Source of the DNA: a virus
Taxonomy: Duplodnaviria; Heunggongvirae; Uroviricota; Caudoviricetes
IMG/VR virus record: IMGVR_UViG_3300026078_000021
Span: 51,539 to 115,538 of that record
Reading direction: 5' to 3' (one strand)
Length of the DNA: 64,000 bases
A model generated the notes under the pieces. The model was given only the letters and a program-made list of their open reading frames with translations. It was not told the DNA's origin and ran no database searches. The position numbers were made by a program, and so were the translations under genes. Every line of letters begins with the position of its first letter. The stretch's first letter is position 1. Positions 1-64,000 of the stretch are shown piece after piece.

Positions 1-520
1 CGTCCTGGACCCGCGCGCGCAGGTCACCCGTACGCTGGTCCACCAAGGCGTTGACGGCTACCTGCAAGGGGCCGTAGTCCTCCTGCGGCGCCGGGCGCGC
101 GGCGGCGCTGGCGGGCTGCTGTGGGGCCGGCGCGTCCTGCACGGGCGTGGCGCGCGGCGGCGCTGGCGGCGCGGCAGCCCTTGGCGCGCGCGGGTCGTTC
201 GCAGCGACCCAATACGTTGACGGCGAGTGGCCGCCACCGCGCTTGAGAACCACCGCGTACCCGAGCTTGACCATGCGCGGCTGAAGTTTGGTGTACTCCC
301 GGGACCGCTGCGCCTGGGACATGCGCGGCCACAGCACCTCGAACAGGGCGGTGATCGAACCTTCCCACGTGTAGCCGGGCAGGCCGCCTAGGTCGTGGCG
401 CGCGCCGCTGGAGGCCTCTTTGAGCATTTGCCGCCAGACGGCGAGCATCGCGGCGTCGTAGTCGACGCTCGGCAGGAAGGGGACGGCGGAACTCGCCTGG
501 GTTTCTACGGTGGGTGCCAT
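1..520 (-). CDS. hypothetical protein (N-terminal part; CDS runs off the window start)
   Basis: Manual translation of the minus strand from ATG at 520-518 gives a protein-like N-terminus (MAPTVETQASSAVPFLPSVDYDAAMLAVWRQMLKEASSG...) that stays open to position 1. It is absent from the ORF track because no stop lies inside the window. Confidence 0.45.
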   Translation of the reverse strand, partial: MAPTVETQASSAVPFLPSVDYDAAMLAVWRQMLKEASSGARHDLGGLPGYTWEGSITALFEVLWPRMSQAQRSREYTKLQPRMVKLGYAVVLKRGGGHSPSTYWVAANDPRAPRAAAPPAPPRATPVQDAPAPQQPASAAARPAPQEDYGPLQVAVNALVDQRTGDLRARVQD

Positions 521-558
521 GGCCGCATAGTATAGACACTCTTGACGCTTGGTAAATG

Positions 559-1137
559 TTAGCTGGCCCAGGCCGCGACGGCGTCCACGTCAAGCTGTGT
601 AATCCCTACTGAGGGCCTGACACCGTGAAGCAGCGTCGGCGCACCGCCGGCGGTGCGTTGCGCCGCCCACAGCAGGTCACCCGGTTCAAAATCATCGTCG
701 AACCACGCGAACGGACGACCGTTCGCGTACTGCTCGACCGCGTCGCGTTTCCAGATGCGACCCGGCGTCCGCTCGACGTATTGCGGCAGCGGCACCACCG
801 GCAAATCGGTCGGCAGTCCGATCGCCGGCGCGATCAACGTGTTGGCGAGATCCCCCCACGCTGTAGCCCACACCAGCTCGAACACGTCGGCGATGGCCAG
901 CAGCATCGGCCCGTGCGCGGCGCTGAGCCACACCCGCATGCCGTGCTCGCCCGCCACGCCCCAGCGCTGGACCGGCGGCTGATCCGGCGTCCATACCGTG
1001 ACCAGGCGGTAGGTGTCGTATCCGGCCGGGCGCCTGTGGGGTTTGGCCTCGTACGGGTTAAGGGGCCCGTCCACATCCAAAAGCAGCAATGGCTTGGCAC
1101 GGTTGTCGGTCATGTGTTCATCGTACAGAACGATCAA
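559..1137 (-). CDS. HAD-superfamily hydrolase/phosphatase-like protein
   Basis: 192-aa ORF. The N-terminal 'LLLLDVDGPLNPY' resembles HAD motif I (DxDG). No paralog seen elsewhere. Confidence 0.5.
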   Translation of the reverse strand: MIVLYDEHMTDNRAKPLLLLDVDGPLNPYEAKPHRRPAGYDTYRLVTVWTPDQPPVQRWGVAGEHGMRVWLSAAHGPMLLAIADVFELVWATAWGDLANTLIAPAIGLPTDLPVVPLPQYVERTPGRIWKRDAVEQYANGRPFAWFDDDFEPGDLLWAAQRTAGGAPTLLHGVRPSVGITQLDVDAVAAWAS

Positions 1138-1406
1138 CCGGTGAGTTCGGCCTCACCGAGCAGCAACGCCATGACCCACGACTCGGTGCCCTTAGCCGCC
1201 AACCGCGCGGCGCGGCGCACCCGCGTGAACTGCTCCGCAGTCAACCGCACCGTGATCATGATCGGGCCGATCTGCGCCTCGCTCAGGGTCAGGCCCTGGG
1301 CGTCAGCCTCGTCGGCTGCCTCGTCGATGTGCCGCATCGACTGCTGCACCAGGCCCCACACCTGGTTCAACAGGTCAGCCGCGAACTGATCGGGCGGCAC
1401 ACTCAC
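1134..1406 (-). CDS. hypothetical small protein
   Basis: 90-aa ORF whose stop overlaps the next gene; acidic and helical in character. Confidence 0.4.
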   Translation of the reverse strand: MSVPPDQFAADLLNQVWGLVQQSMRHIDEAADEADAQGLTLSEAQIGPIMITVRLTAEQFTRVRRAARLAAKGTESWVMALLLGEAELTG

Positions 1407-1579
1407 GCCGCGACGTCCTTGACCACGCTCTCGGCGGTCGCCTCGGCACCGCTCTGCACGTCCTCCGCCGCCTGCTGCACCTTCGGCTTCAGCTCGTCCA
1501 ACAACCGCTCCAACTCGTCGCCAGCCTCGTGGAACAGCTCACGGACACGGTCACCAAGGGTGTGAAAGATGTTCGTCAT
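1403..1579 (-). CDS. hypothetical small protein (58 aa)
   Basis: ATG at 1579-1577 gives MTNIFHTLGDRVRELFHEAGDELERLL.... The longer ORF-track version (1403..1798) runs into tRNA genes, so it was shortened. Confidence 0.4.
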   Translation of the reverse strand: MTNIFHTLGDRVRELFHEAGDELERLLDELKPKVQQAAEDVQSGAEATAESVVKDVAA

Positions 1580-1635
1580 GACGTGGAGTATCCACCAGTT
1601 GTGACGCGGTGAGCAACATGCCGGGCACGCGGAGG

Positions 1636-1721
1636 CGGAGAGTGCGGGAGTCGAACCCACCACCGGTGTCACCCGGCCACGCCCTTCCAAGACGCTCGGC
1701 CCGCCACATGCCGGACTCTCC
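1636..1721 (-). tRNA. tRNA-Ser(GGA), class II with long variable arm
   Basis: rc T-loop AGTCGAA; 7-bp acceptor GGAGAGT/ACTCTCC; anticodon stem GCGTC/GGCGT; loop TTGGAAG; 86 nt; discriminator G. Confidence 0.8.
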
Positions 1722-1725
1722 AGGG

Positions 1726-1812
1726 CGGTGGGTGGGAGAGTCGAACTCCCAACGGCTGTGACACCGCCACGGTTTTCGGGACCGCTTGACACGCTCAACT
1801 GTCGGACCCACC
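1726..1812 (-). tRNA. tRNA-Ser(CGA), class II; anticodon loop CCCGAAA has C at position 33
   Basis: Acceptor GGTGGGT/ACCCACC; T-arm GGGAG-TTCGACT-CTCCC; 87 nt; anticodon stem GCGGT/ACCGT. Confidence 0.65.
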
Positions 1813-1816
1813 CGAG

Positions 1817-1890
1817 CGGGGCTGACGGGACTTGAACCCGCGACCTTCACCTTGACAGGGTGACGAGCACTCCAACTGCTCCACAGTCCC
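1817..1890 (-). tRNA. tRNA-Asp(GTC)
   Basis: Anticodon arm TCACC-CTGTCAA-GGTGA; 74 nt; one A-C mismatch in the acceptor stem. Confidence 0.8.
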
Positions 1891-1894
1891 ACAG

Positions 1895-1977
1895 CGGAAG
1901 AGGACGGATTCGAACCGTCGGGACCGAAGCCCACCGGCTTAGCAGGCCGGCCCGATAGGCCACTCCGGCACACTTCC
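1895..1977 (-). tRNA. tRNA-Ser(GCT), class II
   Basis: Anticodon arm CCGGC-CTGCTAA-GCCGG; long variable arm; T-loop TTCGAAT; U-U mismatch at 6:67. Confidence 0.8.
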
Positions 1978-1981
1978 ACAG

Positions 1982-2052
1982 AACGGATGACGGGAGTCGA
2001 ACCCGCGCTGCCACCGTGGCAAGGTGACGTCCTACCGTTGGACCACATCCGC
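1982..2052 (-). tRNA. tRNA-Gly(GCC)
   Basis: 5' GCGGATG; loop TTGCCAC; discriminator U; 71 nt. Confidence 0.8.
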
Positions 2053-2065
2053 ACGTTACCGCTGG

Positions 2066-2138
2066 TTGCTCGGGCCGGGCTCGAACCGGCTGCCTCCGCC
2101 CTATGAGGGCGGCGCTCTACCAGTTGAGCTACCGAGCC
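2066..2138 (-). tRNA. tRNA-Met(CAT), elongator-type (or Ile2 after lysidine modification)
   Basis: Anticodon arm CCGCC-CTCATAG-GGCGG; D-arm GCTCAACTGGTAGAGC; G1-A72 mismatch. Confidence 0.75.
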
Positions 2139-2139
2139 G

Positions 2140-2213
2140 TGACGCTGGCGGGAGTCGAACCCGCACTGGCAGACACCTCAAGCCTGTCCCTCTGCCCATT
2201 GGGGTACAGCGTC
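2140..2213 (-). tRNA. tRNA with anticodon GAG (Leu, CUC/CUU) but a class I body (5-nt variable loop, 74 nt)
   Basis: Perfect 7-bp acceptor GACGCTG/CAGCGTC; anticodon arm CAGGC-TTGAGGT-GTCTG; variable CCAGT; A73. Paralogous to the next gene. Confidence 0.6.
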
Positions 2214-2217
2214 TCGG

Positions 2218-2289
2218 TGCCGCCCCGGGGAGTCGAACCCCGACTGGCTGCGACCTGAACGCAGTGCCTCTGCCATTGGGCTAGAGCGG
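2218..2289 (-). tRNA. tRNA with anticodon CAG (Leu, CUG) but a class I, tRNA-Gln-like body (72 nt)
   Basis: Anticodon arm CTGCG-TTCAGGT-CGCAG, a perfect 5-bp stem; variable CCAGT; D-arm GCCCAATGGCAGAGGCA resembles the Gln type; A73. Confidence 0.6.
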
Positions 2290-2305
2290 CAAGGTATTGA
2301 CAGCG

Positions 2306-2379
2306 CTCCCGAGCGAGGATTCGAACCTCGAAACCTTCGCGTCCAGAGCGCGACGTGCTGCCAGTTACACCACTCGGGA
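2306..2379 (-). tRNA. tRNA-Gln(CTG)
   Basis: U1-A72; anticodon arm TCGCG-CTCTGGA-CGCGA; G73. Confidence 0.8.
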
Positions 2380-2426
2380 AAGCTGGGGCGGTGCGCGCCC
2401 GGGATGGTCGACCAGACGCGCACCAG

Positions 2427-2500
2427 TCGGGAAGGAGGGATTTGAACCCCCAACGTCCTGGTCCCAAACCAGGCGCCCTGCCAAGTTGGGCCACATCCCG
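2427..2500 (-). tRNA. tRNA-Pro(TGG)
   Basis: 5' CGGGATG; anticodon arm CCTGG-TTTGGGA-CCAGG; T-loop TTCAAAT. Confidence 0.8.
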
Positions 2501-2566
2501 TGGCGGCCGGTCTTTCAACGCACGCGTGCCGGAGGTGTGCCCCGGCTTGGTTCCGGCCGAGCGTCG

Positions 2567-2640
2567 TGGCGGGGACAGGATTTGAACCTGCGACCTCCAG
2601 GTTATGAGCCTGGCGGGCTACCGAGCTGCCCTACCCCGCG
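2567..2640 (-). tRNA. tRNA-Met(CAT), initiator-like (5' CGCGGGG with unpaired 1:72; T-loop TTCAAAT)
   Basis: Anticodon arm CCAGG-CTCATAA-CCTGG; D-arm AGCTCGGTAGCC. Lacks the canonical GGG/CCC anticodon-stem signature, so initiator status is uncertain. Confidence 0.7.
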
Positions 2641-2701
2641 CCGAACTGGCGGCAACCAGTGGTTGTCAACCAGTGTTGCTGCTACTGTATCACGATCTTC
2701 G

Positions 2702-2775
2702 AGCCCCGTCGGGGAGTCGAACCCCGGGCCTGTCGCTTACGAGGCGACCGCTCTTGCCGGCTGAGCTAACAGGGC
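2702..2775 (-). tRNA. tRNA-Thr(CGT)
   Basis: Anticodon arm GTCGC-CTCGTAA-GCGAC; D-arm GCTCAGCCGGCAAGAGC. Confidence 0.8.
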
Positions 2776-2778
2776 CAG

Positions 2779-2850
2779 TGGAGCAGGAGGGATTTGAACC
2801 CTCAGCCGCTTGCTTGCAAGGCAAGTGCTCTGCCAGTTGAGCTACAGCCC
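2779..2850 (-). tRNA. tRNA-Ala(TGC)
   Basis: G3-U70 identity pair present; anticodon arm CTTGC-CTTGCAA-GCAAG. Confidence 0.8.
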
Positions 2851-2920
2851 CGGGGAAACGATCGTGCCCGGCACGACGATAGCCGCCGGCCGGGCACTGG
2901 TAAAGCCGATTGCTTAGCGG

Positions 2921-3244
2921 TTACGGCGAGATCGTGACGGTCTCCCCGGCGTGTATGCCGTTGCACTCGTACCAGCGGCGCATTTCGGCGCCCGCCTCGG
3001 AGTAGATGGAGGCGTGCGTGACGAGCCGGGTGGCCACCAGTTCCACGATGCGGTCGACGGTGGACTGCACGCCCTCGGCGGTGACGCGCGTGACGATCCG
3101 CACGCTTTCGCGTTGGCTGGCTTCGTGCTCGCCGCAGTGCAGGACGGCGTAGCCTTCGGTGGGTTCGTCAAAGCCCATACTTCTGTGTCTGGGCGCGAGT
3201 GCGGTAGAGGACATGGACGCCTCAGATGGAGGACTGGAAGCCAA
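2921..3244 (-). CDS. hypothetical protein
   Basis: 107-aa ORF; the real start may be the internal Met (MGFDEPTEGYAVLHCGEHE...). Confidence 0.35.
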   Translation of the reverse strand: MASSPPSEASMSSTALAPRHRSMGFDEPTEGYAVLHCGEHEASQRESVRIVTRVTAEGVQSTVDRIVELVATRLVTHASIYSEAGAEMRRWYECNGIHAGETVTISP

Positions 3245-3405
3245 CGGGCGCTTGGGCCCTTGCGTTCCGGCGCGCGTCGGCCTGCTGCCTCAAGGTCAAC
3301 GAACGGGTGTCGGGGATCGCGCTGGGTATGGATGTCTGGTCCACGACGGACTCCTCGTATCGGGGACGGGGGTTTGCGGGATTCGCTAGCCCCGCCACGG
3401 TACTA

Positions 3406-3630
3406 CTAATCCGTGTGTGCGGCCAGGGTTTCATCCTCGTCCTGGTCAACCGGTTGCGTATCCGCGACCGCGACGAAACCGAACGGGAACTTCACAGGTT
3501 GACGCACTACCATGTCGCGCAGCAACTGGCGCGCCGCGCGTTTCGCCTGGTGCAGCGTCTTTCGTGACGAGCCCTTGATATGCACATCCACCGCTTGCTC
3601 ACCGTTGGTCACGGTCAGGCGCACTAACAC
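3406..3630 (-). CDS. hypothetical small protein
   Basis: 74-aa ORF with an acidic C-terminus, directly downstream of the GNAT gene. Confidence 0.35.
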   Translation of the reverse strand: MLVRLTVTNGEQAVDVHIKGSSRKTLHQAKRAARQLLRDMVVRQPVKFPFGFVAVADTQPVDQDEDETLAAHTD

Positions 3631-4331
3631 AGCTCCTTGAGTTCACTGGTGCCCGCCGCCCCGAAGTGGCGGCGACACCCGGGTAGGCCCCGCACCTCGA
3701 TCTGGTCGCGAAGCCGCGTGCGGGGCGGCAGCGCCACGTAGGTGTCGCGGGTGAGGGTGTAGTGCAGTTCGAACGTAGGCCGGTCGCGCACCTGGCAGGC
3801 GTGTATGCCGGTCAACTCGTAGCCGAACCTGGCGTTGATGCGCCGCGAGGCCATGTTGTCGCGCAGCGCGACGGTGCGCGCCGCGTACGCGCCGAGCGCG
3901 ATGAACGCCAGGTGCAGCACGGCGGCGCGCATCTCGGTTCCGTAGCCCTGCCGCTGGTAGGGCAGGCCGAGCCAGGAACCGGTGCGTACGGTGCGCTGCT
4001 GCGCGAAGTCACGGGCCGCCAGGCTCTGGACGCCGATCACATCGCCCCAGGTGCCGCGCCGAAGCACGGTGAACTCGCAATCCCAGTCCTGCTCGCTCCA
4101 GGCGTCGCGTTTCTCCCACCACCAGTCCATGACGGCTTCGCCGCGCTGCGCGGGCCCGACGTCGGTCCAGGCGTTGGTGAACGGCTGCACGGCCGGGTCG
4201 TGGATGCCGTCTTCGGCGAGGCCGGCGAGGCGTAGCAGCCATCGCTCGTCGGTGGCGCGCAGTTCCAGGCGTGGTGTGCGTATACTCAGGCCGTTTAGAT
4301 CGTGGTACCGGCGTGTCGTTATCTCGTCCAC
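3624..4331 (-). CDS. GNAT-family N-acetyltransferase (RimL-like)
   Basis: 235 aa; 'WLGLPYQRQGYGTE' matches the Q/RxxGxG/A acetyl-CoA binding motif A. Confidence 0.65.
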   Translation of the reverse strand: MDEITTRRYHDLNGLSIRTPRLELRATDERWLLRLAGLAEDGIHDPAVQPFTNAWTDVGPAQRGEAVMDWWWEKRDAWSEQDWDCEFTVLRRGTWGDVIGVQSLAARDFAQQRTVRTGSWLGLPYQRQGYGTEMRAAVLHLAFIALGAYAARTVALRDNMASRRINARFGYELTGIHACQVRDRPTFELHYTLTRDTYVALPPRTRLRDQIEVRGLPGCRRHFGAAGTSELKELC

Positions 4332-4385
4332 ACCACGTGATACTACTAGTCGGACTCCCGCTGTTTCAGCGCATTAGGTCGAATC

Positions 4386-4904
4386 ATGGTACGAACACTA
4401 AAAAGCTGCGGGACACTCGCCGCGTACCGCCGGCACAAGCGCCGGCGGGAACTGGCGTGCGACGCCTGCGTGATGGCCAGCCGCCTCTACAACTGGGAGC
4501 GCGCGCACCCCGGCGTGCCCTACGCGCCGGCGCGCCACGGCATACCCGAACACGGCACGATGCCGGCCTACCGGCGCCACAAACGGTACGGCGAGACGGT
4601 CTGCGAGCCGTGCCGGCAGGAATGCGCCCGATACGTGCGCGAACGGCGCCACGTGCGCAAACAAGCGGCGCTCGCGCGCCGGCTCGCGCCCGGCGTCCTC
4701 GCGTGGATCTACGCCCAGCACGACGCCGACCAGCTCACGGACATCCTCGGGCTGCCGCGTCAGCTAAACGGGCCCGGGTCAGCCCCGCCGTCCTCGCCGA
4801 AACCGATGCCCAGCAGCCCGAGCGCGTGGTCCACCGCGTCGCACGCCCTCTCGTACGCCTCGTCGTCGCCGGTCGCGGCGGTGGCCTCAAGCAGCGCCTC
4901 GTAG
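4386..4904 (+). CDS. putative DNA-binding protein with a duplicated zinc-ribbon motif
   Basis: GTLAAYRRHKRRRELACDAC and GTMPAYRRHKRYGETVCEPCRQ are a tandem GT-x2-AYRRHKR-x-GE-x2-C-x2-C motif. The C-terminal ~50 aa are low complexity and overlap a convergent minus-strand ORF. Confidence 0.5.
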   Translation: MVRTLKSCGTLAAYRRHKRRRELACDACVMASRLYNWERAHPGVPYAPARHGIPEHGTMPAYRRHKRYGETVCEPCRQECARYVRERRHVRKQAALARRLAPGVLAWIYAQHDADQLTDILGLPRQLNGPGSAPPSSPKPMPSSPSAWSTASHALSYASSSPVAAVASSSAS

Positions 4905-4960
4905 GCGTCGACCAGGCGGCACACGTGCCGCACCGGCACCACACGCGTCGGGGTGATGGT
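4760..4960 (-). CDS. hypothetical acidic protein (start uncertain, non-ATG)
   Basis: Protein-like segment VDAYEALLEATAATGDDEAYERACDAVDHALGLLGIGFGEDGG. The ORF-track start at 5056 would overlap the tRNA at 4989-5062. Confidence 0.25.
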   Translation of the reverse strand, partial: TITPTRVVPVRHVCRLVDAYEALLEATAATGDDEAYERACDAVDHALGLLGIGFGEDGGADPGPFS

Positions 4961-4988
4961 GGGCGTGGTCTCGCTGCGGGCGTTCACG

Positions 4989-5062
4989 TAGGCGCGACAG
5001 GATTCGAACCTGCATGCCGAACGTTTTGAGCGTTCGAGGTCTACCGTTGCCGTCACGCGCCC
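4989..5062 (-). tRNA. tRNA with anticodon CAA (Leu, UUG) but a class I body and an aberrant D-arm
   Basis: Acceptor GGGCGCG/CGCGCCT (G1-U72); anticodon arm GAACG-CTCAAAA-CGTTC; 5-nt variable loop; T-loop TTCGAAT; A73. Confidence 0.5.
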
Positions 5063-5096
5063 GGATGTGAACGCCAGAGTACCAGCCGCTGGATTG

Positions 5097-5318
5097 TCAG
5101 TCGGTGGCCGGCTCGAACGTCACCAGGTAGTTGCCGCCGAGTTCGAACAGGTCGGCGACCTCGTTCTTGACGGTGAGCGAGAAGTCAAGCGCCGGGGTGT
5201 ACTTCGCCCACTGCTTATTGCGCCCGTCCTGGTAGTCAGGCAGGAACTTCAGGGTCGTCTCTCCGGACGCCACCATGTTCTTGCCGGTGTTCTTGACCTT
5301 GGCGGTGATCGCGCTCAT
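5097..5318 (-). CDS. hypothetical small protein
   Basis: Trimmed to the internal Met (MSAITAKVKNTGKNMVASGETTLKFLPDYQ...). Confidence 0.45.
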   Translation of the reverse strand: MSAITAKVKNTGKNMVASGETTLKFLPDYQDGRNKQWAKYTPALDFSLTVKNEVADLFELGGNYLVTFEPATD

Positions 5319-5393
5319 GCGCTTCCTTCGAATCGAGGGAGGGGTTCCCTCCCGCGCGGGCCCTCGAACCACGCGGGAGGGAAGTTCAGGGGT

Positions 5394-5798
5394 TTACTCG
5401 TCCCGGCCGTATGCCTGGTCGCGGGCGCGACGCAGGACACGGATGAGGTCGTTCAGTTCGCTGCGGCTGAAGACCATGGAGAAGGTCTCGCGCTCCTCTT
5501 CCAGCAGGTCGACGTCGCGCACGGCGTCGCGCTTGGCGAGGGCGTCTTCCAGGCGGGATACATACTCTTCCCATGGAACGTTCTTGCGCTCTACCAGGGA
5601 GACCTGCACATTGCCGGTGCGGTCATGTCCAGCGCCGGCCCAGCGCACGGAGAGCTGGGGCCACACGTCGGTGGTGATGGTGCACCCGGGGGGGCAGCCC
5701 TCACCGGGCAGGCAGTCGTGGTGCATTTGCTGCACCACGGGGAAGCCGATCAGTTCTTTGGGCATCACGCCACGCTCCATCACGGAGAGGTTGTGCAT
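5394..5798 (-). CDS. hypothetical protein
   Basis: 134-aa ORF; Cys/His-containing N-terminus and an acidic helical C-terminus. Confidence 0.45.
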   Translation of the reverse strand: MHNLSVMERGVMPKELIGFPVVQQMHHDCLPGEGCPPGCTITTDVWPQLSVRWAGAGHDRTGNVQVSLVERKNVPWEEYVSRLEDALAKRDAVRDVDLLEEERETFSMVFSRSELNDLIRVLRRARDQAYGRDE

Positions 5799-5815
5799 GT
5801 ACGACGGTTGTCGTA

Positions 5816-5886
5816 GAACGCCTGACGGGATTCGAACCCGTGTGCGCGGCTTTGCAGGCCGCCGCCTCGCCTCTCGGCCACAGGCG
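5816..5886 (-). tRNA. tRNA-Cys(GCA)
   Basis: Anticodon arm GCGGC-CTGCAAA-GCCGC; U73; 71 nt. Confidence 0.8.
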
Positions 5887-5889
5887 TAC

Positions 5890-5960
5890 GAGCTGATGAC
5901 CGGTGTCGAACCGGCGTGTCCCGCGTGGGAGGCGGACGCTCTGCCGTTGAGCTACATCAG
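5890..5960 (-). tRNA. tRNA-Gly(CCC)
   Basis: Anticodon arm TCCGC-CTCCCAC-GCGGG; T-loop TTCGACA; U73. Confidence 0.75.
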
Positions 5961-5961
5961 C

Positions 5962-6041
5962 GTGGCGCGTCTAGGAATCGAACCTAGCCAGCGGTGAGCG
6001 ACTGATTTACAGTCAGCCTGACGTCCCAGCGTCGGACGCGC
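5962..6041 (-). tRNA. tRNA-Tyr(GTA), class II
   Basis: Anticodon arm GCTGA-CTGTAAA-TCAGT; long variable arm; acceptor GGCGCGT/ACGCGCC; 80 nt. Confidence 0.75.
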
Positions 6042-6325
6042 CAAGGGTGGGACTACCCGTTGATGGTAGCGCCTTGGCGTCGTCGCAGGTTTTGTGGCAC
6101 GGCTTGCCGGTCAGCGGGTGGCGCAGCAGGGCGGTGCATCCGCAGTACACGCAGACACCCATGGTGCCGAAACGCGCGGCGGGGGCGTGGGACCAGTCGA
6201 CGGCGCCCCAGGGGGTGCGCCCGTTCTTCGCGAGCGCGGCGGTGGAGCGGCGTGGCGGCATGCGCGGTCCTGGTTGTTCTAGGACTGTGGATGCACGAGT
6301 CGCATCATGGGGATAGTACGGTGCT

Positions 6326-6589
6326 CTAAGCGGTAATGCAAGTGCTGGATAACGTGTGGTTGATTCGGCGGGGAAGGGACTGGAGTTTCTCCAGTTCGCT
6401 GGTGTGGTAAAGCCATGCGCCGGACTGCGGGTGCCGACTGTGCGGCTGGCAGTGGCGGCGGATGACGGATACGGCTCTGCGGTAGTAGAGGGACGCCGCC
6501 GCCCGGTCCATCAGTGCGTCGGCGTCTTGCAAGAGGATGACGATCACACGCGCCCCCTGGACTGCGACACGAGTCAAGGGGATGATCAC
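6326..6589 (-). CDS. hypothetical small protein
   Basis: 87-aa ORF in the gap between the tRNA array and the plus-strand GNAT gene. Confidence 0.25.
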   Translation of the reverse strand: MIIPLTRVAVQGARVIVILLQDADALMDRAAASLYYRRAVSVIRRHCQPHSRHPQSGAWLYHTSELEKLQSLPRRINHTLSSTCITA

Positions 6590-6855
6590 CCGGCACCGGG
6601 CTCTATGTCAACCGGTGAACTAGCAGGTCACATGGTAGGACCGGGTAAAAGGGTGCACGCCCGGCCTGTGCGGGGGCCGGGCGTGCGGGTGACGCGGATC
6701 GAGTCAGGACGATGAACGACCGCGTCAGCTCTGGGATAAGAACACCATACCCCTGCGCGGCATGGCGCGCGGGCGTTCCGGCGAATTCCTGCCAGGTTCC
6801 CGAAACCGCCCGCTCCGATATGATCGTCATACCGCCGTGTGGAGTGGAGGAACAG

Positions 6856-7479
6856 ATGGACGACGTCGACTGGGTGCACTTCGGCCCGGCCAACACCGAC
6901 CACGTCCACCAACTCATCGACATGACAGTGGCTTACCTCCTCGAAGGGTTCCAAGCCACCGGGAACGCACCGCTCGGCATGTCCATCGCCCCGCACCTCG
7001 TGACGCTGATGATCCGCCGTCGCGGGCGCGTCGTGGGGTTCTGCGCCGTCGAACTGAGCGGCGCCGTAGAACTGATCTATATCGTGCCGACGCAACGACG
7101 CCAGGGCATCGCCGGCACGGTACTCACCGGCCTACAGGACAGGTGTCCACGGCCCCTGAAACTGAAGAAGCCCCTCAGCCCCGCCATGCAGAGCCTCGCG
7201 CTCGCCCTGGGGATCGGCTCCGACGAACCGGACCCCCGCGAGGTGCACGAAAGCGAACAATACATAGAACACGTGCGCGCGCAAGTCGAGCGCAGGTGCC
7301 CGCACCGGCGCGGCAACCGCTCCCGGTTGTGCGAGCGGTGCTACCGCAAGTACATCACCGCGATCGTACAAGGGGTCGTGGTGTGCTGCGCGGGCCTGGC
7401 CATGGGATGCGGCCCCGAGGAGGCCGCGCGCCGGCTCGGCCTAAGCATTCCAGCGTGGGCCTTCACCGCACACGCGTGA
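6856..7479 (+). CDS. GNAT-family acetyltransferase with a Cys-rich C-terminal extension
   Basis: Shine-Dalgarno GGAGG 7 nt upstream of ATG 6856; 'RRRGRVVGFCAVELSGAVELIYIVPTQRRQGIAGTVL' matches GNAT motif A. The ORF-track upstream extension is unlikely to be real. Confidence 0.55.
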   Translation: MDDVDWVHFGPANTDHVHQLIDMTVAYLLEGFQATGNAPLGMSIAPHLVTLMIRRRGRVVGFCAVELSGAVELIYIVPTQRRQGIAGTVLTGLQDRCPRPLKLKKPLSPAMQSLALALGIGSDEPDPREVHESEQYIEHVRAQVERRCPHRRGNRSRLCERCYRKYITAIVQGVVVCCAGLAMGCGPEEAARRLGLSIPAWAFTAHA

Positions 7480-7634
7480 ATGGGCCACCGCGCCGCCGAT
7501 CGCCGCGCGCATACTGCGGTACACCGCGAAATGCGACACACACGAGACGGGCAGCGTATGCCGCCAGGCCCAATGCCCGCTGCCGCGCAACATGTACACC
7601 TCGATCTCGCTGGCGGGCTCCCGCTCCCCGCCGG

Positions 7635-8024
7635 TCACTTTCCCGTCACCTGCGCCAGAGACGCGGCCACGTCCCCGAGTTCACCATGCAGGCTCAGCAG
7701 TCGGCGCTGGGCCAGACGCATCTGATGCAGCGCGCGGTGCGCCTGGAGGCGCCCGGACGCGGCGGCGTGGGCGTCCACGTGCTCGACCGCGCCGGCCACC
7801 ATGTCGTCGAGTGTGATGTTCAGGGTCTGGCACAACACGGCCAAGACGTGCAGTGCCGGGCGTTGCACGCCGGCCTCGATGTTCGTGATCGAGGTGCGCG
7901 CCATGCCCACGAGCCGTGCCAGGGCGACCTGCGTCAAACCGGCTTGTTTGCGCATCGCGGCGATATCGCCGCCGAGCCGGATGTAGAACGCCTCGGTTTC
8001 GGTTGGGTCCATGGGTTTACTCAC
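7635..8024 (-). CDS. XRE-family HTH transcriptional regulator (Cro/CI-like)
   Basis: 'LTQVALARLVGMARTSITNIEAG' is a classic HTH_3 motif. Confidence 0.75.
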   Translation of the reverse strand: MSKPMDPTETEAFYIRLGGDIAAMRKQAGLTQVALARLVGMARTSITNIEAGVQRPALHVLAVLCQTLNITLDDMVAGAVEHVDAHAAASGRLQAHRALHQMRLAQRRLLSLHGELGDVAASLAQVTGK

Positions 8025-8415
8025 ACTCGTGTTCGTCGTCGAGGGGCGGGGTGTGCCGGCGTTCCCAAATCAACCGGTAGAGGCGGTCCCAGAACCGGTC
8101 GGACAGCGGCCTGTGTAACGGCTGCGGCGGCGGGGCAGGGGCGGGGGCCCAGCCGGTGATCGGCTGCGGCGCCGTCCCGGCCGGGTAGGGCTGGTTGCCG
8201 CCCCAATGGTCACGCACCCAGGGCTCACGGAAGTACACCGATGGGCACGGCGCCTTGTCGGTGTCGTAATCGCCGGTGTAGTTCATCCGCCAGCGGCGGC
8301 GCAGCTCCTGCCACGCCGGGTACAGGTCACAGTACTGACATGCCCCGGGCGCGTGCAGGATCGAGGCGTCGCAGTGCGGCGCGTAATACCCCGGGTCGCA
8401 GTCGTCGCAGGTCAC
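8017..8415 (-). CDS. hypothetical Cys-rich protein
   Basis: 132 aa; multiple CxxC/CDxYP motifs; overlaps the upstream gene stop. Confidence 0.45.
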   Translation of the reverse strand: MTCDDCDPGYYAPHCDASILHAPGACQYCDLYPAWQELRRRWRMNYTGDYDTDKAPCPSVYFREPWVRDHWGGNQPYPAGTAPQPITGWAPAPAPPPQPLHRPLSDRFWDRLYRLIWERRHTPPLDDEHECE

Positions 8416-8767
8416 GGCCGGTTCCGATCTTCCACAGGTGCGAGGTTGCGCCGTTCGCAGATCGTTGGGTAGTTGTCGCCGTCCAACCTGACCTCGCAGT
8501 CTCCGTCCGTGTACAGCAGGTTCACTGTGCCGAACCTGTTGTTGTGGTGCGCGAACTGCTGCGGTAATCCGACCAGTTGCACCCGGTCGCCGATCGCGAG
8601 TGCCGTCTGGCCCGTGCGTTGCGCGTCATAGGCGTTGAGGATGTCCGCGAGGCACTGGCGTACGGCGCCGCCTGGGGAGTGCACGCGCCCGGCCTGCTCG
8701 TCGAGGATCGCGACGAGCTTCGGCGGCAGGTTCTCCGACGTCCAGCAACTGCCGTTCGGGTCGTACG
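8412..8767 (-). CDS. hypothetical protein (GTG start)
   Basis: GTG at 8767 is preceded by GGAGG and overlaps the upstream stop (GTGA). Sequence VTYDPNGSCWTSENLPPKLVAILDEQ.... Confidence 0.45.
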
Positions 8768-9235
8768 TCACGTGACCTCCACCTCTGTTGTGTCTTTGAG
8801 CCGGATGCGGCAGCGCTGCCGGCGGCGGATGTGCATGAGCCACAGGTGCCGTGCGAACACCCCGTGCCGCACGTACCGCGCCGGGGCGCGGTGGCCGATC
8901 ATCCGGCAGGTCTTCTCGTCGTGCAGGCACACCGCGCAGAACCGGCACCGGCACAAGTGCCGGTCGCGCAGCCGGCCCCACATCTCAGGGTTCTCATCCG
9001 ACAGCACCCACTTGGCGACCTGCTCGCGCTCGTACGGGCTCGGACCCTCGCGAGTGCGGCGCCACTCCAGCTCGCCGCGCCGGTCCCCGCCCTGCGCGAA
9101 GCTGCTGAACGGCCGTACTTGGAGGCACCACCGGGGAGTGTGCACGATCACCCCGAGCGGGGCGCCGTACGCGTGGTGGTCCACGTCCCACCAGGAGGTG
9201 CAGAACGCGTGCACGGGTAGCAGCGGCAGTTTCAC
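8768..9235 (-). CDS. hypothetical Cys/His-rich protein
   Basis: 155 aa; 'HLCRCRFCAVCLHDEKTCRMIGH' is a zinc-binding cluster. Confidence 0.45.
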   Translation of the reverse strand: MKLPLLPVHAFCTSWWDVDHHAYGAPLGVIVHTPRWCLQVRPFSSFAQGGDRRGELEWRRTREGPSPYEREQVAKWVLSDENPEMWGRLRDRHLCRCRFCAVCLHDEKTCRMIGHRAPARYVRHGVFARHLWLMHIRRRQRCRIRLKDTTEVEVT

Positions 9236-9660
9236 GGCGCCTCGTCCACCGTGTCGGTGGTGGACGCGATGTTCTCCTGGTCCAGGTCGATGCCGCCGAG
9301 GAGCTGGTCGGCGCGGGCGAGCGCGGCCGGGTCGTCTTTGAACTCGGCGGCGAGCCGGTTGGTGATGTGCCGCCAGTACGCGACGCGTTCCAAGTCGGTG
9401 GACAGGGCGATACCAGCGTGCTGTGCGAAGTCTTCAAGGGTGATGTCCCACGCTTCGTGTTCGAACGTGGCGAGAATGTCTTCGGGCGGCGGCGGCCACG
9501 ACGCGTAGTCGCTGCCGACCCAGTGTTCGTCGCGGAAACGGACGAGGATGCCGTAGTCGTGGCGGAACCGCGCGTAGTAGTACTGGCCGTTGCCGTCCCA
9601 CAGGTCCCATTGGGACGGGCAGGCCATGGAGGTCTGGCGGGCTTTGACGATAGTGATCAT
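9232..9660 (-). CDS. hypothetical protein
   Basis: 142 aa; Trp/Tyr-rich; stop overlaps the next gene. Confidence 0.45.
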   Translation of the reverse strand: MITIVKARQTSMACPSQWDLWDGNGQYYYARFRHDYGILVRFRDEHWVGSDYASWPPPPEDILATFEHEAWDITLEDFAQHAGIALSTDLERVAYWRHITNRLAAEFKDDPAALARADQLLGGIDLDQENIASTTDTVDEAP

Positions 9661-9663
9661 GTG

Positions 9664-9978
9664 TTAGTCGATCGTGAGGAGGCGGATACCGAAGGCGTGG
9701 GCGTAGTGGCGTACGGTCCACAGACCGGTGACCCAGTCGGTGGGGATTCCGAGCGCGTTGATGATCCGCATGTCGCGAGGGCACATGGGGTAGCGGTGCC
9801 CGAGTTTGTCGCGCCACAGATACCAGGGCCAGAGGCGGCGGGTATCGTGCGGGTCGTAGCGGCGCCCCACCAGGTGCAGGCTGTCGCGCCACGGGACGGC
9901 GGGCAGCCAGCGTACGCCGGGGGTGTCGGGTGTGGCGACGCGCAGCAGGCTGCCGGCGGCGTCGTAAGGGGCTATCAC
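9664..9978 (-). CDS. hypothetical protein
   Basis: 104-aa Trp-rich ORF. Confidence 0.4.
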   Translation of the reverse strand: MIAPYDAAGSLLRVATPDTPGVRWLPAVPWRDSLHLVGRRYDPHDTRRLWPWYLWRDKLGHRYPMCPRDMRIINALGIPTDWVTGLWTVRHYAHAFGIRLLTID

Positions 9979-10107
9979 GCTTCATCCCGCATCGGTGGTG
10001 TAAAGGGCTTGTCGTCCCCCTCCCCTCCCCGGAGACGATCCCCCTCCCCACCCCAGTATAGTTTCGATTTGTAGTGCCCACATGTCAAGGCGTGTGCATA
10101 GTTGTGA

Positions 10108-10521
10108 TCAGGGGGTTGCTGTTTTGACGAGGGCCAGGTTCGCGCGGGGTGGCTCGTCGAGCGGGATGTGCAGGCTTGTGGCGATCGAGCGGGTGACCCC
10201 GCACGGATAGGGGGTGTAGCGGTGCGTGCCGTGCAGCAGCTCGTGCACGCACATGGGGCTGGAGCACACGATCGTGCTCTCGAACAGGGCCTCGTCAGGG
10301 CGGTGGTCGTCGACCTGGTCCAGCAACACCTGAGCGAGCAAGGCGGCGTCGATGTGCGAGCAAGCCAGGTAATAGCGGGCCTGCCCATAGGGGCCGCCGC
10401 CCTCGTCCCATGCGTCGTCGTCCGATGTCCAGCCGAGACGGCGAAGTTCCTCTTTGGCTTGCCGTCCACGGTCTATGTGCGCGCCGAGCGTTGTGCGTAG
10501 TTGCAGGTCGAGGGCGGTCAT
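10108..10521 (-). CDS. putative zinc metallopeptidase (HExxH motif)
   Basis: ATG at 10521 in an ATGA overlap with the upstream gene. 'CVHELLHGTHRY' is an HExxH zincin-like motif (MTALDLQLRTTLGAHIDRGRQAKEEL...). Confidence 0.45.
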   Translation of the reverse strand: MTALDLQLRTTLGAHIDRGRQAKEELRRLGWTSDDDAWDEGGGPYGQARYYLACSHIDAALLAQVLLDQVDDHRPDEALFESTIVCSSPMCVHELLHGTHRYTPYPCGVTRSIATSLHIPLDEPPRANLALVKTATP

Positions 10522-11021
10522 GACGCTTTCGCTACCGGTGCGGCGGCGAGAGGGCCGGGGCGGCGGTAGCCATGGAACGCGGCGGGGGCGTGGGGTAGTT
10601 TCACCAGATCGGGCAGGGTGTCCAGGTCGAAGAGGTCTTGCCCGTAGAGCCATTCGAGGAACGGTTCGAACAGGGGGCACACCAGGATGCGGTGCCTGCG
10701 CAGGTCGGCGGCGGCGAATCCGCCGGGCCGGAAGAACGCGCCCTCACCGGTGGCCAGGTCGAGCACCCAGAGGTGTTCCGGGCCCCAGCCACAGTACGCG
10801 GGCAGGGACACGATCTGGGGTTCCAGGGCGCTTGCGTGCGCCCACTCGCGGGTCAGACGCCCCAGCAGGAACTTGCCGTGATTAAACCCGTTGGTTGCCT
10901 CGACCAGTCTCGTTTTCACACGCACTCCTGACGCGAGGGCAGCCGTTCGGCTGCGCGGCGCAGCAGGCGCATGGTCGGCGCGGTGAGCACGGCGCGCGCG
11001 GCGCTCTCGCCCCAGAAACAC
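10518..11021 (-). CDS. hypothetical protein
   Basis: 167 aa; ATGA overlap with the downstream gene. Confidence 0.45.
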   Translation of the reverse strand: MFLGRERRARRAHRADHAPAAPRSRTAALASGVRVKTRLVEATNGFNHGKFLLGRLTREWAHASALEPQIVSLPAYCGWGPEHLWVLDLATGEGAFFRPGGFAAADLRRHRILVCPLFEPFLEWLYGQDLFDLDTLPDLVKLPHAPAAFHGYRRPGPLAAAPVAKAS

Positions 11022-11302
11022 GCGGCGTGCTCGCCGAAATCGATCTCGCCGGTGATCTCAGGGTCGCTACGGTTGTAGACATCGCAGCACACGAGTTCGT
11101 GGCGGATCTCGGCAGCCAAAAGCCGGGCGTGAGCGGGTAGGACGGCGGCGAGGACGGCGCGCATCGCGATCCGGTTCAGGCCACCGTGTGCGGGTTGTGC
11201 CTGCAACGCGAGGTCGAGCAGCGCGGGCGGTACTGAGCGGATGCTGTCCACGTAGCCGGTGACCGACTCGGCGTCGGCTTCGGGCGGGGTTGGCGCGGTC
11301 AT
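10916..11302 (-). CDS. hypothetical protein
   Basis: Trimmed to ATG 11302 (MTAPTPPEADAESVTGYVDSIRS...), which overlaps the upstream stop. Confidence 0.45.
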   Translation of the reverse strand: MTAPTPPEADAESVTGYVDSIRSVPPALLDLALQAQPAHGGLNRIAMRAVLAAVLPAHARLLAAEIRHELVCCDVYNRSDPEITGEIDFGEHAACFWGESAARAVLTAPTMRLLRRAAERLPSRQECV

Positions 11303-11736
11303 TCGTCGCGCTCCAGGGCCGGGATGCGCCGTCCGGCGGCGGTCAGTGCGCCGGCGGTGCGGGTGTGCAGCGAGTGCGGGAGTTTCACCGGCGCGTTGTC
11401 GTTGCGTGCCCATTGGTCGAGCCATTCGGCCAGCAGGTCGAGGTGGGAACCGAACGCGTGCTTGGATGCGGCGACGGTGAGCGGGGCGCTGCCGGCTTGT
11501 AGCGCGGTGTCGGCGCAGGCTTCGCGCTGCTGCCGGGCGTGGTCGCACACCTCGTGGTCGGTGCACACGGCCGGGGTGGTGGCCACGTGGGTGGCCACGT
11601 GCTCGGCGAAGCGGGCGAGCAGGGGGGCGAGGATCTCGCGGATCTGGCCTTCGTCGAGGTCGAAGCGTGGTTCGCCGAGGATCGTGTGGTCGTAGGCGGC
11701 CTGGACAATGGGGTCGGGGACCAGGTCGGGGATCAT
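11299..11736 (-). CDS. hypothetical protein
   Basis: 145 aa; acidic; His/Cys cluster (CTDHEVCDH). Confidence 0.45.
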   Translation of the reverse strand: MIPDLVPDPIVQAAYDHTILGEPRFDLDEGQIREILAPLLARFAEHVATHVATTPAVCTDHEVCDHARQQREACADTALQAGSAPLTVAASKHAFGSHLDLLAEWLDQWARNDNAPVKLPHSLHTRTAGALTAAGRRIPALERDE

Positions 11737-11978
11737 TGGGCGTACCTCCGGATGAGGGCTGCGTCGCGGCGGGTGCGGGCGCGGGAGCAGGGGCAGTTGC
11801 AGCCGTCTTGGCCGGCGGGTGGTGGTTGTGTCTCGACGTATTCGGCGATCATGTCGGCGTAGAGGGGTAGGACGACGGCGAGTGCGTCGCGTAGTCCGCC
11901 GCTTTCGAGTAGGTCGGGGATGGGGGCGGCGTCAGCGCCAGCTCGGACGAGGTGGGCGGGGACTTGGCCGGGGGTCAT
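11733..11978 (-). CDS. hypothetical small protein
   Basis: Trimmed to the internal Met (MTPGQVPAHLVRAGADAAPIPDLLESGG...). Confidence 0.4.
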   Translation of the reverse strand: MTPGQVPAHLVRAGADAAPIPDLLESGGLRDALAVVLPLYADMIAEYVETQPPPAGQDGCNCPCSRARTRRDAALIRRYAQ

Positions 11979-12684
11979 GGGTTCTCCGTGAGGGGCGGAG
12001 CCGGCAGAAGAGTGAACGTACGATAGCACGAATCGTGGTCCATGGGTTGCGACGCGGTGAAACATGGTGTTGACGTTGCAGAACGACCGCCCGGCGGCGG
12101 TGAACGAGCCGCTGACGAGCGCTGCGGGCACGGGAGCGTGACAAGTGGTTGTTCCACACGTTGCGTGCATGGTTGCGCCGCTGTTGGCAGGCCTTGTGCG
12201 CCAGGCGCAGGTTCGCGAAGCTGTACCCCTTGCGGCCGACGATGACAACACGCGAACGTGTCATCTGTTCGACGGCGTCGATGAGCTGGCCGCACAACCA
12301 GCACCTGTCCCCGTGCAGCTGTCGTAAAGCGTGGATGCCGTGGCGTTTGCGGGCGCTGACGCTGGTGATTCCCTCGCCGTGCGGCGCTGTCAATGGCGAG
12401 CCCTCAACGGGCCTGTAGCCAGCGTCATGGTTACAGCTTTGGTGCGCGAGGCCCAGGTTCGATGCGGCGTGGGCGCCGCCGAGGGCGCGGGGGACGATGT
12501 GTTCGCGGCTGGCTTGCGAGAGTTTGACGAGGCGCCCGCAACGGCAGCAGGTGAACGCGCACGCGATCCACAGTGCACGCAGCGCCTTGCTGGCGCTGGT
12601 GTCGTCGTCGAGCGCGGCGAGGAGGGCGGCCTGTAAGGCGGGGGTCGGCGGCGTCACAACGTCGATCATATAGTCATCGCACAC
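11932..12684 (-). CDS. HNH endonuclease, tandem HNH motifs
   Basis: 'CCRCGRLVKL...REHIVPRALGGAHAASNLGLAHQSCN' and 'CWLCGQLID...ANLRLAHKACQQRRNHA' are two HNH motifs. The Arg-rich C-terminal tail may belong to a different frame. Confidence 0.65.
   Translation of the reverse strand: MCDDYMIDVVTPPTPALQAALLAALDDDTSASKALRALWIACAFTCCRCGRLVKLSQASREHIVPRALGGAHAASNLGLAHQSCNHDAGYRPVEGSPLTAPHGEGITSVSARKRHGIHALRQLHGDRCWLCGQLIDAVEQMTRSRVVIVGRKGYSFANLRLAHKACQQRRNHARNVWNNHLSRSRARSARQRLVHRRRAVVLQRQHHVSPRRNPWTTIRAIVRSLFCRLRPSRRTHDPRPSPRPPRPSWR
12019..12032 (-). promoter_or_regulatory. class 2 intergenic motif AC(A/G)(G/A)TAGCAC(G/T)AA
   Basis: tacgatagcacgaa followed by atcgtg; upstream of the gene start at 11978. 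Confidence 0.35.
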
Positions 12685-12774
12685 AACGAAGCGCCCCTCC
12701 GGCTGGTCGGCGGTGGAGGGGCGCTTCAGGGGTGTAGTGGTCGATTCCCGGGGAAGGAACCGACCGGCGGGAGA

Positions 12775-12808
12775 ACAGTAACACGAAAATCGTGCCTTGT
12801 GTCAAGCG
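12775..12808 (-). promoter_or_regulatory. class 2 motif (acagtaacacgaaaatcgtg) adjacent to a class 1 variant (tgtgtcaagcgc)
   Basis: Both motifs lie in the 5' region of the HNH gene (start 12684). Confidence 0.35.
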
Positions 12809-13039
12809 CTCGGAGAAACAGGTGGCCCCCTGCCGGATTCCACCCGGAAGGGGGCCGTGTATGTGCCTTGGCGAGGCGGTCATACGGTAGCACGGGGCTC
12901 GGCGCGGCGCTCCTCCCGGCGCGTACGCGCCTGCCGCATCAGCCTGTTGATCCTGCGCTCGCTCGTCACCCCATACAGCGCCAGCAGGGCCGCCAGGTCC
13001 ACCTTTCCATGCGGCAATGTGACAGTAGCACTGTACGGG

Positions 13040-13255
13040 CTACTGTACGCCGCGCGCGACCCAATCCGCGATCTGCTCACCCGTCGGCTCCCACCACCAA
13101 GTCACCCCATGCGGGCACACCATCGGCTCAGCCGTATACGGCCCGATGACAAGCGGGGCCTGCGCGGACACCGTGACATCTACGTCCATCGCGGCCATAC
13201 GGCCCTTCACCGTGCGCCAGCACTCGCACGTCGGCTGGCCGAACGCGCCCCTCAT
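13040..13255 (-). CDS. hypothetical small protein
   Basis: 71-aa Trp/Cys-containing ORF. Confidence 0.35.
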   Translation of the reverse strand: MRGAFGQPTCECWRTVKGRMAAMDVDVTVSAQAPLVIGPYTAEPMVCPHGVTWWWEPTGEQIADWVARGVQ

Positions 13256-13629
13256 TCGCCTAGCTCCTGGTCCATGCGCGTCAACTCCTCGGCAGCGATA
13301 CGGCCGGCCTCGTCCTTCTCCCGCTGGTAGCGAAGGACGTCGGCCAGATCGAGACGTACGGTCACGTCGAGCAGACCGCTCTGCGCCGCGTGGGTGACGT
13401 ATTTGACGGACACGTTCAGGATCAGCGCGGCGTCCTCGATGGTGAGCTGGTCACCCATCCAGCTCCAATCGGTCGTCTCGGGGTGTGCCCAGTCGCGTAC
13501 GACGGCGCGGCAGGCGTCACAGAACCAGCCGTCGGTGCGTGCGCGCAGGGTCTGGCAACGTGGGTGCCACGCTTGATCGCCGCCGGCGCACCGCAGTTTG
13601 GAGACGGCGCGGTCCTGGTGGGCGTTCAT
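13252..13629 (-). CDS. excisionase/MerR-like HTH DNA-binding protein with an N-terminal Cys cluster
   Basis: 'MGDQLTIEDAALILNVSVKYVTHAAQSGLLDV' is an excisionase-type HTH. Trimmed to Met 13629. Confidence 0.5.
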   Translation of the reverse strand: MNAHQDRAVSKLRCAGGDQAWHPRCQTLRARTDGWFCDACRAVVRDWAHPETTDWSWMGDQLTIEDAALILNVSVKYVTHAAQSGLLDVTVRLDLADVLRYQREKDEAGRIAAEELTRMDQELGE

Positions 13630-13773
13630 GGAGCGGGTCTGGTCGAGGGTGAACGGCACGGTGACGCGGTCGAGCACGGTGGGCCTCCGGGCGGGAAGGA
13701 GAGAGCCCCGGCGGGTCGCGCGCCGGGGCTCTCCTTTGTGCAGCACGTCAGGCTACGCCTACGGCACACGGGA

Positions 13774-13787
13774 ACAGTAGCACTAAA
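13774..13787 (-). promoter_or_regulatory. class 2 motif acagtagcactaaa
   Basis: 30 nt upstream of ORF end 13746; nearest confident start is Met 13629. Confidence 0.4.
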
Positions 13788-14030
13788 GGGGAAGGCCCCG
13801 GGGGGCGATCCGGGGCCTTCCGTGTCTGTCTTGCAGGGTTGTGCACCTCACGCGGATGAGATCCGCGTGGGAATTACGACGATAGCACCAGAACAGTGGC
13901 GCGGCCAGTAGGAGAAAGGGGCTCCTCCCATGAGGACTAGGAGGAGCCCTACACCGACAGATACGCTCACGCGCATCCCCCACTCGGCGGCGCAGTGGTG
14001 TCGTGTCACCACGCACGCGTACAGTAGCAC

Positions 14031-14044
14031 GAAAGGCCGTTGTG
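14031..14044 (-). promoter_or_regulatory. class 2 motif acagtagcacgaaa
   Basis: Intergenic, just beyond the end of the EEP gene at 14050. Confidence 0.35.
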
Positions 14045-14049
14045 GCGGC

Positions 14050-14922
14050 TTAACGCCACTCGAACAGGCCACCGGGCTCGATCAGCGCCGTATCCAACCG
14101 CCACGCCACACCCGCGTGATCGCTCGCGCCCATCGGCGCATCCAGCGTCCAGTACCCGGTCACCGCCGAACGCAACGGCACCGTCACCCACCCCCCGTCG
14201 ATCCGATCGAACTCGCTCGTGTGTGTAAGTACACTGTGATCCTTCCTCGCGTTCGCGTACTCCCACGCGACGTCGCACCAACCGTTGTCCACGAACGCCT
14301 GCGCCACCGACCGATCCGCCACGGGCGACCACGTGCGTGCGGTACCCGGCAGCGCACGCGACCCCAAGTTGTATGGCAACTGCGTCGCCCAGTTCGGCGG
14401 CGGGTTATGCGGATTGGCCGGCGAGAAGTTCGTGTCACCGCCCAGCACCCCGTACGCGCCCCACCGGTACGGGTGCGTCGCCACATACTGCGCCTCGATC
14501 CGTGCCGCGTCCGCCGAATACGGCGTCAGCTTGTACGAACCCACCGCGAGCGGCAGCGGCAGACCGACGTCCCACGCCCCGATACTCCACCCGTGATAGC
14601 TACGGTCGGTGGTGTCCTCATGCAGGACCCCTATTCGGCCTTGGCCGAGCGGTTGCGGAAAGCCGACGGTCTGCTGCCGATACATGATGAGTGTCGCGAG
14701 CCCGGAACGGGAACGGCCGGGTCTCAGCGCCTCCAAACCCAGGTCGTCCTGCGCGCGTTTGATCAGATCCTCGTTTTCGGCCCAGCCTTTGCATTCGTTG
14801 AGCAGCACGAAGTCGTACGGCTCCGGGGTGCCTTCGGTGATGCGTTTGACGACCAGCGGCCAGGGGTCCGGCTCGCCGGGTTTCGGTGGCAGCAGGCTTT
14901 GGACGACAAAGGTCAGTTCCAT
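14050..14922 (-). CDS. endonuclease/exonuclease/phosphatase (EEP) family protein
   Basis: RBS GAAGGAG before ATG 14922. 'VLLNE', 'GGDTN' and 'SDHAGV' are the EEP catalytic motifs. Confidence 0.6.
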   Translation of the reverse strand: MELTFVVQSLLPPKPGEPDPWPLVVKRITEGTPEPYDFVLLNECKGWAENEDLIKRAQDDLGLEALRPGRSRSGLATLIMYRQQTVGFPQPLGQGRIGVLHEDTTDRSYHGWSIGAWDVGLPLPLAVGSYKLTPYSADAARIEAQYVATHPYRWGAYGVLGGDTNFSPANPHNPPPNWATQLPYNLGSRALPGTARTWSPVADRSVAQAFVDNGWCDVAWEYANARKDHSVLTHTSEFDRIDGGWVTVPLRSAVTGYWTLDAPMGASDHAGVAWRLDTALIEPGGLFEWR

Positions 14923-15099
14923 GGGTGCTCCTTCGGGGGTAAACGGGGCCGGCCCCTCCCGTATCTCAGACGGGAGGGGCCGGAGGGGTGGCCTGGTTCG
15001 GGTGCGCTTACCAAGCGCGGGCCACCCGGTTGGGGGCTCGGCGCGAGCCATCGCCAACGAAGTCAGACCATAACACTGATACGGGGGTGAGCGCCACAG

Positions 15100-15378
15100 T
15101 CACCCATCCGACACGGCACGCGCCGCTGCCTCAATGTCCGCAACCGCATCCAATATGAGCCCACGCGGGACAGCCACCATGACGCCACTGCCGTCGAGGT
15201 GATTGCCCTGCGGAACGTCCCCGGTCGGCACTAGGGCCTTCCCGACGAGCGCGATGCTGCCATCACTGAGCAGAAACACGTCAGGGCAGTTCATGTCGTT
15301 CGTGCTACCGCGCTGTGCCGGTGTCGTCCCCAGCCGGCGCACAATGCTTACCGCCGGGTCCTGGCCCGTCTCGCTCAT
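15100..15378 (-). CDS. hypothetical small protein
   Basis: GGAGGTGGGAGT sits before ATG 15378 (MSETGQDPAVSIVRRLG...). Confidence 0.45.
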   Translation of the reverse strand: MSETGQDPAVSIVRRLGTTPAQRGSTNDMNCPDVFLLSDGSIALVGKALVPTGDVPQGNHLDGSGVMVAVPRGLILDAVADIEAAARAVSDG

Positions 15379-15403
15379 ACTCCCACCTCCACGAAAGGAA
15401 CGG

Positions 15404-15607
15404 TCATGACGCCATGCGGGAGGTGTCGCGGAGCAACGCCTCCACGTCAGGCCGACCACTGGACATCAACTGCTGCACGCGCGGACCCGAAATACCCGCA
15501 AGGTGCCCGACCGCCCGCTGCGAGAAGCCCTCATCCGACAGCTTCCACGCCTCGTGGCGCCGCCACCGCGACACGAGCACAACCATCTCTTGCAGCGCGG
15601 CCTCCAT
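15404..15607 (-). CDS. small HTH DNA-binding protein (start uncertain, may extend upstream)
   Basis: 'LSDEGFSQRAVGHLAGISGPRVQQLM' is an HTH. The longer ORF-track N-terminus is Arg/Cys-rich and unlikely to be coding. Confidence 0.4.
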   Translation of the reverse strand: MEAALQEMVVLVSRWRRHEAWKLSDEGFSQRAVGHLAGISGPRVQQLMSSGRPDVEALLRDTSRMAS

Positions 15608-16353
15608 CTCGCAGTACTCGACGAACCGCCGTGTAGCCGAGTCCCGCGCCCGGATGCGCTGCAACTGCTGCGCGAAGCCTTCGTGAAGCGCGGTCGGCGG
15701 CTGCGCCACAGACGACCTCCATGAAACAGGGCTGCCCCTTCCCGCAAGAAGGGGCAGCGATCCTCGAAGCAGACCCAAGCAAGGTCGGTCACACCATAGC
15801 ATCATGCTCCGGGGGAGTGGCAGCCTCCGTAGATTGCCACTCGACCTGCTCCCAATGCCGCACAGACAACCCCCATGCGCCCTCAAGCACCTTAACCATG
15901 ATGCGCCACGCCTGCGCCTGCTCGCCGGGCGTCGGCAACGCCATGATCCGGCCGATCTCCAGGCCGAGCCGCCGCTGCATCCCCATCGGGTCCGGCGGAC
16001 CCAGTCCACGACGACGCCACAACCGGCCCGTCCCACTCGCCACGCGCCGACAACTCGCGCCAACGCGTGTGAAACCACTCCGAGTGAGCACGAGCAACAC
16101 CATCCACGACTGGCAGCGGAGAACCACAGAGACGACAGCGCACCATCACACCATACGCACACGGACGGTAAGCGCAACCCCCTGCGACACAACAAGGCCG
16201 GCCCTCGTTGGCGCGAGGGCCGGCCTTCCCGGTGCGTGCCGGTCAATGCCGCCCGGTCCATCCACCGCTGACACTACCGACTCGGCGACCCCGGCGGCGC
16301 CGAACCGGACGGCTGTCCGGCAACCCGGACAACACTAAACGCGAACCTCGTGG

Positions 16354-16845
16354 TCACTCGACGTCCAGCGCAGGAAACAAGCCCACCCCACACCCCAGAA
16401 CCGCAGCCCATATCAACAACCTCACCGGACGCGGATTGCCCTGACCCGACTCCCACCGCATCACCGACCACCGATGCACACCCACACGCCCGGCCAACGC
16501 GCTCTGCGAAACCTTCCCCCTCACCCCACACAACGCCACAGCCAACCGGCGCATCTCCCGGGCCTGAAACTCCAACGCGTACGGAACATCCGGCGCCAAC
16601 ACCTTGCCGCCCCGGGTGACCCGCACAACCAGGCCCACCTCACGCGCCCACAAGATCAAATGCTCCATCGTCGGTGCGTCGCGCCCCACCACCCAATCCA
16701 CCACCGTCCCCGGCGTAACCCCCAAACGCTCCGCCAACACGCGCTGCGTCCAACCAGCATCCTGTCGTGCCCGATCAAGCTGCCGCACCAACGCGAACAC
16801 ATCAGCGCGCGCCTGCGACTCCAGGCCCGGATCAAACCCCACCAC
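16354..16845 (-). CDS. XRE-family regulator with two HTH domains
   Basis: 'WTQRVLAERLGVTPGTVVDW' and 'VSQSALAGRVGVHRWSVMRWESG'. Confidence 0.7.
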   Translation of the reverse strand: MVGFDPGLESQARADVFALVRQLDRARQDAGWTQRVLAERLGVTPGTVVDWVVGRDAPTMEHLILWAREVGLVVRVTRGGKVLAPDVPYALEFQAREMRRLAVALCGVRGKVSQSALAGRVGVHRWSVMRWESGQGNPRPVRLLIWAAVLGCGVGLFPALDVE

Positions 16846-17407
16846 TCACCTCCGGCTTGACTACCGTCATCACGTACCAGCCCTTACCGTGCCGCGACTC
16901 GACAAGCCCCTGCGCCTCCAAAGCGAGCAACGCGCACCGAGCCGTATACGCCGAGACACCAAACCGCGCGGCGAGACCCGGCACGGTCGTCAGTCTCACA
17001 CCAGGGCCAAGCCCACGCTCCTGGATCTTCGCCGCCAACTCGGCGGCAATCTCCAGCGGACCGGGCGCGCTGCGCTCACTTGGCTGGCCCACATACCAGC
17101 CCCGCGTGGGCACCGAGTGGATCAAACCCTCCCCGGCGAGCTGCGAGAGCGCCTTACGCAGCGTGTTGCGTGAGGCACCGAAACGCGCCGACAGTTCAGC
17201 CTCGCTGCCGAGCTTCGCCGGCCCCGGGTGTGTCGGCTCGGTGGCGGCGACCTGTTCACGCAGCTTGCCTGCGATCTGCTGGAACGTGCAGCGGGGGCCG
17301 CGAGCACCCACATGTCCTCCTGTTGCGGTTACGGCCGGTGGGGTGGTGACGAGCCGCCGTGCCGGCGGGCGCGTACGCGGCGGACGAGACGGGAGATGGG
17401 ACACCAC
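16832..17407 (-). CDS. GntR-family regulator with two winged-HTH domains
   Basis: 'SARFGASRNTLRKALSQLAGEGLIHSVPTRGWYV' and 'AARFGVSAYTARCALLALEAQGLVESRHGKGWYV'. The N-terminal ~40 aa are probably not coding. Confidence 0.65.
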   Translation of the reverse strand: MVSHLPSRPPRTRPPARRLVTTPPAVTATGGHVGARGPRCTFQQIAGKLREQVAATEPTHPGPAKLGSEAELSARFGASRNTLRKALSQLAGEGLIHSVPTRGWYVGQPSERSAPGPLEIAAELAAKIQERGLGPGVRLTTVPGLAARFGVSAYTARCALLALEAQGLVESRHGKGWYVMTVVKPEVSGGV

Positions 17408-17468
17408 GAAGGCATACTCATACTAGAAGTATTACAGAGGGCTGCGATTACGCAACCACCCGCGACCC

Positions 17469-18119
17469 TCACGGCCGAAACACCCAATCGACCATCGGTG
17501 CCGACCCCCAGCACCCCCACCACGCCTGGCCGCGACCAGTGCGCACCGCCATCCTCCACAAGCAAAACTTCGCCGTACGATCACCCAACGCAGCCGCGCG
17601 CCCAAACGCCGACCACGCCAGCCCCGGCTTGCCCAGCACCATGTATGTCACACCCGCACCAAGCAGCGCCTCGCGGTCCTCGACGCGCGCCGCGACGGCC
17701 GCCACCAGGATCAGCGCCTCCTCGTGCGCGCCCTGCCGGTGCGCGATCTTCGCCAGCCTGCACAGCTCGCGCTCGTCACCGCGCTGCAATACCCGCGAAC
17801 GCCAAACAGCCGCGCGGCGCGTGTGCCCTAGCCGCTCCAGCACGGACACCAGTTGGTACGCGGCACGGGTGTTCCCGCGAACGGACGCGCGTTGTAGTCG
17901 CCATGCCAGGCACCAACTCGGCAACCGAAACCATCTAGTAACACGGATCACGGGGCGATGGTACAAGACGGCAATGGCAAAGTGGAGGCGACCCCGCTGC
18001 CCCGGCGAACGAGGCCGCCTCCACTGCGCCCGGCCCGACCGTGCCAACGGAGGAAGCCAAGCGAAAGAAGTCATACCATAGCTAAGAAGGTGGGGGATAG
18101 GCCCAACCCGCACGAGCAC
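17469..18119 (-). CDS. hypothetical protein with TPR-like helical repeats
   Basis: 216 aa; repeated A/L-rich helices. Confidence 0.35.
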   Translation of the reverse strand: MLVRVGPIPHLLSYGMTSFAWLPPLARSGRAQWRRPRSPGQRGRLHFAIAVLYHRPVIRVTRWFRLPSWCLAWRLQRASVRGNTRAAYQLVSVLERLGHTRRAAVWRSRVLQRGDERELCRLAKIAHRQGAHEEALILVAAVAARVEDREALLGAGVTYMVLGKPGLAWSAFGRAAALGDRTAKFCLWRMAVRTGRGQAWWGCWGSAPMVDWVFRP

Positions 18120-18121
18120 AC

Positions 18122-18604
18122 CTAACGACCGCCCGGCAAGTCGTACACAGTCACGTCCACGCCACCCTTGACCAAATTCGAGCGGATCAACGGCTCAACC
18201 CGGTCCCACGAACCCCCAGCCAACCCACACCCGATCCTCGGCATGTGCACCGACGCCCCCAGCTCGACCGCGACAAACGCCAGCAACCCCAGCGCCCGAT
18301 CAAGCGCCTCGTACCGCACCGCCGGAGCGCCCGGCCGACTATACCCATGCTGGCCGATCATGTTCGCCACCCGCACGTCGGGCTCGACACTCACAAGCCG
18401 CACCCCGCCCAACATGAAACCCGTATCTGCGCCAGCCCGGTACCACGACCGGTAGGCAGCCTCCGCTTCCGGCCAACGGTGCGAGAGTGCCGCCGCAAAC
18501 CCGCGACCCCAACCGCCGGCGTCGTTGCACACGTGCGCGATGATCTTGCTGCCGGAGCCGGCTGGTGCCGTGGCGTCACCGGCCATATAGGCGAGAGTGC
18601 TCAT
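18122..18604 (-). CDS. macro-domain (ADP-ribose binding/hydrolase) protein
   Basis: 'KIIAHVCNDAGGWGRGFAAAL' and 'VHMPRIGCGLAGGSWDRVEPLIR' are macro-domain motifs. Trimmed to Met 18604. Confidence 0.75.
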   Translation of the reverse strand: MSTLAYMAGDATAPAGSGSKIIAHVCNDAGGWGRGFAAALSHRWPEAEAAYRSWYRAGADTGFMLGGVRLVSVEPDVRVANMIGQHGYSRPGAPAVRYEALDRALGLLAFVAVELGASVHMPRIGCGLAGGSWDRVEPLIRSNLVKGGVDVTVYDLPGGR

Positions 18605-18698
18605 TCGGACAGTATGACAAGACGGCGCGGGGAGAAACGACGAACGGCCCCACGTGACGAGTGGGGCCGTTCGCCAGCAGGATCTCTTGGCAGAGACA

Positions 18699-18712
18699 CA
18701 CCGTAGCACTAA
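18699..18712 (-). promoter_or_regulatory. class 2 motif accgtagcactaat
   Basis: Lies between the RNB gene stop and the macro-domain gene start. Confidence 0.4.
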
Positions 18713-20521
18713 TCACTGTGTGTCGAGGTGCCCCATCAGCTCGGCCGCCGCCTGCGCCTTAGCCACCTTCTTTGAACCCCCGGACCCCCGGCCCTCCACC
18801 ACCACATCGCCCAACCGTGCCGTCAACACCGCGTCGAACACCAAACCAGCCGTACCAGCCCGAGCCATACCCGCAGTGACCTTCCACTCCACCTCACGCA
18901 GCCGCCCCGTCATCCGCGCATGGTTAAGCGCCTGCATCGGATTATCACAGGCCGCCGCGCCCGCACGGGGCGACTCCACCACCGACACAGTCGAATCAAC
19001 CAAATCACCCGACGGATCTGGGACACCAGCGAGCACCGCCAAAACACTCAGCGCCGCCTGCGCCTGCGCGGCCTTCTTAGTCGACGCCGATCGCGCCGCA
19101 CCCTGCACCAGCACGCCCGCCGCGTCACCGACACAGCCCGCTACGACGAACACCGGCGCATGCGACGGCCCAGCCGACTCATCCCGGTACACCGGCGGGT
19201 CCACACCGCGCGTCACCGCATGCATCGCCACCAGGCTCACCGCCCAGTCCACCCGCCGGCACACCTGAGCAAGACACGCCGCCTTCGCCGCCACCCACTC
19301 CGAGCCCGACGGCAAAAGCAGCAGGTGATACAGATCCCGCAACTCCAGCAGATCCGCGTCCGCACGTCGGCACACCTCCGCCAGAAACCCCGGTGACGCG
19401 ACGCCTTCCTTCGTGGCCCGCTTCACCAAAGCGAAGAACCGGCTAGCCGTCATCTTCGGATAGTCCGCGCCATGATCAAGAATCCCGCGCGCGATCTCGT
19501 GCGCCGCCACCCGCGCAGCCGCGCCGTCAGCTGCCTTCGCCTGCGCGATCACCACCGTCAACCGGTCACAGAACCCTGCCACCTGCTCCTGCGTGAACAA
19601 CGCCGGGCGCCCATCCAAATACGCCACCATGGCCTGCTGCGAAACCATGTCAGCAGCCCGACGCAAAGGGCTCGTCGCGTGACAGTACACCGCCGCACCC
19701 AGGCCATGATGCCCACGCGGAAACGCACCATACGTCGCCCGGCGCCCCGTCAACTCCGCGCGCCGCAACCACAACGCCAACTCATCCGGGTCCTCGCTCT
19801 CCAACGCCGCCGACAGATCCTCAAGATGCACAGCAGCAGGAGCCGCACCCGACGCGGCAACGTGATTACGGTAGATCACCGGCACATCGTTCTCCACCGC
19901 CCACGTCGCCACCGCCCGGTTCGCCGCGACCATGCACTCCTGCACGATCAGATGCCCGACGATGCGCGCCGGCTTCACCCGCACCAACGCACCGTCCTCA
20001 TCCACGAACACGCCACGCTGAAAATCGTAGAACGCGCTCGTCGCACCGAGCCGCGCACGAAACAGCGCCTCCGCAACCCCCCGCAACGCACACAACGACC
20101 CGTGATGCGGATCATCCGGGCGCCGCACAGCCTCCGCGACCTCATCGTGCGTGAGCGCCACCGCGTCCGCGAGCTTGCCCCGCGACACCAACGCCGGACC
20201 CGGCACAGCGCAGGCGTCCAACGGCATGCGCACCTCAATCACAGGACGCACCTCGCCCTGCGCCAACGTGCACGCGGCCTCAACGTCCGGCGGCAGCATC
20301 GTCTCCACCGCCGCGTGCCCCCGGTACCGTGACGCGCCCCGCGTGAACGCCAACTCGGTCAAACCCGGATCGGCAGTGATGGCGTCGGTCAGATCAGCGA
20401 CGTACACAGTCAGGGCGCGCGGACCATCGCTCGCGATTTCGAGGCGGATCGCGTCGTCACGGTCGCGCGTGCCCGCCCCGTCGATCATGTAGGCGACGGT
20501 GCCGCCCGTAGACATATCCAT
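18713..20521 (-). CDS. RNB-domain exoribonuclease (RNase II/R family) with C-terminal dsRBD-like repeats
   Basis: 602 aa; 'HHGLGAAVYCHATSPLRRAADMVSQQ' is the RNB active-site motif. Two C-terminal 'GSxKKxAxAxAAxxxL' dsRBM-like segments. Confidence 0.75.
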   Translation of the reverse strand: MDMSTGGTVAYMIDGAGTRDRDDAIRLEIASDGPRALTVYVADLTDAITADPGLTELAFTRGASRYRGHAAVETMLPPDVEAACTLAQGEVRPVIEVRMPLDACAVPGPALVSRGKLADAVALTHDEVAEAVRRPDDPHHGSLCALRGVAEALFRARLGATSAFYDFQRGVFVDEDGALVRVKPARIVGHLIVQECMVAANRAVATWAVENDVPVIYRNHVAASGAAPAAVHLEDLSAALESEDPDELALWLRRAELTGRRATYGAFPRGHHGLGAAVYCHATSPLRRAADMVSQQAMVAYLDGRPALFTQEQVAGFCDRLTVVIAQAKAADGAAARVAAHEIARGILDHGADYPKMTASRFFALVKRATKEGVASPGFLAEVCRRADADLLELRDLYHLLLLPSGSEWVAAKAACLAQVCRRVDWAVSLVAMHAVTRGVDPPVYRDESAGPSHAPVFVVAGCVGDAAGVLVQGAARSASTKKAAQAQAALSVLAVLAGVPDPSGDLVDSTVSVVESPRAGAAACDNPMQALNHARMTGRLREVEWKVTAGMARAGTAGLVFDAVLTARLGDVVVEGRGSGGSKKVAKAQAAAELMGHLDTQ

Positions 20522-20548
20522 GCGACCAGTATGACGAAGCGGGGCGTC

Positions 20549-21007
20549 TTAGCGAACCACAATCAGAGCGTCCACGCCACCCGCCACCAGCCCACACACC
20601 AAACCCACAAACAACATCGCCGGCCACGGCGGACCATACGCAGGCTGCAAATCACGCCGACCACGCAACCGGCTGTAGATCACCGCCCACTGCACGGTAG
20701 CGCCCATCACCACCCCCGCCATCACGCACGTCTGCACCGGCGACGCGAACACCCGGCCCACGACACCATCCAGCAGCGCCAACAACACACAGCCACGCGC
20801 CACCGTGCTCAACAACCGCGCGGCACGCTCATCCGGCTCGGGATCATACCGATTAGACACGCTGGTGATGCTACAACCAGCGCTGCGCTGCCCCCGGCCG
20901 ATCGTAATTTCATAGACGAATACAGTGAGCCCCCAACCACCACCGGAAAACGACACGACGAGCCCCGAAAAAGACACCCAGGGGAACCCCGCAAACCGGA
21001 CAATCAT
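20549..21007 (-). CDS. hypothetical integral membrane protein
   Basis: 152 aa with 3-4 hydrophobic helices; first gene downstream of the regulatory region. Confidence 0.4.
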   Translation of the reverse strand: MIVRFAGFPWVSFSGLVVSFSGGGWGLTVFVYEITIGRGQRSAGCSITSVSNRYDPEPDERAARLLSTVARGCVLLALLDGVVGRVFASPVQTCVMAGVVMGATVQWAVIYSRLRGRRDLQPAYGPPWPAMLFVGLVCGLVAGGVDALIVVR

Positions 21008-21079
21008 ATCGTAGCTGGAAAAGAGGGGTGAGGCGCAAGGAAGAGGGGGGCTGTGCGGTGCGCGGCACGACCATGATCA

Positions 21080-21130
21080 TTTACCCCCTGACTTGTCAGC
21101 GCGTTGACATGCAACAGCTGACACTGGCCT
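21080..21130 (-). promoter_or_regulatory. promoter-like TTGACA elements in the lower-GC leader region
   Basis: ttgacttgtcagcgcgTTGACAtgcaacagctgacact; strand assignment tentative. Confidence 0.3.
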
Positions 21131-21359
21131 GCTTCCTACACGGGTTGGACTAAGTCGTGAAGCCTCGTGACCTGCGAAGATCGTTCTAGCTGGCAGGGTG
21201 GACATACAAGATCACCATTCCCTAAGTGCGCAGGTGGCAGGGCACGGCAGCGTGTCAACTACATGTCTTGGTAGGCACACCATAATCACAGTTATGTGAG
21301 CGTGATATTCGGTATCCTCGCAGGTCAGAATTGTGTGATGAATTCAGCGTCATTCTCAC

Positions 21360-21780
21360 GCAATACTGAGGTATTCCAGTACAGCAAATTGGAATACCCC
21401 AGTATGGACAGCACACAAAACGGCACTGGAGTACCCCAGACTGACGTACTCCAGTCACAACACAGCACACTGAACTGAGGTACTCCAGTCCGCCGGCCCG
21501 CCCTAGGCAACACGGCGCAGCACCGAGCGCGGTCGCTGCCTACCTCATTTGCTGAGTCTTTCTCACTATCCCGGGTTGGTATTGTTTTCACCGCATCTTT
21601 TTGCCGTGTTATGTATGGGTATGCGGGAGGGTGACCCTCCTTTACTGGGGTACTCCAGTTAGGCGGGGGTGTCCGCTGCGTTATCAACATCTGGACACTC
21701 TGGTCTTGATTTGCTAGGCGGGGGTGTCTCTCGTCCGGTTTCGGCCGGCGGTCCCTACTGGGGTACTCCAGTCTCACCGT
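21360..21780. repeat. array of 7 copies of a 16-bp palindrome ACTGG(G/A)GTAC(T/C)CCAGT (operator/iteron-like)
   Basis: Copies near 21366, 21391, 21427, 21445, 21476, 21644 and 21758 (the last two identical). Adjacent copies form larger inverted repeats. Local GC is clearly lower than the flanks. Confidence 0.7.
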
Positions 21781-21884
21781 GTGCCCGTGCGGGCCCGCGT
21801 AGGGCCCGTGCGCGTGCCTGGGGATGCGAGCGGGCCCACCTACCCGTGTGGGTCGGTGGGCCCGTGTGGCGCGCCGTGTGTGGC

Positions 21885-22292
21885 TTAGTCGGTGGCGCGT
21901 ACGCGTCGCACTCTGTGCTGTGCGTAGGGGTGCGCGATGTTGTACTGGGCGCGGTCCCGTAGCGCGTCCGCGTGTCCCTCGTTAGTGTCCGGGTAGGCTG
22001 AGACTTCCTCCCATTCGAGGTCCGGGCCGTACTTTCCTTGAATGACCCATTCGTGGGTCGGTTTGTCGAGGTCGCCCGGTTCGGCCGGTCGCACGTGTCG
22101 TATCTGTCCGCGTGCGTTGAGGGTGAGCACAACGGGGCCCTGTCGGTTTTCGCTGTTTTCGATCATGTAGTTAACTTGTGCGCCTGGGATGGTTTCGAAC
22201 GTGCTGCCGTCGGTGCAGTGCACAGTGTGACGGAACGTTCCGGATTGGTGCCGTTCAACGTCTTTGATCGTTTTGACGGTTTCGCTCGCCAT
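21885..22292 (-). CDS. hypothetical protein
   Basis: 135 aa; conserved GGAAACGATCATG start context. Confidence 0.5.
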   Translation of the reverse strand: MASETVKTIKDVERHQSGTFRHTVHCTDGSTFETIPGAQVNYMIENSENRQGPVVLTLNARGQIRHVRPAEPGDLDKPTHEWVIQGKYGPDLEWEEVSAYPDTNEGHADALRDRAQYNIAHPYAQHRVRRVRATD

Positions 22293-22302
22293 GATCGTTT
22301 CC

Positions 22303-22506
22303 TTACTGTTCGGTTACGGTGAGGATCTTGTTACCTTCGGCCGTCGGGAAGTTGATACCGAAGCTTTCCCATGCTTCAGCGGCCCCGTGCGCGTGTACGG
22401 ATGCGCGTTGCTTGTTCCCGTCGGGCCGTTCGATCACTGCGACGTATTGGCGGTATCCTCCGCCGTTCGCGTCCGGACCTGGGTCGGTGGTAAACACGGA
22501 TTGCAT
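22303..22506 (-). CDS. hypothetical small protein
   Basis: 67 aa. Confidence 0.4.
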   Translation of the reverse strand: MQSVFTTDPGPDANGGGYRQYVAVIERPDGNKQRASVHAHGAAEAWESFGINFPTAEGNKILTVTEQ

Positions 22507-22521
22507 GGCTGGTCTCGCTTT

Positions 22522-22746
22522 CTAACCGGTTACGAACACTTGCCGTAGGTCGTGCCCGTTGTCGCTGGGGTATGTGCGTTCGAAGTGTGCGGCAGCGTCG
22601 CTCATGCTCTGTGCGAGTGTGCTCGGTTCGATGGTTTCGGTTCCGTTGTCTGTCTTGCGGTAGACGATGGCGCGGTAGTTCCGGAACGGTGGCGTTTCGT
22701 CGCGTTGTGCTGCCCGTGCGCGTAGCCGCTCGGCAGTGTCGCTCAT
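22522..22746 (-). CDS. hypothetical small protein
   Basis: 74 aa; GGAAACGATCATG start context. Confidence 0.4.
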   Translation of the reverse strand: MSDTAERLRARAAQRDETPPFRNYRAIVYRKTDNGTETIEPSTLAQSMSDAAAHFERTYPSDNGHDLRQVFVTG

Positions 22747-22759
22747 GATCGTTTCCGTT

Positions 22760-23170
22760 CTAGTTGATCTTGCCGGTTTCGGCGTAGTCGGCGTATGCGT
22801 CTGCGAGCGTGCGCCGTAGGTTGGGCCCCGTGTCGGTGGCCTCGGCGCGCTGGACCATGGCGCGGTATGCGTCTGCGAACGCGTACGGGTCGGGAGCGTC
22901 TGCCCGTAGTGGCTCGTCTAGCGCATCGCGTCTGCCCGTGGCGTATCCGAGTGCGATCATGCGTTCGCGGTAGTGCGGCTCAGTCTCGCTAGGGTCGGGC
23001 CGTTCGGTGCCGTCGGTTAGTGACTCTTGGTAGTTGCGTGCGATGAACCGCTCGATTGCGTCCGCCATGGCAACGCCAGCCTCGTATTCAGCATCGTTGC
23101 TTTCGAGTTCTAGCGCGTTGCACCAGTCTTTGAGCGCTTCCCGTAGTTCGGTGGCATCCGGTTTGGGCAT
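22760..23170 (-). CDS. hypothetical acidic protein
   Basis: Trimmed to Met 23170 with AGGAAACGATCATG context (MPKPDATELREALKDWCNALELE...). Confidence 0.45.
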   Translation of the reverse strand: MPKPDATELREALKDWCNALELESNDAEYEAGVAMADAIERFIARNYQESLTDGTERPDPSETEPHYRERMIALGYATGRRDALDEPLRADAPDPYAFADAYRAMVQRAEATDTGPNLRRTLADAYADYAETGKIN

Positions 23171-23214
23171 GATCGTTTCCTGTCTGTCGCTCCGTACGAT
23201 GACTGTATTACTGG

Positions 23215-23748
23215 TCAGTGTGTGCGGTAGCCGTACACGGTGCCGTCGCGGGTCACGGTGAACCGTGTGGCGTTGCTGTGCGCGGTTTGGGGGAGCGCGT
23301 GCGGGCCCGTCGGTGCGGTCGGCGTAGCCATTTGCCACCATGGCGCATCGTCACCCGTGTCGGTGCTTTGTGTGGCGTCCGGGGAGATCCACGCGTCCGG
23401 GTTACGGTGTGCCCACCATGGCGCGGCTTGCGGGCCCGTGTGCGCGTTCCGCGCGGTGCGGCTTGCGCGGTAGTGCGGGAGCGCGCGACGGTAGGCGTAG
23501 CGCGCTGCCAGGAAAGCCAGGTTTCCATAGCAGGTGAGTACGGCTAGCGCAGCGTGCAACATGACGCGCGCTGCCGTTGGGTGGGTTTCGCGGAAGGTGG
23601 GCCGTACGGTGACCAGTCCGGTAGTGGCTGCGTAGATGACGGTGTGACCAGCGGCGCGCGCGAGTTCGGCAGCCTCGTTACGTTCGGCGGTAGTGGTGAA
23701 CGTCAGGACGGTTTTACGGCCCGGTAGTTCATGCTTGCTCGTGATCAC
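23215..23748 (-). CDS. hypothetical protein
   Basis: 177 aa. Confidence 0.4.
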   Translation of the reverse strand: MITSKHELPGRKTVLTFTTTAERNEAAELARAAGHTVIYAATTGLVTVRPTFRETHPTAARVMLHAALAVLTCYGNLAFLAARYAYRRALPHYRASRTARNAHTGPQAAPWWAHRNPDAWISPDATQSTDTGDDAPWWQMATPTAPTGPHALPQTAHSNATRFTVTRDGTVYGYRTH

Positions 23749-23984
23749 TTCTGGGCTCCGTTCTGCTTGCGTGCGAAGTGAATTTCGATCATGACGAATG
23801 GCGTAGCGCTCAGGAGTATGACGATCACAACGGCTAGCGGGATCATCGCGCCGTCGGGTGCATCGCGGATGGCCGTTTCGGGTATGGCGATGATCATGCG
23901 AACGAGTGTGTCAATCGCCGTGAACACGGCGCGCGCGGCGGTTTCCACGATGCTCGCGAGTGTGGCGAGTATGGCGATGATCAT
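23745..23984 (-). CDS. small membrane protein (two TM helices)
   Basis: 79 aa, strongly hydrophobic (IIAILATLASIV...AVVIVILLSATPFVMI). Confidence 0.45.
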   Translation of the reverse strand: MIIAILATLASIVETAARAVFTAIDTLVRMIIAIPETAIRDAPDGAMIPLAVVIVILLSATPFVMIEIHFARKQNGAQK

Positions 23985-24063
23985 GGTTTGCTCCGGTCGG
24001 TTGGTTCGGTGGGAGTGTCCGCGCGCGCTACTTCGATGCTGTCCGCGCGGACTGGTGTGTGGG

Positions 24064-24528
24064 TTAGTACTGTCCGGACAGCTTGCTTAGAGCGGCAGCG
24101 CTTGCGCGTTGCAGCTTTGCGGGAACGCGCACACCAGCGGGGGTTAGTGAACCTTGGTACTGTCCGGTCAGTTGCATGGTCGCTTCGGTGGCAGCGTCGT
24201 CGATTGTCTTGTAACCGCCCGGGTATCGGGAGCCTGCGAACACCCACCGGTGGTCTCCGCCGACTTGGAAGAAACGCACGGTGGTCCCGTGTATGTCGCG
24301 TGTCTCGGCGGAATTGCGGGATGCGCGCGGAGGCATGCCGTTTGTGACGTGCCCGTTCGCGCACTTGACTTTGTGGTGCGCTCCGGACGGGACAAGTTCG
24401 GCGGTTTCTTCGGTTTCTTCGGAGCCGCACTGCGTGCACGCGAACGTCACGTTCGCGTATTGGTCGGCGTATGCAGCGTTGCGCGCGGCAAGTTCAGTGT
24501 TGTCGGTGCGGTCGAAGTAGAAGCGCAT
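24064..24528 (-). CDS. hypothetical protein with a zinc ribbon
   Basis: Trimmed to Met 24528 (MRFYFDRTDN...). CTQCG...KCANGH cysteine pairs. Confidence 0.45.
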   Translation of the reverse strand: MRFYFDRTDNTELAARNAAYADQYANVTFACTQCGSEETEETAELVPSGAHHKVKCANGHVTNGMPPRASRNSAETRDIHGTTVRFFQVGGDHRWVFAGSRYPGGYKTIDDAATEATMQLTGQYQGSLTPAGVRVPAKLQRASAAALSKLSGQY

Positions 24529-24587
24529 CGGAGTTCCGTTCTGTTGGGTTGGGCTGGCAGACAGAATCGTCTCGCGCGCACTCCACC

Positions 24588-24598
24588 GTGTCAAGCCT
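24588..24598 (-). promoter_or_regulatory. conserved promoter motif AGGCTTGACAC (class 1)
   Basis: Part of a 22-nt block conserved at 24578, 27326 and 29119; TTGACA -35-like on the minus strand upstream of the gene start at 24528. Confidence 0.5.
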
Positions 24599-24655
24599 AT
24601 GGAGCATGGCAAGTAGCGGGCCCATCCCCAAAACGGGCCCGCTACCGCCGGCGGA

Positions 24656-27277
24656 TCAACTCACATACGCGCGCGCGGCGCGCTCTACCTCGCTCTGCGC
24701 TGTCGAGTCGAACTCATCCGCGAACGCGCTCCACAGTTCGCCGTCGTCCGTTTCGTCATCCCGTGTCAGTCCCAAGTCACTCATGAGCGCATCCGTGTTG
24801 TAGTCGCCCGACCATTCACCCGTCGGTGCGTAGGGCATGGTGTCCATGATCACGGGGTCGCCGTTGTCGATACCGTCGATTACCTTCTGTGCGTGCTCGG
24901 CGCTGCCGAACTCATACCAGGTAGCGGCACTCTCACCCTTCTGTGCGCCGATCGTCCGGGCGATCATGAGCGCGCACTGCCACCGAACGGCACCTAGCGG
25001 CTTGCCAAGGTCGTTCGCCTTACCGCGCATCCGGTCACGGAACCGCTCTACTCCCGTTTGCGCTTCCGAGTAGCGGTTCCCGCACTGCGCCATGACTGCG
25101 TCAAGGTCGCGCGCCATGATCGCCCGATATAGCGCTTCGGTACCTGCGAACGTGCCCAGCTCGTCCGCGTACGCGTGGACGGGCCGTTCGGTGGCGCATT
25201 GCGCGTACGGCTTATCGTGTTCGGCGCACTCGCCAGTCTGGCGCGCGGCGTACTCGGCGTGCTCGGCAGCGTCCGCGATGAATCCCGCGATATGGAGAGC
25301 GGCGCGCGCAGCGTCGAAGTGCGCGGCAGCGCGGTAGTCGGTCCCTGCCGCTAGTACCTCGCGCGCCGAGTTGATCACGTAGTAACCCCAGCGTGTCTCA
25401 TCCGCTGATCCCGGGTGACGCGTGTTGCCGTTGGAGGTGTCGACGGTTTCGAGTGGCCACACGGCTAGGTCTACATGGAAGTTCACCCGGAAGATTGCGC
25501 GCGTGTCGGGAACGGCGACCGCGCGTGTGTGGGTGTCGACCTTACCCGCATAGGTCACATAGTACCGGGCGCAGCGCTTGCACACGGTGTCGAGTGACCA
25601 GGTTCCGTCCGGGTGTTCGATCATGATTAGCTCGGTTCCGAGTTGCTTGCCGTGCCCAACGGTGGCGCAGTGCTCCCCAGCATTCGCAGCGAACCATTCG
25701 GCCGTGTGCTCTGCGCGCGCGTCCGAGTCCTCAGCGTCAGCGTCCGCAGACCATGCGCGAACGGTGGCGTCCGTCGCAGGTTGCCCACCGCTTCCCGCGA
25801 GTAGTTCCCGTTCGAACGGGAGCAACGGCGCGCCGTTGTCCGGTTCGGTGGGTCCGTCCGGTTCGGCCGAAGTGCCGTCGGTACCGTCGGGGGTGTCGGT
25901 AGGCATGTGCTCGGTGCCCGTGCATCCACTACCGTCGCAGACACCCCCCGGGCAGTGCCATGCGGTTTCGAACACGATTCCGGAGCCGCTACCCGGGCAG
26001 TCCGGGCCACCGTTCGCGCCGCATTCGACGCAGTAGTTCTCCGTACGCGTGTCGGAAACCATGATCGTGATTCCACAGCATACGCAAGCCGCGTAACCCG
26101 ACGTGCTGACGGGCGCAGTCTCGGCGGGGGTGTCGGTGCTCTCCGACGTGCTGACGGGTGCAGCGTCCCCGGGCATGACGCGATTGAGCCGGTATCGATC
26201 GTGTCCTGCCATGCTGTACGGGACCGTGTCCCATCCGGAGCACGCGAGCGCGTCACGGATGGACTTGACGCGTTGCGGACTGAGTTCTTTGTGGCAGTGG
26301 AGGATCATCGTTGCGCCGTTTTCAATCAGCGTGACCCACACGTAACCGATGCTGCCGCGCGCGCCGATATCGTCGCTACTGGCGATGATCGCTAATACGG
26401 CCGGAATGCCACCCATACTCACGGTGCGCGTGCTAACGCCATTGACTAGGGTCGCATGCGGGAACGGGAAACCGGAGTTGATCAGTGCTGCGCGAACGGC
26501 AGCGTACCGGTTCGCTGCGTATTCGCTGTGCACGGTTGGATTCTTCCGGTAGGTTCCCGTTTCCCGGAAGTCATGCCATGCGGGCCCGTCGGTGCTCGCG
26601 ACGGTTGCCGTTTCATCGTCTGACACGGGGGTGAATGACTCGCGGAAGACACGGTGTGGGATGTGCGAGGTTTCCCCGTGTGTCTCACTGGTCAGGGCCA
26701 CGGCAGCGTCCGAGTGTCCCGTGACGTAGTAAAGGTCACGTGTGTTGGCGTTCCGGTACACGGTGGGGTGTCCGTTGCCGCAGCATCCGGCCCATGGGTT
26801 CCACGGGTGATGGAAGTACTCGCCAGTCCACGGGTCACGGATGCAACAGTCCGTCCGATCGTCCATGATTTCGGCGACCGTGTCCCAGTAGTTTTCGTCT
26901 ACCGAGTAGCACACCGTGTAAACGGTTCCGGGTGTCTCTTCACCTTCGAACGCGCGGCTCTGCGCGTAGTCATTGAGTGCGGCGCGAATCTTCCCGGCAA
27001 CGTTGCTCGCTTCCGGAAGGCGACCGCCGTACACGGCCACCCGGACGCGCGAACCATCCTGGGTCACGGTGCGCGTGTCGAGGTGGACGCGCGTTGTGTC
27101 TTCCGTGACGATCACAACGGTTTCGTGTTCGGCCACGGGAAAGTTTTCAGCGATCCAGTCCCCTTCGGTCGCGCGCTCCCATGCGCCGAGAAACTTGCGC
27201 GTTCCGGCAGCGTTGAGGGCCGGCAGTCCGCGCGCGTTGAGTGCCTGGCGGATGCCGTTGACGGTTGCGTTTCGCAT
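24656..27277 (-). CDS. large hypothetical protein (~870 aa) with several CxxC clusters
   Basis: Single long ORF trimmed to Met 27277 (MRNATVNGIRQALNARGLP...). No recognisable catalytic motif. Confidence 0.5.
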   Translation of the reverse strand: MRNATVNGIRQALNARGLPALNAAGTRKFLGAWERATEGDWIAENFPVAEHETVVIVTEDTTRVHLDTRTVTQDGSRVRVAVYGGRLPEASNVAGKIRAALNDYAQSRAFEGEETPGTVYTVCYSVDENYWDTVAEIMDDRTDCCIRDPWTGEYFHHPWNPWAGCCGNGHPTVYRNANTRDLYYVTGHSDAAVALTSETHGETSHIPHRVFRESFTPVSDDETATVASTDGPAWHDFRETGTYRKNPTVHSEYAANRYAAVRAALINSGFPFPHATLVNGVSTRTVSMGGIPAVLAIIASSDDIGARGSIGYVWVTLIENGATMILHCHKELSPQRVKSIRDALACSGWDTVPYSMAGHDRYRLNRVMPGDAAPVSTSESTDTPAETAPVSTSGYAACVCCGITIMVSDTRTENYCVECGANGGPDCPGSGSGIVFETAWHCPGGVCDGSGCTGTEHMPTDTPDGTDGTSAEPDGPTEPDNGAPLLPFERELLAGSGGQPATDATVRAWSADADAEDSDARAEHTAEWFAANAGEHCATVGHGKQLGTELIMIEHPDGTWSLDTVCKRCARYYVTYAGKVDTHTRAVAVPDTRAIFRVNFHVDLAVWPLETVDTSNGNTRHPGSADETRWGYYVINSAREVLAAGTDYRAAAHFDAARAALHIAGFIADAAEHAEYAARQTGECAEHDKPYAQCATERPVHAYADELGTFAGTEALYRAIMARDLDAVMAQCGNRYSEAQTGVERFRDRMRGKANDLGKPLGAVRWQCALMIARTIGAQKGESAATWYEFGSAEHAQKVIDGIDNGDPVIMDTMPYAPTGEWSGDYNTDALMSDLGLTRDDETDDGELWSAFADEFDSTAQSEVERAARAYVS

Positions 27278-27335
27278 GGTGTGGTCTCCGTTCGGTGGGT
27301 TGTGTACTGAGAGCAGCATTGCACAGCACTCCACC

Positions 27336-27346
27336 GTGTCAAGCCT
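27336..27346 (-). promoter_or_regulatory. conserved promoter motif AGGCTTGACAC (class 1)
   Basis: Same 22-nt block as at 24578; upstream of the large-gene start. Confidence 0.5.
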
Positions 27347-27378
27347 ATAGAGTGTGTGATGTTACCGAACCGTGATGT

Positions 27379-27624
27379 CTAGTCGCACGTGTTGCTGAAG
27401 AAACTCGGGTCACCTGGCGCGCCGTACAGCTCAAACCCGACGTTGTGGCACGGTCGACCGATCACGAAACCAGCGTTCAAACCCTGGTACGTGTGGACCG
27501 GCGGGAACACCCGCGCCACACTCGCAGCGCTCCCGCTTGTGACCGTACGCACCACCGAACTTGCCACCATGGCGAGCACTGCGAGCACTGCCACCGCGAA
27601 CACTGCGCTAACAACCTTGCCCAT
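27379..27624 (-). CDS. small secreted or membrane-anchored protein
   Basis: N-terminal signal/TM segment (VVSAVFAVAVLAVLAMVASS). Confidence 0.45.
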   Translation of the reverse strand: MGKVVSAVFAVAVLAVLAMVASSVVRTVTSGSAASVARVFPPVHTYQGLNAGFVIGRPCHNVGFELYGAPGDPSFFSNTCD

Positions 27625-27713
27625 GACTACCTACCTTCGTTGTGTGACTGCCAGTCAGCCACCCATTCCCGACTACCGACCGGAGCCGGTAGCCAGGCAA
27701 GGGTGTCCGCGCG

Positions 27714-28217
27714 TCAGTATGAGCTGTGCAACGCGCAACGCAGCGCGTCACGGTTCGCGCGCACCCGCCGGCCTATAGCGACCGTGTCAGCCGTAGTCGG
27801 ATGCGACCGGTACCGGTTGCCGTTCACGGCAAGGTACGTGCACATGTCACGGATCAGCGTGCGATCGTCCGCGTGTGACCAGCCGCGCGCGCCGTACCGG
27901 ATCGGCGCGTAACACCCGTTGCACAGATAGTCGGGCCGGTCTTCCGTGATCTTCCCGTCTGCGCCGAGTGTGAGCGTGCACGCTTCGACCATGGGATGCG
28001 CGATGGAATACCGCTTACCGTCGCACCATTCGCGTACGAAGATCGGATAGAGACGCATCACGCTGCCCGTGTACGGCGCGGCGGGTACGGTGCGCACGGG
28101 GACGAGCGGCTTGCCGGTCGCAGCGTCGATGCTGCCGAGTTCGATAAGCCGCGCGCTGCCCGTACGGATGCGCCGTTCAAACTCTCGGCGCGCGGTTTTG
28201 ACGTCAGGCGCGTACAT
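27714..28217 (-). CDS. hypothetical protein
   Basis: 167 aa. Confidence 0.45.
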   Translation of the reverse strand: MYAPDVKTARREFERRIRTGSARLIELGSIDAATGKPLVPVRTVPAAPYTGSVMRLYPIFVREWCDGKRYSIAHPMVEACTLTLGADGKITEDRPDYLCNGCYAPIRYGARGWSHADDRTLIRDMCTYLAVNGNRYRSHPTTADTVAIGRRVRANRDALRCALHSSY

Positions 28218-28356
28218 GTAGCCGTAACCGTCGTATCCGAGTGCGGACGGTTGGCCCGGCTCATTGGAAATGCAACACGGCGAACATTGCTGGCTCCGTT
28301 TCGTTTGACAACCGACCGGTTACCGCGTGTGCGAGACACACGGCCCGGACGCGTGA

Positions 28357-29073
28357 TCAGACGTGCGTGAGAACCGCGATTCCGTCCGGTCGGACGTACG
28401 CGTTCCATTCGTTCGGTGGCCAGTCGAATGAGTCGACGCAATCGGCGCAAAGGTTGTCACCTTCCCGCCAGTCGGAAGCCTGGGCGGTAATCCACACGTT
28501 GGCGAACCGGTCGCAGTTTGCGTCGTATGTTCCGGGGGTGAATACCTGCCCGTAACGGCCACAGTTCGCGCACAGTGTGTCGGTTGCGCCGTTGTGTGGA
28601 CAGGGCCCGTAGTGACCGTGGCATGCGTAGTGGCGCGCGTCGTTTCCCTGGAGCATTCCCCTTAGTCGCGCGTGATCTAGTTCGCGTGTGAGCGCGTCTG
28701 CGAGTGTGCGCGTGCGGACGGAAATACTGGGCCGTTCGTATGCGTGAACCTTGCTCCTATCGCGTCCCAACCGGTCGTATTCCGGCAGCGTGTAGGTCCG
28801 CGCGGGGATGGTCCAACCGTTCGCGTTGCGCACGGGTGACTCATGCTGTTTGTCGGTGCGCATGTTGGGCACACGGTGCGGTTCTGCGCCGAGTAGCAGA
28901 CCAGCGGCGCGCGCAGTGCGTAGCGCGTACGTGATGCGTTCCGCCAGTTTTTGGGTTGGCACGGTGAACAGTGCGCGTTCCGGTTCCACTGAGTTCAGCA
29001 TGCGGAACACGGTCGGGATGCGGCGGGCCCTGCCCGTGTCGTATGGGGTCCACCATTGGTAAAGGTCAGTCAT
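28357..29073 (-). CDS. hypothetical Cys-rich protein
   Basis: Trimmed to Met 29073 with GGAAACGATCATGA context (MTDLYQWWTPYDTG...). Confidence 0.45.
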   Translation of the reverse strand: MTDLYQWWTPYDTGRARRIPTVFRMLNSVEPERALFTVPTQKLAERITYALRTARAAGLLLGAEPHRVPNMRTDKQHESPVRNANGWTIPARTYTLPEYDRLGRDRSKVHAYERPSISVRTRTLADALTRELDHARLRGMLQGNDARHYACHGHYGPCPHNGATDTLCANCGRYGQVFTPGTYDANCDRFANVWITAQASDWREGDNLCADCVDSFDWPPNEWNAYVRPDGIAVLTHV

Positions 29074-29128
29074 GATCGTTTCCTGCCGGTCGGTGGGGTG
29101 TCCACCAATCATGTCGCTTTGCTCCACC

Positions 29129-29139
29129 GTGTCAAGCCT
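29129..29139 (-). promoter_or_regulatory. conserved promoter motif AGGCTTGACAC (class 1)
   Basis: Third copy of the 22-nt block; upstream of the gene start at 29073. Confidence 0.5.
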
Positions 29140-29750
29140 ATCCGGCAAAGGATCTCCGGACAGTCCACCTGGGCCGGTCGCTACCGGCCCGGATACCGCG
29201 CGCATACCCGCCGGCAGCGCCATACCTTGCCAGCTCACGCGTGCGGGCCCTATTCTCAGACCCTGGAAAGCGCACTCGGCAGGCAATACGCCGGTACTCG
29301 ACCGTTGACATACGGTGCTGAGTGCCAGTGTGTTGACTCGTGCGTGATCTTGGCCCGTGCGCTGATTCTCGCGCGCACGGGCCCGGGGCCACCCCCCCGC
29401 CGGCCCGCCGCGCGCCCGCACGTGGGGGAGAGGATCGGCCAGCCGGCGCGGTCGGGCGCATTGACCATGAAAGCGCTAACGGGCCGCGCACGCCGGCTAC
29501 GAAGGTGACGGCAGTGTGTGAGGCACGGGCGCGACCTCGGCGGGGGATGTGACACGCCGTTGCGCTAGGTGCGGCGGGAGTATCGCGGCACGTTGCCGAT
29601 GTAAGTGCGCGGAGCTGGGCCGGCGCGTGGGGGTGGCACCGGCACGGGCGGGTAAGCGAAAGCGTGCGCAGCGGTTCGGCCGGAGTGAACTAATAGCGTT
29701 TGTTCTTGTTAGCGTTTAGCGTTTCCTTCACAGCCGCGCGGTGTAATAGC

Positions 29751-29850
29751 TTTTTACCTTTCTACCATTATTTAAATAGCGAGCGCTAGCGCTAGCGCTA
29801 GGGCCCTTTTTTGGTTTTACTATTGCGCCCGTATGGGGTCCGTATGGGGG
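29751..29850. repeat. ~85-bp AT-rich element with an (AGCGCT)x3 palindrome + GGGCCC + T-run; copy 1 of 2
   Basis: atagctttttacct...aaatagcgagcgctagcgctagcgctagggcccttttttgg...attgcgcccgtatgg. About 90% identical to the copy at 38326-38406. Sharply AT-rich in a 70%-GC context. Could act as a bidirectional terminator-like hairpin. Confidence 0.65.
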
Positions 29851-29911
29851 TTCGCCCCCGGAAACGCCAGCGCCCCCGACCGGTGATGGTCGGGGGCGCT
29901 GCGTTGGACGG

Positions 29912-31579
29912 TCAGGCCATGCCGGCGTACCTCATCGGCATGTACTGCTCGGCGACCCTGCTTCGGCTCGTCTCGTCGTTGTCGGCAACCACCCACATGG
30001 GGGTGTCACGTGTGCCGGGCAACGGCAGCCCGATCAGGCATGTGTGCGTGGCGCCTAGCTCGCCGCGCTCCCACACCCCGCCGTCGTTGTCCACAAGCCG
30101 GGTGCCAGGGCACAGGTCGAACAGGTCGGCTACGTCGGTGAGGGGCTGGACGATGGCGGGGAACGTGATCTCGGTGCCGTCGGTAATCTCGTCGTTGTTC
30201 TCCGGGGCCGCGCCGCCGTCGGTCATGACGGTGCGGAACTCATATCCGGCGGCGTCTTTCAGCGTGAGGCCGGCTTGAAGCTCGCTCAGCTCCTCCATGC
30301 TGCCCACCTGTACGGCGGCGTCCTGCGTGAACAGGCCGGGGGTGATGATGGGGCGCGGTACCGTGTCGGTGCCGGGCGTGTGCAGCACGGCGTACGGGCC
30401 GCGTTCGGTGATCTCTGTCGGGTTGAGGCAGCGCCGGCCCGTGCCCGCTCGCCGTTCGGTGCACAGGGCGGGCTGTCCTTCGTGGGTGGTGCGCGTGAGG
30501 GCGCGCCCGTTGCGGTCGGCGAGGATAGTGCCGACGGGTAGTGCCCAGAGCTGTTGCGGGGTGGTCACCGTGTCGGTGGTGGGCGCGGTGGACAGCGGTG
30601 GCCTGTCTTCGCTCCACGGGCTGCGCTGGGGCTCGGTCAGGAGCGGCGCGCAGACGAGCGGCGTCAAGGGGAACGCGTCGCCCAGCGCAAGGTCATTGGC
30701 ACTGGCCGCGTGATGACCGTTGGTGCAGTACGCGCGCGTCTCGTCGTGCTCACGGCGGATGATCCACACTTCGCCGCGCCGGTCGAGCATCGCCTGGCCG
30801 TGCGGCTGCTGCCAGAACTGGCCCATGCTCGTGATGAGCGTGGCCGGGTCCGGACGGTCGGCGGTGGCTTGGCCGGGCAGGTAGATCGGGCGGAACGCGC
30901 CGGTACGCGGCGAGCCGTGGGGGCGGTAGGTGTGCAGGGTTCCGACGCATTCGAGCATGGGGCCGCGCATGTCGTCGCGCCGTAGCCACGCGTCGCCGCT
31001 GTGGTCGAGGAACACACTGCCGGGCGGGTACGCCCACAGGTCGGCCCATCCGATCGCCCTGTCCCCGGGTGTGGCGGGCAGTGAGACGACGGTGAGCGGG
31101 TCGGGTAACGGCTCCTGCGGGTCGTGCGGGGTGTACTCGTTGGCGGTGAGGGCGAGCCAGTTCATGGATTCGTGTCCCGCGAACGTCGAGGCAGCGGCGG
31201 GGATGCGCACGAGCGCGCGGCAGGCCCCGTTCACCAGTTGCCAGTCCGGGCGCACAACCCAGAACAGGGTTTCGGTCGGATCGCGCAGTACCGTCCAGTT
31301 CGGCAGGGCGGCGGCCTGGCCGAAAGTTTCGACGGTGATGGAGCGGGGCGCGCCGGCGGGTTCGTGGATGGTGACGAGCGGGTATTCTCCGGGGTCGAGT
31401 TCATCGAACATGGGGTCGCCCCACAGTGCGCCGCCTGATTCGGCGGCGAGCATGCGCATGGACAGCGCGGGTTTCGCGTCGGGGCCGGTGGTGCGCTTGT
31501 AGATCGCGCCGTCGGGGCTGGCGACGATGGTTCCGGGGGGCAGGGCGAAGAGTTCACTGGCGTTGTTGATCGTTTTCAT
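29912..31579 (-). CDS. hypothetical protein with five ~60-aa internal tandem repeats (LxxLPxGTxxxDxxGxxWxR)
   Basis: RBS AAAGG before ATG 31579. Repeats include ASELFALPPGTIVASPDGAIYKRT, QQLWALPVGTILADRNGRALTRTT and VADLFDLCPGTRLVDNDGGVWERG. Confidence 0.5.
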   Translation of the reverse strand: MKTINNASELFALPPGTIVASPDGAIYKRTTGPDAKPALSMRMLAAESGGALWGDPMFDELDPGEYPLVTIHEPAGAPRSITVETFGQAAALPNWTVLRDPTETLFWVVRPDWQLVNGACRALVRIPAAASTFAGHESMNWLALTANEYTPHDPQEPLPDPLTVVSLPATPGDRAIGWADLWAYPPGSVFLDHSGDAWLRRDDMRGPMLECVGTLHTYRPHGSPRTGAFRPIYLPGQATADRPDPATLITSMGQFWQQPHGQAMLDRRGEVWIIRREHDETRAYCTNGHHAASANDLALGDAFPLTPLVCAPLLTEPQRSPWSEDRPPLSTAPTTDTVTTPQQLWALPVGTILADRNGRALTRTTHEGQPALCTERRAGTGRRCLNPTEITERGPYAVLHTPGTDTVPRPIITPGLFTQDAAVQVGSMEELSELQAGLTLKDAAGYEFRTVMTDGGAAPENNDEITDGTEITFPAIVQPLTDVADLFDLCPGTRLVDNDGGVWERGELGATHTCLIGLPLPGTRDTPMWVVADNDETSRSRVAEQYMPMRYAGMA

Positions 31580-31926
31580 GATTGTGCCTTTCGGGTGCGG
31601 CGGCGGGGTTCGGTGTTTTGGGGTGGGGCCAGTTCGGGCCAGGCGGCGCGGACTTGGCGGATGCACCAGGTTTTGCGGTCTGGGTAGCCGCTGGGTTTCT
31701 GGGTTGGTTTGCCGTCGGCGACGGCGGGCCGGCCGTGGCAGCGCAACGCGGTGCGTATCAGGGTGCGTACGGTGTTGCCGTCGAGTGGTTGGCGTGAGCG
31801 CAGGATGAAATCGAGGTTCGTCGGCGGGTAGGTGAAGTGCAAGCCGTCCCACAGCAGCGCCGCTAGTTCCAGCTCGGTCATTTTCGGGTAGACGACGGTG
31901 ACATCTACGGTGGTGGGCGGCTCCAC
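31576..31926 (-). CDS. hypothetical protein
   Basis: 116 aa; ATGA overlap with the downstream gene. Confidence 0.4.
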   Translation of the reverse strand: MEPPTTVDVTVVYPKMTELELAALLWDGLHFTYPPTNLDFILRSRQPLDGNTVRTLIRTALRCHGRPAVADGKPTQKPSGYPDRKTWCIRQVRAAWPELAPPQNTEPRRRTRKAQS

Positions 31927-31935
31927 GGGGGTGTC

Positions 31936-32562
31936 CTAGCCGGGGATTCTGCTGAGGGCGTGCTCCGCTTGGAGTGCGGCGCGGGCGGCTTCGTGCGCGG
32001 CTTGGTCGGCGTGCCGGGTGGCCAGGTCGGCGAGTTTCGCGTAGTCCTCGGGTCTGTCGTCGGTTTGTAGGTGTGTGAGGGTACGGAACGCGTCGTATGC
32101 GGCGGCGGCGAAAACGGCGAGCTGTTCGGCGTCATGGGCGCGGGTGTGGGCGCTGGTCACGGGTGCAAGCGCGTCGTCTCGCTCTGCCGGGGCCAGTTTG
32201 CTCACGCGTTGCGCTGCGCTGCTCAGGTGGTGTGTTGCGGTGCGTAGAGCGGCGCGGGCCTGGTCGCAGTACTGCGTTGCGCAGGGCGGGAAACGCGGGT
32301 CATGGGGGTAGGTGCCGAACGGGCCGTAGGGTAATGCGCGGTCGGGTGGGGCGATGGCCAGGAGTACGGCATCCGCTCGGGGCCGGTGGACGGGTTCGAG
32401 GGATGCGCCCATGCCGGCGCCTTTTCTGAGCCACTGGTCGCCGTTGGCGTCGATGAGCCGGGTTCCGGGTGCGACGGCGCGAGCTTCGCTGTAGGTGCTG
32501 ACCACTGTGGGGTCCTTTCGCGAGTTGCGGCGGGCGTGTCGGCCTCTGATGGCGGCGGTCAT
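31936..32562 (-). CDS. hypothetical protein
   Basis: 208 aa. Confidence 0.4.
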   Translation of the reverse strand: MTAAIRGRHARRNSRKDPTVVSTYSEARAVAPGTRLIDANGDQWLRKGAGMGASLEPVHRPRADAVLLAIAPPDRALPYGPFGTYPHDPRFPPCATQYCDQARAALRTATHHLSSAAQRVSKLAPAERDDALAPVTSAHTRAHDAEQLAVFAAAAYDAFRTLTHLQTDDRPEDYAKLADLATRHADQAAHEAARAALQAEHALSRIPG

Positions 32563-33086
32563 GTGTTGGTAGCGGTGTCAGGGGCGGGTGGGCGTACCAT
32601 GTCGTTGATCGCTACCGCCCACGCGCAGTGGGTGACGACCGTGAGGTAATGGGTGCCGGGGGAGTTGTGCACGTACGTGGTTGCGGTCTCGCCGGTGCGG
32701 GTGGTGTAGGCGAGGGTTGCGCCGTCGCCGGGGCCGCCGTGTTCGGTGATGCGTAGCGCCTCGCCGGTGGGACACGTGTAGGTGTAGGTGAGTGACCAGT
32801 CGCCGTCGGTGGTGAAATCCGGGGTTTGGCCGTTGCTGTTGCCGTGCCAGGTGTTCGGTGCGCCGGTGGTAATCCCCGGGGGTGTTAGCGCGGTGTGGGG
32901 GGTGGTGACTTTGTAGATTCCGAGTACGGCGAGTATGGCGGCGGACGCGATGGCGGTAACGGTGAGGCGCCTGCGTCGGCGGGTTTGTGCTGCTTCTGCT
33001 CTCGATTCGGTCACGGTGTCCCTCGTGTTGTCGTGGTCTGATTCCCGGGAGGCCCGTACCACCTGTCTGCTACGCCACCGGCTCAT
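32559..33086 (-). CDS. membrane-anchored or secreted hypothetical protein
   Basis: TM segment (LTVTAIASAAILAVLGIY) after a basic N-terminus. Confidence 0.4.
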   Translation of the reverse strand: MSRWRSRQVVRASRESDHDNTRDTVTESRAEAAQTRRRRRLTVTAIASAAILAVLGIYKVTTPHTALTPPGITTGAPNTWHGNSNGQTPDFTTDGDWSLTYTYTCPTGEALRITEHGGPGDGATLAYTTRTGETATTYVHNSPGTHYLTVVTHCAWAVAINDMVRPPAPDTATNT

Positions 33087-33177
33087 GTCCGTCGCCGCTA
33101 TGTTCGCGGGTTCGACTTCACCGGTTCTCGTCCAGGCAGCTTTGGCGGTACGGGGGTCTCAGGGCGTCAGGCCGGGG

Positions 33178-33663
33178 TTACTCGCTGCCCTTGTAGCCGG
33201 TGGCCCAGGCGAGGAGCGTGGCGAGGTTGACGGCGTAGTGCGCGTCGCCTTGCATGAGGATGACGTGTAGTTCGGTTCGGATGCCGTAGCCGGGGTTGGG
33301 CCAGTGGCCGGCGTTGTCGAACGCGGTGCCCGCGACGATGGCGGTTACGTCCTGCTCGTCGGGCTCGTGCCAGTTGTCCCGGACACCGAACTGCCGGGCG
33401 ATCTTGATCAGGTGGGCGCGGTCGGTGATGCGCAGGGGTTCCCCGCTGGGCTGCGGGCCGGTGGAGATGGTGTGGGCGCTGGAGCGGACGGTGACCGTCT
33501 CGTCACACCGGAAGACGTCCACGAACAGTCGCCCGTCTTCGGTGGTGGCCAGGGTGAGCAGGCCGCCGCCGTTGGGGGAGTCGAACTCGAAGCGGGCTTC
33601 GTTCGCGGGGGCGTCGTTAGCGGTCTGGTGACGCTTGATGGTGGGGCGCTGGTATCGGGGCAT
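33178..33663 (-). CDS. hypothetical protein (paralog of 33697..34314)
   Basis: Shared segments NWHEPDEQD...AVNLATLLAWAT versus DWHEPDEPDE...AVNVADLLNWAT. Confidence 0.45.
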   Translation of the reverse strand: MPRYQRPTIKRHQTANDAPANEARFEFDSPNGGGLLTLATTEDGRLFVDVFRCDETVTVRSSAHTISTGPQPSGEPLRITDRAHLIKIARQFGVRDNWHEPDEQDVTAIVAGTAFDNAGHWPNPGYGIRTELHVILMQGDAHYAVNLATLLAWATGYKGSE

Positions 33664-33696
33664 GGCGTGTCCTTCCGGGCTCGGTGGGCGGGGCGG

Positions 33697-34314
33697 TCAG
33701 CGAGCGCCGGGGGCCGGGATCGCCCCGAACCTCGCCTCTAGGGTCTGTACGAGTCGGCTGGCGATCTCGTGGGCGGTGTCGGCGTCGGCGGCGGTGCGCC
33801 AGTCGGCGGCGAGTTGCCACAGTTCGCTCAGCGCGGGGGCGGGGCTGGTTGCCCAGTTCAGCAGGTCGGCGACGTTGACGGCCCAGTCGCCGTCGGGTTT
33901 GCCGGTGTCGGCGTCGCGGCGGTGCAGGGTGATGACGTATTCGCGGCCGTGCGTGCCGCATGCGTTGTCGAGGTGGTTGCCGCTGATGGTGGCGCTGATG
34001 CCGCGCTCGTCGGGTTCGTCGGGTTCGTGCCAGTCGCCGGCCTGAAGGTCCCTCGCGATGGCGGTCAGGTCGTCGCGGGACCACACGGGGTGGGGTTCGC
34101 CGGGCACGCGCAGGGGGCGGGCGCGCTCGGGGTTATGGCGGATCTCGACGTTTCCCTCGGTGCCGGTGACGTCGATGACGAGGGTTTCATCGTTGTCGCG
34201 GTCGGTGAGGGTCAGCAGGGTGTTGCCGTAGTTGCCTTCGGCTTTGAACTGGTGCAGGTGGGGCTGTGGGGCGTTGGAGGGGTTGTGCGGGTAGATCGCG
34301 GGGGCGATGCGCAT
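33697..34314 (-). CDS. hypothetical protein (paralog of 33178..33663)
   Basis: See the paralog entry. Confidence 0.45.
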   Translation of the reverse strand: MRIAPAIYPHNPSNAPQPHLHQFKAEGNYGNTLLTLTDRDNDETLVIDVTGTEGNVEIRHNPERARPLRVPGEPHPVWSRDDLTAIARDLQAGDWHEPDEPDERGISATISGNHLDNACGTHGREYVITLHRRDADTGKPDGDWAVNVADLLNWATSPAPALSELWQLAADWRTAADADTAHEIASRLVQTLEARFGAIPAPGAR

Positions 34315-34422
34315 GTGTGGGGCTCCGTTTCGGTGCGGGTGGCGGGCCCCGGTGTACTTCCGGTGTGGCCGGTGACGCGGCCGGGGCTTGCGACACAGCT
34401 AACTCTATCGCATCACTCAATC

Positions 34423-34433
34423 GTGTCAAGCCT
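34423..34433 (-). promoter_or_regulatory. promoter motif AGGCTTGACAC (class 1)
   Basis: caatcgtgtcaagcctgt; upstream of the gene start at 34314. Confidence 0.45.
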
Positions 34434-34443
34434 GTTGGGGTAG

Positions 34444-35544
34444 TTAGGCAGGCTTCGAAGTGCGCCAGTTCTCCAACAGCGCAGACCCGAGCGGGGTCAA
34501 CCGTGCCCGGCCCTCGTCCCCCGCCGTCACCCACCCGTTACGGGGAAGCGATTGCAACGTCTGCATACTCGGACGGTCACCCACCACCTCACCCACCGTC
34601 AGAAACACCCCGGCAGGGCTCAGGCGCACGTCGTTGCGCTCCACCCAGTCCAACGCGGCGTTTTGCCGCTCGCTGGCCTTCGTGCCCACAGCCCTTGGCG
34701 ACACCGCCGGTGTCGGCTCCGGTGCCACCGGCTCAGGCAGGGGCTCAGGCAGGGGCTCAGGCGCCGGAGCCGGTGCCGGCTGCTCGGCGACCACCGGCGC
34801 GGGCGCCAACACCGACGCCACCGCGTCCGCGTCCACCTCACCGAGCCCGATCCGCATGCGCAGCAGGGGCCCGGCCTTACGCCGCCAACCGCGCCCGGCC
34901 AGGTGCCGGGCGGTCGCGATAGCCGCCAGGCGCGTACGCTCCCGCGCCAACGCGCGCGGGTATGAGTTAACCTGCCACAGCACCATGCGGCGAAAGAGTA
35001 GGAACGTCGGCAGCGGGGAGAGCAGCCAGCGCCCGAGAGGGATCGGCTGGCGGCGCGTGTTGCCGCTCAACCCGACGTGCGTGCGCACCACGTGCCGCAT
35101 CAGCTCCACGAACACGACCCAGATCGCGGGCATCAGCACGTGCGCGACCTTGCCCGCCGGGTCGTGGCCGGCGGTGTAGTTGAGGTAGATGGTGCCGCCG
35201 GTCGCGCCGTACACGACCCACCGCGCGAGCGGGTGTGACATGTCCATTCTGGCCAGGATCAGGTCCACGCCGGAGAACACGAACACGGTCAGGTCAACCA
35301 CGATCGGCACCAGCAACGCCCACGCGCCGAACGCGGGGATCATCTCGTCGCGCACTGACCGAAACGACAGGGCCATACCGCCCAGGCCGATGAGCGCGGC
35401 CATGACGCCGATGATCACGGCCAGCGTGATCCATCCGGCGCTGAGGCGGTTCGCCGTCGGCTCCGGGTCGGCGGGCGGTGGTGGCGGGCGGTGGTGGCCG
35501 TTGGCGTGGGTTATCACCATCGGATCGAGCGTTGTCGTAGTCAT
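34444..35544 (-). CDS. integral membrane protein (4-5 TM helices) with a Pro/Ala-rich linker
   Basis: 366 aa; hydrophobic N-terminal half; a PEPLPEPLPEP repeat. Confidence 0.45.
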   Translation of the reverse strand: MTTTTLDPMVITHANGHHRPPPPPADPEPTANRLSAGWITLAVIIGVMAALIGLGGMALSFRSVRDEMIPAFGAWALLVPIVVDLTVFVFSGVDLILARMDMSHPLARWVVYGATGGTIYLNYTAGHDPAGKVAHVLMPAIWVVFVELMRHVVRTHVGLSGNTRRQPIPLGRWLLSPLPTFLLFRRMVLWQVNSYPRALARERTRLAAIATARHLAGRGWRRKAGPLLRMRIGLGEVDADAVASVLAPAPVVAEQPAPAPAPEPLPEPLPEPVAPEPTPAVSPRAVGTKASERQNAALDWVERNDVRLSPAGVFLTVGEVVGDRPSMQTLQSLPRNGWVTAGDEGRARLTPLGSALLENWRTSKPA

Positions 35545-36050
35545 GAGGCGGCCTTTCTAAGGCTCCAGGGGGTGGGCTGCTCGTTGTGGGTGGCCGGGGA
35601 CTCCAGGACGAGCCCGTGAGTGGTCACGTGCGGCTCGTAGCGGCCGAATTGCACGATGCCGGGGAACTGGCGGTCGACCCATAGCCGCGCGAGTTTGAGT
35701 GAGCGAAACACCGTGATCTGCTCCGGCTGCTCGGCGTGGTGCACCAGTAGCAGCCCGGCCGCCGGCGGGACGTCCAGCGCCGGCGCTACGGGGCCCGTCG
35801 CGATGATCATGCCGCTGATGATCTGCGGGGCGGGCACGGCGTAGTGTCGCTCACCGGAGGGGAACTCGTCGTCGAGGCGCGCGCTGGTGGCGGGCACGTC
35901 GACCAGCACGAAGTGATCGCCGTACCCGGCTGCCTGGCCGCCCGGCCGTGTGGTGAAGTACACGCTGCGGTCGTTCTCCCGGCTGATGAAACTTCCGGTA
36001 TGTCTGATCGCGGCGGCCTCGAATCTTTCGCACAGGTGCCAAAGCAGCAT
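35541..36050 (-). CDS. hypothetical protein
   Basis: 169 aa. Confidence 0.4.
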   Translation of the reverse strand: MLLWHLCERFEAAAIRHTGSFISRENDRSVYFTTRPGGQAAGYGDHFVLVDVPATSARLDDEFPSGERHYAVPAPQIISGMIIATGPVAPALDVPPAAGLLLVHHAEQPEQITVFRSLKLARLWVDRQFPGIVQFGRYEPHVTTHGLVLESPATHNEQPTPWSLRKAAS

Positions 36051-36197
36051 GGCGGGGCCCTTTCCCGGGTCGGTGGTGGGGTTCGTGCCAGGTGGCGTGT
36101 CCGGGAATCGAACCCGGTTCCCCTCGCATGCGGGCGGGGGTGTCTCCTGTCCAGGAATACGAACACGCCGGGGGCGGCCCGCCGGGGCCGCCGGGGG

Positions 36198-36797
36198 TCA
36201 GTCGTGGTAGGAGCGTTCGCCGGCGCGGTAGTAGCCGGTGTTGTTGAGCGGTGTGAGCGGCATGTGCAGGAAGCTGTCGGTCGGGTGCGGGACCGACATG
36301 CGGTATTCGGTGAACTTGCGGCCGGTCTCGTCCTCGCTCTCGACGCGCGCGAATGTGATCACGAACGCGCCGCGCGGGTCGTCGATGCTGATGGAGAAAC
36401 GCACCTCGTCCTGGCTGGCGTCGGTGGCCAGGCTGGCGGAGTTGACCCAGCCGAGCGGCGCAACGGTGGCGACGTGCGGGGCGGGCTTGTCCTCGCCGTT
36501 GAGTTCGCAACCGCCCTCGCCGTCCTCGTCGGTGGGGGTGTCGCAGTCCTCGCCGCACACGTGCGACTGGCCGTAGTTCTCGTTCTGGGGGCAACCAGAG
36601 GTGTCGTCTTTGTGGACGCCTTCGGCGTTTGTGCTGGCGCCGCATGCGGCGCACTGGTAGACGGTGGTGCCGTCGGTGAAGCTGACGTCGATGTCGATCT
36701 CTCCGGCGGCGTCGATGGCGTTCGATGAGACCTCGCTGGGGTCGATTTCCGCGAGGGCGACGTCGTTGATCTTGACGTCGGCGGCCACGTAGGTCAT
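36198..36797 (-). CDS. hypothetical acidic Cys-containing protein
   Basis: 199 aa. Confidence 0.4.
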   Translation of the reverse strand: MTYVAADVKINDVALAEIDPSEVSSNAIDAAGEIDIDVSFTDGTTVYQCAACGASTNAEGVHKDDTSGCPQNENYGQSHVCGEDCDTPTDEDGEGGCELNGEDKPAPHVATVAPLGWVNSASLATDASQDEVRFSISIDDPRGAFVITFARVESEDETGRKFTEYRMSVPHPTDSFLHMPLTPLNNTGYYRAGERSYHD

Positions 36798-37246
36798 GGG
36801 GTGTGCTCCGTTCGGTTGGGGTTGTTGACGGCAACATTAGTCCCCGCACTCAACTGTGTCAAGCCTGTAGAGTGGTCAGGGTCTAATACCGCCCCGACCT
36901 CGCCCGTAAGCTGTGCCACCGCCGGCGCGAGCCACCCCCGCACGCACTGAACCGTCATCGCTAGCGCCGCTTCCCCGAACTGATCCGCCAGCGAACGGGC
37001 CGGATCGTACGGCACGGCGAACCGCGACACCCGCGCGAACGTGAACTCAGTGAACGAATACACCGGCAACAGGTGAAGATCCACCCGGGGGTCACCCGAA
37101 GGCCACACCCATTCGGTGTCCACCTGCCACCGGTCGCTGTCATCGCCCACGAACCGCGCGTCTCCCGCCGGCCGGGCCGTCAACAGGTAACGCAGGTCCG
37201 CAAAGCTGCTCTCCAGCCACATACGCTCCAACACGGCGTGAAGCAT
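36794..37246 (-). CDS. hypothetical protein
   Basis: 150 aa. Confidence 0.4.
   Translation of the reverse strand: MLHAVLERMWLESSFADLRYLLTARPAGDARFVGDDSDRWQVDTEWVWPSGDPRVDLHLLPVYSFTEFTFARVSRFAVPYDPARSLADQFGEAALAMTVQCVRGWLAPAVAQLTGEVGAVLDPDHSTGLTQLSAGTNVAVNNPNRTEHTP
36856..36866 (-). promoter_or_regulatory. promoter motif AGGCTTGACAC (class 1)
   Basis: caactgtgtcaagcctgtag; upstream of the gene start at 36797. Confidence 0.45.
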
Positions 37247-37253
37247 CGCGGGG

Positions 37254-37802
37254 CTACTTGCCGGTAGTGAAGTCGACGCCGAACGCCTTCGGGCCGTAGT
37301 TGTCGACCAGGGCCTGACGGTGCTCGGCGCAGTTCAGCGAGCCGTCGGCGGCCGGCTTCTCGCAGTACTGGACGCTACCGGGGCCGCCGTAGACGGTCTG
37401 ATAGCTGCACTTGCCAGCGCGTACCAAGTCGCATTCATAGTCGTTGGCGAACCGCTCGGCGTTGCGGTTCATGAACGCGATGCGCTCCAGGCGCGGCCCG
37501 TCGCATTCGATGACCTCGCCGCCGGGCTCGGTGCAGTAGCCGACGACGCGTAGCGGGTGGTCGGCGGGGAAGGAGATCACGTCATCCTCGCCGCTGGTGG
37601 CGACGTGGAGCAGCACGGCGCCGGGCGCTCGGTAGGGTAGCTCGTCGTTCTCCAGCGGCAGGACGTAGGCGTACTCGTAGGTGTACAGGCCGCCGTCGGG
37701 GTCGTCTTTGTTGGCGGCGTAGGGGTCACCCCCCAGGTCGAGCACGAGCCCGGCGCGGATCTCGCGGGCGGGCAGGGTGAAGGCGGCGGGTTCGGTGGTC
37801 AT
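37254..37802 (-). CDS. hypothetical protein
   Basis: Trimmed to Met 37802 (MTTEPAAFTLPAREIRAG...). Confidence 0.45.
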   Translation of the reverse strand: MTTEPAAFTLPAREIRAGLVLDLGGDPYAANKDDPDGGLYTYEYAYVLPLENDELPYRAPGAVLLHVATSGEDDVISFPADHPLRVVGYCTEPGGEVIECDGPRLERIAFMNRNAERFANDYECDLVRAGKCSYQTVYGGPGSVQYCEKPAADGSLNCAEHRQALVDNYGPKAFGVDFTTGK

Positions 37803-37860
37803 GGTTGCGGTTCCTTCCGTGTGCCGTAGGATAGGTCCAACATTACTCCCGTACTCCATC

Positions 37861-37871
37861 GTGTCAAGCCT
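37861..37871 (-). promoter_or_regulatory. promoter motif AGGCTTGACAC (class 1)
   Basis: ccatcgtgtcaagcctctag; upstream of the gene start at 37802. Confidence 0.45.
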
Positions 37872-37911
37872 CTAGAGGGAGGCGGCCGACACGCCGACCA
37901 GGGGAACCGCC

Positions 37912-38325
37912 ATGGCAGAGCAAGACAACGCCCGTACATCGGCGAGCGAGCGAGCGCTGCCCGACCTCCCTGCGCCGGCGCGCGCCGGCACCGCTCAGGC
38001 ACCCGGCCGAGCCGGCGGGGAGATCGCCGCGCCCGCGACCAGGAAAGCGCTGCGTGACCTGGGCCCCGAGCAGCACGGGCGGCCCGTCGGCGGCGACCGG
38101 GACGGGCAGTGGGCCAAGCGCCGCTGCCAGGAAAGCCAAGGCCCCGCCGGGCCGACCCCCGAACCGCCGAACTGGAGCAACTGCATGCTCAACAGGGCGA
38201 TAGGGCCCAATGGTGGGCCGGTGCACATCCCGCCGGGCTGGCGCTGCCCGCTCTCCCCGTGCTGTGGCATGGGAAGCCTGATGGGTGTCCTGGAAGCCGT
38301 CGCGGGGGAAACCCGGCCCCAATAA
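37912..38325 (+). CDS. hypothetical protein (one of the few plus-strand genes)
   Basis: 137 aa; stop lies immediately before the AT-rich palindromic element. Confidence 0.35.
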   Translation: MAEQDNARTSASERALPDLPAPARAGTAQAPGRAGGEIAAPATRKALRDLGPEQHGRPVGGDRDGQWAKRRCQESQGPAGPTPEPPNWSNCMLNRAIGPNGGPVHIPPGWRCPLSPCCGMGSLMGVLEAVAGETRPQ

Positions 38326-38406
38326 ATAGCTTTTTACCTGGCTATTAATAGCGAGCGCTAGCGCTAGCGCTAGGGCCCTTTTTGATTTCAATATTGCGCC
38401 CGTATG
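38326..38406. repeat. ~85-bp AT-rich (AGCGCT)x3 palindromic element; copy 2 of 2
   Basis: aataaatagctttttacctggctattaatagcgagcgctagcgctagcgctagggccctttttgatttcaatattgcgcccgtatgg. Confidence 0.65.
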
Positions 38407-38427
38407 GCGTGTGCGCGGCGCGGCGCG

Positions 38428-38838
38428 CTACGAACGCGGCGGTGTGCTCACGAACTCCCCGTGCTGCTCGCAGAGCCCGATCACGCGCCCCTGGGTGCGC
38501 ACGATGCGCGAGGCGGGCGCCGTGCACGGGTACCAGGGCTTAACCGGGCACTGCACCAAGTCTGCGAACTGGCACGCGAGCCGTCTGCTGTGATCCAGGC
38601 TGCTCGCCCACAGCCGCATACGCGCCGGCCAGGTGGCCCCGGCGACCTCGGCGACCTTCGCGAGCGTGAAGAACGGCACGGTGAGCGGCCAGGTGACGCA
38701 CGCGAGCACGAGGCCGACGATGACAGCGGGCGTGGGCGTACCGGGGCCCGGTGCCCGGAGGGCGAGGTACACGGCGCGGGCCGTGAGCACGAGGGCGGTG
38801 GATGCCTCGCCGATGAGGTAGAGCGCTGCGACCGGCAT
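38428..38838 (-). CDS. hypothetical membrane protein
   Basis: 136 aa with two hydrophobic helices. Confidence 0.35.
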   Translation of the reverse strand: MPVAALYLIGEASTALVLTARAVYLALRAPGPGTPTPAVIVGLVLACVTWPLTVPFFTLAKVAEVAGATWPARMRLWASSLDHSRRLACQFADLVQCPVKPWYPCTAPASRIVRTQGRVIGLCEQHGEFVSTPPRS

Positions 38839-38896
38839 GCCGCCACCCTAGCCGAACAGCGTGGCGCGCGGGCATAAACACCCCAAGGCGCCCCCC

Positions 38897-39874
38897 TTAG
38901 CCGAGCGCCGCCGCGACCAGGTGCGCCGGGTCGCGCTCCAGGCGGCGCGCGGCCCGCTGGTAGCGGCGGGTGGTGCGCGGGTCGGCGTGTCCCATCGCGT
39001 CCTGTAGATCGTCGAGATCCGCGCCGCGCTCGGTCGCGATCGTGGCGAAGGTGTGGCGCAGCGCGTGCGGGGTCACGGCGGTGGGGTCGGGCAGCCCGGC
39101 CTCCTGTGCGAGGCGGCGCACGAGGCGGAACACCTCGCTTCGGTCGACGGCCTTGCCGCCGGAGGTGACGAACACCAGCCCTGTCAGGTCCTTGACACGT
39201 ACCCCGGCTTGTTTGGCGCGCGCCTTGAGGTACACGTCCAGTACGGTGCCGGTAGCGACGGGCACGGCGCGGGCGATCCTTTTGCCGCCCTTGCCGCGTA
39301 CGGTGACGGTGCGCATGCCCTTGGCGGTGCTGAATGCGTCGAGCGGGAGTTTGCACACCTCGCTGACTCGAATGCCCAGTTGCAGCATGAGGCGGACCAT
39401 GACGGCGTCGCGTAGGGCGTTGGGGGTTTCGCGCTGGTCGGCGTGCTCGATCAGGCGGCGGGCGGATGCCTCGTCGAGCCACGCGGTGGGGGAGTAGTCC
39501 CGGTCGACCTTGGGGCGTTGCGCGGCGGCGAACGGGTTGCGCTCGTGCTCGTCGCAGGCGATCAGGTGCCGGTACCAGGAGGAGACCGCCGCCATGCGCC
39601 GCGCGGCGCTGGCCTCGGACAGGGGCCGGGGGTTTGCGCGGGAGTCTTGGAGCCAGGCGCCGAACAGGTCGGCGTCGGGTTTGCGCGCGGTCAGCACGTG
39701 CACGCCGCGCTCGGCGCAGAACGCGCCCCAGGCGCGCAGGTCGCGGGCGTAGGCCTCGCGGGTGTTGGGGCGTTTGGTCAGCAGCCACGCGGCGGTGGCT
39801 TCGGCGATGGGGTCTTGGTCGCGGGTGTCGTAGGGGTGCAGGGCGGTGTTAGTGGTGGCGATGGTGGTGTTCAT
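38897..39874 (-). CDS. int: tyrosine-type site-specific recombinase/integrase (XerC/D-like)
   Basis: R...HxxR...Y catalytic residues: 'ALRDAVMVRLMLQLGIRVSE', 'HALRHTFAT', 'GHADPRTTRRY'. Confidence 0.85.
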   Translation of the reverse strand: MNTTIATTNTALHPYDTRDQDPIAEATAAWLLTKRPNTREAYARDLRAWGAFCAERGVHVLTARKPDADLFGAWLQDSRANPRPLSEASAARRMAAVSSWYRHLIACDEHERNPFAAAQRPKVDRDYSPTAWLDEASARRLIEHADQRETPNALRDAVMVRLMLQLGIRVSEVCKLPLDAFSTAKGMRTVTVRGKGGKRIARAVPVATGTVLDVYLKARAKQAGVRVKDLTGLVFVTSGGKAVDRSEVFRLVRRLAQEAGLPDPTAVTPHALRHTFATIATERGADLDDLQDAMGHADPRTTRRYQRAARRLERDPAHLVAAALG

Positions 39875-39916
39875 GGTGGGCTCCCCGGAAAACACAGTCA
39901 CGCGTCGCGCGCAACA

Positions 39917-39927
39917 GTGTCAAGCCT
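39917..39927 (-). promoter_or_regulatory. promoter motif AGGCTTGACAC (class 1)
   Basis: gcaacagtgtcaagcctacc; upstream of the integrase start. Confidence 0.45.
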
Positions 39928-40207
39928 ACCTTGTTCAGTGCCGCCTGCGCCAGAGGCACAGCCGACGGCCCCAGCAGGCCGAACGCCACCGCGAGCACGC
40001 CCGTCACCACCAGCCACGTCGCATTCGGCCCCAGGGGCGTGGGCACGAACGCGGCGAACACCAGTCCCCACGTCGTCGCCACGGCACCTGTGGCGAACGC
40101 GTAAACCCACGTCGCAAGATCAAAGAAACCGCGCATCACGCCTCCACCGGTACGACAATAAGACGTCTCAGCGTAGCGGGGCGCGGACCGGCGGCGCGGC
40201 GTATCGC

Positions 40208-40588
40208 CTACCCGCTGACGTACCAGCCTTTGCCGGTCACCGGGTAGAGCAGGCCCTCGCGCTCAAGGTCGTGCAGGACACGGCGCAACGTGGAACGCGT
40301 GACGTGCAACTGCGCCGCCCAGGCCAGTTCCGACGGCAACCTGGCGTGCGTGCCCTCAAGCGCGCGGGCCGCCGCCACCTGCTCGCGTACCTGCGCTTTG
40401 ATGCCCTCGGCGATTCTCACGAGTCCGCTCCGTCCGGCGCGGGCGCCCACACCACGGTCACGGGCCGGATCGCCTCCCACACCTCGCGGCTGGCCTCGTA
40501 CGCGCTGTCGAGTACCAGCCGGGTGTGGTGGCGTGCGCACTGCATGTACGGTCTGCGTTTGCGCGCCGGATTCAGTGCGATCTGCCAC
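40208..40588 (-). CDS. GntR-type winged-HTH regulator (start uncertain)
   Basis: 'LPSELAWAAQLHVTRSTLRRVLHDLEREGLLYPVTGKGWYV'. Confidence 0.55.
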   Translation of the reverse strand: MADRTESGAQTQTVHAVRTPPHPAGTRQRVRGQPRGVGGDPARDRGVGARAGRSGLVRIAEGIKAQVREQVAAARALEGTHARLPSELAWAAQLHVTRSTLRRVLHDLEREGLLYPVTGKGWYVSG

Positions 40589-40744
40589 GCCCGTTCGGCG
40601 TTGTCGCGCAGGATCGTGCCGGGCGGCAGCAGCGCGGCGGTGTCGATGTCGTGGTAGACGTCGTCGGGTTGCGGGACGATCAGGCCCGCCAGGCGGGTTT
40701 CCCCGGCGGTGGGCGGCTCGGCGTTCAGCGGCACGCGTGATCCT

Positions 40745-40906
40745 TCAGGTGTTCCAGACGCCCAGGATGGGGCGGTAGCAGCGGCGGCATTGCAGGCGCG
40801 GGCGCCCGTCGTCGGTGCCGATGCGCACGGGTTGGCATGACTCGCAGCGCTCGATCGGTGCCAGCGCTGTGAAGCGCACAAGTAGCGCGATGTCGAGCAT
40901 GGGCAT
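40745..40906 (-). CDS. small zinc-ribbon protein (53 aa)
   Basis: MPMLDIALLVRFTALAPIERCESCQPVRIGTDDGRPRLQCRRCYRPILGVWNT. Confidence 0.4.
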   Translation of the reverse strand: MPMLDIALLVRFTALAPIERCESCQPVRIGTDDGRPRLQCRRCYRPILGVWNT

Positions 40907-40968
40907 GGAAGTGTCCTTCCGGTGCATGCGTTGAGTGTGCCGCAACTTACTCTGCGTGCTGGCCTGTG

Positions 40969-41262
40969 TCAAGCAGTGCGGGCGACGCGGGCCGCGTGGT
41001 CGGCGGCGTTCGCGGCGCTTTTCGCCGCGCGGCACACGGGACACCGGCAGGCGTAGTTGGCGTAACCGCCCAGGCCGTGCGGGATCTGGTCCTGCGGCTG
41101 GTCGCGCTGTGCCTCTCTCCAGCGTGCGGTACGTTCGCTCTGCCACCGTTTACAGTCGCCGCATCGACACCTGGATTTCACGTAGCCGTGCCAGGTGCCG
41201 TGCCACTGCGCCGGGATGTCCGCCACGCGCCGAGCGTAGCAGTGCGCCACCGCGTCAAGCGC
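40969..41262 (-). CDS. zinc-ribbon DNA-binding-like protein sharing the G-x-W/Y-HGY-x-CRC-x2-C motif (start uncertain)
   Basis: 'HGTWHGYVKSRCRCGDCKRW' and 'HGLGGYANYACRCPVCRAA' resemble the motif in 4386..4904. Confidence 0.4.
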   Translation of the reverse strand, partial: ALDAVAHCYARRVADIPAQWHGTWHGYVKSRCRCGDCKRWQSERTARWREAQRDQPQDQIPHGLGGYANYACRCPVCRAAKSAANAADHAARVARTA

Positions 41263-41572
41263 GTCGCGGCGCGTCCCCCATCTGCGTCGTATGATATCTA
41301 CACACGTGTTCGAGCGCGGCGGCCAACGCCGCATCCCACGTCCGGTAGAACAACGGCAGCTCCGGCGGCTTAGGCCACGTGAGCACGTCATCCTCACCCG
41401 GGCAGTACAACCGCCACGTACCCAGCCGCTTACGGATACGCACCCGTGTCCCATCATGCTCGCGGGCGCTACCATGCCCCTCAGTATTACCGGACACGCT
41501 CCCTCTCCAGGAGGCCGATGTGGATACCCCGAGCCAACCCACCAAGCGCACACCGCTGCGCGAGATGAGCAC
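41255..41572 (-). CDS. hypothetical protein
   Basis: 105-aa ORF; the C-terminal half is protein-like. Confidence 0.35.
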   Translation of the reverse strand: MLISRSGVRLVGWLGVSTSASWRGSVSGNTEGHGSAREHDGTRVRIRKRLGTWRLYCPGEDDVLTWPKPPELPLFYRTWDAALAAALEHVCRYHTTQMGDAPRRA

Positions 41573-41712
41573 GAGCGCGACGCCGCTGCCCGCCCCCGCT
41601 TCGCCGACTGCTGGAGGCCGGGTCGCCCCAGCCGCCGGCCTTCAGCTCCTCGATCTAGCCCGCCGCGCTCGACCGAGCCCGGCCCCCGGTGCGGGACCGG
41701 GCCCTGGCCGCC

Positions 41713-43377
41713 TCACCCGTCCGCGCGCGCCTCCCAGGGCCAGCCGCAGGAGACACCCCGGTCCAGCAACGCCATGACCTGGAAACACTTGTCCGAGAAA
41801 CCGCCCAGCTCGAAGCGGCCCGTACGCGTGGAATCGATCTGCGTGTTCGCGTAGCCGGCCGTGTTCCAGGCGAACAGGTTGATGCCCGTCGGCACGATAT
41901 CCGAGAGGGTCTGGTTGTTGGACGCCGCGCGCCCCCACACCGCCGGGTAGTACGCCCACGAGCCCCTGCGCGCCGCCATCGTCTGCATGTCGGAGACGAC
42001 CACGATGCGGCGCAGCGGCGCACCCGAGCCCGTGTCCGGCGCGGCCTTCAGGACGGCGGCGACCGCCTCCAAAGCCTGCGTGCCGTGCCCGACCTCGCCG
42101 ACGCGGGCGCAGAACGCCTCCGTCTGCTTCAGGACACTGCCTCCCGCCGCCAGCTGGTGGTGGAAGAGGCCGTCGGCGAACCCGCACAGTGTCACATCGT
42201 TGCCCGCCGCCGCCAGCGCCACACCGAACAGCGCGCCGACGTCCACGTGCCGCACCACCGACTTACCCGACACCGGCTGCTGCATGGACGCGGAGGTGTC
42301 CACCAGGATCGCGGTGCGCCCCGGCAGCGATGGGATGTTCACGCAGGACAGGCGCAGCGCGATCTCCAGGGCGTGACCCCAGCGCAGAGAGGAGACCTGC
42401 CGGTACGCGGTGTAGAAACGGAACGGGAACTGGCGGGAGCGGCGGATGTCCTCCAGGTTTGTCAGCTTCGCGATCACCCGCTGCGCGGCGGCGTCGCTGA
42501 CCCCGGCCTCATCGAAATTACGCAGGTTACGCACCAGCGCCATCGCGCCCATCGACGGGATGATCGCCTCCCACGCCGCCTTGTCCATCGGGCCGAGACT
42601 GGAGAGCTGCTCCCAGGTCATGCCGGCCTTACGCAGCCGCTCTGGGTCGGCCAGGAAATAGGCGCGCCGGTCCTTCTCAGACATAACCATCGCGGCGCGG
42701 TACGCGCTCAGGGTCGGCAGGCGGTCCGTGACGCGCACCTGCTCGCGGTTCCAGCGCCGGTCGGCCAGGTAGTCGAACAGGTCGGCCTGCCACGGCCCGG
42801 CCGGGTACGGCTTAGCGAGGGCGACGGCGTCGATCTGCCGCCACAGCGAACCCACGCCGTCGTACTTGAGGGCGGCGCGCTCGTTGTACAGGCGGGTGAT
42901 CGCGTCGGCGACGCCGCGCTGCACCCCGCCGGGCAGCGAGCGGATGCCGGCGCGCGAACGCCAGTAGGCGATGAACTCGCACGGCTCGTCCGGGCGCGCC
43001 AGCGCGGAGTCGATCACCTTGCGGGTGGGGTGCGTCGCGGGCGCGGCGCCGGGCGCGCGGCGCGCCAGGGCGTATTCGGCTGCCGCGACGACGGACGCGG
43101 AGCGCATCCCGGCCTCGGTGCGCAGCCAGGGAATGAAAGCGGCCACCCAGTCCGGGTCGGTGCGCGCGACCGCACCGATCAGGCCACGGAAGCGCTGGTC
43201 GCGCTCGCCGGCCTTCTCGTAGAAGCTGTCCTCGCCGACCATGTTGGAGATGGCGAGCATGAACAGCTCGGAGCGCTCATCGCGCTTGTATGCCGTGTTG
43301 CCCTCATGGGTGAGGGCGGGGCCGGTGGTGGTGACCGGTCCGGTCACGCGCGGGCGAACGGAGGTGAACTTACCCAT
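41713..43377 (-). CDS. rsr: Ro60 orthologue (Rsr): TROVE domain plus C-terminal vWA/MIDAS domain
   Basis: 554 aa. TROVE-like N-terminal region and 'ILVDTSASM' (DxSxS MIDAS) in the C-terminal vWA domain. tRNA-like Y-RNA-type modules are immediately adjacent. Confidence 0.75.
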   Translation of the reverse strand: MGKFTSVRPRVTGPVTTTGPALTHEGNTAYKRDERSELFMLAISNMVGEDSFYEKAGERDQRFRGLIGAVARTDPDWVAAFIPWLRTEAGMRSASVVAAAEYALARRAPGAAPATHPTRKVIDSALARPDEPCEFIAYWRSRAGIRSLPGGVQRGVADAITRLYNERAALKYDGVGSLWRQIDAVALAKPYPAGPWQADLFDYLADRRWNREQVRVTDRLPTLSAYRAAMVMSEKDRRAYFLADPERLRKAGMTWEQLSSLGPMDKAAWEAIIPSMGAMALVRNLRNFDEAGVSDAAAQRVIAKLTNLEDIRRSRQFPFRFYTAYRQVSSLRWGHALEIALRLSCVNIPSLPGRTAILVDTSASMQQPVSGKSVVRHVDVGALFGVALAAAGNDVTLCGFADGLFHHQLAAGGSVLKQTEAFCARVGEVGHGTQALEAVAAVLKAAPDTGSGAPLRRIVVVSDMQTMAARRGSWAYYPAVWGRAASNNQTLSDIVPTGINLFAWNTAGYANTQIDSTRTGRFELGGFSDKCFQVMALLDRGVSCGWPWEARADG

Positions 43378-43399
43378 GGGTCGTCCTCGTGCAGGGGAA

Positions 43400-43540
43400 A
43401 CGATGGACGGGCCGACCCCGGTGCGCCTTCACGCGAGTGCCCATCGTCCTGGCTACGCTGCTCTACCGTTGAGCTACACGGCCGCGTGGCCGCGCATGGA
43501 TTCGAACCATGAACCAGCCGATTAACAGTCGGAAGTAGGC
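43400..43540 (-). ncRNA. Y-RNA-like ncRNA 1 (tRNA-like module at 43459-43533; retains a GUU anticodon stem-loop)
   Basis: Layout is D-arm (GCUCAACGGUAGAGC), acceptor 5' strand GGCCGUG, 4-nt loop, acceptor 3' strand CGCGGCC, T-arm CAUGG-UUCGAAU-CCAUG. The two halves of a tRNA-Asn-like sequence are permuted and the acceptor stem is closed by a loop. Confidence 0.5.
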
Positions 43541-43559
43541 CAGGGCTGCGCTTCGCGTG

Positions 43560-43700
43560 AAGGCGCTGTGGAGTTGTGCACAGGTTGGTTCGCGAGTGCC
43601 TAGGCGCGTAGGACACGTAGGCGCTCTATCCACTGAGCTACAAGGGCCACGTCGGGCCCCCGGCGGGATTCGAACCCGCGACCTCCCGCTCCCAAAGCGA
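43560..43700 (-). ncRNA. Y-RNA-like ncRNA 2 (tRNA-like module 43621-43679)
   Basis: D-arm GCUCAGUGGAUAGAGC, acceptor GCCCUUG/CGGGGGC closed by an 8-nt loop, T-arm GCGGG-UUCGAAU-CCCGC. Confidence 0.45.
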
Positions 43701-43759
43701 AGTAACCCACGCTATCGCTTCGCGAACCAACCTGTGTTCGGCCCGGCCGCGAGGCGACC

Positions 43760-43900
43760 GGTGACAACCGCACCATGAGAGACCGGCGAGTTCCAGCGAA
43801 CGAGGGGAGTGGAACTCTCATGCTCTACCAAATGAGCTATAAATGCGAAGTTAGTGCATTTAACTGGATTCGAACCGGTTACCTTGAGAAGGAACCCCGT
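43760..43900 (-). ncRNA. Y-RNA-like ncRNA 3 (tRNA-like module 43822-43880)
   Basis: D-arm GCUCAUUUGGUAGAGC, perfect 7-bp acceptor GCAUUUA/UAAAUGC closed by a 9-nt loop, T-arm ACCGG-UUCGAAU-CCAGU. Confidence 0.45.
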
Positions 43901-44033
43901 CCAGCGCTTCGCCGATCCATCACTATGCGGTTGTCAGGGTGCTGCGAGTGCCTGGTCACGGGGGTTTGGGCTCTCAATTCCCAAAGGATGGCTGAGAAGT
44001 ATCCCCCGCGTTCGCTTCGCGGCACCGCTCAAC

Positions 44034-44365
44034 CTACCCGCGAGCGCCACACCGTGCAAGCCTGTTGATTTGCTCATATGATAGCCCCGGCCGCGCGACG
44101 GCCCCCGCCACAGCCAGCGCACAGTCCGACCAGCCCGCCTCATAGCCCTGCCGGTACAACCCCTCGCCGTCCGTGAGGCCGTAGAGAAACAGGACGCTGA
44201 CGTTGCATGCCTGCGCGATCGCAAGCAGCTTGCCGGCGGGGGGCTCGTGCTGACCGCGCTCCCAGTTAGTCATCGTGGGGCTGCTCACGCCGACGCGCCG
44301 CGCCAGTTCCCGCTGACTGATGCCCGCCCCGCTTCGGGCGCGGGCGATGTTCCCACCCAGGCTCA
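44034..44365 (-). CDS. XRE-family HTH regulator (GTG start)
   Basis: 'ISQRELARRVGVSSPTMTNWERGQHEP'. Confidence 0.6.
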
Positions 44366-44602
44366 CGGCAGGACCACGTTGGGCACGGTGAACTCCTCGG
44401 CACCGCGCTCCAGCCACACCAGCAGCGAGAGCAGGCCGTCCGCGTCCGGGCAGCGCCCCTGTTTGATCCGCGTGATGGTGGAAGCGCTGACCCCGACCTG
44501 CGCGGCGACGTGTCTTAGCGTCACCCCTTGCTTGAACGCGCGCGCGAATATCGCGAGGAACAGCGCCTCGGTATCAAGACGATGAGTCGCCAACGTGCTC
44601 AT
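44363..44602 (-). CDS. XRE-family HTH regulator
   Basis: 'VTLRHVAAQVGVSASTITRIKQGR'; 79 aa. Confidence 0.6.
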   Translation of the reverse strand: MSTLATHRLDTEALFLAIFARAFKQGVTLRHVAAQVGVSASTITRIKQGRCPDADGLLSLLVWLERGAEEFTVPNVVLP

Positions 44603-44825
44603 ACGATAGCATCCATGCTGTTCGGCGCCACCGGCAGCAACATCGACTCCCAGTAGCCGATCAGCTCACGCAGCCGCTCCTGGAACGCCGGCTCACCACT
44701 GCGCGCCAGGATGTACCGCTCCACCGCCTCGCGGATGATCTGCGCCATAGGGCGGCCCTCCGCAAGCGCGAACGCCTCCAGCCGCGCGTACAAATGCCCG
44801 TCCAGGCGCACCGTGAGCACATGCA
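44599..44825 (-). CDS. ribbon-helix-helix (CopG/Arc-like) DNA-binding protein
   Basis: Met 44825; 'MHVLTVRLDGHLYARLEAFALAEGRPMAQIIREAVERYI'. Confidence 0.55.
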
Positions 44826-44944
44826 TGCGGGTCACGCGTTCCTCCCGGGAAACAGGGGCGGCCGAGCGCGACTTATATCCATTCGCGCCCGGCCTTGTAT
44901 GGGTCATTTTTCAAGTAACCGTTCACCCATGAACATCACGCCGA

Positions 44945-45045
44945 CGGCGTTTAAGGACAGGAATGAGGCTGAAAACGCGACGAGCTACCGACTGCTCCAC
45001 CCCGCCACGAAAGAGGCGGGGCCAGGGCTCGAACCTGGGACCTTC
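44945..45045 (-). ncRNA. Y-RNA-like ncRNA 4 (tRNA-like module 44979-45038)
   Basis: D-arm GAGCAGUCGGUAGCUC, acceptor GGCGGGG/CCCCGCC closed by an 8-nt loop, T-arm CCAGG-UUCGAGC-CCUGG. Confidence 0.45.
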
Positions 45046-45099
45046 GCGACATGACCTGTCCGGTCGATTCGGCGTGCGGTGCTGCTGCTGAGACCTAGA

Positions 45100-45200
45100 G
45101 CGAAACGCTGACCGGCCTGCCTTTCGGGCTGCCTCTACCAGTTGGGCTACCTCCGCACGCGTGCGGGGGGCAGGATTCGAACCTGCACTGATCGGCCTGA
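45100..45200 (-). ncRNA. Y-RNA-like ncRNA 5 (tRNA-like module 45131-45186)
   Basis: Degenerate D-arm GCCCAACUGGUAGAGG, acceptor GCGGAGG/CCCCCGC closed by a 6-nt loop, T-arm GCAGG-UUCGAAU-CCUGC. Confidence 0.4.
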
Positions 45201-45275
45201 CGTGAACGCTGAGCATGAGTCTCAAGCTTGCGCCCTGCGGGCGCGTCCCGGCGCTCAAACCGGGAGTCTAGGGGT

Positions 45276-46019
45276 TTACGCCAGCAGATAGGCCAGCAGC
45301 CGCTCGCCGACCTGCTGGTTCTCCACGCTCTGCGCGTTGGCCTGCTCGCGCGCGTACTTGACAGCTTTGAGCAGCTTCTCGCAGCGCCCCGTCAGTTCGC
45401 GCACCCGCGTGGCCGGCAGCGCGCCGGAGGAGCGCACCGCGCTCCACTCGCCGACCACTGTGTCCTCGTAGTACACCTCGACCTGCGCCGGGTGCTTCTC
45501 GGTCGCCTCGGCCTTGACGTGGTTGCGCGGCACCTTGCGGGTACGGAAGGTCACGGCGGGCGCGGTGCGGCTCACACCGAAGTCGTACGGGTCGGCCTGC
45601 CACTCGTAGGCCGGGTCCAGCGTGGGCAGCTTGCGCAGCACGGTCTCAAGGTCGGTGAGCTGCTTGTGCAGGAACAGCAGGTAACCGACCGGGGCGTCTT
45701 TGACCAGCACCTCGCCGTCCACGACGACGTCGGCTTTGACCAGGGTGTTGCCCCACTCGCGGGTGGCCTCGACGTCGAAGAGTTCGACCAGGCGTGCTCG
45801 CGCGTCGCCCAGCGCCTCTTCCACGCGCAGTTGTACACGGGTGGACTCAGGCGGCAGTTGTTCGCCGTTCTCGTCGTCGCGGCGGGTGTAAACCCGGTGC
45901 AGGCCGTCGAGCTTGGTGTTGCTGGTGCGCTGAATCTCGTGGTAGAGGTCGGTCAACTCCCGGCCGACGCGGTTTTTCAGGCTGCGCTCATGCGCAACGA
46001 CTTGACATAGCTGCGGCAT
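45276..46019 (-). CDS. hypothetical protein
   Basis: 247-aa ORF with good coding character. Confidence 0.5.
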   Translation of the reverse strand: MPQLCQVVAHERSLKNRVGRELTDLYHEIQRTSNTKLDGLHRVYTRRDDENGEQLPPESTRVQLRVEEALGDARARLVELFDVEATREWGNTLVKADVVVDGEVLVKDAPVGYLLFLHKQLTDLETVLRKLPTLDPAYEWQADPYDFGVSRTAPAVTFRTRKVPRNHVKAEATEKHPAQVEVYYEDTVVGEWSAVRSSGALPATRVRELTGRCEKLLKAVKYAREQANAQSVENQQVGERLLAYLLA

Positions 46020-46161
46020 GCGTGTTCTCCCGCTGATTCGCTGTGTGTTCCACGAACGTAGCCACGGCGCGCAACGGTGTCAAATCATTGGGATTATCGT
46101 CGTTTTCTACGCCGCCAAGGCTCCAGCCAACACCCCGGGCCATAACGGTCGGATCATAGCA

Positions 46162-46449
46162 TCACAGGGTGCCGGCGTCGCCGCCCCGCGCAACGCAACG
46201 CACGACCGTGCGCCCGTCGTGCCCGTGAATCGCCTCCACGTCCCCAAGGTTTGCGTACCAGCACGACGAGGCGGTGTTCGTCGCCCAACGCAACGCCACC
46301 CACCCATCCGGCATCACCGCACCCCACGCCACCACACCCGTGCCCGACACCCCCGTCACATCCTCCAGGCGCACCAGATCGAACAGGCACCGCCGCTGCG
46401 CGCTCACCGCGCCGCACACCGCAACCACACCCCCAACACCTTGATACAA
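46162..46449 (-). CDS. hypothetical small protein
   Basis: 95 aa; protein-like (LFDLVRLEDVTGVSGTGVVAWGAVMPDGWVALRW...). Confidence 0.3.
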   Translation of the reverse strand: MYQGVGGVVAVCGAVSAQRRCLFDLVRLEDVTGVSGTGVVAWGAVMPDGWVALRWATNTASSCWYANLGDVEAIHGHDGRTVVRCVARGGDAGTL

Positions 46450-46636
46450 CGCACACCGTCGAGCGCGTCACACCGCCAGCACGTCGGCCCCGCGTCCTGC
46501 CGCGCCCACGTCCCATCGCTCATGTCCATCCCGCACAAAGCGCGGTCATCATCCCGGCAACACACCCGGTGCACCACGTCCCCGACCTGGTCCCCACCCA
46601 CCGGCGACGGCGAGCGGGCCGGCGCGCATTCAAGGC

Positions 46637-47146
46637 TCACCCGTCCCCCTGCGCTTCCGGGAAACCCCCCGACCCCGAGATCAACCCCCACAGCGACAGT
46701 TCCGTGGCATTGAGCCGACCCGACAGGGCCTTCTCACGCAACTGCGCGAAGCTCAAGCCCAGGTCAGCGAGGGCCGCGCGCGCCATCCTGCGCAGCGCTT
46801 TCATCGCCTTGCTGTCCATCGCGTTGCTGTAGCCACCCCCGGCACTCGGCACGGCCACCCGCGTGATCGGCATCAACACCTGGTGATCCGAACGCCGGTC
46901 ACGCGGCTGGACCGTGACCCACAGCCGGTAACGCGCCTCGTGCGGCTCCAGGCAATACAGGTGCACGTGCCCCGAGAACACCCCGTCCGCGCCCTTGCGC
47001 ATCCGCTGCATGTCCCGCACGAACCAATCCCCGCCCACCGCCGCCAGCTTCGCGGCGGCCAGCGTCGGATGCGATTTGAACTCGCGGCGCCGCGACGGGA
47101 TGCGCGTCGCGAACGGCGGGATGGGAGCGGCTTGGATCAGATCCAT
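46637..47146 (-). CDS. hypothetical protein
   Basis: 169 aa. Confidence 0.4.
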   Translation of the reverse strand: MDLIQAAPIPPFATRIPSRRREFKSHPTLAAAKLAAVGGDWFVRDMQRMRKGADGVFSGHVHLYCLEPHEARYRLWVTVQPRDRRSDHQVLMPITRVAVPSAGGGYSNAMDSKAMKALRRMARAALADLGLSFAQLREKALSGRLNATELSLWGLISGSGGFPEAQGDG

Positions 47147-47203
47147 AACAACAGCCTTCTACTTTGGCTTGACACGCGTGATCCCCCTGTTGGAAACGGC
47201 ATG

Positions 47204-48235
47204 TTATACGGTTGACGCGTAACGCGCCAGCAACACGCGCAGCGCGTACGCCGCCTGCATCGGCACCACCGCGTTGCCCAGCGCCGCGAACTGCGCGTTG
47301 CGCGGCACCCCCGCCACCCCGGTCACCCAGCCCTCGGGCAGGCCCATCATCCACTCCACGAACACCGTACTCAGCCGCCGACCCCCGTCGACCGGCTCCG
47401 GCGCCGCGCGCCCCAGGATCAGCTCCCATCGGCGCACGGCGGCCTCGAACTCACGCCAACGAGGAGGAATTCCACCTGGTCCGCCAGCGTCGGCCCGTGC
47501 CCACCCGCCCGGCGTTTGTCCGGGTGCTGGGAGCCGCCGTTGATCGCCAGTTGCGCCGTCGGCGTCACGAACAAGCGCGGAGATACGTGTCCTGAGATCA
47601 GCCCCCCCCCCCCTCCGTGCTCGCCGCTGCCGTTCGCGTCCGTCGTGCGCGGGGTCGGCAGCAGAGGGCCAGGCGAGGACGAAGATGCGGGCGCGCTGGT
47701 GCGGCGCGCCGACGTCGCTGGCGCGTACACACGTCCATTCCGCATCGAACCCGAGGTCGGCCAGGTCCCCGAGTACAGCGCCGAGTGCCCGCAAAGCGAC
47801 GGCGTCGCGTCCGTCTCCCATGCACCACGGGCAGTGTTCCACGTCGCTGTGGGCTCGCACACTTGTCAATGACCTTACGTTCTCGATGAATACGAGGGAT
47901 GGGCGAAGTTCACCGATCGCCCGCGCGACATGGGACCACACTCCCGAGCGGGTACCCGGCATCAGCCCGACCCGGCGTCCGGCCAGGGAGATGTCCTGGC
48001 AGGGGAACCCGGCGGCGATGATGTCAACGCTTTGCACGCCAGCATAGTCGAGGGTTGTGATGTCCCCATGGTTCGGCACGCCCGGGTGGTGGTGTGCGAG
48101 GATCTGCGCGGCGTACTGCTGTTTGGTTTTCGGCTCGAACTGCGCGTGCCACACCGGTTCGCACCCGATCACCTCGGACAGCGCCATGCCCAGCGCTCCC
48201 ACCCCGGCGCACAGCTCACCCAGCGTCAGCGTCAC
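47204..48235 (-). CDS. DNA (cytosine-5)-methyltransferase; possibly frameshifted or phase-variable in the target-recognition region
   Basis: Motifs I (LCAGVGALGMAL), IV (GFPCQDIS), VI (ENV), VIII (QRARIFVLAW), X (GNAVVP) and a C-terminal EWMMGLPEGW. A poly-C(12) tract lies at 47602-47613. An overlapping frame (47419..47862) encodes LLPTPRTTD...TPTAQ segments. Confidence 0.75.
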   Translation of the reverse strand: MTLTLGELCAGVGALGMALSEVIGCEPVWHAQFEPKTKQQYAAQILAHHHPGVPNHGDITTLDYAGVQSVDIIAAGFPCQDISLAGRRVGLMPGTRSGVWSHVARAIGELRPSLVFIENVRSLTSVRAHSDVEHCPWCMGDGRDAVALRALGAVLGDLADLGFDAEWTCVRASDVGAPHQRARIFVLAWPSAADPAHDGRERQRRARRGGGADLRTRISALVRDADGATGDQRRLPAPGQTPGGWARADAGGPGGIPPRWREFEAAVRRWELILGRAAPEPVDGGRRLSTVFVEWMMGLPEGWVTGVAGVPRNAQFAALGNAVVPMQAAYALRVLLARYASTV

Positions 48236-48608
48236 GCCGTGCCTTCCGCGCCTGTCCGTAGAGTTCGATCAGGTTGCGCCGGGCCGCTTCGCGTGCCGAC
48301 ACCCGCTGCGGGTCGGCCCACCACGCGCTGCCCACCCCGTGCCGTTCGCAGTGCGGATTCCATTCGCGCGCACCGCTGTCCTTCTCGCCGAGCATGACGT
48401 GCCCGCACTGGCAGTCGTCGCTCACGGCATCCCCTCCACGCTCGGCGTCACGCCGCCACCGCCGCGACTCGACCTTCCGACGATGGCGCGGGTCGTTGCC
48501 GCCTCCGCCGCCGCAATCGATCCCCGCGTGGCGGTGGCAGCCAGGGCACTGGATGTAGTAGCGGCCCGCCATGCGCTCCCGGGCGTCGCTGCTACGCGAC
48601 TTGGCCAT
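48216..48608 (-). CDS. hypothetical zinc-binding protein
   Basis: Met 48608; CPGCHRH...CQCGH...HCERH cluster. Confidence 0.4.
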   Translation of the reverse strand: MAKSRSSDARERMAGRYYIQCPGCHRHAGIDCGGGGGNDPRHRRKVESRRWRRDAERGGDAVSDDCQCGHVMLGEKDSGAREWNPHCERHGVGSAWWADPQRVSAREAARRNLIELYGQARKARRDADAG

Positions 48609-48906
48609 CACAACCTCCGAACATTCCGCCCACCTGGGGGTGACAGGTGAAGTTGCAGCGCTGCGACCCGGACACGTGGCAGTCCCCGTTACAGCCATGC
48701 TCGCAATCCCATTCCTCTTCGGCGTCGGGATTGACCGGGTAGTCCGGTGGCGGCTGCGTGCTGTGCCGGTTCCACCGCGCGTCGACCCCGACCTGGCGCA
48801 TGACCCCCGGGGTCAGCAGTCTGACGGCGTCGCCGTTGCGTTTGTGCTTGTGCGGTTTGCACAGCGCGCAACCCTTCCAGCGCGTGTGCGGTGACTGTTT
48901 GACCAT
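48592..48906 (-). CDS. hypothetical Cys-rich protein
   Basis: 104 aa with 10 Cys. Confidence 0.4.
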   Translation of the reverse strand: MVKQSPHTRWKGCALCKPHKHKRNGDAVRLLTPGVMRQVGVDARWNRHSTQPPPDYPVNPDAEEEWDCEHGCNGDCHVSGSQRCNFTCHPQVGGMFGGCDGQVA

Positions 48907-48929
48907 ACCCCTCCGATCCGCACAGGGCC

Positions 48930-49580
48930 CTACCCCATGCCCGCCTGGCGCACCCGCATCGGGATGCTGGCGTCTTTAGCCATGCGTATACACCCTCGTG
49001 TGCCCGGGGATGCGCCGCGCACCCAGGCCAGCATCATGTCCGCCCCGAGATCCACCATCCGCTGGTTGCGCAGCGGCCCCGCCTTGTTGCCCAGCGCGTC
49101 CCACTCGTCTGGTGTCACGGGGTGGGGTTCCTCCAGCACGTTCTCGCGGTGCTGCCGGCACCACATGTGCACGACCCGGTCAGCGCCGCGCCGGGCGCTG
49201 CCGTGCACCACGATCAGTCCTTCCGGGTGGCGTGAGAGCAGGGCGTCGAGGTCGGCGAAGACCGTGCGGGCGTCGATCCATTCGCGCGAGCCCGAGCACA
49301 GTACCCGGTAGCGGGGGTAGCGGGCGTGCTGGAGACGGTTGATCAGGTCGTACCACGCTTCGGCCGGGCTCCAGCCGCGCCCGATCGCACGCGGATAGGC
49401 GGCCAGTTCGTCGGGGTCGGCGAGCAGTTCCGCGACGCGGTCGGGGTGTTCCTTCAGCGCCACGTACGGTTCGCTGCCAGCGTTGCCGGGCGGCTCGGTG
49501 GCGACGATCGTGAGCGGGTAGATCGCGGGCAGGGTGCGTGACGCGTAGCGCGGCGGCTCACCCGTCATCGCCGTCGGCAC
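48930..49580 (-). CDS. SLOG/DprA-like Rossmann-fold protein (DUF2493-like)
   Basis: 'RVLCSGSREWIDARTVFADLDALLSRHPEGLIVVHGSARRGADRVV...GPLRNQRM' pattern. Confidence 0.45.
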   Translation of the reverse strand: MPTAMTGEPPRYASRTLPAIYPLTIVATEPPGNAGSEPYVALKEHPDRVAELLADPDELAAYPRAIGRGWSPAEAWYDLINRLQHARYPRYRVLCSGSREWIDARTVFADLDALLSRHPEGLIVVHGSARRGADRVVHMWCRQHRENVLEEPHPVTPDEWDALGNKAGPLRNQRMVDLGADMMLAWVRGASPGTRGCIRMAKDASIPMRVRQAGMG

Positions 49581-50142
49581 GGTCGCGCCGTCGCGTGCGC
49601 ATCGCCGCGTGGAAGGCGTCGTCCTCCTCGTCCTGCGCGGCGGCCAGCGCGGCGTAACCGTCGCCCTGATCGGCGGCCTGCTTGTCGTCTAGGCGCGTCA
49701 TGCGCTGTTGGCACAGAGTCAGGTAGTGCTCGACTTGTTCGGTGTGCGCGGCCAGGGCCGCCGGTACGTCCTCCAGCGCATCCTCCAGTGTGGCGTAGAC
49801 GATGCCGGCCCAGTGCGGTGCCCAGTTGCCCTCGCCGTCGCGCTCGCCGTTCCACGCGACGTTCGCCTGTCCGTGGATGCGCCAGGTGCCGTCGCGGCGT
49901 TTGCGGACGCGCAGCGCCAGCTCCCATTCCATCTTGCGTGCGTCGTCGGTGAAAACCTCCTGCCATTTGGGCAGGTTCGCCGGCAGGTAGGACAGTTCGG
50001 TGGCGTGACTGAGCAGTTCTTCGGCTCGTTTCAGCTCGTTGACTCCCTCGTCGAGGGCGGCCAGGAACGCGTCGCCGTCGAGCTGTAGGACGCCGTTCTC
50101 ATTGCGTGTGAGCATGTACCACCCCGGGTGTGTGATCGTCAC
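49558..50142 (-). CDS. hypothetical protein
   Basis: 194 aa, acidic. Confidence 0.45.
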   Translation of the reverse strand: MTITHPGWYMLTRNENGVLQLDGDAFLAALDEGVNELKRAEELLSHATELSYLPANLPKWQEVFTDDARKMEWELALRVRKRRDGTWRIHGQANVAWNGERDGEGNWAPHWAGIVYATLEDALEDVPAALAAHTEQVEHYLTLCQQRMTRLDDKQAADQGDGYAALAAAQDEEDDAFHAAMRTRRRDRADGDDG

Positions 50143-50692
50143 AGTGTTGACGGTCGTTACCGTAGTACGTGTGGACCTTGGCGGCCAGGGCGATCACGGC
50201 GGCCTCGTAGCTGGTGGCGCGCACCGTCAGCAGCGTGTCACGCCGCACGCCCTCCGAGGGCTCGCACTGCCTGGGCCACTCGTGCTCCCCGGCCTCCAGC
50301 ATCACCCACGTGGCCCCGCCGCGCCGGTACACGCTGGTCCCGACGCAGCGTTGCACTCCCATCGCGTGCTCCAGGTAGCGCTCATGCAGCCGTGTGGCCG
50401 CCGGCTGCCCCGCGCCGTAGAAGAAGTAGAACATCGGGTGCTCGTTGAGGTAGTGGTAAGCGTTGTGGAAATCCTGCGGCGCCGCTTCGAACGCGCGCAC
50501 GCTCTCGTGCCACTCCTCCAGGCGCACCGCCTGGCATTGGGCGTAGAGGCTTTTCCAGTCCGAGCCGGGGGCCACCAGGTCGTCCGGGGTGCCGATCAGG
50601 AACTCGAACTTCAGGTTCCACTCAGGTTGCGGGTCGGGGTTGTCGCACGCCAGCGGCGGCAGGTTCACCGGTTTACACGTCAGTGGTGGCAT
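50099..50692 (-). CDS. hypothetical protein
   Basis: 197 aa. Confidence 0.45.
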   Translation of the reverse strand: MPPLTCKPVNLPPLACDNPDPQPEWNLKFEFLIGTPDDLVAPGSDWKSLYAQCQAVRLEEWHESVRAFEAAPQDFHNAYHYLNEHPMFYFFYGAGQPAATRLHERYLEHAMGVQRCVGTSVYRRGGATWVMLEAGEHEWPRQCEPSEGVRRDTLLTVRATSYEAAVIALAAKVHTYYGNDRQHCDDHTPGVVHAHTQ

Positions 50693-51125
50693 GTAGCCGT
50701 TCCCCCCAGTGCGCCTGGCCGAAGACCGTCAGGTCGAACAGGGCGCGCATGCGCTCGCCGCGCAGCGCGGCGGGCAGGTTCCAGAACATCTGGCCCAGGG
50801 TGCGTTCGTCGTCGTTGAGGTACGCGGCCAGCGCGCTGGCCGCCCACCATGCCGGGTCCTGCTGCCCGTCGGCGGTGGGGCGCGCGCACCAGCGTGCGCC
50901 GCTCGGCGCCGCCCCGAGTGCGGCGCGGGCCTTCTCCCCGGCGCACACCGTGAGCGCGGACGCGGCGCACACGGTGGGGTGGCGTCCGGCGGCCAGCACC
51001 GATGCGAGGATGTGCGCGCCGCCGAGCGGGTCGCCCCGGTAGGCGGCGGCGACCGCTGAGAGCGTGGCGCTGGTCCACACTGTGATCCGTGTCGCGCCGA
51101 GCGCCGATTGCCCGTCAGGCGGCAT
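50673..51125 (-). CDS. hypothetical protein
   Basis: 150 aa. Confidence 0.4.
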   Translation of the reverse strand: MPPDGQSALGATRITVWTSATLSAVAAAYRGDPLGGAHILASVLAAGRHPTVCAASALTVCAGEKARAALGAAPSGARWCARPTADGQQDPAWWAASALAAYLNDDERTLGQMFWNLPAALRGERMRALFDLTVFGQAHWGERLHATTDV

Positions 51126-51318
51126 GCGCGCTCACCTCCAGTCCGTCGGCGATGGCGCGCAGGGTCGCGCACGGCAGGCTCTCGCGGCACACCCGGCAGG
51201 CGCCCTCGTCCCCGTCGTGCAGTTGGGTCAGGGGGCCGACCACGCCCCACAGCCGGGTGTCGTGGGGGCGCAGTTCGGCGGCGGCGCGGCGCAGCACGGT
51301 GTGCAGCATGCTAGGCAT
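51115..51318 (-). CDS. hypothetical small protein
   Basis: 67 aa with a CRVCRESLPC motif. Confidence 0.3.
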   Translation of the reverse strand: MPSMLHTVLRRAAAELRPHDTRLWGVVGPLTQLHDGDEGACRVCRESLPCATLRAIADGLEVSAHAA

Positions 51319-51673
51319 CGGCGCTCCGGGTGTAGGCGGCGGCGGCGTCGTTGAGCTGGGTGCATTTGCTGTTGGCGGTGGCCAGGGCGATCGCCAGTTC
51401 GCCCTCCCAGTCGGCGGCGTCGCGCGGGATCGCGGCGTGCGGGATGCGCATGATCTGCCGTTCGCCGCCGTCCGGGTGTATCCACGTCTTCACCAGGACG
51501 ATGCGCAGGTCCCCGGCGAGTTCATCGCCTTCGCTCTCCTCGCGCACGTGCCAGCGCGCGGCGCGCTGCGCCTGGGAGACGGCGCGGCTCAGTTTCACCG
51601 TGTTGCGGTGGATCAGGGTGCCGACGAACAGCAGCAGGAACGCGATGCCGGCGAAGACGAACAGGATGTCCAT
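51311..51673 (-). CDS. membrane-anchored hypothetical protein
   Basis: N-terminal TM segment (ILFVFAGIAFLLLFVGTLI). Confidence 0.4.
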   Translation of the reverse strand: MDILFVFAGIAFLLLFVGTLIHRNTVKLSRAVSQAQRAARWHVREESEGDELAGDLRIVLVKTWIHPDGGERQIMRIPHAAIPRDAADWEGELAIALATANSKCTQLNDAAAAYTRSADA

Positions 51674-51679
51674 GGGCCC

Positions 51680-52666
51680 CTATTTCGCTGCGATCGCCAG
51701 GCCGCCGGAGCCGCCGAGCGAGAGGGTGGTGATGTTGCCCGGGAGCGCTTTGAGTTCGTCGATGATCGCGCAGGACGGGCAGGCGTTGTAGCCCTGCTGT
51801 TTCGCCTGGTTGGCTTGCGCCTGGGCCTGGGCCTGGGCGACTTCGGCCTGGGCTTCGGAGACCTTCGCGTAGGCGGCCTGCGCGGCGTTGATCGCGTCTT
51901 GGACGTTGCCGGGCGGGTCGGCGTGGGTGAAGGTGAAGTGCACGCCGGTCAGGTAGCCGCCGCCGAGCTGCGCGGTGATGTCCGCCGGCAGGGTGTTGTT
52001 GATGGCCTGCTGGATGGCGGTGTAGTTGCCGTTGGTGTTGGGGTGCCCGGCCGCGATCGCGGCGACCTGGCTGGGGTCCTTGACCAGGGCGCAGCCGGCG
52101 TCCAGCTGCGCGCAGGTGACGGTGGCCACCTGCTGGCGCAGGTCGTTCTCCAGCACCGGGCGGATCATGGTGTTGACGAACGCGTTCCAGCCGTCCGCGC
52201 CGTCGTAGGCGTGGTAGGCGTGCCCGTCCCAGGTGTACTCGCGGGTGCCGAACTTGTCGTCGAACTTCCCGAGCGTGGGGTGGTCGAGGTCCAGCTGGTA
52301 GTAGAGGGTGCCTTGGATCTGCATCTGCACCCCGTCGCTGGTGGAGGTGGCGATCGTGTCGAAGCCGAGTTTGCCGCCGTTGCCCGGGTCGGCGGTGATC
52401 GAGTAGTCCTGTTGTTGCGCGGGGTAGACGTGCTCGGTGGAGTACAGGCCGGTGAAGGAGACACGGCTGGCCGGGTCGAGGAAGCCGCGCACGTTGCTGT
52501 CGGAGAACACTCCGCCGTTGCGCACGACGGCGATGTGCCCGGCGTCCACGTTGTTCCACGCGGACATGAACGGGATGACGACGACGATCAGCAGGATCAG
52601 GCCGATGACGGCGCCGGCGAGGCAGCCGAAGGCTTTGGCGGGGGAGACCTGTGTGGAGCTGGTCAT
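51680..52666 (-). CDS. SPFH/band-7 (prohibitin/HflK-like) domain membrane protein
   Basis: Met 52666 followed by a TM helix; 'AGHIAVVRNGGVFSD' is an SPFH-core-like segment; Ala/Gln-rich coiled-coil tail. Confidence 0.55.
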   Translation of the reverse strand: MTSSTQVSPAKAFGCLAGAVIGLILLIVVVIPFMSAWNNVDAGHIAVVRNGGVFSDSNVRGFLDPASRVSFTGLYSTEHVYPAQQQDYSITADPGNGGKLGFDTIATSTSDGVQMQIQGTLYYQLDLDHPTLGKFDDKFGTREYTWDGHAYHAYDGADGWNAFVNTMIRPVLENDLRQQVATVTCAQLDAGCALVKDPSQVAAIAAGHPNTNGNYTAIQQAINNTLPADITAQLGGGYLTGVHFTFTHADPPGNVQDAINAAQAAYAKVSEAQAEVAQAQAQAQANQAKQQGYNACPSCAIIDELKALPGNITTLSLGGSGGLAIAAK

Positions 52667-53178
52667 GGTGAGGGCGCGTCCTTGGTCCATGAGGGTGGGA
52701 GGGTGCCGATCGGCCCGGCGTGGCGTGAGTTGGCGTGCATGCACGCGACCGCGTAGAAGCGGCCCCATTTCTCACGTGTGCTGTGCCCGTCGTAGGTCGC
52801 GCCGCGCGGCGCGACCACGCTCGCGATCGGTCCGGTGAACAGGTCCAGGTCGCGTTCGTGGATGTGGAAGCTGACCTGGCCGGCGGGGGAGACCGGCAGC
52901 TCCAGGATCAGTACCTGGTAGCCGGGGGTGGCCTGGTCCTGTGCCCACCAGGCGGGGTATTGGGTGGCGAGTAACGCCAGCAGCCGGGCGCGGTCGCGGT
53001 AGGCCAGGTCGCGTTCCTTGCGCGCGGTCAGCGTGCGTGCGTCGGCGTCGCCGAGCGCGACGGCGACCTGCTCGGTGAACAAGGTGTTGACTTTCCGCAT
53101 GAACACGGGTGTATTCAGCGCGGCGTCGAGTGCGTCAACCATGTCGCGTACGAGTTGCTGGGTGGGCGGTGCGGCCAT
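52663..53178 (-). CDS. hypothetical protein
   Basis: 171 aa. Confidence 0.45.
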   Translation of the reverse strand: MAAPPTQQLVRDMVDALDAALNTPVFMRKVNTLFTEQVAVALGDADARTLTARKERDLAYRDRARLLALLATQYPAWWAQDQATPGYQVLILELPVSPAGQVSFHIHERDLDLFTGPIASVVAPRGATYDGHSTREKWGRFYAVACMHANSRHAGPIGTLPPSWTKDAPSP

Positions 53179-53185
53179 GGTTCTC

Positions 53186-53401
53186 CTAGAAGGGCACGGC
53201 CGGTGAGGCGGCGGCGGTGCAGTCCACGTCGGTGCAGGTCAGGGCGACTAGCCGGGCACCGCGCTGGTGCAGCACGATCGCGGCCATGGCGTCGCGCCCA
53301 CAGCGTGGGCACAGGGCGCCGGGCAGCCAGCCGGTTTCCGGGTCCGGGTGTATCAACGTGTTTGTTGGTGGCCAGAGGATGGCCGGTCCAGGGTAGGGCA
53401 C
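53186..53401 (-). CDS. hypothetical small zinc-ribbon protein
   Basis: 71 aa; CPRCG...CTDVDC. Confidence 0.35.
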   Translation of the reverse strand: MPYPGPAILWPPTNTLIHPDPETGWLPGALCPRCGRDAMAAIVLHQRGARLVALTCTDVDCTAAASPAVPF

Positions 53402-53635
53402 GGGGGCTCCCGCGAAGGGGAAAATGTGTGGCCCAACTCTAGCGTGTCAATGCCAGATGTCAACTGCCGCCTATGGCCGGCAGCCCCCGTTCGCGGGCGA
53501 TGCGCGCGATGGTGGCACGCGCGTTCTTCACCGCTTTACTCTCTCCTGGCCGGTCAGGCAGTGCGAAGAGGAGAACACCGCCGTAGCGCACCTGCCAGCG
53601 GTTGCCGCGCAGTGTGACGTTGTAACCGGCGGCTA

Positions 53636-54113
53636 TCAACTCTTTGACGAGTTTTCGGATAAGTTCGTTGCGTATCTTGGCGGCGCCCACCCCTGGGCCT
53701 CCTCTGCCGTGTCCCACCACCTGTGCGCCGACGGCGCCCGATCGGTGATATATAGCACGACCCGGCGGCTGCCGCCAGAAACCACGCCGCCGGCGGTGAA
53801 AGTCAGGGATAGGAGGTGCTGCGCGTCGTCGTCGCGCAGCACCCCGCTGTCCACCAGCGCCCCGTCCACCAGCGCCTTCGCGGTCGGCGACCAGTTGGCC
53901 GGATCGAAACGGCGGCGGGTGACCGGATACACCACCAGCGCCGCCCACACCCGCTCACACGCCGGCACACCCTGACGACGCGCCTGCCAGCGCCCCCACT
54001 CGCGCAGCGCCAGCACATGCCGTCGGCGCACCGCCCAGTGCATACGCTGGTTGTCGGTCAGCAGCGTCAGGTTCGCGGGCACCACCAGCGCCCACACCAC
54101 AGGCCCACCTCCG
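53636..54113 (-). CDS. rusA: RusA-family Holliday-junction resolvase (start uncertain)
   Basis: 'DPANWSPTAKALVDGALVDSGVLRDDDAQHL' matches the RusA D-x-dN...K...D...DD motif. Confidence 0.5.
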
Positions 54114-54128
54114 GGCCCATGATCCCAC

Positions 54129-54479
54129 CTAATCCATACCTTGACTCTCGGTGCCGGCCAGATCGCGCAGCAGCATGGAGAGGCGGTGATACGCCCGCGA
54201 GTGCAGCGGCACCGCGCAGTGCGCGTCACGCAAGACGTCGAGCACCGCGTCCCACCGCTCGCGCGGCACCACCACCGCGTGCGCGCCGCCGATCAGCGCG
54301 CTGGCGGCCTGCGCGCGCCGGTGCACGCCCAGGCTGCGGTAGGCCGCGCTCAGGGTGCTCTTGACGGTGTGGGGTGAGACCTGCGCCGCGAGCGCGATCT
54401 GCGCGTCGGTCAGGCCGCGCGCCGCGAGCGTGACGAACTCGCGCTGACGGCGCGTCAATGGCTTTACATCTTCGTGCAT
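54129..54479 (-). CDS. LuxR/GerE-type HTH regulator
   Basis: 'LTRRQREFVTLAARGLTDAQIALAAQVSPHTVKSTLSAAYRSLGV'. Confidence 0.7.
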   Translation of the reverse strand: MHEDVKPLTRRQREFVTLAARGLTDAQIALAAQVSPHTVKSTLSAAYRSLGVHRRAQAASALIGGAHAVVVPRERWDAVLDVLRDAHCAVPLHSRAYHRLSMLLRDLAGTESQGMD

Positions 54480-54575
54480 GGCGGAGAAATCAGGCCCCCC
54501 TAGGCTGGAATGTCCCCCCTGGCCCGGTGCACGCGGGTACGCACGTGCCGTCAGAACAGAGGGGACGCGCGCAGT

Positions 54576-54947
54576 CTACCCCAACGCCACCCGCGTGCGC
54601 GCCGCCGCCGCGCGCCACGCCGCCTCCACGCTCAGCGGGATACGCCCCCGCGCCGCGACCGGGTGACCGTTCTCCCGCGCCCACGCGCGGATGGCCGCCA
54701 ACTCCTCGCGCCGCGCCGCCGAGGCCGCGCCGCGCCGCCTGCCCGGCGCCGCCGCGCCCAGGCTCCTGCGCGCGGGCAGGCGGCGCCCGTGCTGCTCCAG
54801 CACGGCGAACTGTTCACGGAACGGACGCCAGTTGCGCTCCGACAGGTCGATCTCCACCGTGCGCCCGTCCACGGTGACCGTGTGCCGCGCCGCCGCCTCA
54901 CCGCCGTCGATGTCGTCGGTGAAACGCACGATCATGGTGTCAGCCAT
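54576..54947 (-). CDS. lsr2: Lsr2-like nucleoid-associated protein
   Basis: Met 54947; 'IVRFTDDIDGGEAAARHTVTVDGRTVEIDLSERN' in the N-domain and 'AIRAWARENGHPVAARGRIP' in the C-domain. Confidence 0.8.
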   Translation of the reverse strand: MADTMIVRFTDDIDGGEAAARHTVTVDGRTVEIDLSERNWRPFREQFAVLEQHGRRLPARRSLGAAAPGRRRGAASAARREELAAIRAWARENGHPVAARGRIPLSVEAAWRAAAARTRVALG

Positions 54948-54987
54948 ATCCGCTCCTTTCCGTAAAACCAGTGAAGAAACCCGGGTG

Positions 54988-55650
54988 CTACTGCGCGCCG
55001 CTCGCGGCACGCAACAGCGACGCCAGCTTGATCCAATCCGTTCGCGGCCACCGCGTCCGGCACCCCCGGCACTCGATCACGTCCACATAGGGGTGCGCGT
55101 ACAGCGCGGTGGCGCACACGTAGCCGTCGGTGGCCACCGTCGGGCACAACCCCACCCGGCGCGTGTCACTGGGCCCCTCCACCTGCGCCCGGCACTGCGC
55201 CACCAACTCGTGCACGTCCTGCGCGAAGCGGCCTGGCTCGCTGGCACCGTCGGCCGCCCACGGCCAGTTCACCGCCAAAAACTGCGCGCAGCCAGCCACG
55301 GTCTGCTGCGCGCTGCCGCGAAACGGCGCCCACGACCACCCCAGCTCCTCGCGCCACACCTGCTCCCACCCCCACAGTGCGCTGGCCATGCCGCCCCACG
55401 CGCGCAGGCTCAGCGGTTCGACCCGCACGTTCAGTTGCCCGAACCTGCTGGAGCGCACCCGCTCGCCCGCGCCGGCGGCCCCGGGCGCCACCACCTGGCC
55501 CAGGCGCTCGTACCAGGTCGGCAGCGAGGCGATCAGCGTTCCCACCCGCTCGCGACAGCCCCGGCACACCCGCGCCCTGCTCCCGCGCCGGCACACCCAA
55601 CACGCGGCCTGCTGCTCGTACTCCAGTTGCGGGCCCTGCGTCTGCGCCAC
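54988..55650 (-). CDS. hypothetical Cys-rich protein
   Basis: 220 aa; CWVCRR...CRGCRER and C-terminal CRGCRTRW. Confidence 0.45.
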   Translation of the reverse strand: MAQTQGPQLEYEQQAACWVCRRGSRARVCRGCRERVGTLIASLPTWYERLGQVVAPGAAGAGERVRSSRFGQLNVRVEPLSLRAWGGMASALWGWEQVWREELGWSWAPFRGSAQQTVAGCAQFLAVNWPWAADGASEPGRFAQDVHELVAQCRAQVEGPSDTRRVGLCPTVATDGYVCATALYAHPYVDVIECRGCRTRWPRTDWIKLASLLRAASGAQ

Positions 55651-55674
55651 CGCGCCTCCCCAGCATGAACGTGT

Positions 55675-57168
55675 CTACAAACTGGACTCCTGCCGCATGT
55701 ACGCCCCGGCGCGGCGCAGCAGGTCGTCGAGCGCCGGAAGATCACTGGAACCGGTGTAGGTGACGCCGAACTCACTCTCACGCCGCCCGCAGAACCGGTC
55801 GAGGTAGTACCTCTCCCCGCCGAACTCCTCCAGCCGGCCCAGGATGCGCAGGAACGCCAGCACCTCCTTCGGGCGCGAGAGCACCGGAGCGGCGGCGATC
55901 ACCAGGGTAACCCCGCCGCGCGAGGCTGTCAGCGGCCCGAGCCGCGTGAGGGCCGGCAGTACCTTGGCTTGCGCCAGGCGCGCGCGCGTCTCATCGACGA
56001 CCAGATCGGTGGGCGCCCACTCCGCCAGCTCGTCGACCAGCTCCGGCTTCGCCCTCAGCTCATCGAACCCGATCAGTTCGTGGTGCGCGGTGCCGCCGCT
56101 GTACGGGGCGTGCGGTAGCGCTTTGGCGGCGATCGTGTAGTGGTGCAGTGACTCGGGTGCGCACAGCACCAGTACGCGCGGCGGGCAGGTGCGCGGGCGC
56201 AGTCGCACCGCCTCCATGGCCTCGGCCGCGCGCGGCACGCCGGGTGTGGCGCACAGCAGCACGCTGCGGTTGCGCAGGATGAACTCCACCGCCGCGTGCG
56301 CGGCGACGCTCAGCCCCGGGGCGAGCCCCGGCACGCTCGCGCTGGGGGTCGACGCGAGGGACTGGGTTTCGTTCCACGCCGCGAGCGAGGCCGCTTGCTG
56401 CGCCTCGTGCTCAAGGTCCGGGTGGAAGATCAGGCCCCAGCGCTGGGCGAACGCCGTGACGGCGGCCAGTTGCCCGGCGGGCACCAGCCAACTGTCGCGC
56501 GCGATCTTGTCGTAATGGCGCCCGGGGATCGCCTTGATCCCGTCCAGGGCGGCGCGGCTGAAGGGGAAACGCACGCGCAGGCTCGCGCCGGCGTCCGCAC
56601 TGGTGATGTCCGCGTCCCGTTCCAGCGCCGTGTCGGTGGTGCGCGCGGTGGTGGCGGTCAGGGCGAGCACGTCGGGGTGCGCCGTGATGCCGTGCCGGCG
56701 GCACACCTCGATCACCTCCACGGCGCTGGCGGTGGGGAACAGCGTCACCCCGTTGCGTTCTTTGAACGTCTTGAGGAACCGGTGGCCGGGGATGCGCTGC
56801 AACTGTGCGACCAGGCGCGGGTGGTAGGAGGGGGTGGAGATCAGGATGACGCGGCTGGTGCCCTCCCGTTCCAGGATGACCTCGCACTCGGCGGCGAAAC
56901 GCTGGTTGCGCTGCCACAGCGCCCGGTTGCGCTGGACGCGTTCGGCGGCGGCGGCCACGGTCTCGGCGTCCTCGGGTTCGGGCAGGTTGGTCGCGGGTGG
57001 CAGCAGCGCGCGGTGGTGGTCGGCGAGGAAGGCGGCCACCGCGCGGCAGTCCTCGTCCCACAGTTCCGCCGGCAGCTGGGCGAGGTATTCCACCAGGGGA
57101 CGTTCGCCCGCTGCCAGGTCGGCTGCGCGAGCGCCCAGGGCGCGCAGCGCGTCGCACAGCTGGTTCAC
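55675..57168 (-). CDS. SNF2/helicase-like protein (degenerate; lacks an obvious Walker A)
   Basis: 497 aa; 'LVVDE' (motif II-like) and 'TLVIAAAPV' (motif III-like). Confidence 0.35.
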   Translation of the reverse strand: MNQLCDALRALGARAADLAAGERPLVEYLAQLPAELWDEDCRAVAAFLADHHRALLPPATNLPEPEDAETVAAAAERVQRNRALWQRNQRFAAECEVILEREGTSRVILISTPSYHPRLVAQLQRIPGHRFLKTFKERNGVTLFPTASAVEVIEVCRRHGITAHPDVLALTATTARTTDTALERDADITSADAGASLRVRFPFSRAALDGIKAIPGRHYDKIARDSWLVPAGQLAAVTAFAQRWGLIFHPDLEHEAQQAASLAAWNETQSLASTPSASVPGLAPGLSVAAHAAVEFILRNRSVLLCATPGVPRAAEAMEAVRLRPRTCPPRVLVLCAPESLHHYTIAAKALPHAPYSGGTAHHELIGFDELRAKPELVDELAEWAPTDLVVDETRARLAQAKVLPALTRLGPLTASRGGVTLVIAAAPVLSRPKEVLAFLRILGRLEEFGGERYYLDRFCGRRESEFGVTYTGSSDLPALDDLLRRAGAYMRQESSL

Positions 57169-57443
57169 GGTTGGTTGACGGCGTTGCGCAGCACGGCGCT
57201 GGGGTGGAAGCGGGGGCGGCGGCGCGCGGTGACTTCCATGCTCTTGCCGGTGCGCGGGTTTTTCGCGGTGCGCGCAGGCACGTCCAGGGTGGAAAACACC
57301 CCGAAAGAGACCAGTTTGACCTCCTCGCCTGCCTTCAGCGCGGCGGTGATGGCCTCCACCAGGCCCTTGTACACGCGCGCGACCAGTTCCGGCTCAAGGT
57401 CCAGGGCGCCCGCGACATGTTGCGTGAGAGACGACTTATTCAT
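57165..57443 (-). CDS. HU/IHF-family histone-like DNA-binding protein
   Basis: 'VSFGVFSTLDVPARTAKNPRTGKSMEVTARRRPRFHPSAVLRNAV' is the HU beta-arm signature. Confidence 0.85.
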   Translation of the reverse strand: MNKSSLTQHVAGALDLEPELVARVYKGLVEAITAALKAGEEVKLVSFGVFSTLDVPARTAKNPRTGKSMEVTARRRPRFHPSAVLRNAVNQP

Positions 57444-57473
57444 GCCATGAGATGCTAATGACGGCTGTGTTGC

Positions 57474-57484
57474 ATGTCAAGCCT
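57474..57484 (-). promoter_or_regulatory. promoter motif AGGCTTGACAT (class 1 variant)
   Basis: tgcatgtcaagcctgccc; 30 nt upstream of the HU start. Confidence 0.45.
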
Positions 57485-57508
57485 GCCCAGGTTCCGTCAT
57501 CCACACCT

Positions 57509-58326
57509 TTACTCTCTCGCAGTGAAACGCAGCGACCAGGAATCCCCGCGCGTACGCGACCAGCGCACATACCGCGAGCCAACCTTCACCACCGCGTCCG
57601 CCTCCGGGCGCAAACCGTCGAGCACGCCACGCAAATGCTCCTCCCGTTCGCGCAGTTTCTTCATGTCTTGACGTACTTCGAACAGTTCCTGCGCCGCGTC
57701 GGCGGCGTCCTGCCCCTCCGCCAGCAGCACCGAACGCGGATCACGCGCCGGCACGTGCCCGCGCCAGCACACCCCGCCGTCCGCCCCGCCGAACGGGCAG
57801 CCCCGGCACCACGCCGAATCCGGCGCATAGTCACGCGGCAGCATCGACAGCGGAGTGTCGCGCACTTGGGTGAGCCAGTCCACCGCGTCGCGCACGTCGC
57901 TGGCCGCGAACGGCCAGCCCACGCTGTACTCCGCGCCGCTATCACGCACCAGGTAGTCGATGCGCAGCCTTTTGACCGCCGTGCCCTGAAGCAGCAGCGC
58001 CGCGCCGTAGAGGGAGACCTGCCAGCGCTGCTGCTGCGACGGCCCGTGCACCTTCACGTGCTCGCACCAGTGCGCGGAGGTGGTCTTCACATCCACCACC
58101 GTGCACGTGTCCGACTCGTAGCGGTCCAGGTGCCCGAGCAGCCCGGCGAAACGCACCTCCCGCTCGATCAGGTCTCCCTCGCCGGCGACCAGGCGCATCC
58201 CGGCCGCGACCGCCTCGTGGATCGCGGTGCCCATCACCGCCGTCACGGAGCCGACCCGGTTGACCGGCTCGGTCCCGGCGAGTTTGTATCCGGCGCGCCG
58301 CCGGCAGCCGCCCACCTCGCTCATGC
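57509..58326 (-). CDS. PD-(D/E)xK exonuclease (RecE/YqaJ/Cas4-like) with a C-terminal Cys cluster
   Basis: 'TAIHEA', 'VVDVKTTS' (D-x-K) and 'CRGCPFGGADGGVCWRG'. Met 58326; lies immediately downstream of RecT. Confidence 0.55.
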
Positions 58327-58398
58327 CCAGCTCCCGCTGCCGGGAGCGGGCGCGCTGCTGGTCGGCCAGCAGCAGAAGCTCGCTGGTCGTGGGCACCT

Positions 58399-59100
58399 CT
58401 ACTCCCAGACCGCGTCGGCGCTGTCCTCGTGCGCCTTCTCCAGGCCCTCGTCGGCGAGCGTGGCGGCGATGGACTGCACCTGCGCGAGGATCTCTTCGGG
58501 TTTGGCCTCGATCGGCGCGGTGACCTGTTCGGCGGTGAGCACGGCGGGGGCCTCGTCCTCGAACTCGTCGCCCTCGGCGTAGAAACCCATGGCCACCTCG
58601 GGGCACAGGAACCGGGCGGCGTTGCTCACGGCGCGCGCCAGCAGCATGCGTTTGGGGTGGGAGACCCACACGTCTTTGCCGGTGAGTTTGGCTTTGCGGG
58701 CCTCTTCGATGCTGAAAGACTCGCGGTGGCTCTCGCCGCTGTCCCCGCGCGTGAGTTCCACGGTGCAGCTGGATTCGGTGTGCTCCAGCACTCTGGCGCG
58801 GTGTCCGGCGCGGCGCAGCAGTGCCAGCCAGGTCTGCGCGGCCAGGGTGGGGCGCCCGTTGACGATGTAGATGCCCTGGATGGCCTGCATGGGGGCCAGG
58901 CCGACTTCCTGGCCGTACAGGATGATCGCCAGGGCGTCGGAGGGTTTGCCACGCAGGGAGGCCGGCAGTACGGAGGCCATCGCGAGGGCCTGGCTCAGGC
59001 GGAACGCCTCGTCCAGGCCGCGTAGCGGCACGCCCACGTTGACGGGCGTGCGGGCCTGCGCGGGAGCGCGCACGGCAACGTCGGTGGTCGGTGTGGTCAT
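58399..59100 (-). CDS. recT: RecT-family single-strand annealing protein
   Basis: 'LPASLRGKPSDALAIILYGQEVGLAPMQAIQGIYIVNGRPTLAAQTWLALLRRAG' is RecT-core-like. Confidence 0.7.
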   Translation of the reverse strand: MTTPTTDVAVRAPAQARTPVNVGVPLRGLDEAFRLSQALAMASVLPASLRGKPSDALAIILYGQEVGLAPMQAIQGIYIVNGRPTLAAQTWLALLRRAGHRARVLEHTESSCTVELTRGDSGESHRESFSIEEARKAKLTGKDVWVSHPKRMLLARAVSNAARFLCPEVAMGFYAEGDEFEDEAPAVLTAEQVTAPIEAKPEEILAQVQSIAATLADEGLEKAHEDSADAVWE

Positions 59101-59199
59101 GCATTGATGGTTTCACCGACCACCGACATATATAAGGTGGCTTACATTGGTGTTATCGTGTGGCTGCCTGCTTCGGTGCCGGGTTGAGCACCGCCGACA

Positions 59200-60084
59200 T
59201 CAGGCCGCCAGGCCGAACATCACCCGGTGCATCCGCTCCCACTGCTGCGCCGGCACGTCCGCGAGAGTGCGCGCGGTCACGCCAGCCGCCTGCGTGTAGC
59301 CCTCCAGCAGCATGCGCAACACCTCCACGCCCCGCATGCCGAGCGCGCCCGTGCTACCGCCCACCAGCGGTGCGATCACGTCGAACGCGACGGCGAAGTT
59401 GCCGGCGAGGTAGTGCTCCATCGCGTCGGCGAGAGTGCGAAGCAGCTGGCTCCAGGGCTGGCTGGCGGTGCTCGCCGCCTCGTGGCGCACCTGTGCGATC
59501 CACGCGCCGGTGGGGTAGTGGGTGAAGGCAGCCATGGCCTGCGGCAGCTCCTCCAGGAGGGTGCCGGCCGCGCCGCCCCCGGCCCGCGCCTTCAGGGCGT
59601 GGGCGCCGGTGCGCAGCCATACCGCCGCGCGCGTCTGGAAATCCAGCCCGTCGCGCGCCTGGTTCAGGTGCGGCGCGAGCGCGAGCAGCTCCTGGCGCTG
59701 CTGGTCCTCCGACATGTCGTTGAGGTAGATCGCCAGGGAGCGCACCGAGGGGTCGATGTGCGGGGCCTTATCGGTCCAGGACGCCCCGTCGTGCAGGAAC
59801 GAGGTGACCTCCACCAGGCAGCCGCCCTGCGTCGGGACGCGGCCGGGCCCGGGGCGCAGGCGCGGGCGGAACTGCTCGCCCGTGCCTGCTCCGAGCATGT
59901 GCGCCGGCATGTACCCGGCACCGTACACCGCCTTGGGTACGGAGGTGGAGGAGCCGACGGAGACGGCGCCGAAGTAGTAGGCGGGCTGGGGTGGCGAAAC
60001 CTGGAAGGTCAGGTTTCCCGCGTACAGGACGTCGTTCGTGCTGAGGGCGTTGAGGTTGAAGTAGGCGGGGACAGGCGAGGGCAT
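59200..60084 (-). CDS. hypothetical protein
   Basis: RBS GAAGGGA before ATG 60084 (MPSPVPAYFNLNALSTND...). Confidence 0.5.
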   Translation of the reverse strand: MPSPVPAYFNLNALSTNDVLYAGNLTFQVSPPQPAYYFGAVSVGSSTSVPKAVYGAGYMPAHMLGAGTGEQFRPRLRPGPGRVPTQGGCLVEVTSFLHDGASWTDKAPHIDPSVRSLAIYLNDMSEDQQRQELLALAPHLNQARDGLDFQTRAAVWLRTGAHALKARAGGGAAGTLLEELPQAMAAFTHYPTGAWIAQVRHEAASTASQPWSQLLRTLADAMEHYLAGNFAVAFDVIAPLVGGSTGALGMRGVEVLRMLLEGYTQAAGVTARTLADVPAQQWERMHRVMFGLAA

Positions 60085-60193
60085 GGTTATCCCTTCAGCG
60101 AGGGGTGTCAATGCATGAGTAGTGCACGATAACACGGAAGACTTCACCTGGCGAAACACACGTATATACGCGCCTTGCATACGCATGCGGCGG

Positions 60194-60265
60194 TACCTCC
60201 GACGGGACTCGAACCCGTTCCTCCACGTTGAAAGGGTGGTGACCTACCCATAGTGCGACGGAGGC
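60194..60265 (-). tRNA. tRNA-Glu(TTC)
   Basis: Loop CTTTCAA; acceptor GCCTCCG/CGGAGGT; C-C mismatch at 31:39. Confidence 0.7.
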
Positions 60266-60277
60266 ATGCGGGATGCG

Positions 60278-60351
60278 TGGCGCCAGCGGGGCTCGAACCC
60301 GTCACTACCGACTTGAGAGACCGGCGGTCTGCCGACTTAACCTATGGCGCC
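60278..60351 (-). tRNA. tRNA-Glu(CTC)
   Basis: Anticodon arm CCGGT-CTCTCAA-GTCGG; perfect acceptor GGCGCCA/TGGCGCC. Confidence 0.7.
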
Positions 60352-60352
60352 G

Positions 60353-60425
60353 TGCCCCCTGCCGGTCTCGAACCGGCGACCCGCGCATTAAGAGTGCGCT
60401 GCTCTACCCGCTGAGCTAAAGGGGC
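60353..60425 (-). tRNA. tRNA-Lys(CTT)
   Basis: Anticodon arm GCGCA-CTCTTAA-TGCGC. Confidence 0.8.
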
Positions 60426-60435
60426 GTACCACGGG

Positions 60436-60507
60436 TGGGACCGGTGGGACTCGAACCCACAACCTACGGATTAAAAGTCCGCTACTCTGCCATTGAGTTA
60501 CGATCCC
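60436..60507 (-). tRNA. tRNA-Lys(TTT)
   Basis: Anticodon arm GCGGA-CTTTTAA-TCCGT. Confidence 0.8.
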
Positions 60508-60560
60508 GCGATCAGGCTACTGCACCGGCTCTGCCGACGCCGCCGTTTTGTCCTTTGCCG

Positions 60561-60633
60561 TGGCCCCGGACGGAGTCGAACCGCCGACCTCTCCCTTTTC
60601 AGGGGAACGCTCTACCGGCTGAGCTACAAGGCC
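60561..60633 (-). tRNA. tRNA-Phe(GAA)
   Basis: Anticodon arm TTCCC-CTGAAAA-GGGAG; D-arm GCTCAGCCGGTAGAGC. Confidence 0.8.
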
Positions 60634-60636
60634 ATC

Positions 60637-60660
60637 GCGTCGCACCGGCCGGTGCGACGC
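60637..60660. terminator. perfect 24-bp palindrome GCGTCGCACCGG/CCGGTGCGACGC (hairpin; possible terminator)
   Basis: Perfect inverted repeat with no flanking T-run, so function is uncertain. Confidence 0.3.
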
Positions 60661-60884
60661 GGTACTCAGATAGACGAGTTGAACAGGGCCTCATCGGGTT
60701 TGGGCCGCGTGTCGCCCGCGAGGTCACCCAGCGTGGCCCTGCTCACATCCGGCACCCGGGAAGACAAGTTCGTGTCCATGCCGAATCACCAGCCTCTCTC
60801 TTACCTCGCGCAGCGGATGGTCGGTGAGGGCAGAGGCCTGCCCCCTGCCCGAACGATAGCATTCGTCGTATCGCACCGCGCGTG

Positions 60885-60957
60885 CACGCCCACGAGGATT
60901 CGAACCTCGAACCGCCCGGGTTGGAGCCGGGTGCTCTGCCAGTTGAGCTATAGGCGC
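60885..60957 (-). tRNA. tRNA-Trp(CCA)
   Basis: Anticodon arm CCCGG-CTCCAAC-CCGGG; G73. Confidence 0.8.
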
Positions 60958-60996
60958 CCGCCTGTCCACCGCGCCGACGCTCGACACGGTGCCTGT

Positions 60997-61069
60997 CGCT
61001 CTCCCGGCAGGACTCGAACCTGCGACCCTCGCATTAACAGTGCGGTGCTCTGCCCACTGAGCTACGGAA
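60997..61069 (-). tRNA. tRNA-Asn(GTT)
   Basis: U1-A72; loop CTGTTAA; G73. Confidence 0.75.
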
Positions 61070-61125
61070 GACCGGCGCCAGGCGCATGGGGTGCCTGGCG
61101 TGGCGGGGCACGCGCGGCACCTGCG

Positions 61126-61198
61126 TCGTCCCGGACGGTCTCGAACCGCCCACCTCCGGCGTGTCGTGCCGGCGCTCTCCCGACTGAGCTACGGGACG
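61126..61198 (-). tRNA. tRNA-Val(GAC); anticodon loop ACGACAC has C at position 33
   Basis: Perfect acceptor CGTCCCG/CGGGACG; anticodon stem CCGGC/GCCGG. Confidence 0.65.
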
Positions 61199-61210
61199 TG
61201 CATCGCGTGG

Positions 61211-61284
61211 TCGGCCCGGCAGGGTTTGAACCTGCGACCTCCCCGGTGTGGGCGGGGCGCTCTCCCGAACTGAGCTACAAGCCG
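61211..61284 (-). tRNA. tRNA-Val(CAC); anticodon loop CCCACAC has C at position 33
   Basis: Anticodon stem CCCCG/CGGGG; T-loop TTCAAAC. Confidence 0.65.
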
Positions 61285-61294
61285 TCGTTATGCG

Positions 61295-61368
61295 TTGGCC
61301 TCCCGGGATTTGAACCCGGAACCTCCCGGTTATCAGCCGGGTGCTCCGACCGCTTGAGCTAGAGACCA
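61295..61368 (-). tRNA. tRNA-Ile(GAT)
   Basis: Anticodon arm CCCGG-CTGATAA-CCGGG. Confidence 0.8.
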
Positions 61369-61417
61369 TCAACCAGATGACGAGCACCATGGTAACCGAC
61401 GTACACGAGTGTATCGA

Positions 61418-61466
61418 GGGGAAGGCGCGGCGCAGGATGCGGACCGCCGCGCCTTCCGTTTCTCAT
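61418..61466 (+). terminator. 13-bp GC-rich inverted repeat followed by GTTTCT (rho-independent terminator-like)
   Basis: GGAAGGCGCGGCG caggatgcggac CGCCGCGCCTTCC gtttctc. Confidence 0.3.
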
Positions 61467-61530
61467 CCCATCCGAACCAGGCGAGAGCGCGCCCGGCGCA
61501 CGCGGGTTACCAGCCCGCGCGGTTCCTGCG

Positions 61531-61602
61531 CCGGGATTCGAACCCGGACGCGACGCTTCGGGGGCGCCTGCTCTATCCGTTGAGCTACGCAGGAGGAGAA
61601 CA
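61531..61602 (-). tRNA. tRNA-Arg(CCG); anticodon loop CCCCGAA has C at position 33
   Basis: Perfect acceptor TCCTGCG/CGCAGGA; anticodon stem GGCGC/GCGTC. Confidence 0.65.
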
Positions 61603-61648
61603 AGGTGCAGCCGGGCCGCAAGCGGCGACACCACAGGAAGGAGGCTGG

Positions 61649-61721
61649 GCCCGGCGCCGTGCCTCCAACCGGATTCGAACCGGTGACCCGCGCATTATAA
61701 CGGCGCCGCTCTACCTGCTGA
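61649..61721 (-). tRNA. tRNA with anticodon TAT (Ile, AUA); 4-bp anticodon stem with a C-U mismatch
   Basis: Anticodon arm GCGCC-GTTATAA-TGCGC; acceptor GCCTCTA/TGGAGGC. Confidence 0.5.
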
Positions 61722-61723
61722 GC

Positions 61724-61760
61724 TATAGAGGCTCGTTCTGCTGCCCCTCGTCCCGTGCGG
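61724..61760. terminator. 12-bp perfect inverted repeat TTCTGCTGCCCC...GGGGCAGCAGAA (hairpin)
   Basis: Stem-loop between two tRNA genes; no T-run. Confidence 0.25.
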
Positions 61761-61838
61761 GGCAGCAGAACTGGGCGGCACGACGGCGCGCAAGGGCAGC
61801 GCCCGCGCACCGAACACGCCGGTCCCGAGCCCCTGGCA

Positions 61839-61910
61839 GGAATCGAACCTGCACGTGCGGCTCCGTAAACCGCTGCTCTGTCCGTTGAGCTACAAGGGCG
61901 TAATACAGGG
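61839..61910 (-). tRNA. tRNA-Arg(ACG)
   Basis: Anticodon arm GCGGT-TTACGGA-GCCGC; U73. Confidence 0.8.
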
Positions 61911-62024
61911 TGCCGTCCGCCCGCGCCGGCTGTGGGGGAGGGCGCAGTGCGGGCGGACGGCGGATTCAGCCATCGTCACTCGCCGAACCCTTGGCCTTCA
62001 CACTATGGACGCCGCTTCACTCTG

Positions 62025-62465
62025 TCAAGCCTTTGTGGGTTTCGGTTCCTGTTGGCGGTGCACCAGCAGCAGTACCCAGTGCGCCTGGAACTCCCGGCCG
62101 AAGCCGTGCTCGTTCAGGCACGCGCAGAAATCCCCGCCGCATGCGCGGTGCAGCGCGTCGGCCAGCGCCGTGTATGTGGAGCCCCAGGCGTGGGCGACCT
62201 GCCCGAGCACGCACCGGCGCGGGTCGCCCTGGTCCAAGAGCCCGAGCTGCACCAGCCACGGCCACGACGCGTCACGCGCCCCAAGCCACGCCTCGCCGGC
62301 GCGCACCTGCGGGGCCACCTCCAGCGCCGACGCGGTGGACCAGGGCGGCGCGACCAGACCGTTAGGCTCCGGCAGCGGCCAGGCGGTGTGTCCACTCCTC
62401 GCGCAGTCGCGCGAAGTACTCCCGCTCCTGTACTGCCGAGCACTGGCGCGGCGCAGTGAAACCAT
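62025..62465 (-). CDS. hypothetical protein (paralog of 62362..62775; start uncertain)
   Basis: Shared 'RCVLGQ(V/I)A' core. Confidence 0.35.
   Translation of the reverse strand: MVSLRRASARQYRSGSTSRDCARSGHTAWPLPEPNGLVAPPWSTASALEVAPQVRAGEAWLGARDASWPWLVQLGLLDQGDPRRCVLGQVAHAWGSTYTALADALHRACGGDFCACLNEHGFGREFQAHWVLLLVHRQQEPKPTKA
62032..62042 (-). promoter_or_regulatory. promoter motif AGGCTTGACAG (class 1 variant)
   Basis: cactctgtcaagcctttgtg; lies upstream (on the minus strand) of the tRNA array. Confidence 0.4.
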
Positions 62466-62775
62466 GGCTCACCTCGAACTCGTCGTCATCCCAACTGGCG
62501 CTCACGCCGATACTGCCGAGCATGTTGATCGCGGCGTTCTCGCCCGCGAAGCCCTTGGACAAGGCGATCTGGCCGAGCACGCAGCGCTCGTTGTCGTCCA
62601 TGGCCAGGGTGGTGGGGTCGACGGTGGTGCGCCAGTTCGGGTCGAGAGTCGGCAGCCACGTCTCACCTTCCTTGACCCGGGCGGGAATGTTGGCGAGTGC
62701 GTCTTGGAACGCGGCGGTGTCCAGCATGGCGAGGGCTCCTCGTTGACACGGTGGAGGACGGGGGAACCCGGTCAT
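62362..62775 (-). CDS. hypothetical protein (paralog)
   Basis: 137 aa. Confidence 0.4.
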   Translation of the reverse strand: MTGFPRPPPCQRGALAMLDTAAFQDALANIPARVKEGETWLPTLDPNWRTTVDPTTLAMDDNERCVLGQIALSKGFAGENAAINMLGSIGVSASWDDDEFEVSHGFTAPRQCSAVQEREYFARLREEWTHRLAAAGA

Positions 62776-63116
62776 CCTAGCGTGCCGTACCCGACCCGCT
62801 GCACATAAAGGTATGGATATCCGCTGCGGGCACGCGTCAAGCGCACGGTGAACAGGTTCATCCCCATGACCGTCTCGGCGTAGGCGCTGATCGCGTCCAT
62901 CGCCGCCTCCTCACGCGCCGCCTGATCGAGGTTTTCGCCCGCGAGCAGGAACGGCAGCCAGTGCGAGACCAGCACGGTCAGCGGGCTGTGGGTGGCCTCG
63001 ACCAGGAAACCGGGGCCGGAGACGAGCATCGTCTCCCCGTAGCACACCGGCTCATGGCCCGCGCCGACCAGCGCGTTGCGCACCTGCGCGACGGTGACGG
63101 CGAGTTCCTCACGCAT
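62772..63116 (-). CDS. hypothetical protein
   Basis: 114 aa. Confidence 0.4.
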   Translation of the reverse strand: MREELAVTVAQVRNALVGAGHEPVCYGETMLVSGPGFLVEATHSPLTVLVSHWLPFLLAGENLDQAAREEAAMDAISAYAETVMGMNLFTVRLTRARSGYPYLYVQRVGYGTLG

Positions 63117-63176
63117 CGGGCGCTCCCCGCTCCCGTTTCCACTGCCGGTAGGCGGCCACCAAACAGTTCACCGCTC

Positions 63177-63914
63177 TCACGCGTCCGGGATGAGGTTCGC
63201 GGTTTCCTGGTACATGCCGGAGCAGTTGGAGGTCCCGAACTTGTGTTTGCCGATGCTGTTATCCGAGCGCATCTTCTCGAAGTTCCCACAGTAGGAGCAC
63301 ACTCCCATCGGGATGCGCCGGGGGTGCTGGCGGCGCTGCGCCGCGTAGGAGGGCACCGGCGTCTCGCGGTGCTCGCTCACCTCGAAGGGACGCTGCGGTT
63401 TGGCGCCGGCGCCGGGCCGCTTGCCGGGTTTGGCAGCCGCCGGGGCGGCGGCGGGCACGGGTACCGTCGCCGGTGGCGAGGCTGGGGCGGCGGCCACCGC
63501 CACCAGGGCGCGTTCGGCGCGGGGGCGGCGCGGCCTGGGGTGCTGGCGCGAGGGCGGCGCGGGCGCGTGGGTCTGGCGCGAGGGCGGCGCGAGGCGCACG
63601 GGCGGCAGCGGGCCGTCCGGCAGCGGCACGGGCGCGGGGGCCACGGGCGGCAGCGGCACGAAGAACTCGCCGAACTCGTTGACGAGCGCTGTCAAGTCCT
63701 TGACGGTGCGTCCCACCATGAGGTTGCGCACCCGGCCGCACGTGCAGGTGAGGTGCGCGGCGGCGCGTGCGGCGAACGCGTCTGCGTGGCTGAATTCGAC
63801 GGCAGTGCTCAGCCCGTGGTCTATGCCGCATTCGCGCAAATGTTCAACCCGGTTTTGGTCGGAGGTGATGCCGGTGACGGCGAGCCAGTTGCGGGTGACG
63901 TCACCGGTGATCAT
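63177..63914 (-). CDS. hypothetical protein with a Pro-rich linker and a C-terminal Cys cluster
   Basis: 245 aa; C-terminal 'CSYCGNFEKMRSDNSIGKHKFGTSNCSG'. Confidence 0.45.
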   Translation of the reverse strand: MITGDVTRNWLAVTGITSDQNRVEHLRECGIDHGLSTAVEFSHADAFAARAAAHLTCTCGRVRNLMVGRTVKDLTALVNEFGEFFVPLPPVAPAPVPLPDGPLPPVRLAPPSRQTHAPAPPSRQHPRPRRPRAERALVAVAAAPASPPATVPVPAAAPAAAKPGKRPGAGAKPQRPFEVSEHRETPVPSYAAQRRQHPRRIPMGVCSYCGNFEKMRSDNSIGKHKFGTSNCSGMYQETANLIPDA

Positions 63915-64000
63915 GGGGGGCCTCCTGGGACGTGGGGGCGGGGTGCTGGAGGTGTCGAGCGACGAATCGGTGTATCACGGAATGGTTTTCGTTCGGTCTC

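What the first reader, a model, noticed from the sequence alone, without database searches (positions are those of the whole stretch)
24578..62042. Conserved promoter-like motif AGGCTTGACAC upstream of at least 9 minus-strand transcription units
The 11-mer GTGTCAAGCCT (plus-strand sense) recurs at 24588, 27336, 29129, 34423, 36856, 37861, 39917, 57474 and 62032. Variants occur at 12798, 40966 and 44054. It is always intergenic or at a gene 5' end. On the minus strand it reads AGGCTTGACAC, a consensus sigma-70/SigA -35 hexamer with a conserved 5' extension. Three copies share a 22-nt block (ATAGGCTTGACACGGTGGAGTG). This appears to define one temporal promoter class of the element.
Basis: seen in the sequence. 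Interest (0 to 1): 0.55.

Follow-up and report, generated by a model that had tools for sequence, protein, structure and literature searches.

The report
Repeated host-type promoters in a phage
The repeated 11-mer is the -35 end of at least nine near-consensus housekeeping-sigma promoters that head leftward gene blocks and a tRNA array in a new high-GC actinobacterial phage; this is an ordinary feature of phage genomes, with a small twist in its conserved flanks.

Summary
GTGTCAAGCCT occurs exactly 7 times (0.03 expected). Two more copies have one mismatch, at 57474 and at 62022 (not 62032). All nine read AGGCTTGACA on the minus strand, the strand of nearly all genes.

Each TTGACA is followed 16-18 nt later by an A2/T6 -10 hexamer. 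This holds for 12 of 14 family members against a 7.5% background. A start codon usually lies 62-66 nt from the TTGACA; in one case the target is a 13-tRNA array. The window is a novel phage of about 115 kb and 67% GC with 31 tRNAs.

Two distant relatives (about 44% protein identity) carry promoters at the same syntenic positions. Across the three genomes the whole ~79-nt promoter-plus-leader cassette aligns. TTGACA and part of the spacer (yGGTGGAG) are shared. The 5' AGGC extension is lineage-specific: the relatives have CCCGAA-N4 or TTCGTCACGAA-N3 instead.

Best reading: strong promoters for the host primary sigma factor (SigA/HrdB type). The "single temporal class" idea is plausible but untested. 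The invariant flanks, and two reverse-oriented copies without a -10, leave room for an overlapping regulator site. This is a new member of a known kind, of low to moderate interest.

The parts
24566..24600 (-). Promoter P24594: ATAGGC-TTGACA-17 nt-GACGAT. The ATG of a 154-aa ORFan is at 24528.
   Evidence: orthologous to L015:12381 with 26/30 identity
27315..27348 (-). Promoter P27342: ATAGGC-TTGACA-16 nt-AATGCT. The ATG of an 873-aa protein of unknown function is at 27277.
   Evidence: orthologous to L015:9935 and L019:3334
29108..29141 (-). Promoter P29135: ATAGGC-TTGACA-16 nt-CATGAT. The ATG of a 238-aa protein is at 29073.
34402..34435 (-). Promoter P34429: ACAGGC-TTGACA-16 nt-TAGAGT. The leader is 88 nt from the end of the -10 to the ATG at 34314.
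   Evidence: L015:3313 has the same TAGAGT -10
36834..36868 (-). Promoter P36862: ACAGGC-TTGACA-17 nt-TAATGT, embedded in the 3' end of ORF 36794-37246. ATG at 36797.
37840..37873 (-). Promoter P37867: AGAGGC-TTGACA-16 nt-TAATGT. ATG at 37802.
39894..39929 (-). Promoter P39923: GTAGGC-TTGACA-18 nt-GACTGT. The ATG of a tyrosine-recombinase family protein is at 39874.
57452..57486 (-). Promoter P57480: GCAGGC-TTGACA-17 nt-TAGCAT. The ATG of an HU-like protein is 9 nt after the -10, so the mRNA would be nearly leaderless.
62000..62034 (-). Promoter P62028: AAAGGC-TTGACA-17 nt-TAGTGT, 101 nt upstream of the first tRNA (61899) of a 13-tRNA array.
12775..12811 (-). Variant promoter: CGC-TTGACAC-19 nt-TACTGT, upstream of an HNH-domain gene (start 12684).
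40944..40978 (-). Variant promoter: TGC-TTGACAC-17 nt-TAAGTT. The ATG of a 60-aa ORF is at 40927.
44031..44065 (-). Variant promoter: CAGGC-TTGCAC-17 nt-TAGGTT, upstream of YrlA-like RNA hits and the Ro/TROVE gene.
46055..46089 (-). Family member without AGGC: TTGACACCGTTGCGCG-17 nt spacer-TACGTT. The ATG of a DUF7873 protein is at 46019, 64 nt from the TTGACA.
53421..53456 (-). Family member without AGGC: TTGACACGCTAGAG-18 nt spacer-CATTTT. A GTG start is at 53401.
62743..62756 (+). Reverse-oriented exact copy of TTGACACGGTGGAG. It lies in a short gap between two minus-strand genes, 16 nt upstream of the ATG at 62727. There is no -10 on the + strand. Unexplained.
47166..47175 (+). Reverse-oriented copy GGCTTGACAC. 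It lies in the 57-nt gap between the methylase gene and the next minus-strand gene (ATG 47146). There is no -10 on the + strand. Unexplained.

Best explanation
The 11-mer is the -35 hexamer TTGACA plus conserved flanks. It belongs to a family of at least nine strong promoters, and about fourteen counting weaker relatives. These promoters are read by the host RNA polymerase carrying its primary sigma factor (SigA/HrdB type).

Each promoter heads a leftward transcription unit of a roughly 115-kb high-GC actinobacterial phage. The units encode unknown-function genes, a recombinase-family protein, an HU-like protein and a 13-tRNA array.

Each promoter is part of a ~79-nt expression cassette: -35, a partly conserved spacer, an A2/T6 -10, a C/A-rich leader, a GGAG ribosome-binding site and the ATG. 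The cassette recurs in front of unrelated genes and is older than the split between this phage and two distant relatives.

Shown: the sequence architecture, the statistics, the orientation, the position relative to genes, and the conservation at syntenic positions.

Inferred: actual transcription starts, the identity of the sigma factor, and early timing.
For: - Enrichment: 7 exact copies against 0.03 expected, and 9 with up to one mismatch in one orientation.
- The -10: 12 of 14 sites have a hexamer with A at position 2 and T at position 6 at a spacer of 16-18, against a background frequency of 7.5% (binomial p about 2e-12).
- Distance to the gene: TTGACA to start codon is 62-66 nt at five of the nine core sites and at 46083, and 49, 37 and 115 nt at the other core sites. 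One site lies 129 nt before a tRNA array.
- Nearly all genes are on the same strand as the motif.
- Relatives L015 and L019 have about 44% and 42% protein identity for the 873-aa protein. They carry TTGACA promoters at the same syntenic gene junctions.
- The orthologous 30-nt cores are 67-87% identical, against 63% for the adjacent coding DNA.
- Fifteen cassettes from the three genomes align end to end at 61% mean column identity, with TTGACA invariant.
- It is the only distinctive k-mer family enriched in intergenic DNA of the window, apart from a palindromic repeat and YrlA-related words.
- From my own knowledge: the -10 forms (TAGAGT, GACGAT, CATGAT, TAATGT) fit the actinobacterial TANNNT / Streptomyces TAGRRT pattern.
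Against: - There is no transcript data, so no start site is shown.
- The -35 and its flanks are more conserved than the -10. From my own knowledge, this is the reverse of what is usual for actinobacterial SigA promoters, and it suggests an additional constraint.
- Several -10 hexamers start with G, C or A rather than T.
- Two partial copies lie in the opposite orientation without any -10 (47166+, 62743+). A pure promoter model does not explain them.
- The structural-gene part of the genome was not available, so restriction to one temporal class is untested.
Confidence: 0.8

Rival explanations
1. The sites are promoter and operator in one. A phage-encoded DNA-binding protein recognises the conserved flanks (CTCYAnAGGC on the 5' side, CnnTnGAGTG in the spacer). 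By binding over the -35 it switches all these promoters off, or on, together. This would work like the operator/stoperator sites of Cluster A mycobacteriophages or the repeated repressor sites of phiC31. This reading adds to the promoter model rather than replacing it.
For: - In this genome the positions outside TTGACA (AGGC, C at +7, T at +10, GAG at +12 to +14) are at least 80% conserved, while the -10 is only loosely conserved.
- The 5' flank is homogeneous within each genome but differs between genomes: AGGC here, CCCGAA-N4 in L015, and the palindrome TTCGTCACGAA-N3 in L019. That pattern is expected if the sites co-evolve with a cognate protein.
- In L019 the -35 sits in a near-palindrome, CTTGAC-ACG-GTCAAG.
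- Five window sites have an outer inverted repeat, CTCYA-N14-TKGAG.
- Two reverse-oriented copies have no -10.
- The window encodes many small DNA-binding proteins. Two of them have tandem HTH domains: 16354-16845 and 16832-17407.
Against: - No regulator can be assigned.
- No homolog of the L5 gp71 repressor was found by tblastn in the roughly 74 kb of this genome held here or in the relatives.
- Within-genome homogeneity could equally come from duplication or gene conversion of the cassette.
- The dyad is present in only about half of the sites.
- Close variants (99% identical) carry too few substitutions to test for selection on the flanks.
Confidence: 0.3
2. The ~79-nt cassette mainly serves as a patch of homology for recombination that shuffles genes. 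This would resemble the promoter-early stem-loop (PeSL) cassettes of T4-like phages. Promoter activity would be retained, but the repeat conservation would be driven by recombination.
For: - The same cassette precedes unrelated genes.
- At 3 of 5 orthologous cassettes the gene immediately downstream differs between genomes while the following genes are homologous.
- PeSL precedent: PMC4122927 and PMC2839356.
Against: - No stem-loop accompanies the promoter. Fold z-scores run from -1.6 to +1.7 and there is no consensus structure.
- Terminator-like sites are not enriched.
- The inserted genes are not flanked by a second cassette copy.
- Only three genomes were available.
Confidence: 0.12
3. The sites are repressor roadblocks (stoperators) or another dispersed repeat, and not promoters at all.
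For: - The plus-strand reading ...CCACCGTGTCAAG resembles the general form of Cluster A/CA stoperators, which end in TGTCAAG: L5 GGTGGMTGTCAAG and Cluster CA TGTCTATTGTCAAG.
- Like stoperators, the sites are asymmetric and oriented with transcription.
Against: - Stoperators are mostly not promoter-associated. In the L5 region inspected they lie close to the next gene's start; at the copy I read in detail, TTGACA is 32 nt from the ATG.
- Here 12 of 14 sites carry a correctly spaced -10, and the ATG lies 62-66 nt away at five of the nine core sites.
- No gp71-like repressor was found.
Confidence: 0.04
4. The promoters are read by a phage-encoded or alternative sigma factor whose -35 recognition extends to AGGCTTGACAC.
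For: - The -35 region is unusually invariant.
- A small GerE/sigma-70-region-4-like protein is encoded at 54129-54479.
Against: - From my own knowledge, TTGACA with a 16-18 spacer and an A2/T6 -10 is the primary-sigma pattern.
- No sigma factor gene was detected among the proteins scanned.
- The AGGC extension is absent from the orthologous promoters of the relatives.
Confidence: 0.04

Closest known systems
Consensus primary-sigma (sigma-70 / SigA / HrdB) promoters used by phages for early genes, for example L5 Pleft and other SigA-like mycobacteriophage promoters
   Same: TTGACA at -35, a 16-18 nt spacer, an A2/T6 -10, co-orientation with genes, short leaders, and several copies per genome.
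   Different: Here the flanks of the -35 (AGGC and CnnTnGAGTG) and much of the leader are also conserved, so the repeated unit is a ~79-nt cassette. The -35 is more conserved than the -10.
Operator/stoperator sites of Cluster A mycobacteriophages (L5, Bxb1), Rhodococcus Cluster CA phages and Streptomyces phage R4 (PMC6550527, PMC13313380, PMC10276819)
   Same: Asymmetric sites containing CTTGACA/TGTCAAG, in many copies, oriented with transcription. The consensus differs between related phages. The L5 Pleft operator overlaps the promoter's -35.
   Different: Most stoperators are not at promoters and act by blocking elongation. Here nearly every copy has its own -10 and a leader. No gp71-type repressor was found. 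There are fewer copies: 9-14 in 64 kb.
Promoter-early stem-loop (PeSL) cassettes of T4-like phages (PMC2839356, PMC4122927)
   Same: A conserved early-promoter cassette is repeated in front of many small genes of unknown function. Gene content differs between relatives right next to the cassettes.
   Different: There is no associated stem-loop or terminator. The host lineage and sequence are different. Recombination at the cassettes is not demonstrated.
Repeated early promoters and conserved inverted repeats (repressor sites) of Streptomyces phage phiC31 (recalled from my own knowledge, not checked here)
   Same: An actinophage early region with a series of highly similar promoters and repeated regulator sites.
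   Different: As I recall, the phiC31 early promoters do not resemble the primary-sigma consensus, and its repressor sites are 17-bp palindromes. Here the -35 is canonical and the sites are largely asymmetric.

Membership tests
Primary-sigma (sigma-70/SigA/HrdB) promoter | -35 hexamer matching TTGACA | tested here: met
   All 9 core sites and 4 of 5 variants have exact TTGACA. Site 44054 has TTGCAC.
Primary-sigma (sigma-70/SigA/HrdB) promoter | -10 hexamer (TANNNT type, A2 and T6) 16-18 nt downstream of the -35 | tested here: met
   12 of 14 sites, against a background of 7.5%, p about 2e-12. The strict built-in scanner (at least 9/12 matches to TTGACA/TATAAT) picked up only 2 of the 7 core sites in the region scanned, because these -10s are G/C-containing.
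Primary-sigma (sigma-70/SigA/HrdB) promoter | Located upstream of, and co-oriented with, a gene or RNA gene | tested here: met
   All 9 core sites are on the gene strand. The start codon is 37-115 nt from the TTGACA, or 129 nt in the case of the tRNA array.
Primary-sigma (sigma-70/SigA/HrdB) promoter | Transcription start 6-9 nt downstream of the -10, dependent on the primary-sigma holoenzyme | not testable with these tools
   No transcript data are available. The host is unknown, because the contig is from soil/rhizosphere metagenomes.
Cluster A-type stoperator/operator system | 13-14 bp asymmetric site without dyad symmetry, oriented with transcription, in many copies | tested here: inconclusive
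   Orientation: 9/9 with transcription, but two partial copies are reversed. The core is asymmetric, but 5 sites have an outer CTCYA/TKGAG dyad. There are 9-14 copies in 64 kb, against 20-30 in about 50 kb for Cluster A.
Cluster A-type stoperator/operator system | Most sites not associated with promoters (elongation block) | tested here: not met
   12 of 14 sites have a correctly spaced -10.
Cluster A-type stoperator/operator system | Genome encodes an L5 gp71-type immunity repressor | tested here: not met
   tblastn of L5 gp71 against the window, L020, L015 and L019 gave a best E-value of 2.6. About 39 kb of the genome was not available.
PeSL cassettes of T4-like phages | Early promoter joined to a conserved stem-loop/terminator | tested here: not met
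   There is no significant or shared secondary structure around the sites. Terminator-like sites are at chance level.
PeSL cassettes of T4-like phages | Cassettes coincide with indel/replacement boundaries between related genomes | tested here: inconclusive
   At 3 of 5 orthologous cassettes the first downstream gene differs between genomes. Only three genomes were available, with no control for other gaps.

The most novel reading that the evidence does not exclude
The 22-nt unit (CTCYAn)AGGCTTGACACnnTnGAGTG is a combined promoter and operator. A so far unidentified phage protein, possibly one of the tandem-HTH proteins, would bind an asymmetric site over the -35 of every cassette and so switch the whole non-structural gene set together. 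The lineage-specific 5' flanks (AGGC, CCCGAA-N4, TTCGTCACGAA-N3) would be the specificity determinants. This would be an immunity-like system analogous to Cluster A stoperators but not homologous to them, in a large tRNA-rich actinophage.
Probability: 0.3. Interest if true: 0.5.

Novelty: new member of a known kind. Interest (0 to 1): 0.3.

Why it matters
The result gives a usable transcription map for an uncultivated 115-kb actinobacterial phage that has almost no annotated relatives. It defines at least nine transcription units, including a promoter for a 13-tRNA array and probably one for a Ro/Y-RNA-like module. The ~80-nt cassettes are candidate strong, portable promoter-plus-leader parts for high-GC actinobacteria. 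If the conserved flanks prove to be a regulator site, the three lineages would offer a small natural series in which promoter-proximal specificity changes while the core promoter stays fixed. As it stands, repeated consensus promoters in a phage are expected and not surprising.

Tried and rejected
- Close relatives in phage and plasmid collections: megablast of 48 kb of the window gave only a 97-nt hit in a Ro-like gene of Gordonia phage VanLee and a few short plasmid hits. tblastn of the 873-aa and 646-aa proteins against phages gave nothing.
- Relatives by back-translated peptide patterns in IMG/VR and GTDB genomes, with a single protein and with a 3-sequence alignment: none.
- Motif scans of public collections returned only single-copy hits. 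These look like chance and no contig carried several copies. The patterns were AGGCTTGACACNNTNGAG(T) in IMG/VR and in metagenomes, and the L015- and L019-type patterns in IMG/VR.
- Hairpin idea: folding -14..+20 around each site gave z-scores from -1.6 to +1.7 and no consensus structure. I rejected an RNA or DNA hairpin as the conserved feature.
- The leader word CCGAACGGAG as a separate dispersed motif: not enriched, 108 matches against 108 expected at two mismatches. It is conserved only inside the cassettes.
- Selection test using 99%-identical variants of the same phage (L020, L263): only 1 substitution in 154 motif positions against a rate of about 1-1.5%, which is too few to say anything.
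- L5 gp71-type repressor: not found. PDB sequence searches with the two tandem-HTH proteins gave only generic HTH and GntR hits.
- A second promoter class in the window: the k-mer enrichment of intergenic DNA showed none.
- Two look-ups by exact protein (window 559-1137 and 51680-52768) found no record. The remaining ~39 kb of the genome, presumably holding the structural genes, could not be fetched.

Full report

Largely yes. GTGTCAAGCCT occurs exactly seven times, at 24588, 27336, 29129, 34423, 36856, 37861 and 39917. All copies are on the same strand, against 0.03 expected, and none of 100 dinucleotide-preserving shuffles came close. Allowing one mismatch adds 57474 (ATGTCAAGCCT) and 62022 (CTGTCAAGCCT) in the same orientation, plus one copy on the other strand at 47165.

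- '62032' is the end of the last copy, not its start.
- Only two copies share the 22-nt block. Three share 20 nt.
- The three 'variants' are real but weaker: 12798 and 40966 keep CTTGACAC, and 44054 reads CAGGCTTGCAC.

A repeat search independently recovers a 27-nt family of six copies (D5). A matrix built from the nine sites separates them cleanly from everything else in the window. The nine score 17.6-36.7 bits and the next best site scores 12.9. This test is partly circular, because the matrix was built from those same nine sites.

**2. What the window is.**

The window has 62-72% G+C, and almost every plausible gene is on the minus strand. It carries 31 tRNA genes, mostly in two arrays at 1634-6042 and 60192-61899.

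Recognisable proteins include:
- a Ro/TROVE protein
- an RNB exoribonuclease with a dsRBD
- a C5 cytosine methylase
- a tyrosine-recombinase family protein
- DUF2637 and SPFH proteins
- RecT and a PD-(D/E)XK nuclease
- HU and Lsr2
- many small HTH, RHH, GntR and GerE proteins

The window is identical to part of 109-115 kb contigs assembled repeatedly from public metagenomes. Just beyond position 64000 the genes diverge in the opposite direction (GntR, a DnaC-like loader, WhiB). No phage or plasmid in the reference collections is close. The most economical reading is a novel, large, tRNA-rich phage of a high-GC actinobacterium. The host is not known.

**3. Anatomy of the sites.**

On the minus strand every site reads AGGC-TTGACA. 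A hexamer with A at position 2 and T at position 6 follows at a spacer of 16-18 nt in 12 of 14 family members. Examples are GACGAT, AATGCT, CATGAT, TAGAGT, TAATGT (twice), GACTGT, TAGCAT and TAGTGT. Only 7.5% of all window positions satisfy this (binomial p about 2e-12).

The first plausible start codon, preceded by a GGAG-type ribosome-binding site, lies at these distances from the T of TTGACA:
- 62-66 nt at five of the nine core sites, and at the extra member 46083
- 49 nt at the recombinase gene
- 115 nt at 34423
- 37 nt at the HU gene, which leaves only 9 nt after the -10 and implies a nearly leaderless mRNA

The copy at 62022 has no ORF downstream. Instead it sits 101 nt ahead of the first tRNA of the 13-tRNA array. 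The variant at 44054 precedes several sub-threshold YrlA (Y RNA-like) matches and the Ro gene.

Most sites are intergenic. Site 36856 lies inside the last ~70 nt of a called upstream ORF, 39917 lies inside the 3' end of another, and 62022 overlaps a stop codon. Further members lacking AGGC but sharing TTGACAC and part of the spacer are at 46083 and 53450, each with a -10 and a start codon at the expected distance. A copy of the full motif (AAGGCTTGACACAGTTGAGTG) also precedes a gene in the oppositely transcribed arm outside the window, again co-oriented with its gene (L020 position 2810).

**4. Comparative evidence.**

The 873-aa protein between two exact copies has only two detectable relatives among 5.8 billion clusters, at 44% and 42% identity. 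Their contigs (L015/L016 and L019) are syntenic with the window.

Both carry TTGACA promoters at the same gene junctions. The orthologous 30-nt cores are 67-87% identical. Adjacent coding DNA is 63% identical and the 30 nt further upstream only 30-57%. The best pair is TTGACACGGTGGAGTGCGCGCGAGACGATT against TTGACATGGTGGAGTGGACGCGAGACGATC.

Fifteen cassettes from the three genomes align from -45 to the ATG at 61% mean identity (A3). The consensus is TTGACA-CGGTGGAGTG..GCGA-nAnGAT, then a C/A-rich leader, then CCGAAnGGAG..ACACC-ATG. The repeated unit is therefore a ~79-nt promoter-plus-leader cassette that predates the divergence of these phages.

- In the window, 10 of 10 sites have AGGC, half of them preceded by CTCYAn.
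- In L015, 5 of 5 sites have CCCGAA-N3-C.
- In L019, 3 of 3 sites have the palindrome TTCGTCACGAA-N2-C.

**5. How it most likely works.**

TTGACA, a 16-18 nt spacer and an A2/T6 -10, with a G/A-rich -10 interior, is the pattern of the primary sigma factor of actinobacteria (SigA/HrdB; TANNNT and TAGRRT consensus). That pattern is my own knowledge. I therefore take these to be strong host-polymerase promoters, each starting a transcription unit.

The units would run roughly as follows:
- 62028 drives the tRNAs, then RecT and a nuclease.
- 57480 drives HU, then Lsr2 and GerE.
- 39923 drives the recombinase-family gene.
- 37867, 36862, 34429, 29135, 27342 and 24594 drive successive blocks of unknown-function genes.

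Dependence on unmodified host polymerase and the non-structural gene content make early expression likely. This is inference only. No second intergenic motif class is visible in the window, and the arm that should hold the structural genes could not be retrieved.

**6. What the simple promoter model leaves unexplained.**

- The -35 and its flanks are invariant while the -10 is loose. From my own knowledge, this is the reverse of ordinary actinobacterial promoters.
- The flanks are homogeneous within a genome and different between genomes.
- In L019 the -35 is embedded in CTTGAC-ACG-GTCAAG, and five window sites have an outer CTCYA-N14-TKGAG dyad.
- Two copies lie in the reverse orientation in short gaps, 16-20 nt upstream of a minus-strand ATG, with no -10 on the plus strand. 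They are the exact 14-mer TTGACACGGTGGAG at 62743 and GGCTTGACAC at 47166. By my own estimate from base composition, about 4e-4 exact copies of the 14-mer are expected by chance.

These points fit an overlapping binding site for a phage regulator. They fit equally well with concerted evolution of a duplicated cassette. No RNA or DNA hairpin is supported.

**7. Comparison with known systems.**

The closest functional analogue is the ordinary class of SigA-like phage promoters.

The closest special system is the operator/stoperator network of Cluster A mycobacteriophages and related Rhodococcus and Streptomyces phages. Those sites are 13-14 bp and asymmetric, end in TGTCAAG, are oriented with transcription, differ between related phages, and include a site overlapping the -35 of Pleft. 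The resemblance in form is real. L5 sites read CTTGACAGCCACC in the direction of transcription, and the sites here read CTTGACACGGTGG. Two defining features fail, however. Most stoperators are not at promoters, whereas nearly all sites here are. No gp71-type repressor is detectable. I therefore do not file this as a stoperator system.

PeSL cassettes of T4-like phages share the idea of a repeated early-promoter cassette at gene-shuffling boundaries. At 3 of 5 orthologous cassettes the first downstream gene does differ between the three genomes. But there is no stem-loop partner, and the inserted genes are not bracketed by cassette copies.

**8. Verdict.**

The finding is real, and the promoter interpretation is well supported by sequence statistics, gene context and conservation in relatives. 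The specific 11-mer is TTGACA plus a lineage-specific flank rather than a special promoter determinant. The 'one temporal class' claim remains an untested inference.

Repeated consensus promoters in a phage are expected, so this is a new member of a known kind. I set interest at about 0.3. The part above baseline comes from three things: the possibility (about 0.3) that the conserved flanks mark a genome-wide regulator site, the usefulness of the cassettes as parts, and the transcription map for an otherwise unannotated phage lineage.

Noticed in passing
window 43457-45187 (-) and 41713-43377 (-): A Ro/TROVE gene (41713-43377) is preceded by five sub-threshold matches to Rfam YrlA (Y RNA-like, RF02553). 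They lie at 43457-43518 (38 bits, E 2e-6), 43620-43686, 43791-43914, 44951-45062 and 45131-45187. ARAGORN also calls a tRNA-Pro at 43654-43727 inside this stretch. This looks like a phage Ro plus multi-copy Y-RNA-like module. The matches are below Rfam's gathering score of 69.
   Followed up: partly
window 1634-6042 and 60192-61899: 31 tRNA genes, mostly in two arrays (17 and 13 genes), all on the minus strand and covering most amino acids. The right-hand array has its own motif promoter at 62028.
   Followed up: partly
window 29755-29811 and 38327-38383: A 57-nt repeat (86% identical): an AT-rich stretch, the palindrome CTAGCGCTAGCGCTAG, and GGGCCCTTTTT. The first copy lies in a ~770-nt stretch without a convincing ORF (29140-29911). 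The second lies just after the only plus-strand gene call of the region (about 37912-38325). It could be a terminator for the plus strand, an origin-like element or a small RNA. Not resolved.
   Followed up: partly
window 62743-62756 (+) and 47166-47175 (+): There are reverse-oriented copies of the promoter core: the exact 14-mer TTGACACGGTGGAG, and GGCTTGACAC. Each lies in a short gap between minus-strand genes, 16-20 nt upstream of the next ATG. Neither has a -10 on the plus strand.
   Followed up: partly
window 16354-16845 (-), 16832-17407 (-): Two adjacent regulators each contain two DNA-binding domains in one chain: 2 x HTH_3 (163 aa) and 2 x GntR winged helix (191 aa). Such tandem-domain monomers could read asymmetric sites. 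L015 has homologs of the first at only 30-38% identity.
   Followed up: partly
window 44034-44907 (-), 40208-40588 (-), 54129-55010 (-), 57165-57443 (-): Small DNA-binding proteins are unusually dense: an RHH, two Cro/CI-type HTH proteins, a GntR, a GerE/LuxR, Lsr2 and HU. Another GntR and a WhiB lie just beyond position 64000 (L020).
   Followed up: no
window 24064-24528, 33697-34314; L015 7278-8087, 12446-13461: At three of five orthologous promoter cassettes, the gene immediately downstream is present in one genome and absent or replaced in the relatives. The next genes are homologous. New genes seem to sit directly behind the cassettes.
   Followed up: partly
window 29866-29911 (-): A 12-bp perfect inverted repeat, GCGCCCCCGACC / GGTCGGGGGCGC, lies directly after the stop of the 555/646-aa gene at 29912. 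On the minus strand it is followed by TGGCGTTTCC. It is a likely terminator closing the unit that starts at 34429.
   Followed up: no
window about 46453-46719 (-) and 48900-49900 (-): Precomputed Pfam labels on a 99%-identical contig (L263) list an Acb5-family protein (PF26761, 88 aa), a PAPS-reductase-like protein (a faint hit) next to the C5 methylase, and a YAcAr-domain protein. My own Pfam scan of the ORF I tried in that stretch (46404-46691) found nothing.
   Followed up: no
window 20000-30000: G+C drops to 62-64% here, against 67-72% elsewhere. The three most similar promoter copies (24594, 27342, 29135) lie in this lower-GC segment.
   Followed up: no

What the first reader, a model, noticed from the sequence alone, without database searches (positions are those of the whole stretch)
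29751..38406. An ~85-bp AT-rich palindromic direct repeat brackets an 8.5-kb gene module beside the integrase
Two ~90%-identical copies (29751-29850 and 38326-38406) each carry an (AGCGCT)x3 palindrome, a GGGCCC palindrome, a T-run and AT-rich flanks. They delimit a block of 12 genes: the tandem-repeat protein, paralog pairs, a membrane protein and others. The second copy lies ~500 bp from the tyrosine integrase gene. Each could be a bidirectional terminator, a recombination target for the XerC/D-like recombinase, or the ends of a mobile cassette.
Basis: seen in the sequence. Interest (0 to 1): 0.55.

Follow-up and report, generated by a model that had tools for sequence, protein, structure and literature searches.

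The report
Paired conserved control sites flanking phage module
The two ~90-bp repeats are real, and the same pair brackets the same gene block in three of four related uncultivated soil phage lineages (the fourth is seen only on a short contig), which points to sequence-specific protein-docking sites at the head of two promoter regions rather than plain terminators or the ends of a hopping cassette; what binds them is still unknown.

Summary
The copies lie at 29745-29845 and 38325-38407, in direct orientation, and there are only two in the 64-kb window.

I found seven copies in four phage lineages whose proteins are only 52-72% identical. In this phage and two relatives, a pair brackets the syntenic DUF2637 module downstream of a Xer-like recombinase gene.

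On the gene strand every copy has the same fixed geometry:
- B1, ATACGGGSGCRAT.
- B2, 33 nt further: the 26-nt near-palindrome TAGCGCTAGCGYTARCGCTCGCTATT.
- B3, 8-9 nt further (16 in copy 1): GGTRAA.
- B4, AGCGCTTTY, at +312 to +333.
- A sigma70-like promoter at +505 to +665.

B2 is identical in 5 of 7 copies and shows no compensatory change. Copies far from the recombinase carry extra B1 and B3 iterons. The GGGCCC palindrome, the T-run orientation and the AT-richness are not conserved.

I read this as a protein-binding control or insulator site that heads two promoter regions. In this genome it also sits where a terminator between convergent genes would lie.

A mobile cassette is not supported: there are no empty sites or deletion junctions. 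Recombination by the neighbouring recombinase is not excluded (about 0.2). No binding protein was identified.

The parts
29748..29845 (-). Copy 1 (distal copy), core B1..B3 read on the gene strand. It has two B1 iterons: 29845-29835 (ATACGGACCCC) and 29834-29822 (ATACGGGCGCAAT). A 20-nt A-tract spacer follows, then B2 at 29800-29775 (TAGCGCTAGCGCTAGCGCTCGCTATT) and B3 at 29758-29748 (GGTAAAAAGCT).
38328..38405 (-). Copy 2 (proximal copy), core B1..B3. B1 is at 38405-38393, followed by a 19-nt A-tract spacer, B2 at 38372-38347 and B3 at 38338-38328. It lies between convergent stop codons at 38323-38325 (+) and 38428-38430 (-).
29469..29477 (-). B4 motif AGCGCTTTC, 323 nt downstream of the start of B2 in copy 1.
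   Evidence: Exact AGCGCTTTY occurs only 3 times in the window on both strands; two of those are the B4 sites.
38043..38051 (-). B4 motif AGCGCTTTC, 321 nt downstream of the start of B2 in copy 2. It lies inside the plus-strand ORF, at the residues TRKAL.
29108..29135 (-). Sigma70-like promoter (TTGACA-16-CATGAT) of the post-module operon, 665 nt from B2 of copy 1. The first gene is 28357-29073.
37840..37867 (-). Sigma70-like promoter (TTGACA-16-TAATGT) of the first module gene (37254-37802), 505 nt from B2 of copy 2.
37912..38325 (+). Probable 137-aa gene on the opposite strand to its neighbours, filling the spacer after copy 2. Its stop codon abuts B3.
   Evidence: The frame is open in two lineages. 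GC3 is about 0.9. A homologous 170-aa ORF occupies the same place in L131: 41% identity with a conserved Cys-rich C-terminus, E 1.6e-14 against 1.8 billion proteins. The synonymous excess is only modest.
29866..29899 (-). 12-bp G+C-rich hairpin directly after the stop of the 555-aa gene. It is the likely terminator of the module's last gene and lies upstream of copy 1. A second small hairpin, GGGGGCGAACCCCC, is at 29848-29861.
   Evidence: (sequence read directly)
29912..37802 (-). The bracketed module: 11 minus-strand genes, including DUF2637 (34444-35544). It has at least three internal promoters (37867, 36862, 34429).
38428..39874 (-). Xer-like tyrosine recombinase gene (38897-39874) and a 136-aa membrane/Cys-rich ORF (38428-38838), immediately upstream of copy 2.
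29683..29732 (-). Extra AT-rich stretch just downstream of copy 1 with three CGCTAA/CGCTATT boxes. It is found only in this copy.

Best explanation
Each repeat is the upstream anchor of a roughly 0.6-kb cis-acting control region that precedes an operon promoter. One region heads the DUF2637 module and the other heads the block after it.

Proposed mechanism:
- A sequence-specific DNA-binding protein, not yet identified, with half-site TAGCGCT occupies the 26-nt B2 near-palindrome and the single B4 half-site about 320 bp downstream.
- The B1 and B3 iterons bind the same or an auxiliary protein. B1 sits 33 nt before B2 across an A/T tract that may bend the DNA, and it is repeated at 10-11 or 20-24 nt in the distal copies.
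- Together these sites build a fixed-geometry nucleoprotein complex.
- The complex insulates the downstream sigma70-type promoter from read-through and most likely silences or gates it by looping.

In this particular genome the palindrome plus T-run also serves as the intrinsic terminator of the convergent plus-strand gene at copy 2.

Shown directly: the motifs, their invariance, their geometry, their pairing and their link to the downstream promoter. Inferred: protein binding, looping, and whether the effect is repression or activation.
For: - There are seven copies in four lineages: the window, L120, L132 and L131. Recombinase identity is 58-72% and DUF2637 identity 52-64%.
- All copies share B1, B2 and B3 at fixed spacing: B1 to B2 is 33 nt in 6 of 7 copies and 34 in one; B2 to B3 is 8-9 nt in 6 of 7.
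- B2 is identical in 5 of 7 copies. Its only changes are two single substitutions near its centre, and there is no covariation. That is the signature of sequence recognition, not of a hairpin.
- B4 lies at +312 to +333 in all seven copies, while exact AGCGCTTTY occurs only 3 times in the whole window.
- A sigma70-like -35 box follows at +505 to +665, and at 562-582 in five of the copies.
- By contrast, the distance to the upstream stop codon varies from about 7 nt (cG) to about 750 nt (cF). The unit therefore belongs with the downstream promoter.
- Distal copies consistently carry extra iterons: 2-5 B1 in all three, and 3 B3 in the two relatives cB and cF but only one in copy 1.
- Other promoters of the same family in the window lack the element, so it is a special control site and not the promoter itself.
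- No Rfam family matches.
Against: - No candidate binding protein was identified. Neither a conserved HTH gene nor a ParB/KorB-like gene lies next to the element.
- Operators acting from about 570 bp upstream are unusual in bacteria and phages.
- There are no expression data.
- The promoter calls are consensus matches only.
- About 40 kb of the 114-kb genome could not be read, so the copy number per genome is a lower bound.
- That the proximal copy sits near a recombinase gene in 3 of 4 lineages is not explained by this model.
Confidence: 0.45

Rival explanations
1. The two copies are res/lox/cer-like recombination sites for the neighbouring Xer-like tyrosine recombinase. B2 would be the core site and B1, B3 and B4 the accessory sites. 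Recombination between the direct repeats would excise the DUF2637 module as a circle, re-insert it, or resolve multimers.
For: - The proximal copy starts within about 20 nt of the operon that ends with the recombinase gene in the window, L120 and L132.
- The recombinase is a small Xer-type enzyme without an arm-binding domain: best PDB match XerD at E 1e-21, NCBIfam XerC/XerD models at E 1e-44 to 1e-46.
- B2 has the size of a Xer/Cre core (26-28 bp), with inverted outer TAGCG/CGCTA and variation confined to its centre.
- Phased accessory iterons and directly repeated, complex sites recall res sites and the Tn4430 internal resolution site (IRS) (from my own knowledge).
Against: - No deletion junction or module-less genome was seen among 5-6 strain-level contigs or in the metagenome scan.
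- In L120 the two copies differ at two central B2 positions. That would block strand exchange if the overlap region lies there.
- In the L021/L022/L131 lineage several genes (at least about 3 kb) separate the recombinase gene from the element.
- B1 and B3 do not resemble the B2 half-sites.
- The whole unit keeps a fixed distance to the downstream promoter, which recombination does not require.
Confidence: 0.2
2. The repeats are plain intrinsic (bidirectional) terminators that punctuate transcription units. Their similarity would reflect duplication only.
For: - A hairpin followed by a T-run is flagged on the plus strand in both window copies and in L132 cF.
- Each copy lies downstream of a gene end.
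- Copy 2 sits exactly between convergent stop codons.
- In cB the one stem substitution is a G-U pair on the antisense RNA.
Against: - Folding energies are no better than those of shuffled sequences: z of -0.6 to +0.05.
- The T-run is not directly adjacent to the stem in cA and cB, and it lies on the other strand in cE.
- B2 is conserved in sequence with no compensatory pairs.
- B1, B3 and B4 and their spacing are conserved over lineages where the neighbouring proteins are 52-72% identical.
- Copy 1 already has a separate strong hairpin after the upstream stop codon.
Confidence: 0.1
3. The repeats are iteron-type replication or partition sites: a pair of origins like SPP1 oriL/oriR or P4 ori/crr, or centromeres flanking a locus.
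For: - B1 is an iterated motif at 10-11 or 20-24 nt spacing, with variable copy number, an A/T tract and low local G+C in the window.
- Two related cis sites lie several kb apart.
Against: - There is no copy near the replication genes just beyond the window's right end (the DnaA/IstB-like block in L044).
- No ParA, ParB, Rep or initiator domain was found in or beside the module.
- AT-richness is lost in the relatives, where the element is 50-57% G+C.
Confidence: 0.1
4. The repeats are attL and attR of an 8.5-kb element, or the ends of a cassette that inserted into the phage.
For: - Direct repeats bracket a discrete block.
- DUF2637 homologs are abundant in Actinospica and Actinocrinis genomes. 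My recollection that the domain is typical of actinomycete plasmids and integrative elements was not checked.
Against: - The recombinase gene lies outside the repeats.
- The same bracketed, syntenic module is present in this phage and two relatives, with no empty site observed.
- Both repeats are full composite sites rather than hybrid halves.
- The proximal/distal differences are conserved across lineages.
Confidence: 0.05
5. The element and the spacer after it encode, or control, a structured non-coding RNA.
For: - A long spacer of 450-610 nt follows each copy. It shows no recognisable gene in five copies and a probable opposite-strand gene in copy 2 and in cG.
- Some spacers fold slightly better than shuffled sequences, with z down to -3.1.
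- A roughly 140-nt block upstream of the proximal promoter is 85-90% identical between L120 and L132.
Against: - There is no consistent z-score: the range is +0.6 to -3.1.
- Beyond the palindrome, the alignment folds give only weak helices: 2-5 pairs show a double change, most also have broken pairs, and the covariation term is near zero or unfavourable.
- No Rfam match was found.
- Spacer sequences are not conserved between the two copies of one genome.
Confidence: 0.05

Closest known systems
Accessory-site recombination sites of small tyrosine recombinases (Xer at cer/psi; the TnpI internal resolution site, IRS, of Tn4430/Tn5401). Recalled from my own knowledge, not tested here.
   Same: Both are composite sites of about 90-190 bp, with a palindromic core and phased direct repeats beside it. 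Both lie next to a small Xer-like recombinase gene that lacks an arm-binding domain, and both act as direct repeats.
   Different: There is no evidence of recombination here. Two copies sit in one monomeric genome and are stably kept. The accessory motifs are unlike the core half-sites and lie on both sides of the core. The core centres differ between the two copies in L120. The unit also includes a motif at +320 and a promoter at about +570.
Dispersed phage operator repeats (phiC31 conserved inverted repeats; stoperators of L5-type mycobacteriophages). Recalled from my own knowledge.
   Same: Both are short, highly conserved intergenic protein-binding motifs in actinophages, placed at the boundaries of transcription units and oriented with respect to transcription.
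   Different: Those systems have roughly 18-35 simple sites per genome, close to or inside transcription units. Here there are only two large composite sites, each hundreds of bp upstream of a promoter.
KorB/ParB-type operators acting at a distance (RK2 operator site OB, TTTAGCSGCTAAA). Recalled from my own knowledge.
   Same: Both have palindromic TAGC/GCTA half-sites, and both lie hundreds of bp from the promoter they would control.
   Different: No ParB/KorB-like gene was found in the 74 kb for which domain tables were available. B2 lacks the central base and the TTT/AAA flanks. The resemblance is a lead only.
Intrinsic bidirectional terminators
   Same: Both have a perfect palindrome, with a T-run on one strand and an A-run on the other, between convergent genes (copy 2).
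   Different: In this element the sequence is conserved, not the structure. The T-run is not conserved in position or strand. Extra motifs sit at fixed distances.
Paired phage replication sites (SPP1 oriL/oriR, P4 ori/crr). Recalled from my own knowledge.
   Same: Both are two similar iteron-bearing cis sites several kb apart in one phage genome.
   Different: No initiator gene lies nearby, and no copy lies next to the replication genes.

Membership tests
Intrinsic (Rho-independent) terminator | A stable G+C-rich stem-loop immediately followed by a U-tract on the transcribed strand | tested here: inconclusive
   The feature is met on the plus strand of both window copies and of L132 cF. It is not met in cA and cB, where the U-tract lies 6-8 nt away, or in cE, where the tract is on the other strand. 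Folding is no better than for shuffled sequences.
Intrinsic (Rho-independent) terminator | Structure, not sequence, is what is conserved (compensatory changes are tolerated) | tested here: not met
   B2 is identical in 5 of 7 copies across four lineages and shows no compensatory pair.
Tyrosine-recombinase core site (dif/lox type) | Two inverted binding arms of about 11-13 bp around a 6-8 bp central region | tested here: inconclusive
   B2 is a 26-nt near-palindrome with outer TAGCG/CGCTA arms and variable central positions 13 and 16. However, the two symmetry centres do not coincide, and no similarity to dif arms was found by eye.
Tyrosine-recombinase core site (dif/lox type) | Partner sites share an identical central (overlap) region | tested here: inconclusive
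   The central regions are identical in the window and in L132. They differ at two central positions between cA and cB of L120.
Tyrosine-recombinase core site (dif/lox type) | Recombination products exist (a deletion junction or an excised circle) | tested here: not met
   All 5-6 strain-level contigs keep the module and both copies. The metagenome scan found only an intact copy 2. Read-level data could not be searched.
attL/attR of an integrated mobile element | The integrase is encoded inside the element, and empty sites exist in relatives | tested here: not met
   The recombinase gene lies outside the repeats. The module and both repeats are present in the window, L120 and L132, and no empty site was found.
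Iteron origin or partition centromere | An adjacent initiator or ParA/ParB genes, with iterons also near the replication module | tested here: not met
   No such domains were found in or beside the module. No copy lies in the replication-gene region L044.
Dispersed operator/stoperator repeats | Many copies per genome, close to promoters or within transcription units | tested here: not met
   Only two copies occur in 74 kb of the 114-kb genome. They lie 505-665 nt from the next promoter.
Any Rfam RNA family | A covariance-model match | tested here: not met
   Nothing was found at the gathering threshold. At E<=1, only chance-level hits appeared in the element and its spacers.

The most novel reading that the evidence does not exclude
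The pair are res/lox-like targets of the neighbouring Xer-like recombinase. The DUF2637 module would then be a conserved segment of the phage chromosome that can be excised and re-inserted. That would make it a phage-borne counterpart of plasmid pdif modules or of developmentally excised elements, kept for tens of percent of protein divergence.
Probability: 0.2. Interest if true: 0.75.

Novelty: new variant of a known kind. Interest (0 to 1): 0.5.

Why it matters
If the reading is right, this is a new multi-part cis-regulatory or architectural site in a group of large (~115 kb), tRNA-rich, uncultivated actinophages. Their hosts are probably Actinospica/Actinocrinis-like bacteria.

The 26-nt word has been held invariant while the surrounding proteins diverged to 50-70% identity. 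It always occurs with the same partners at the same distances. That gives a precise, synthesisable bait for finding an unknown DNA-binding protein, and a defined test of long-range promoter control or module excision in high-G+C phages.

It also shows that the features that caught the eye in one genome (AT-richness, GGGCCC, the T-run) are lineage-specific decoration, not the functional core.

Tried and rejected
- **Close relatives among cultured phages and plasmids:** none (megablast of three window segments). A distant blastn of the element gave only noise.
- **Exact-pattern scans for the core.**
  - GTDB genomes: 0 hits for two patterns.
  - IMG/VR: only the L120 contig.
  - JGI metagenomes: only a strain-level fragment, L042.
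  - (AGCGCT)3 alone occurs in 16 unrelated viral contigs, partly inside genes, and is not diagnostic.
- **Promoter inside the element:** I could not find a consistent sigma70-like -35/-10 pair on either strand across copies by eye, and the scan found none.
- **RNA structure:** single-sequence folds, alignment folds on both strands and spacer z-scores gave nothing beyond the palindrome.
- **Conserved protein in the spacers:** only the plus-strand ORF after copy 2, and its L131 counterpart, holds up.
- **Function of the module proteins:** Pfam, PHROGs, NCBIfam and PADLOC searches of the module proteins, and PDB sequence searches of two of them, gave only DUF2637.
- **The GntR gene upstream of the recombinase as the binder:** rejected. 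It has a homolog in L021 and L022, where nothing follows the recombinase gene within 1.8 kb, and tblastn found none in L120, which carries both copies.
- **Relatives found through the recombinase:** most of the 70-75% identical homologs I examined are chromosomal genes of the presumed hosts, with no element nearby.

Full report
**Context**

The window has about 67% G+C and nearly all its genes are on the minus strand. It carries:
- 31 tRNA genes;
- a Ro60/TROVE gene, an RNB RNase, and a RecT/PD-(D/E)XK pair;
- a tyrosine recombinase gene.

It is part of a ~114-115 kb metagenomic phage-like genome. That genome was assembled independently, in different permutations, from several soil samples (Ga0134126_10000086, Ga0068856_100000039 and two ENA contigs). 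Cultured phages and plasmids hold no close relatives. Named homologs of its proteins come from Actinospica and Actinocrinis, so the host assignment is an inference.

**The observation**

The two copies are real. Copy 1 spans 29745-29836, with an extra iteron reaching 29845. Copy 2 spans 38325-38407. They are in direct orientation and share three perfectly identical blocks (15, 37 and 15 nt), separated by one 8-nt and one 1-nt indel.

Each block occurs only at these two places. Chance expectation is 0.03-0.5 matches and no shuffle reached the observed count. A profile HMM built from four copies finds no third copy in the window or in the 10 kb beyond its right end.

The bracketed block contains 11 minus-strand genes plus one probable plus-strand gene. 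Only one has a domain, DUF2637. Copy 2 lies 490 nt from the 3' end of the recombinase gene.

**Related genomes**

Strains 98-99% identical to the window (L019, L020, L047, L124, and the mosaic fragment L042) carry both copies, or the one their contig covers, without a single change. The identical block around copy 2 is about 800 nt long, so this says little about selection.

The informative cases are three distant lineages:
- **L120** (IMG/VR contig, 119.8 kb; recombinase 59-60% identical, DUF2637 54%). One copy, cA, lies 19 nt after a small ORF that follows the recombinase gene. A second, cB, lies 11.2 kb further on, after a homologous but rearranged DUF2637 module.
- **L132** (ENA farmland contig; recombinase 58%, DUF2637 52%). 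One copy, cE, starts within about 20 nt of the recombinase stop codon. A second, cF, lies 12.6 kb downstream, just before a 60%-identical homolog of the window's post-module gene 28357-29073.
- **L131** (a contig of the MAG that also gave L022, whose sequence matches L021; DUF2637 64%). One copy, cG, lies upstream of the module genes. Here several genes separate it from the recombinase: L021 and L022 show nothing within 1.8 kb after that gene.

The order recombinase, copy, DUF2637 module, copy, next block is therefore ancestral to lineages whose DNA is otherwise unalignable. No genome lacking the module or holding a single hybrid copy was found.

**Anatomy on the gene strand (the window's minus strand)**

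The seven copies share the following features:
- **B1**, ATACGGG(C/G)GC(A/G)AT.
- **A fixed spacer** of 19-20 nt with variable sequence, so that B1 starts 33 nt before B2 in six copies and 34 nt in one. It holds an A-tract in six copies and a T-tract in cE.
- **B2**, TAGCGCTAGCG(C/T)TA(G/A)CGCTCGCTATT. It is identical in five copies, and each of the other two has a single central substitution.
- **B3**, GGT(A/G)AA.., 8-9 nt after B2 (16 nt in copy 1).
- **B4**, AGCGCTTT(C/T), at +312 to +333 from the start of B2 in every copy. Exact AGCGCTTTY occurs only three times in the whole window.
- **A sigma70-like promoter** at +505 to +665, and at 562-582 in five copies.

The distal copies carry 2-5 B1 iterons spaced 10-11 or 20-24 nt apart. 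Two of them (cB and cF) also carry three B3 motifs, while copy 1 has only one. All proximal copies (copy 2, cA, cE, cG) have one of each.

By contrast, the distance to the upstream stop codon ranges from about 7 to about 750 nt. GGGCCC occurs only in the window, and local G+C is 44-47% in the window but 50-57% elsewhere. The conserved unit is therefore larger than the 85-bp repeat, and it is tied to the downstream promoter region, not to the upstream gene end.

**What it is not**

- **Not the promoter itself.** The window has at least seven promoters of one family (AGGCTTGACACGGTGGAGTG), three of them inside the module. Most have no element upstream.
- **Not a known RNA**. Alignment folding finds nothing firm beyond the palindrome: 2-5 pairs show a double change, but most of those also have broken pairs and the covariation term is negligible.
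- **Not merely a terminator.** Single-copy folds are no better than shuffled sequences. The hairpin shows no compensatory change. The adjacent T-run varies from T3 to T6, is not next to the stem in cA and cB, and sits on the opposite strand in cE. Copy 1 already has a separate 12-bp G+C-rich hairpin after the upstream stop codon.

A local terminator role in this genome is still likely. The plus-strand ORF 37912-38325 is probably a real gene:
- It is open in two lineages.
- Its GC3 is about 0.9.
- It has a 170-aa homolog in the same position in L131, with a conserved Cys-rich C-terminus.
- That match scores E 1.6e-14 against 1.8 billion proteins.
- The excess of synonymous changes over other frames is only modest.

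Its stop codon abuts B3. Copy 2 therefore fills the gap between two convergent stop codons, and the hairpin plus T5-6 reads in the right direction for this gene.

**Best explanation (confidence 0.45)**

Sequence-level invariance, rigid spacing, helically spaced iterons, an A/T tract between B1 and B2 that may bend the DNA, and a second TAGCGCT half-site 320 bp away are the hallmarks of a nucleoprotein assembly site.

I therefore read each copy as the anchor of a ~0.6-kb control or insulator region heading an operon. An unidentified protein that recognises TAGCGCT would bind B2 and B4, with B1 and B3 recruiting the same or auxiliary factors. The complex would gate the downstream promoter and block read-through. 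On this view the two copies are headers of two consecutive transcription blocks rather than brackets of one cassette.

Protein binding, looping and the direction of regulation are all inferred. No binding protein was found.

**Rivals**

- **Recombination by the adjacent Xer-like enzyme (0.2)** is the most interesting alternative.
  - For: the enzyme is a small Xer-type recombinase, B2 has the size and the central variability of a core site, and the proximal copy follows the recombinase operon in three lineages.
  - Against: no recombinant products were seen, the two L120 copies differ at two central positions, adjacency is lost in one lineage, and the fixed link to the promoter is unexplained.
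- **Plain terminators (0.1), iteron origin or centromere (0.1), attL/attR of an inserted element (0.05) and a non-coding RNA (0.05)** each fail at least one direct test, set out in the rival and membership tables.

**Novelty and limits**

Nothing like this composite site is in Rfam, in the cultured-phage collection or in the GTDB representative genomes. It belongs to the known general kind of phage cis-acting protein-binding repeats, but with an unusual paired, long-range, fixed-geometry form.

The limits are:
- There are four lineages and seven copies.
- About 40 kb of the genome could not be read.
- All promoter and terminator calls are consensus matches.
- There are no expression data and no read-level data.

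Noticed in passing
window 43457-43914 (-) and 41713-43377 (-): Three tandem sub-threshold matches to the Y RNA-like family YrlA (RF02553; E 1e-6 to 3e-4, 30-38 bits against a gathering score of 69) lie just upstream of a Ro60/TROVE gene. One of them overlaps the 'tRNA-Pro' that ARAGORN called at 43654-43727. This looks like a phage-borne Ro60 plus Y-RNA cluster.
   Followed up: partly
window 1634-6042 and 60192-61899 (-): 31 tRNA genes lie in two arrays and cover most amino acids. The genome is about 114 kb, and different assemblies give different permutations of it, consistent with a circular or terminally redundant genome.
   Followed up: partly
window minus strand, -35 boxes at 39923, 37867, 36862, 34429, 29135, 27342, 24594: This is a promoter family with an extended conserved motif, AGGCTTGACACGGTGGAGTG, longer than sigma70 recognition needs. 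It may hold an overlapping operator.
   Followed up: partly
window 38897-39874; loci L023, L024, L127: The phage recombinase is 70-75% identical to a chromosomal tyrosine recombinase. That gene sits in a conserved VIT1-UDG-EamA neighbourhood in Actinospica/Actinocrinis-like contigs with no phage genes around, which suggests capture or domestication in one direction or the other. A 60%-identical homolog in L128 sits in a different chromosomal context.
   Followed up: partly
window 36195-36792 and 37889-38140; L042: Strain mosaicism. Strains 98-99% identical overall have an unalignable replacement of gene 36198-36797, and a hotspot with a 21-nt indel and 13 substitutions in the plus-strand ORF. 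L042 is identical over 38150-38950 and then about 25% diverged inside the recombinase gene.
   Followed up: partly
L130 3413-3438; L028 1490 and 3765: Unrelated viral contigs of 48-50% G+C carry B2-like words in what look like upstream regions. L130 has GCGCTAGCGTTAGCGCTCGCTATT about 36 nt before a gene start. L028 has (AGCGCT)3-4 arrays, with AAAGGGCAAGG nearby in both contigs. No proteins are shared with the window. This may be convergent use of a TAGCGCT-binding factor.
   Followed up: partly
L120 6500-6640 and L132 1180-1310: About 140 nt just upstream of the proximal promoter is 85-90% identical between two lineages whose proteins are 50-60% identical. It is G+T-rich on the gene strand, and the opposite strand has an RBS-like AAAGGAGG followed by GTG.
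   Followed up: no
window 18713-20521 (-): The phage encodes an RNase II/R-type (RNB) protein with a double-stranded RNA-binding motif. Together with Ro60, the Y RNAs and the tRNA arrays, this points to heavy investment in RNA metabolism.
   Followed up: no
whole window: CTAG is strongly under-represented: 56 observed against 191 expected from base composition. Each element contains three CTAGs, so B2 is built from words the genome otherwise avoids.
   Followed up: no
window 21255-21401 and 21575-21622: A 147-nt AT-rich non-coding stretch lies at the point where GC skew changes sign. It is unrelated in sequence to the repeat and may mark another major punctuation of the genome.
   Followed up: no
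window 53-58 kb and L044 1-9900: The phage encodes HU, Lsr2 and GerE/LuxR-type proteins inside the window. Beyond the right end lies a divergent block with a GntR regulator, a DnaA/IstB-like loader and WhiB. These are candidate architectural or regulatory partners for AT-rich or specific sites.
   Followed up: no
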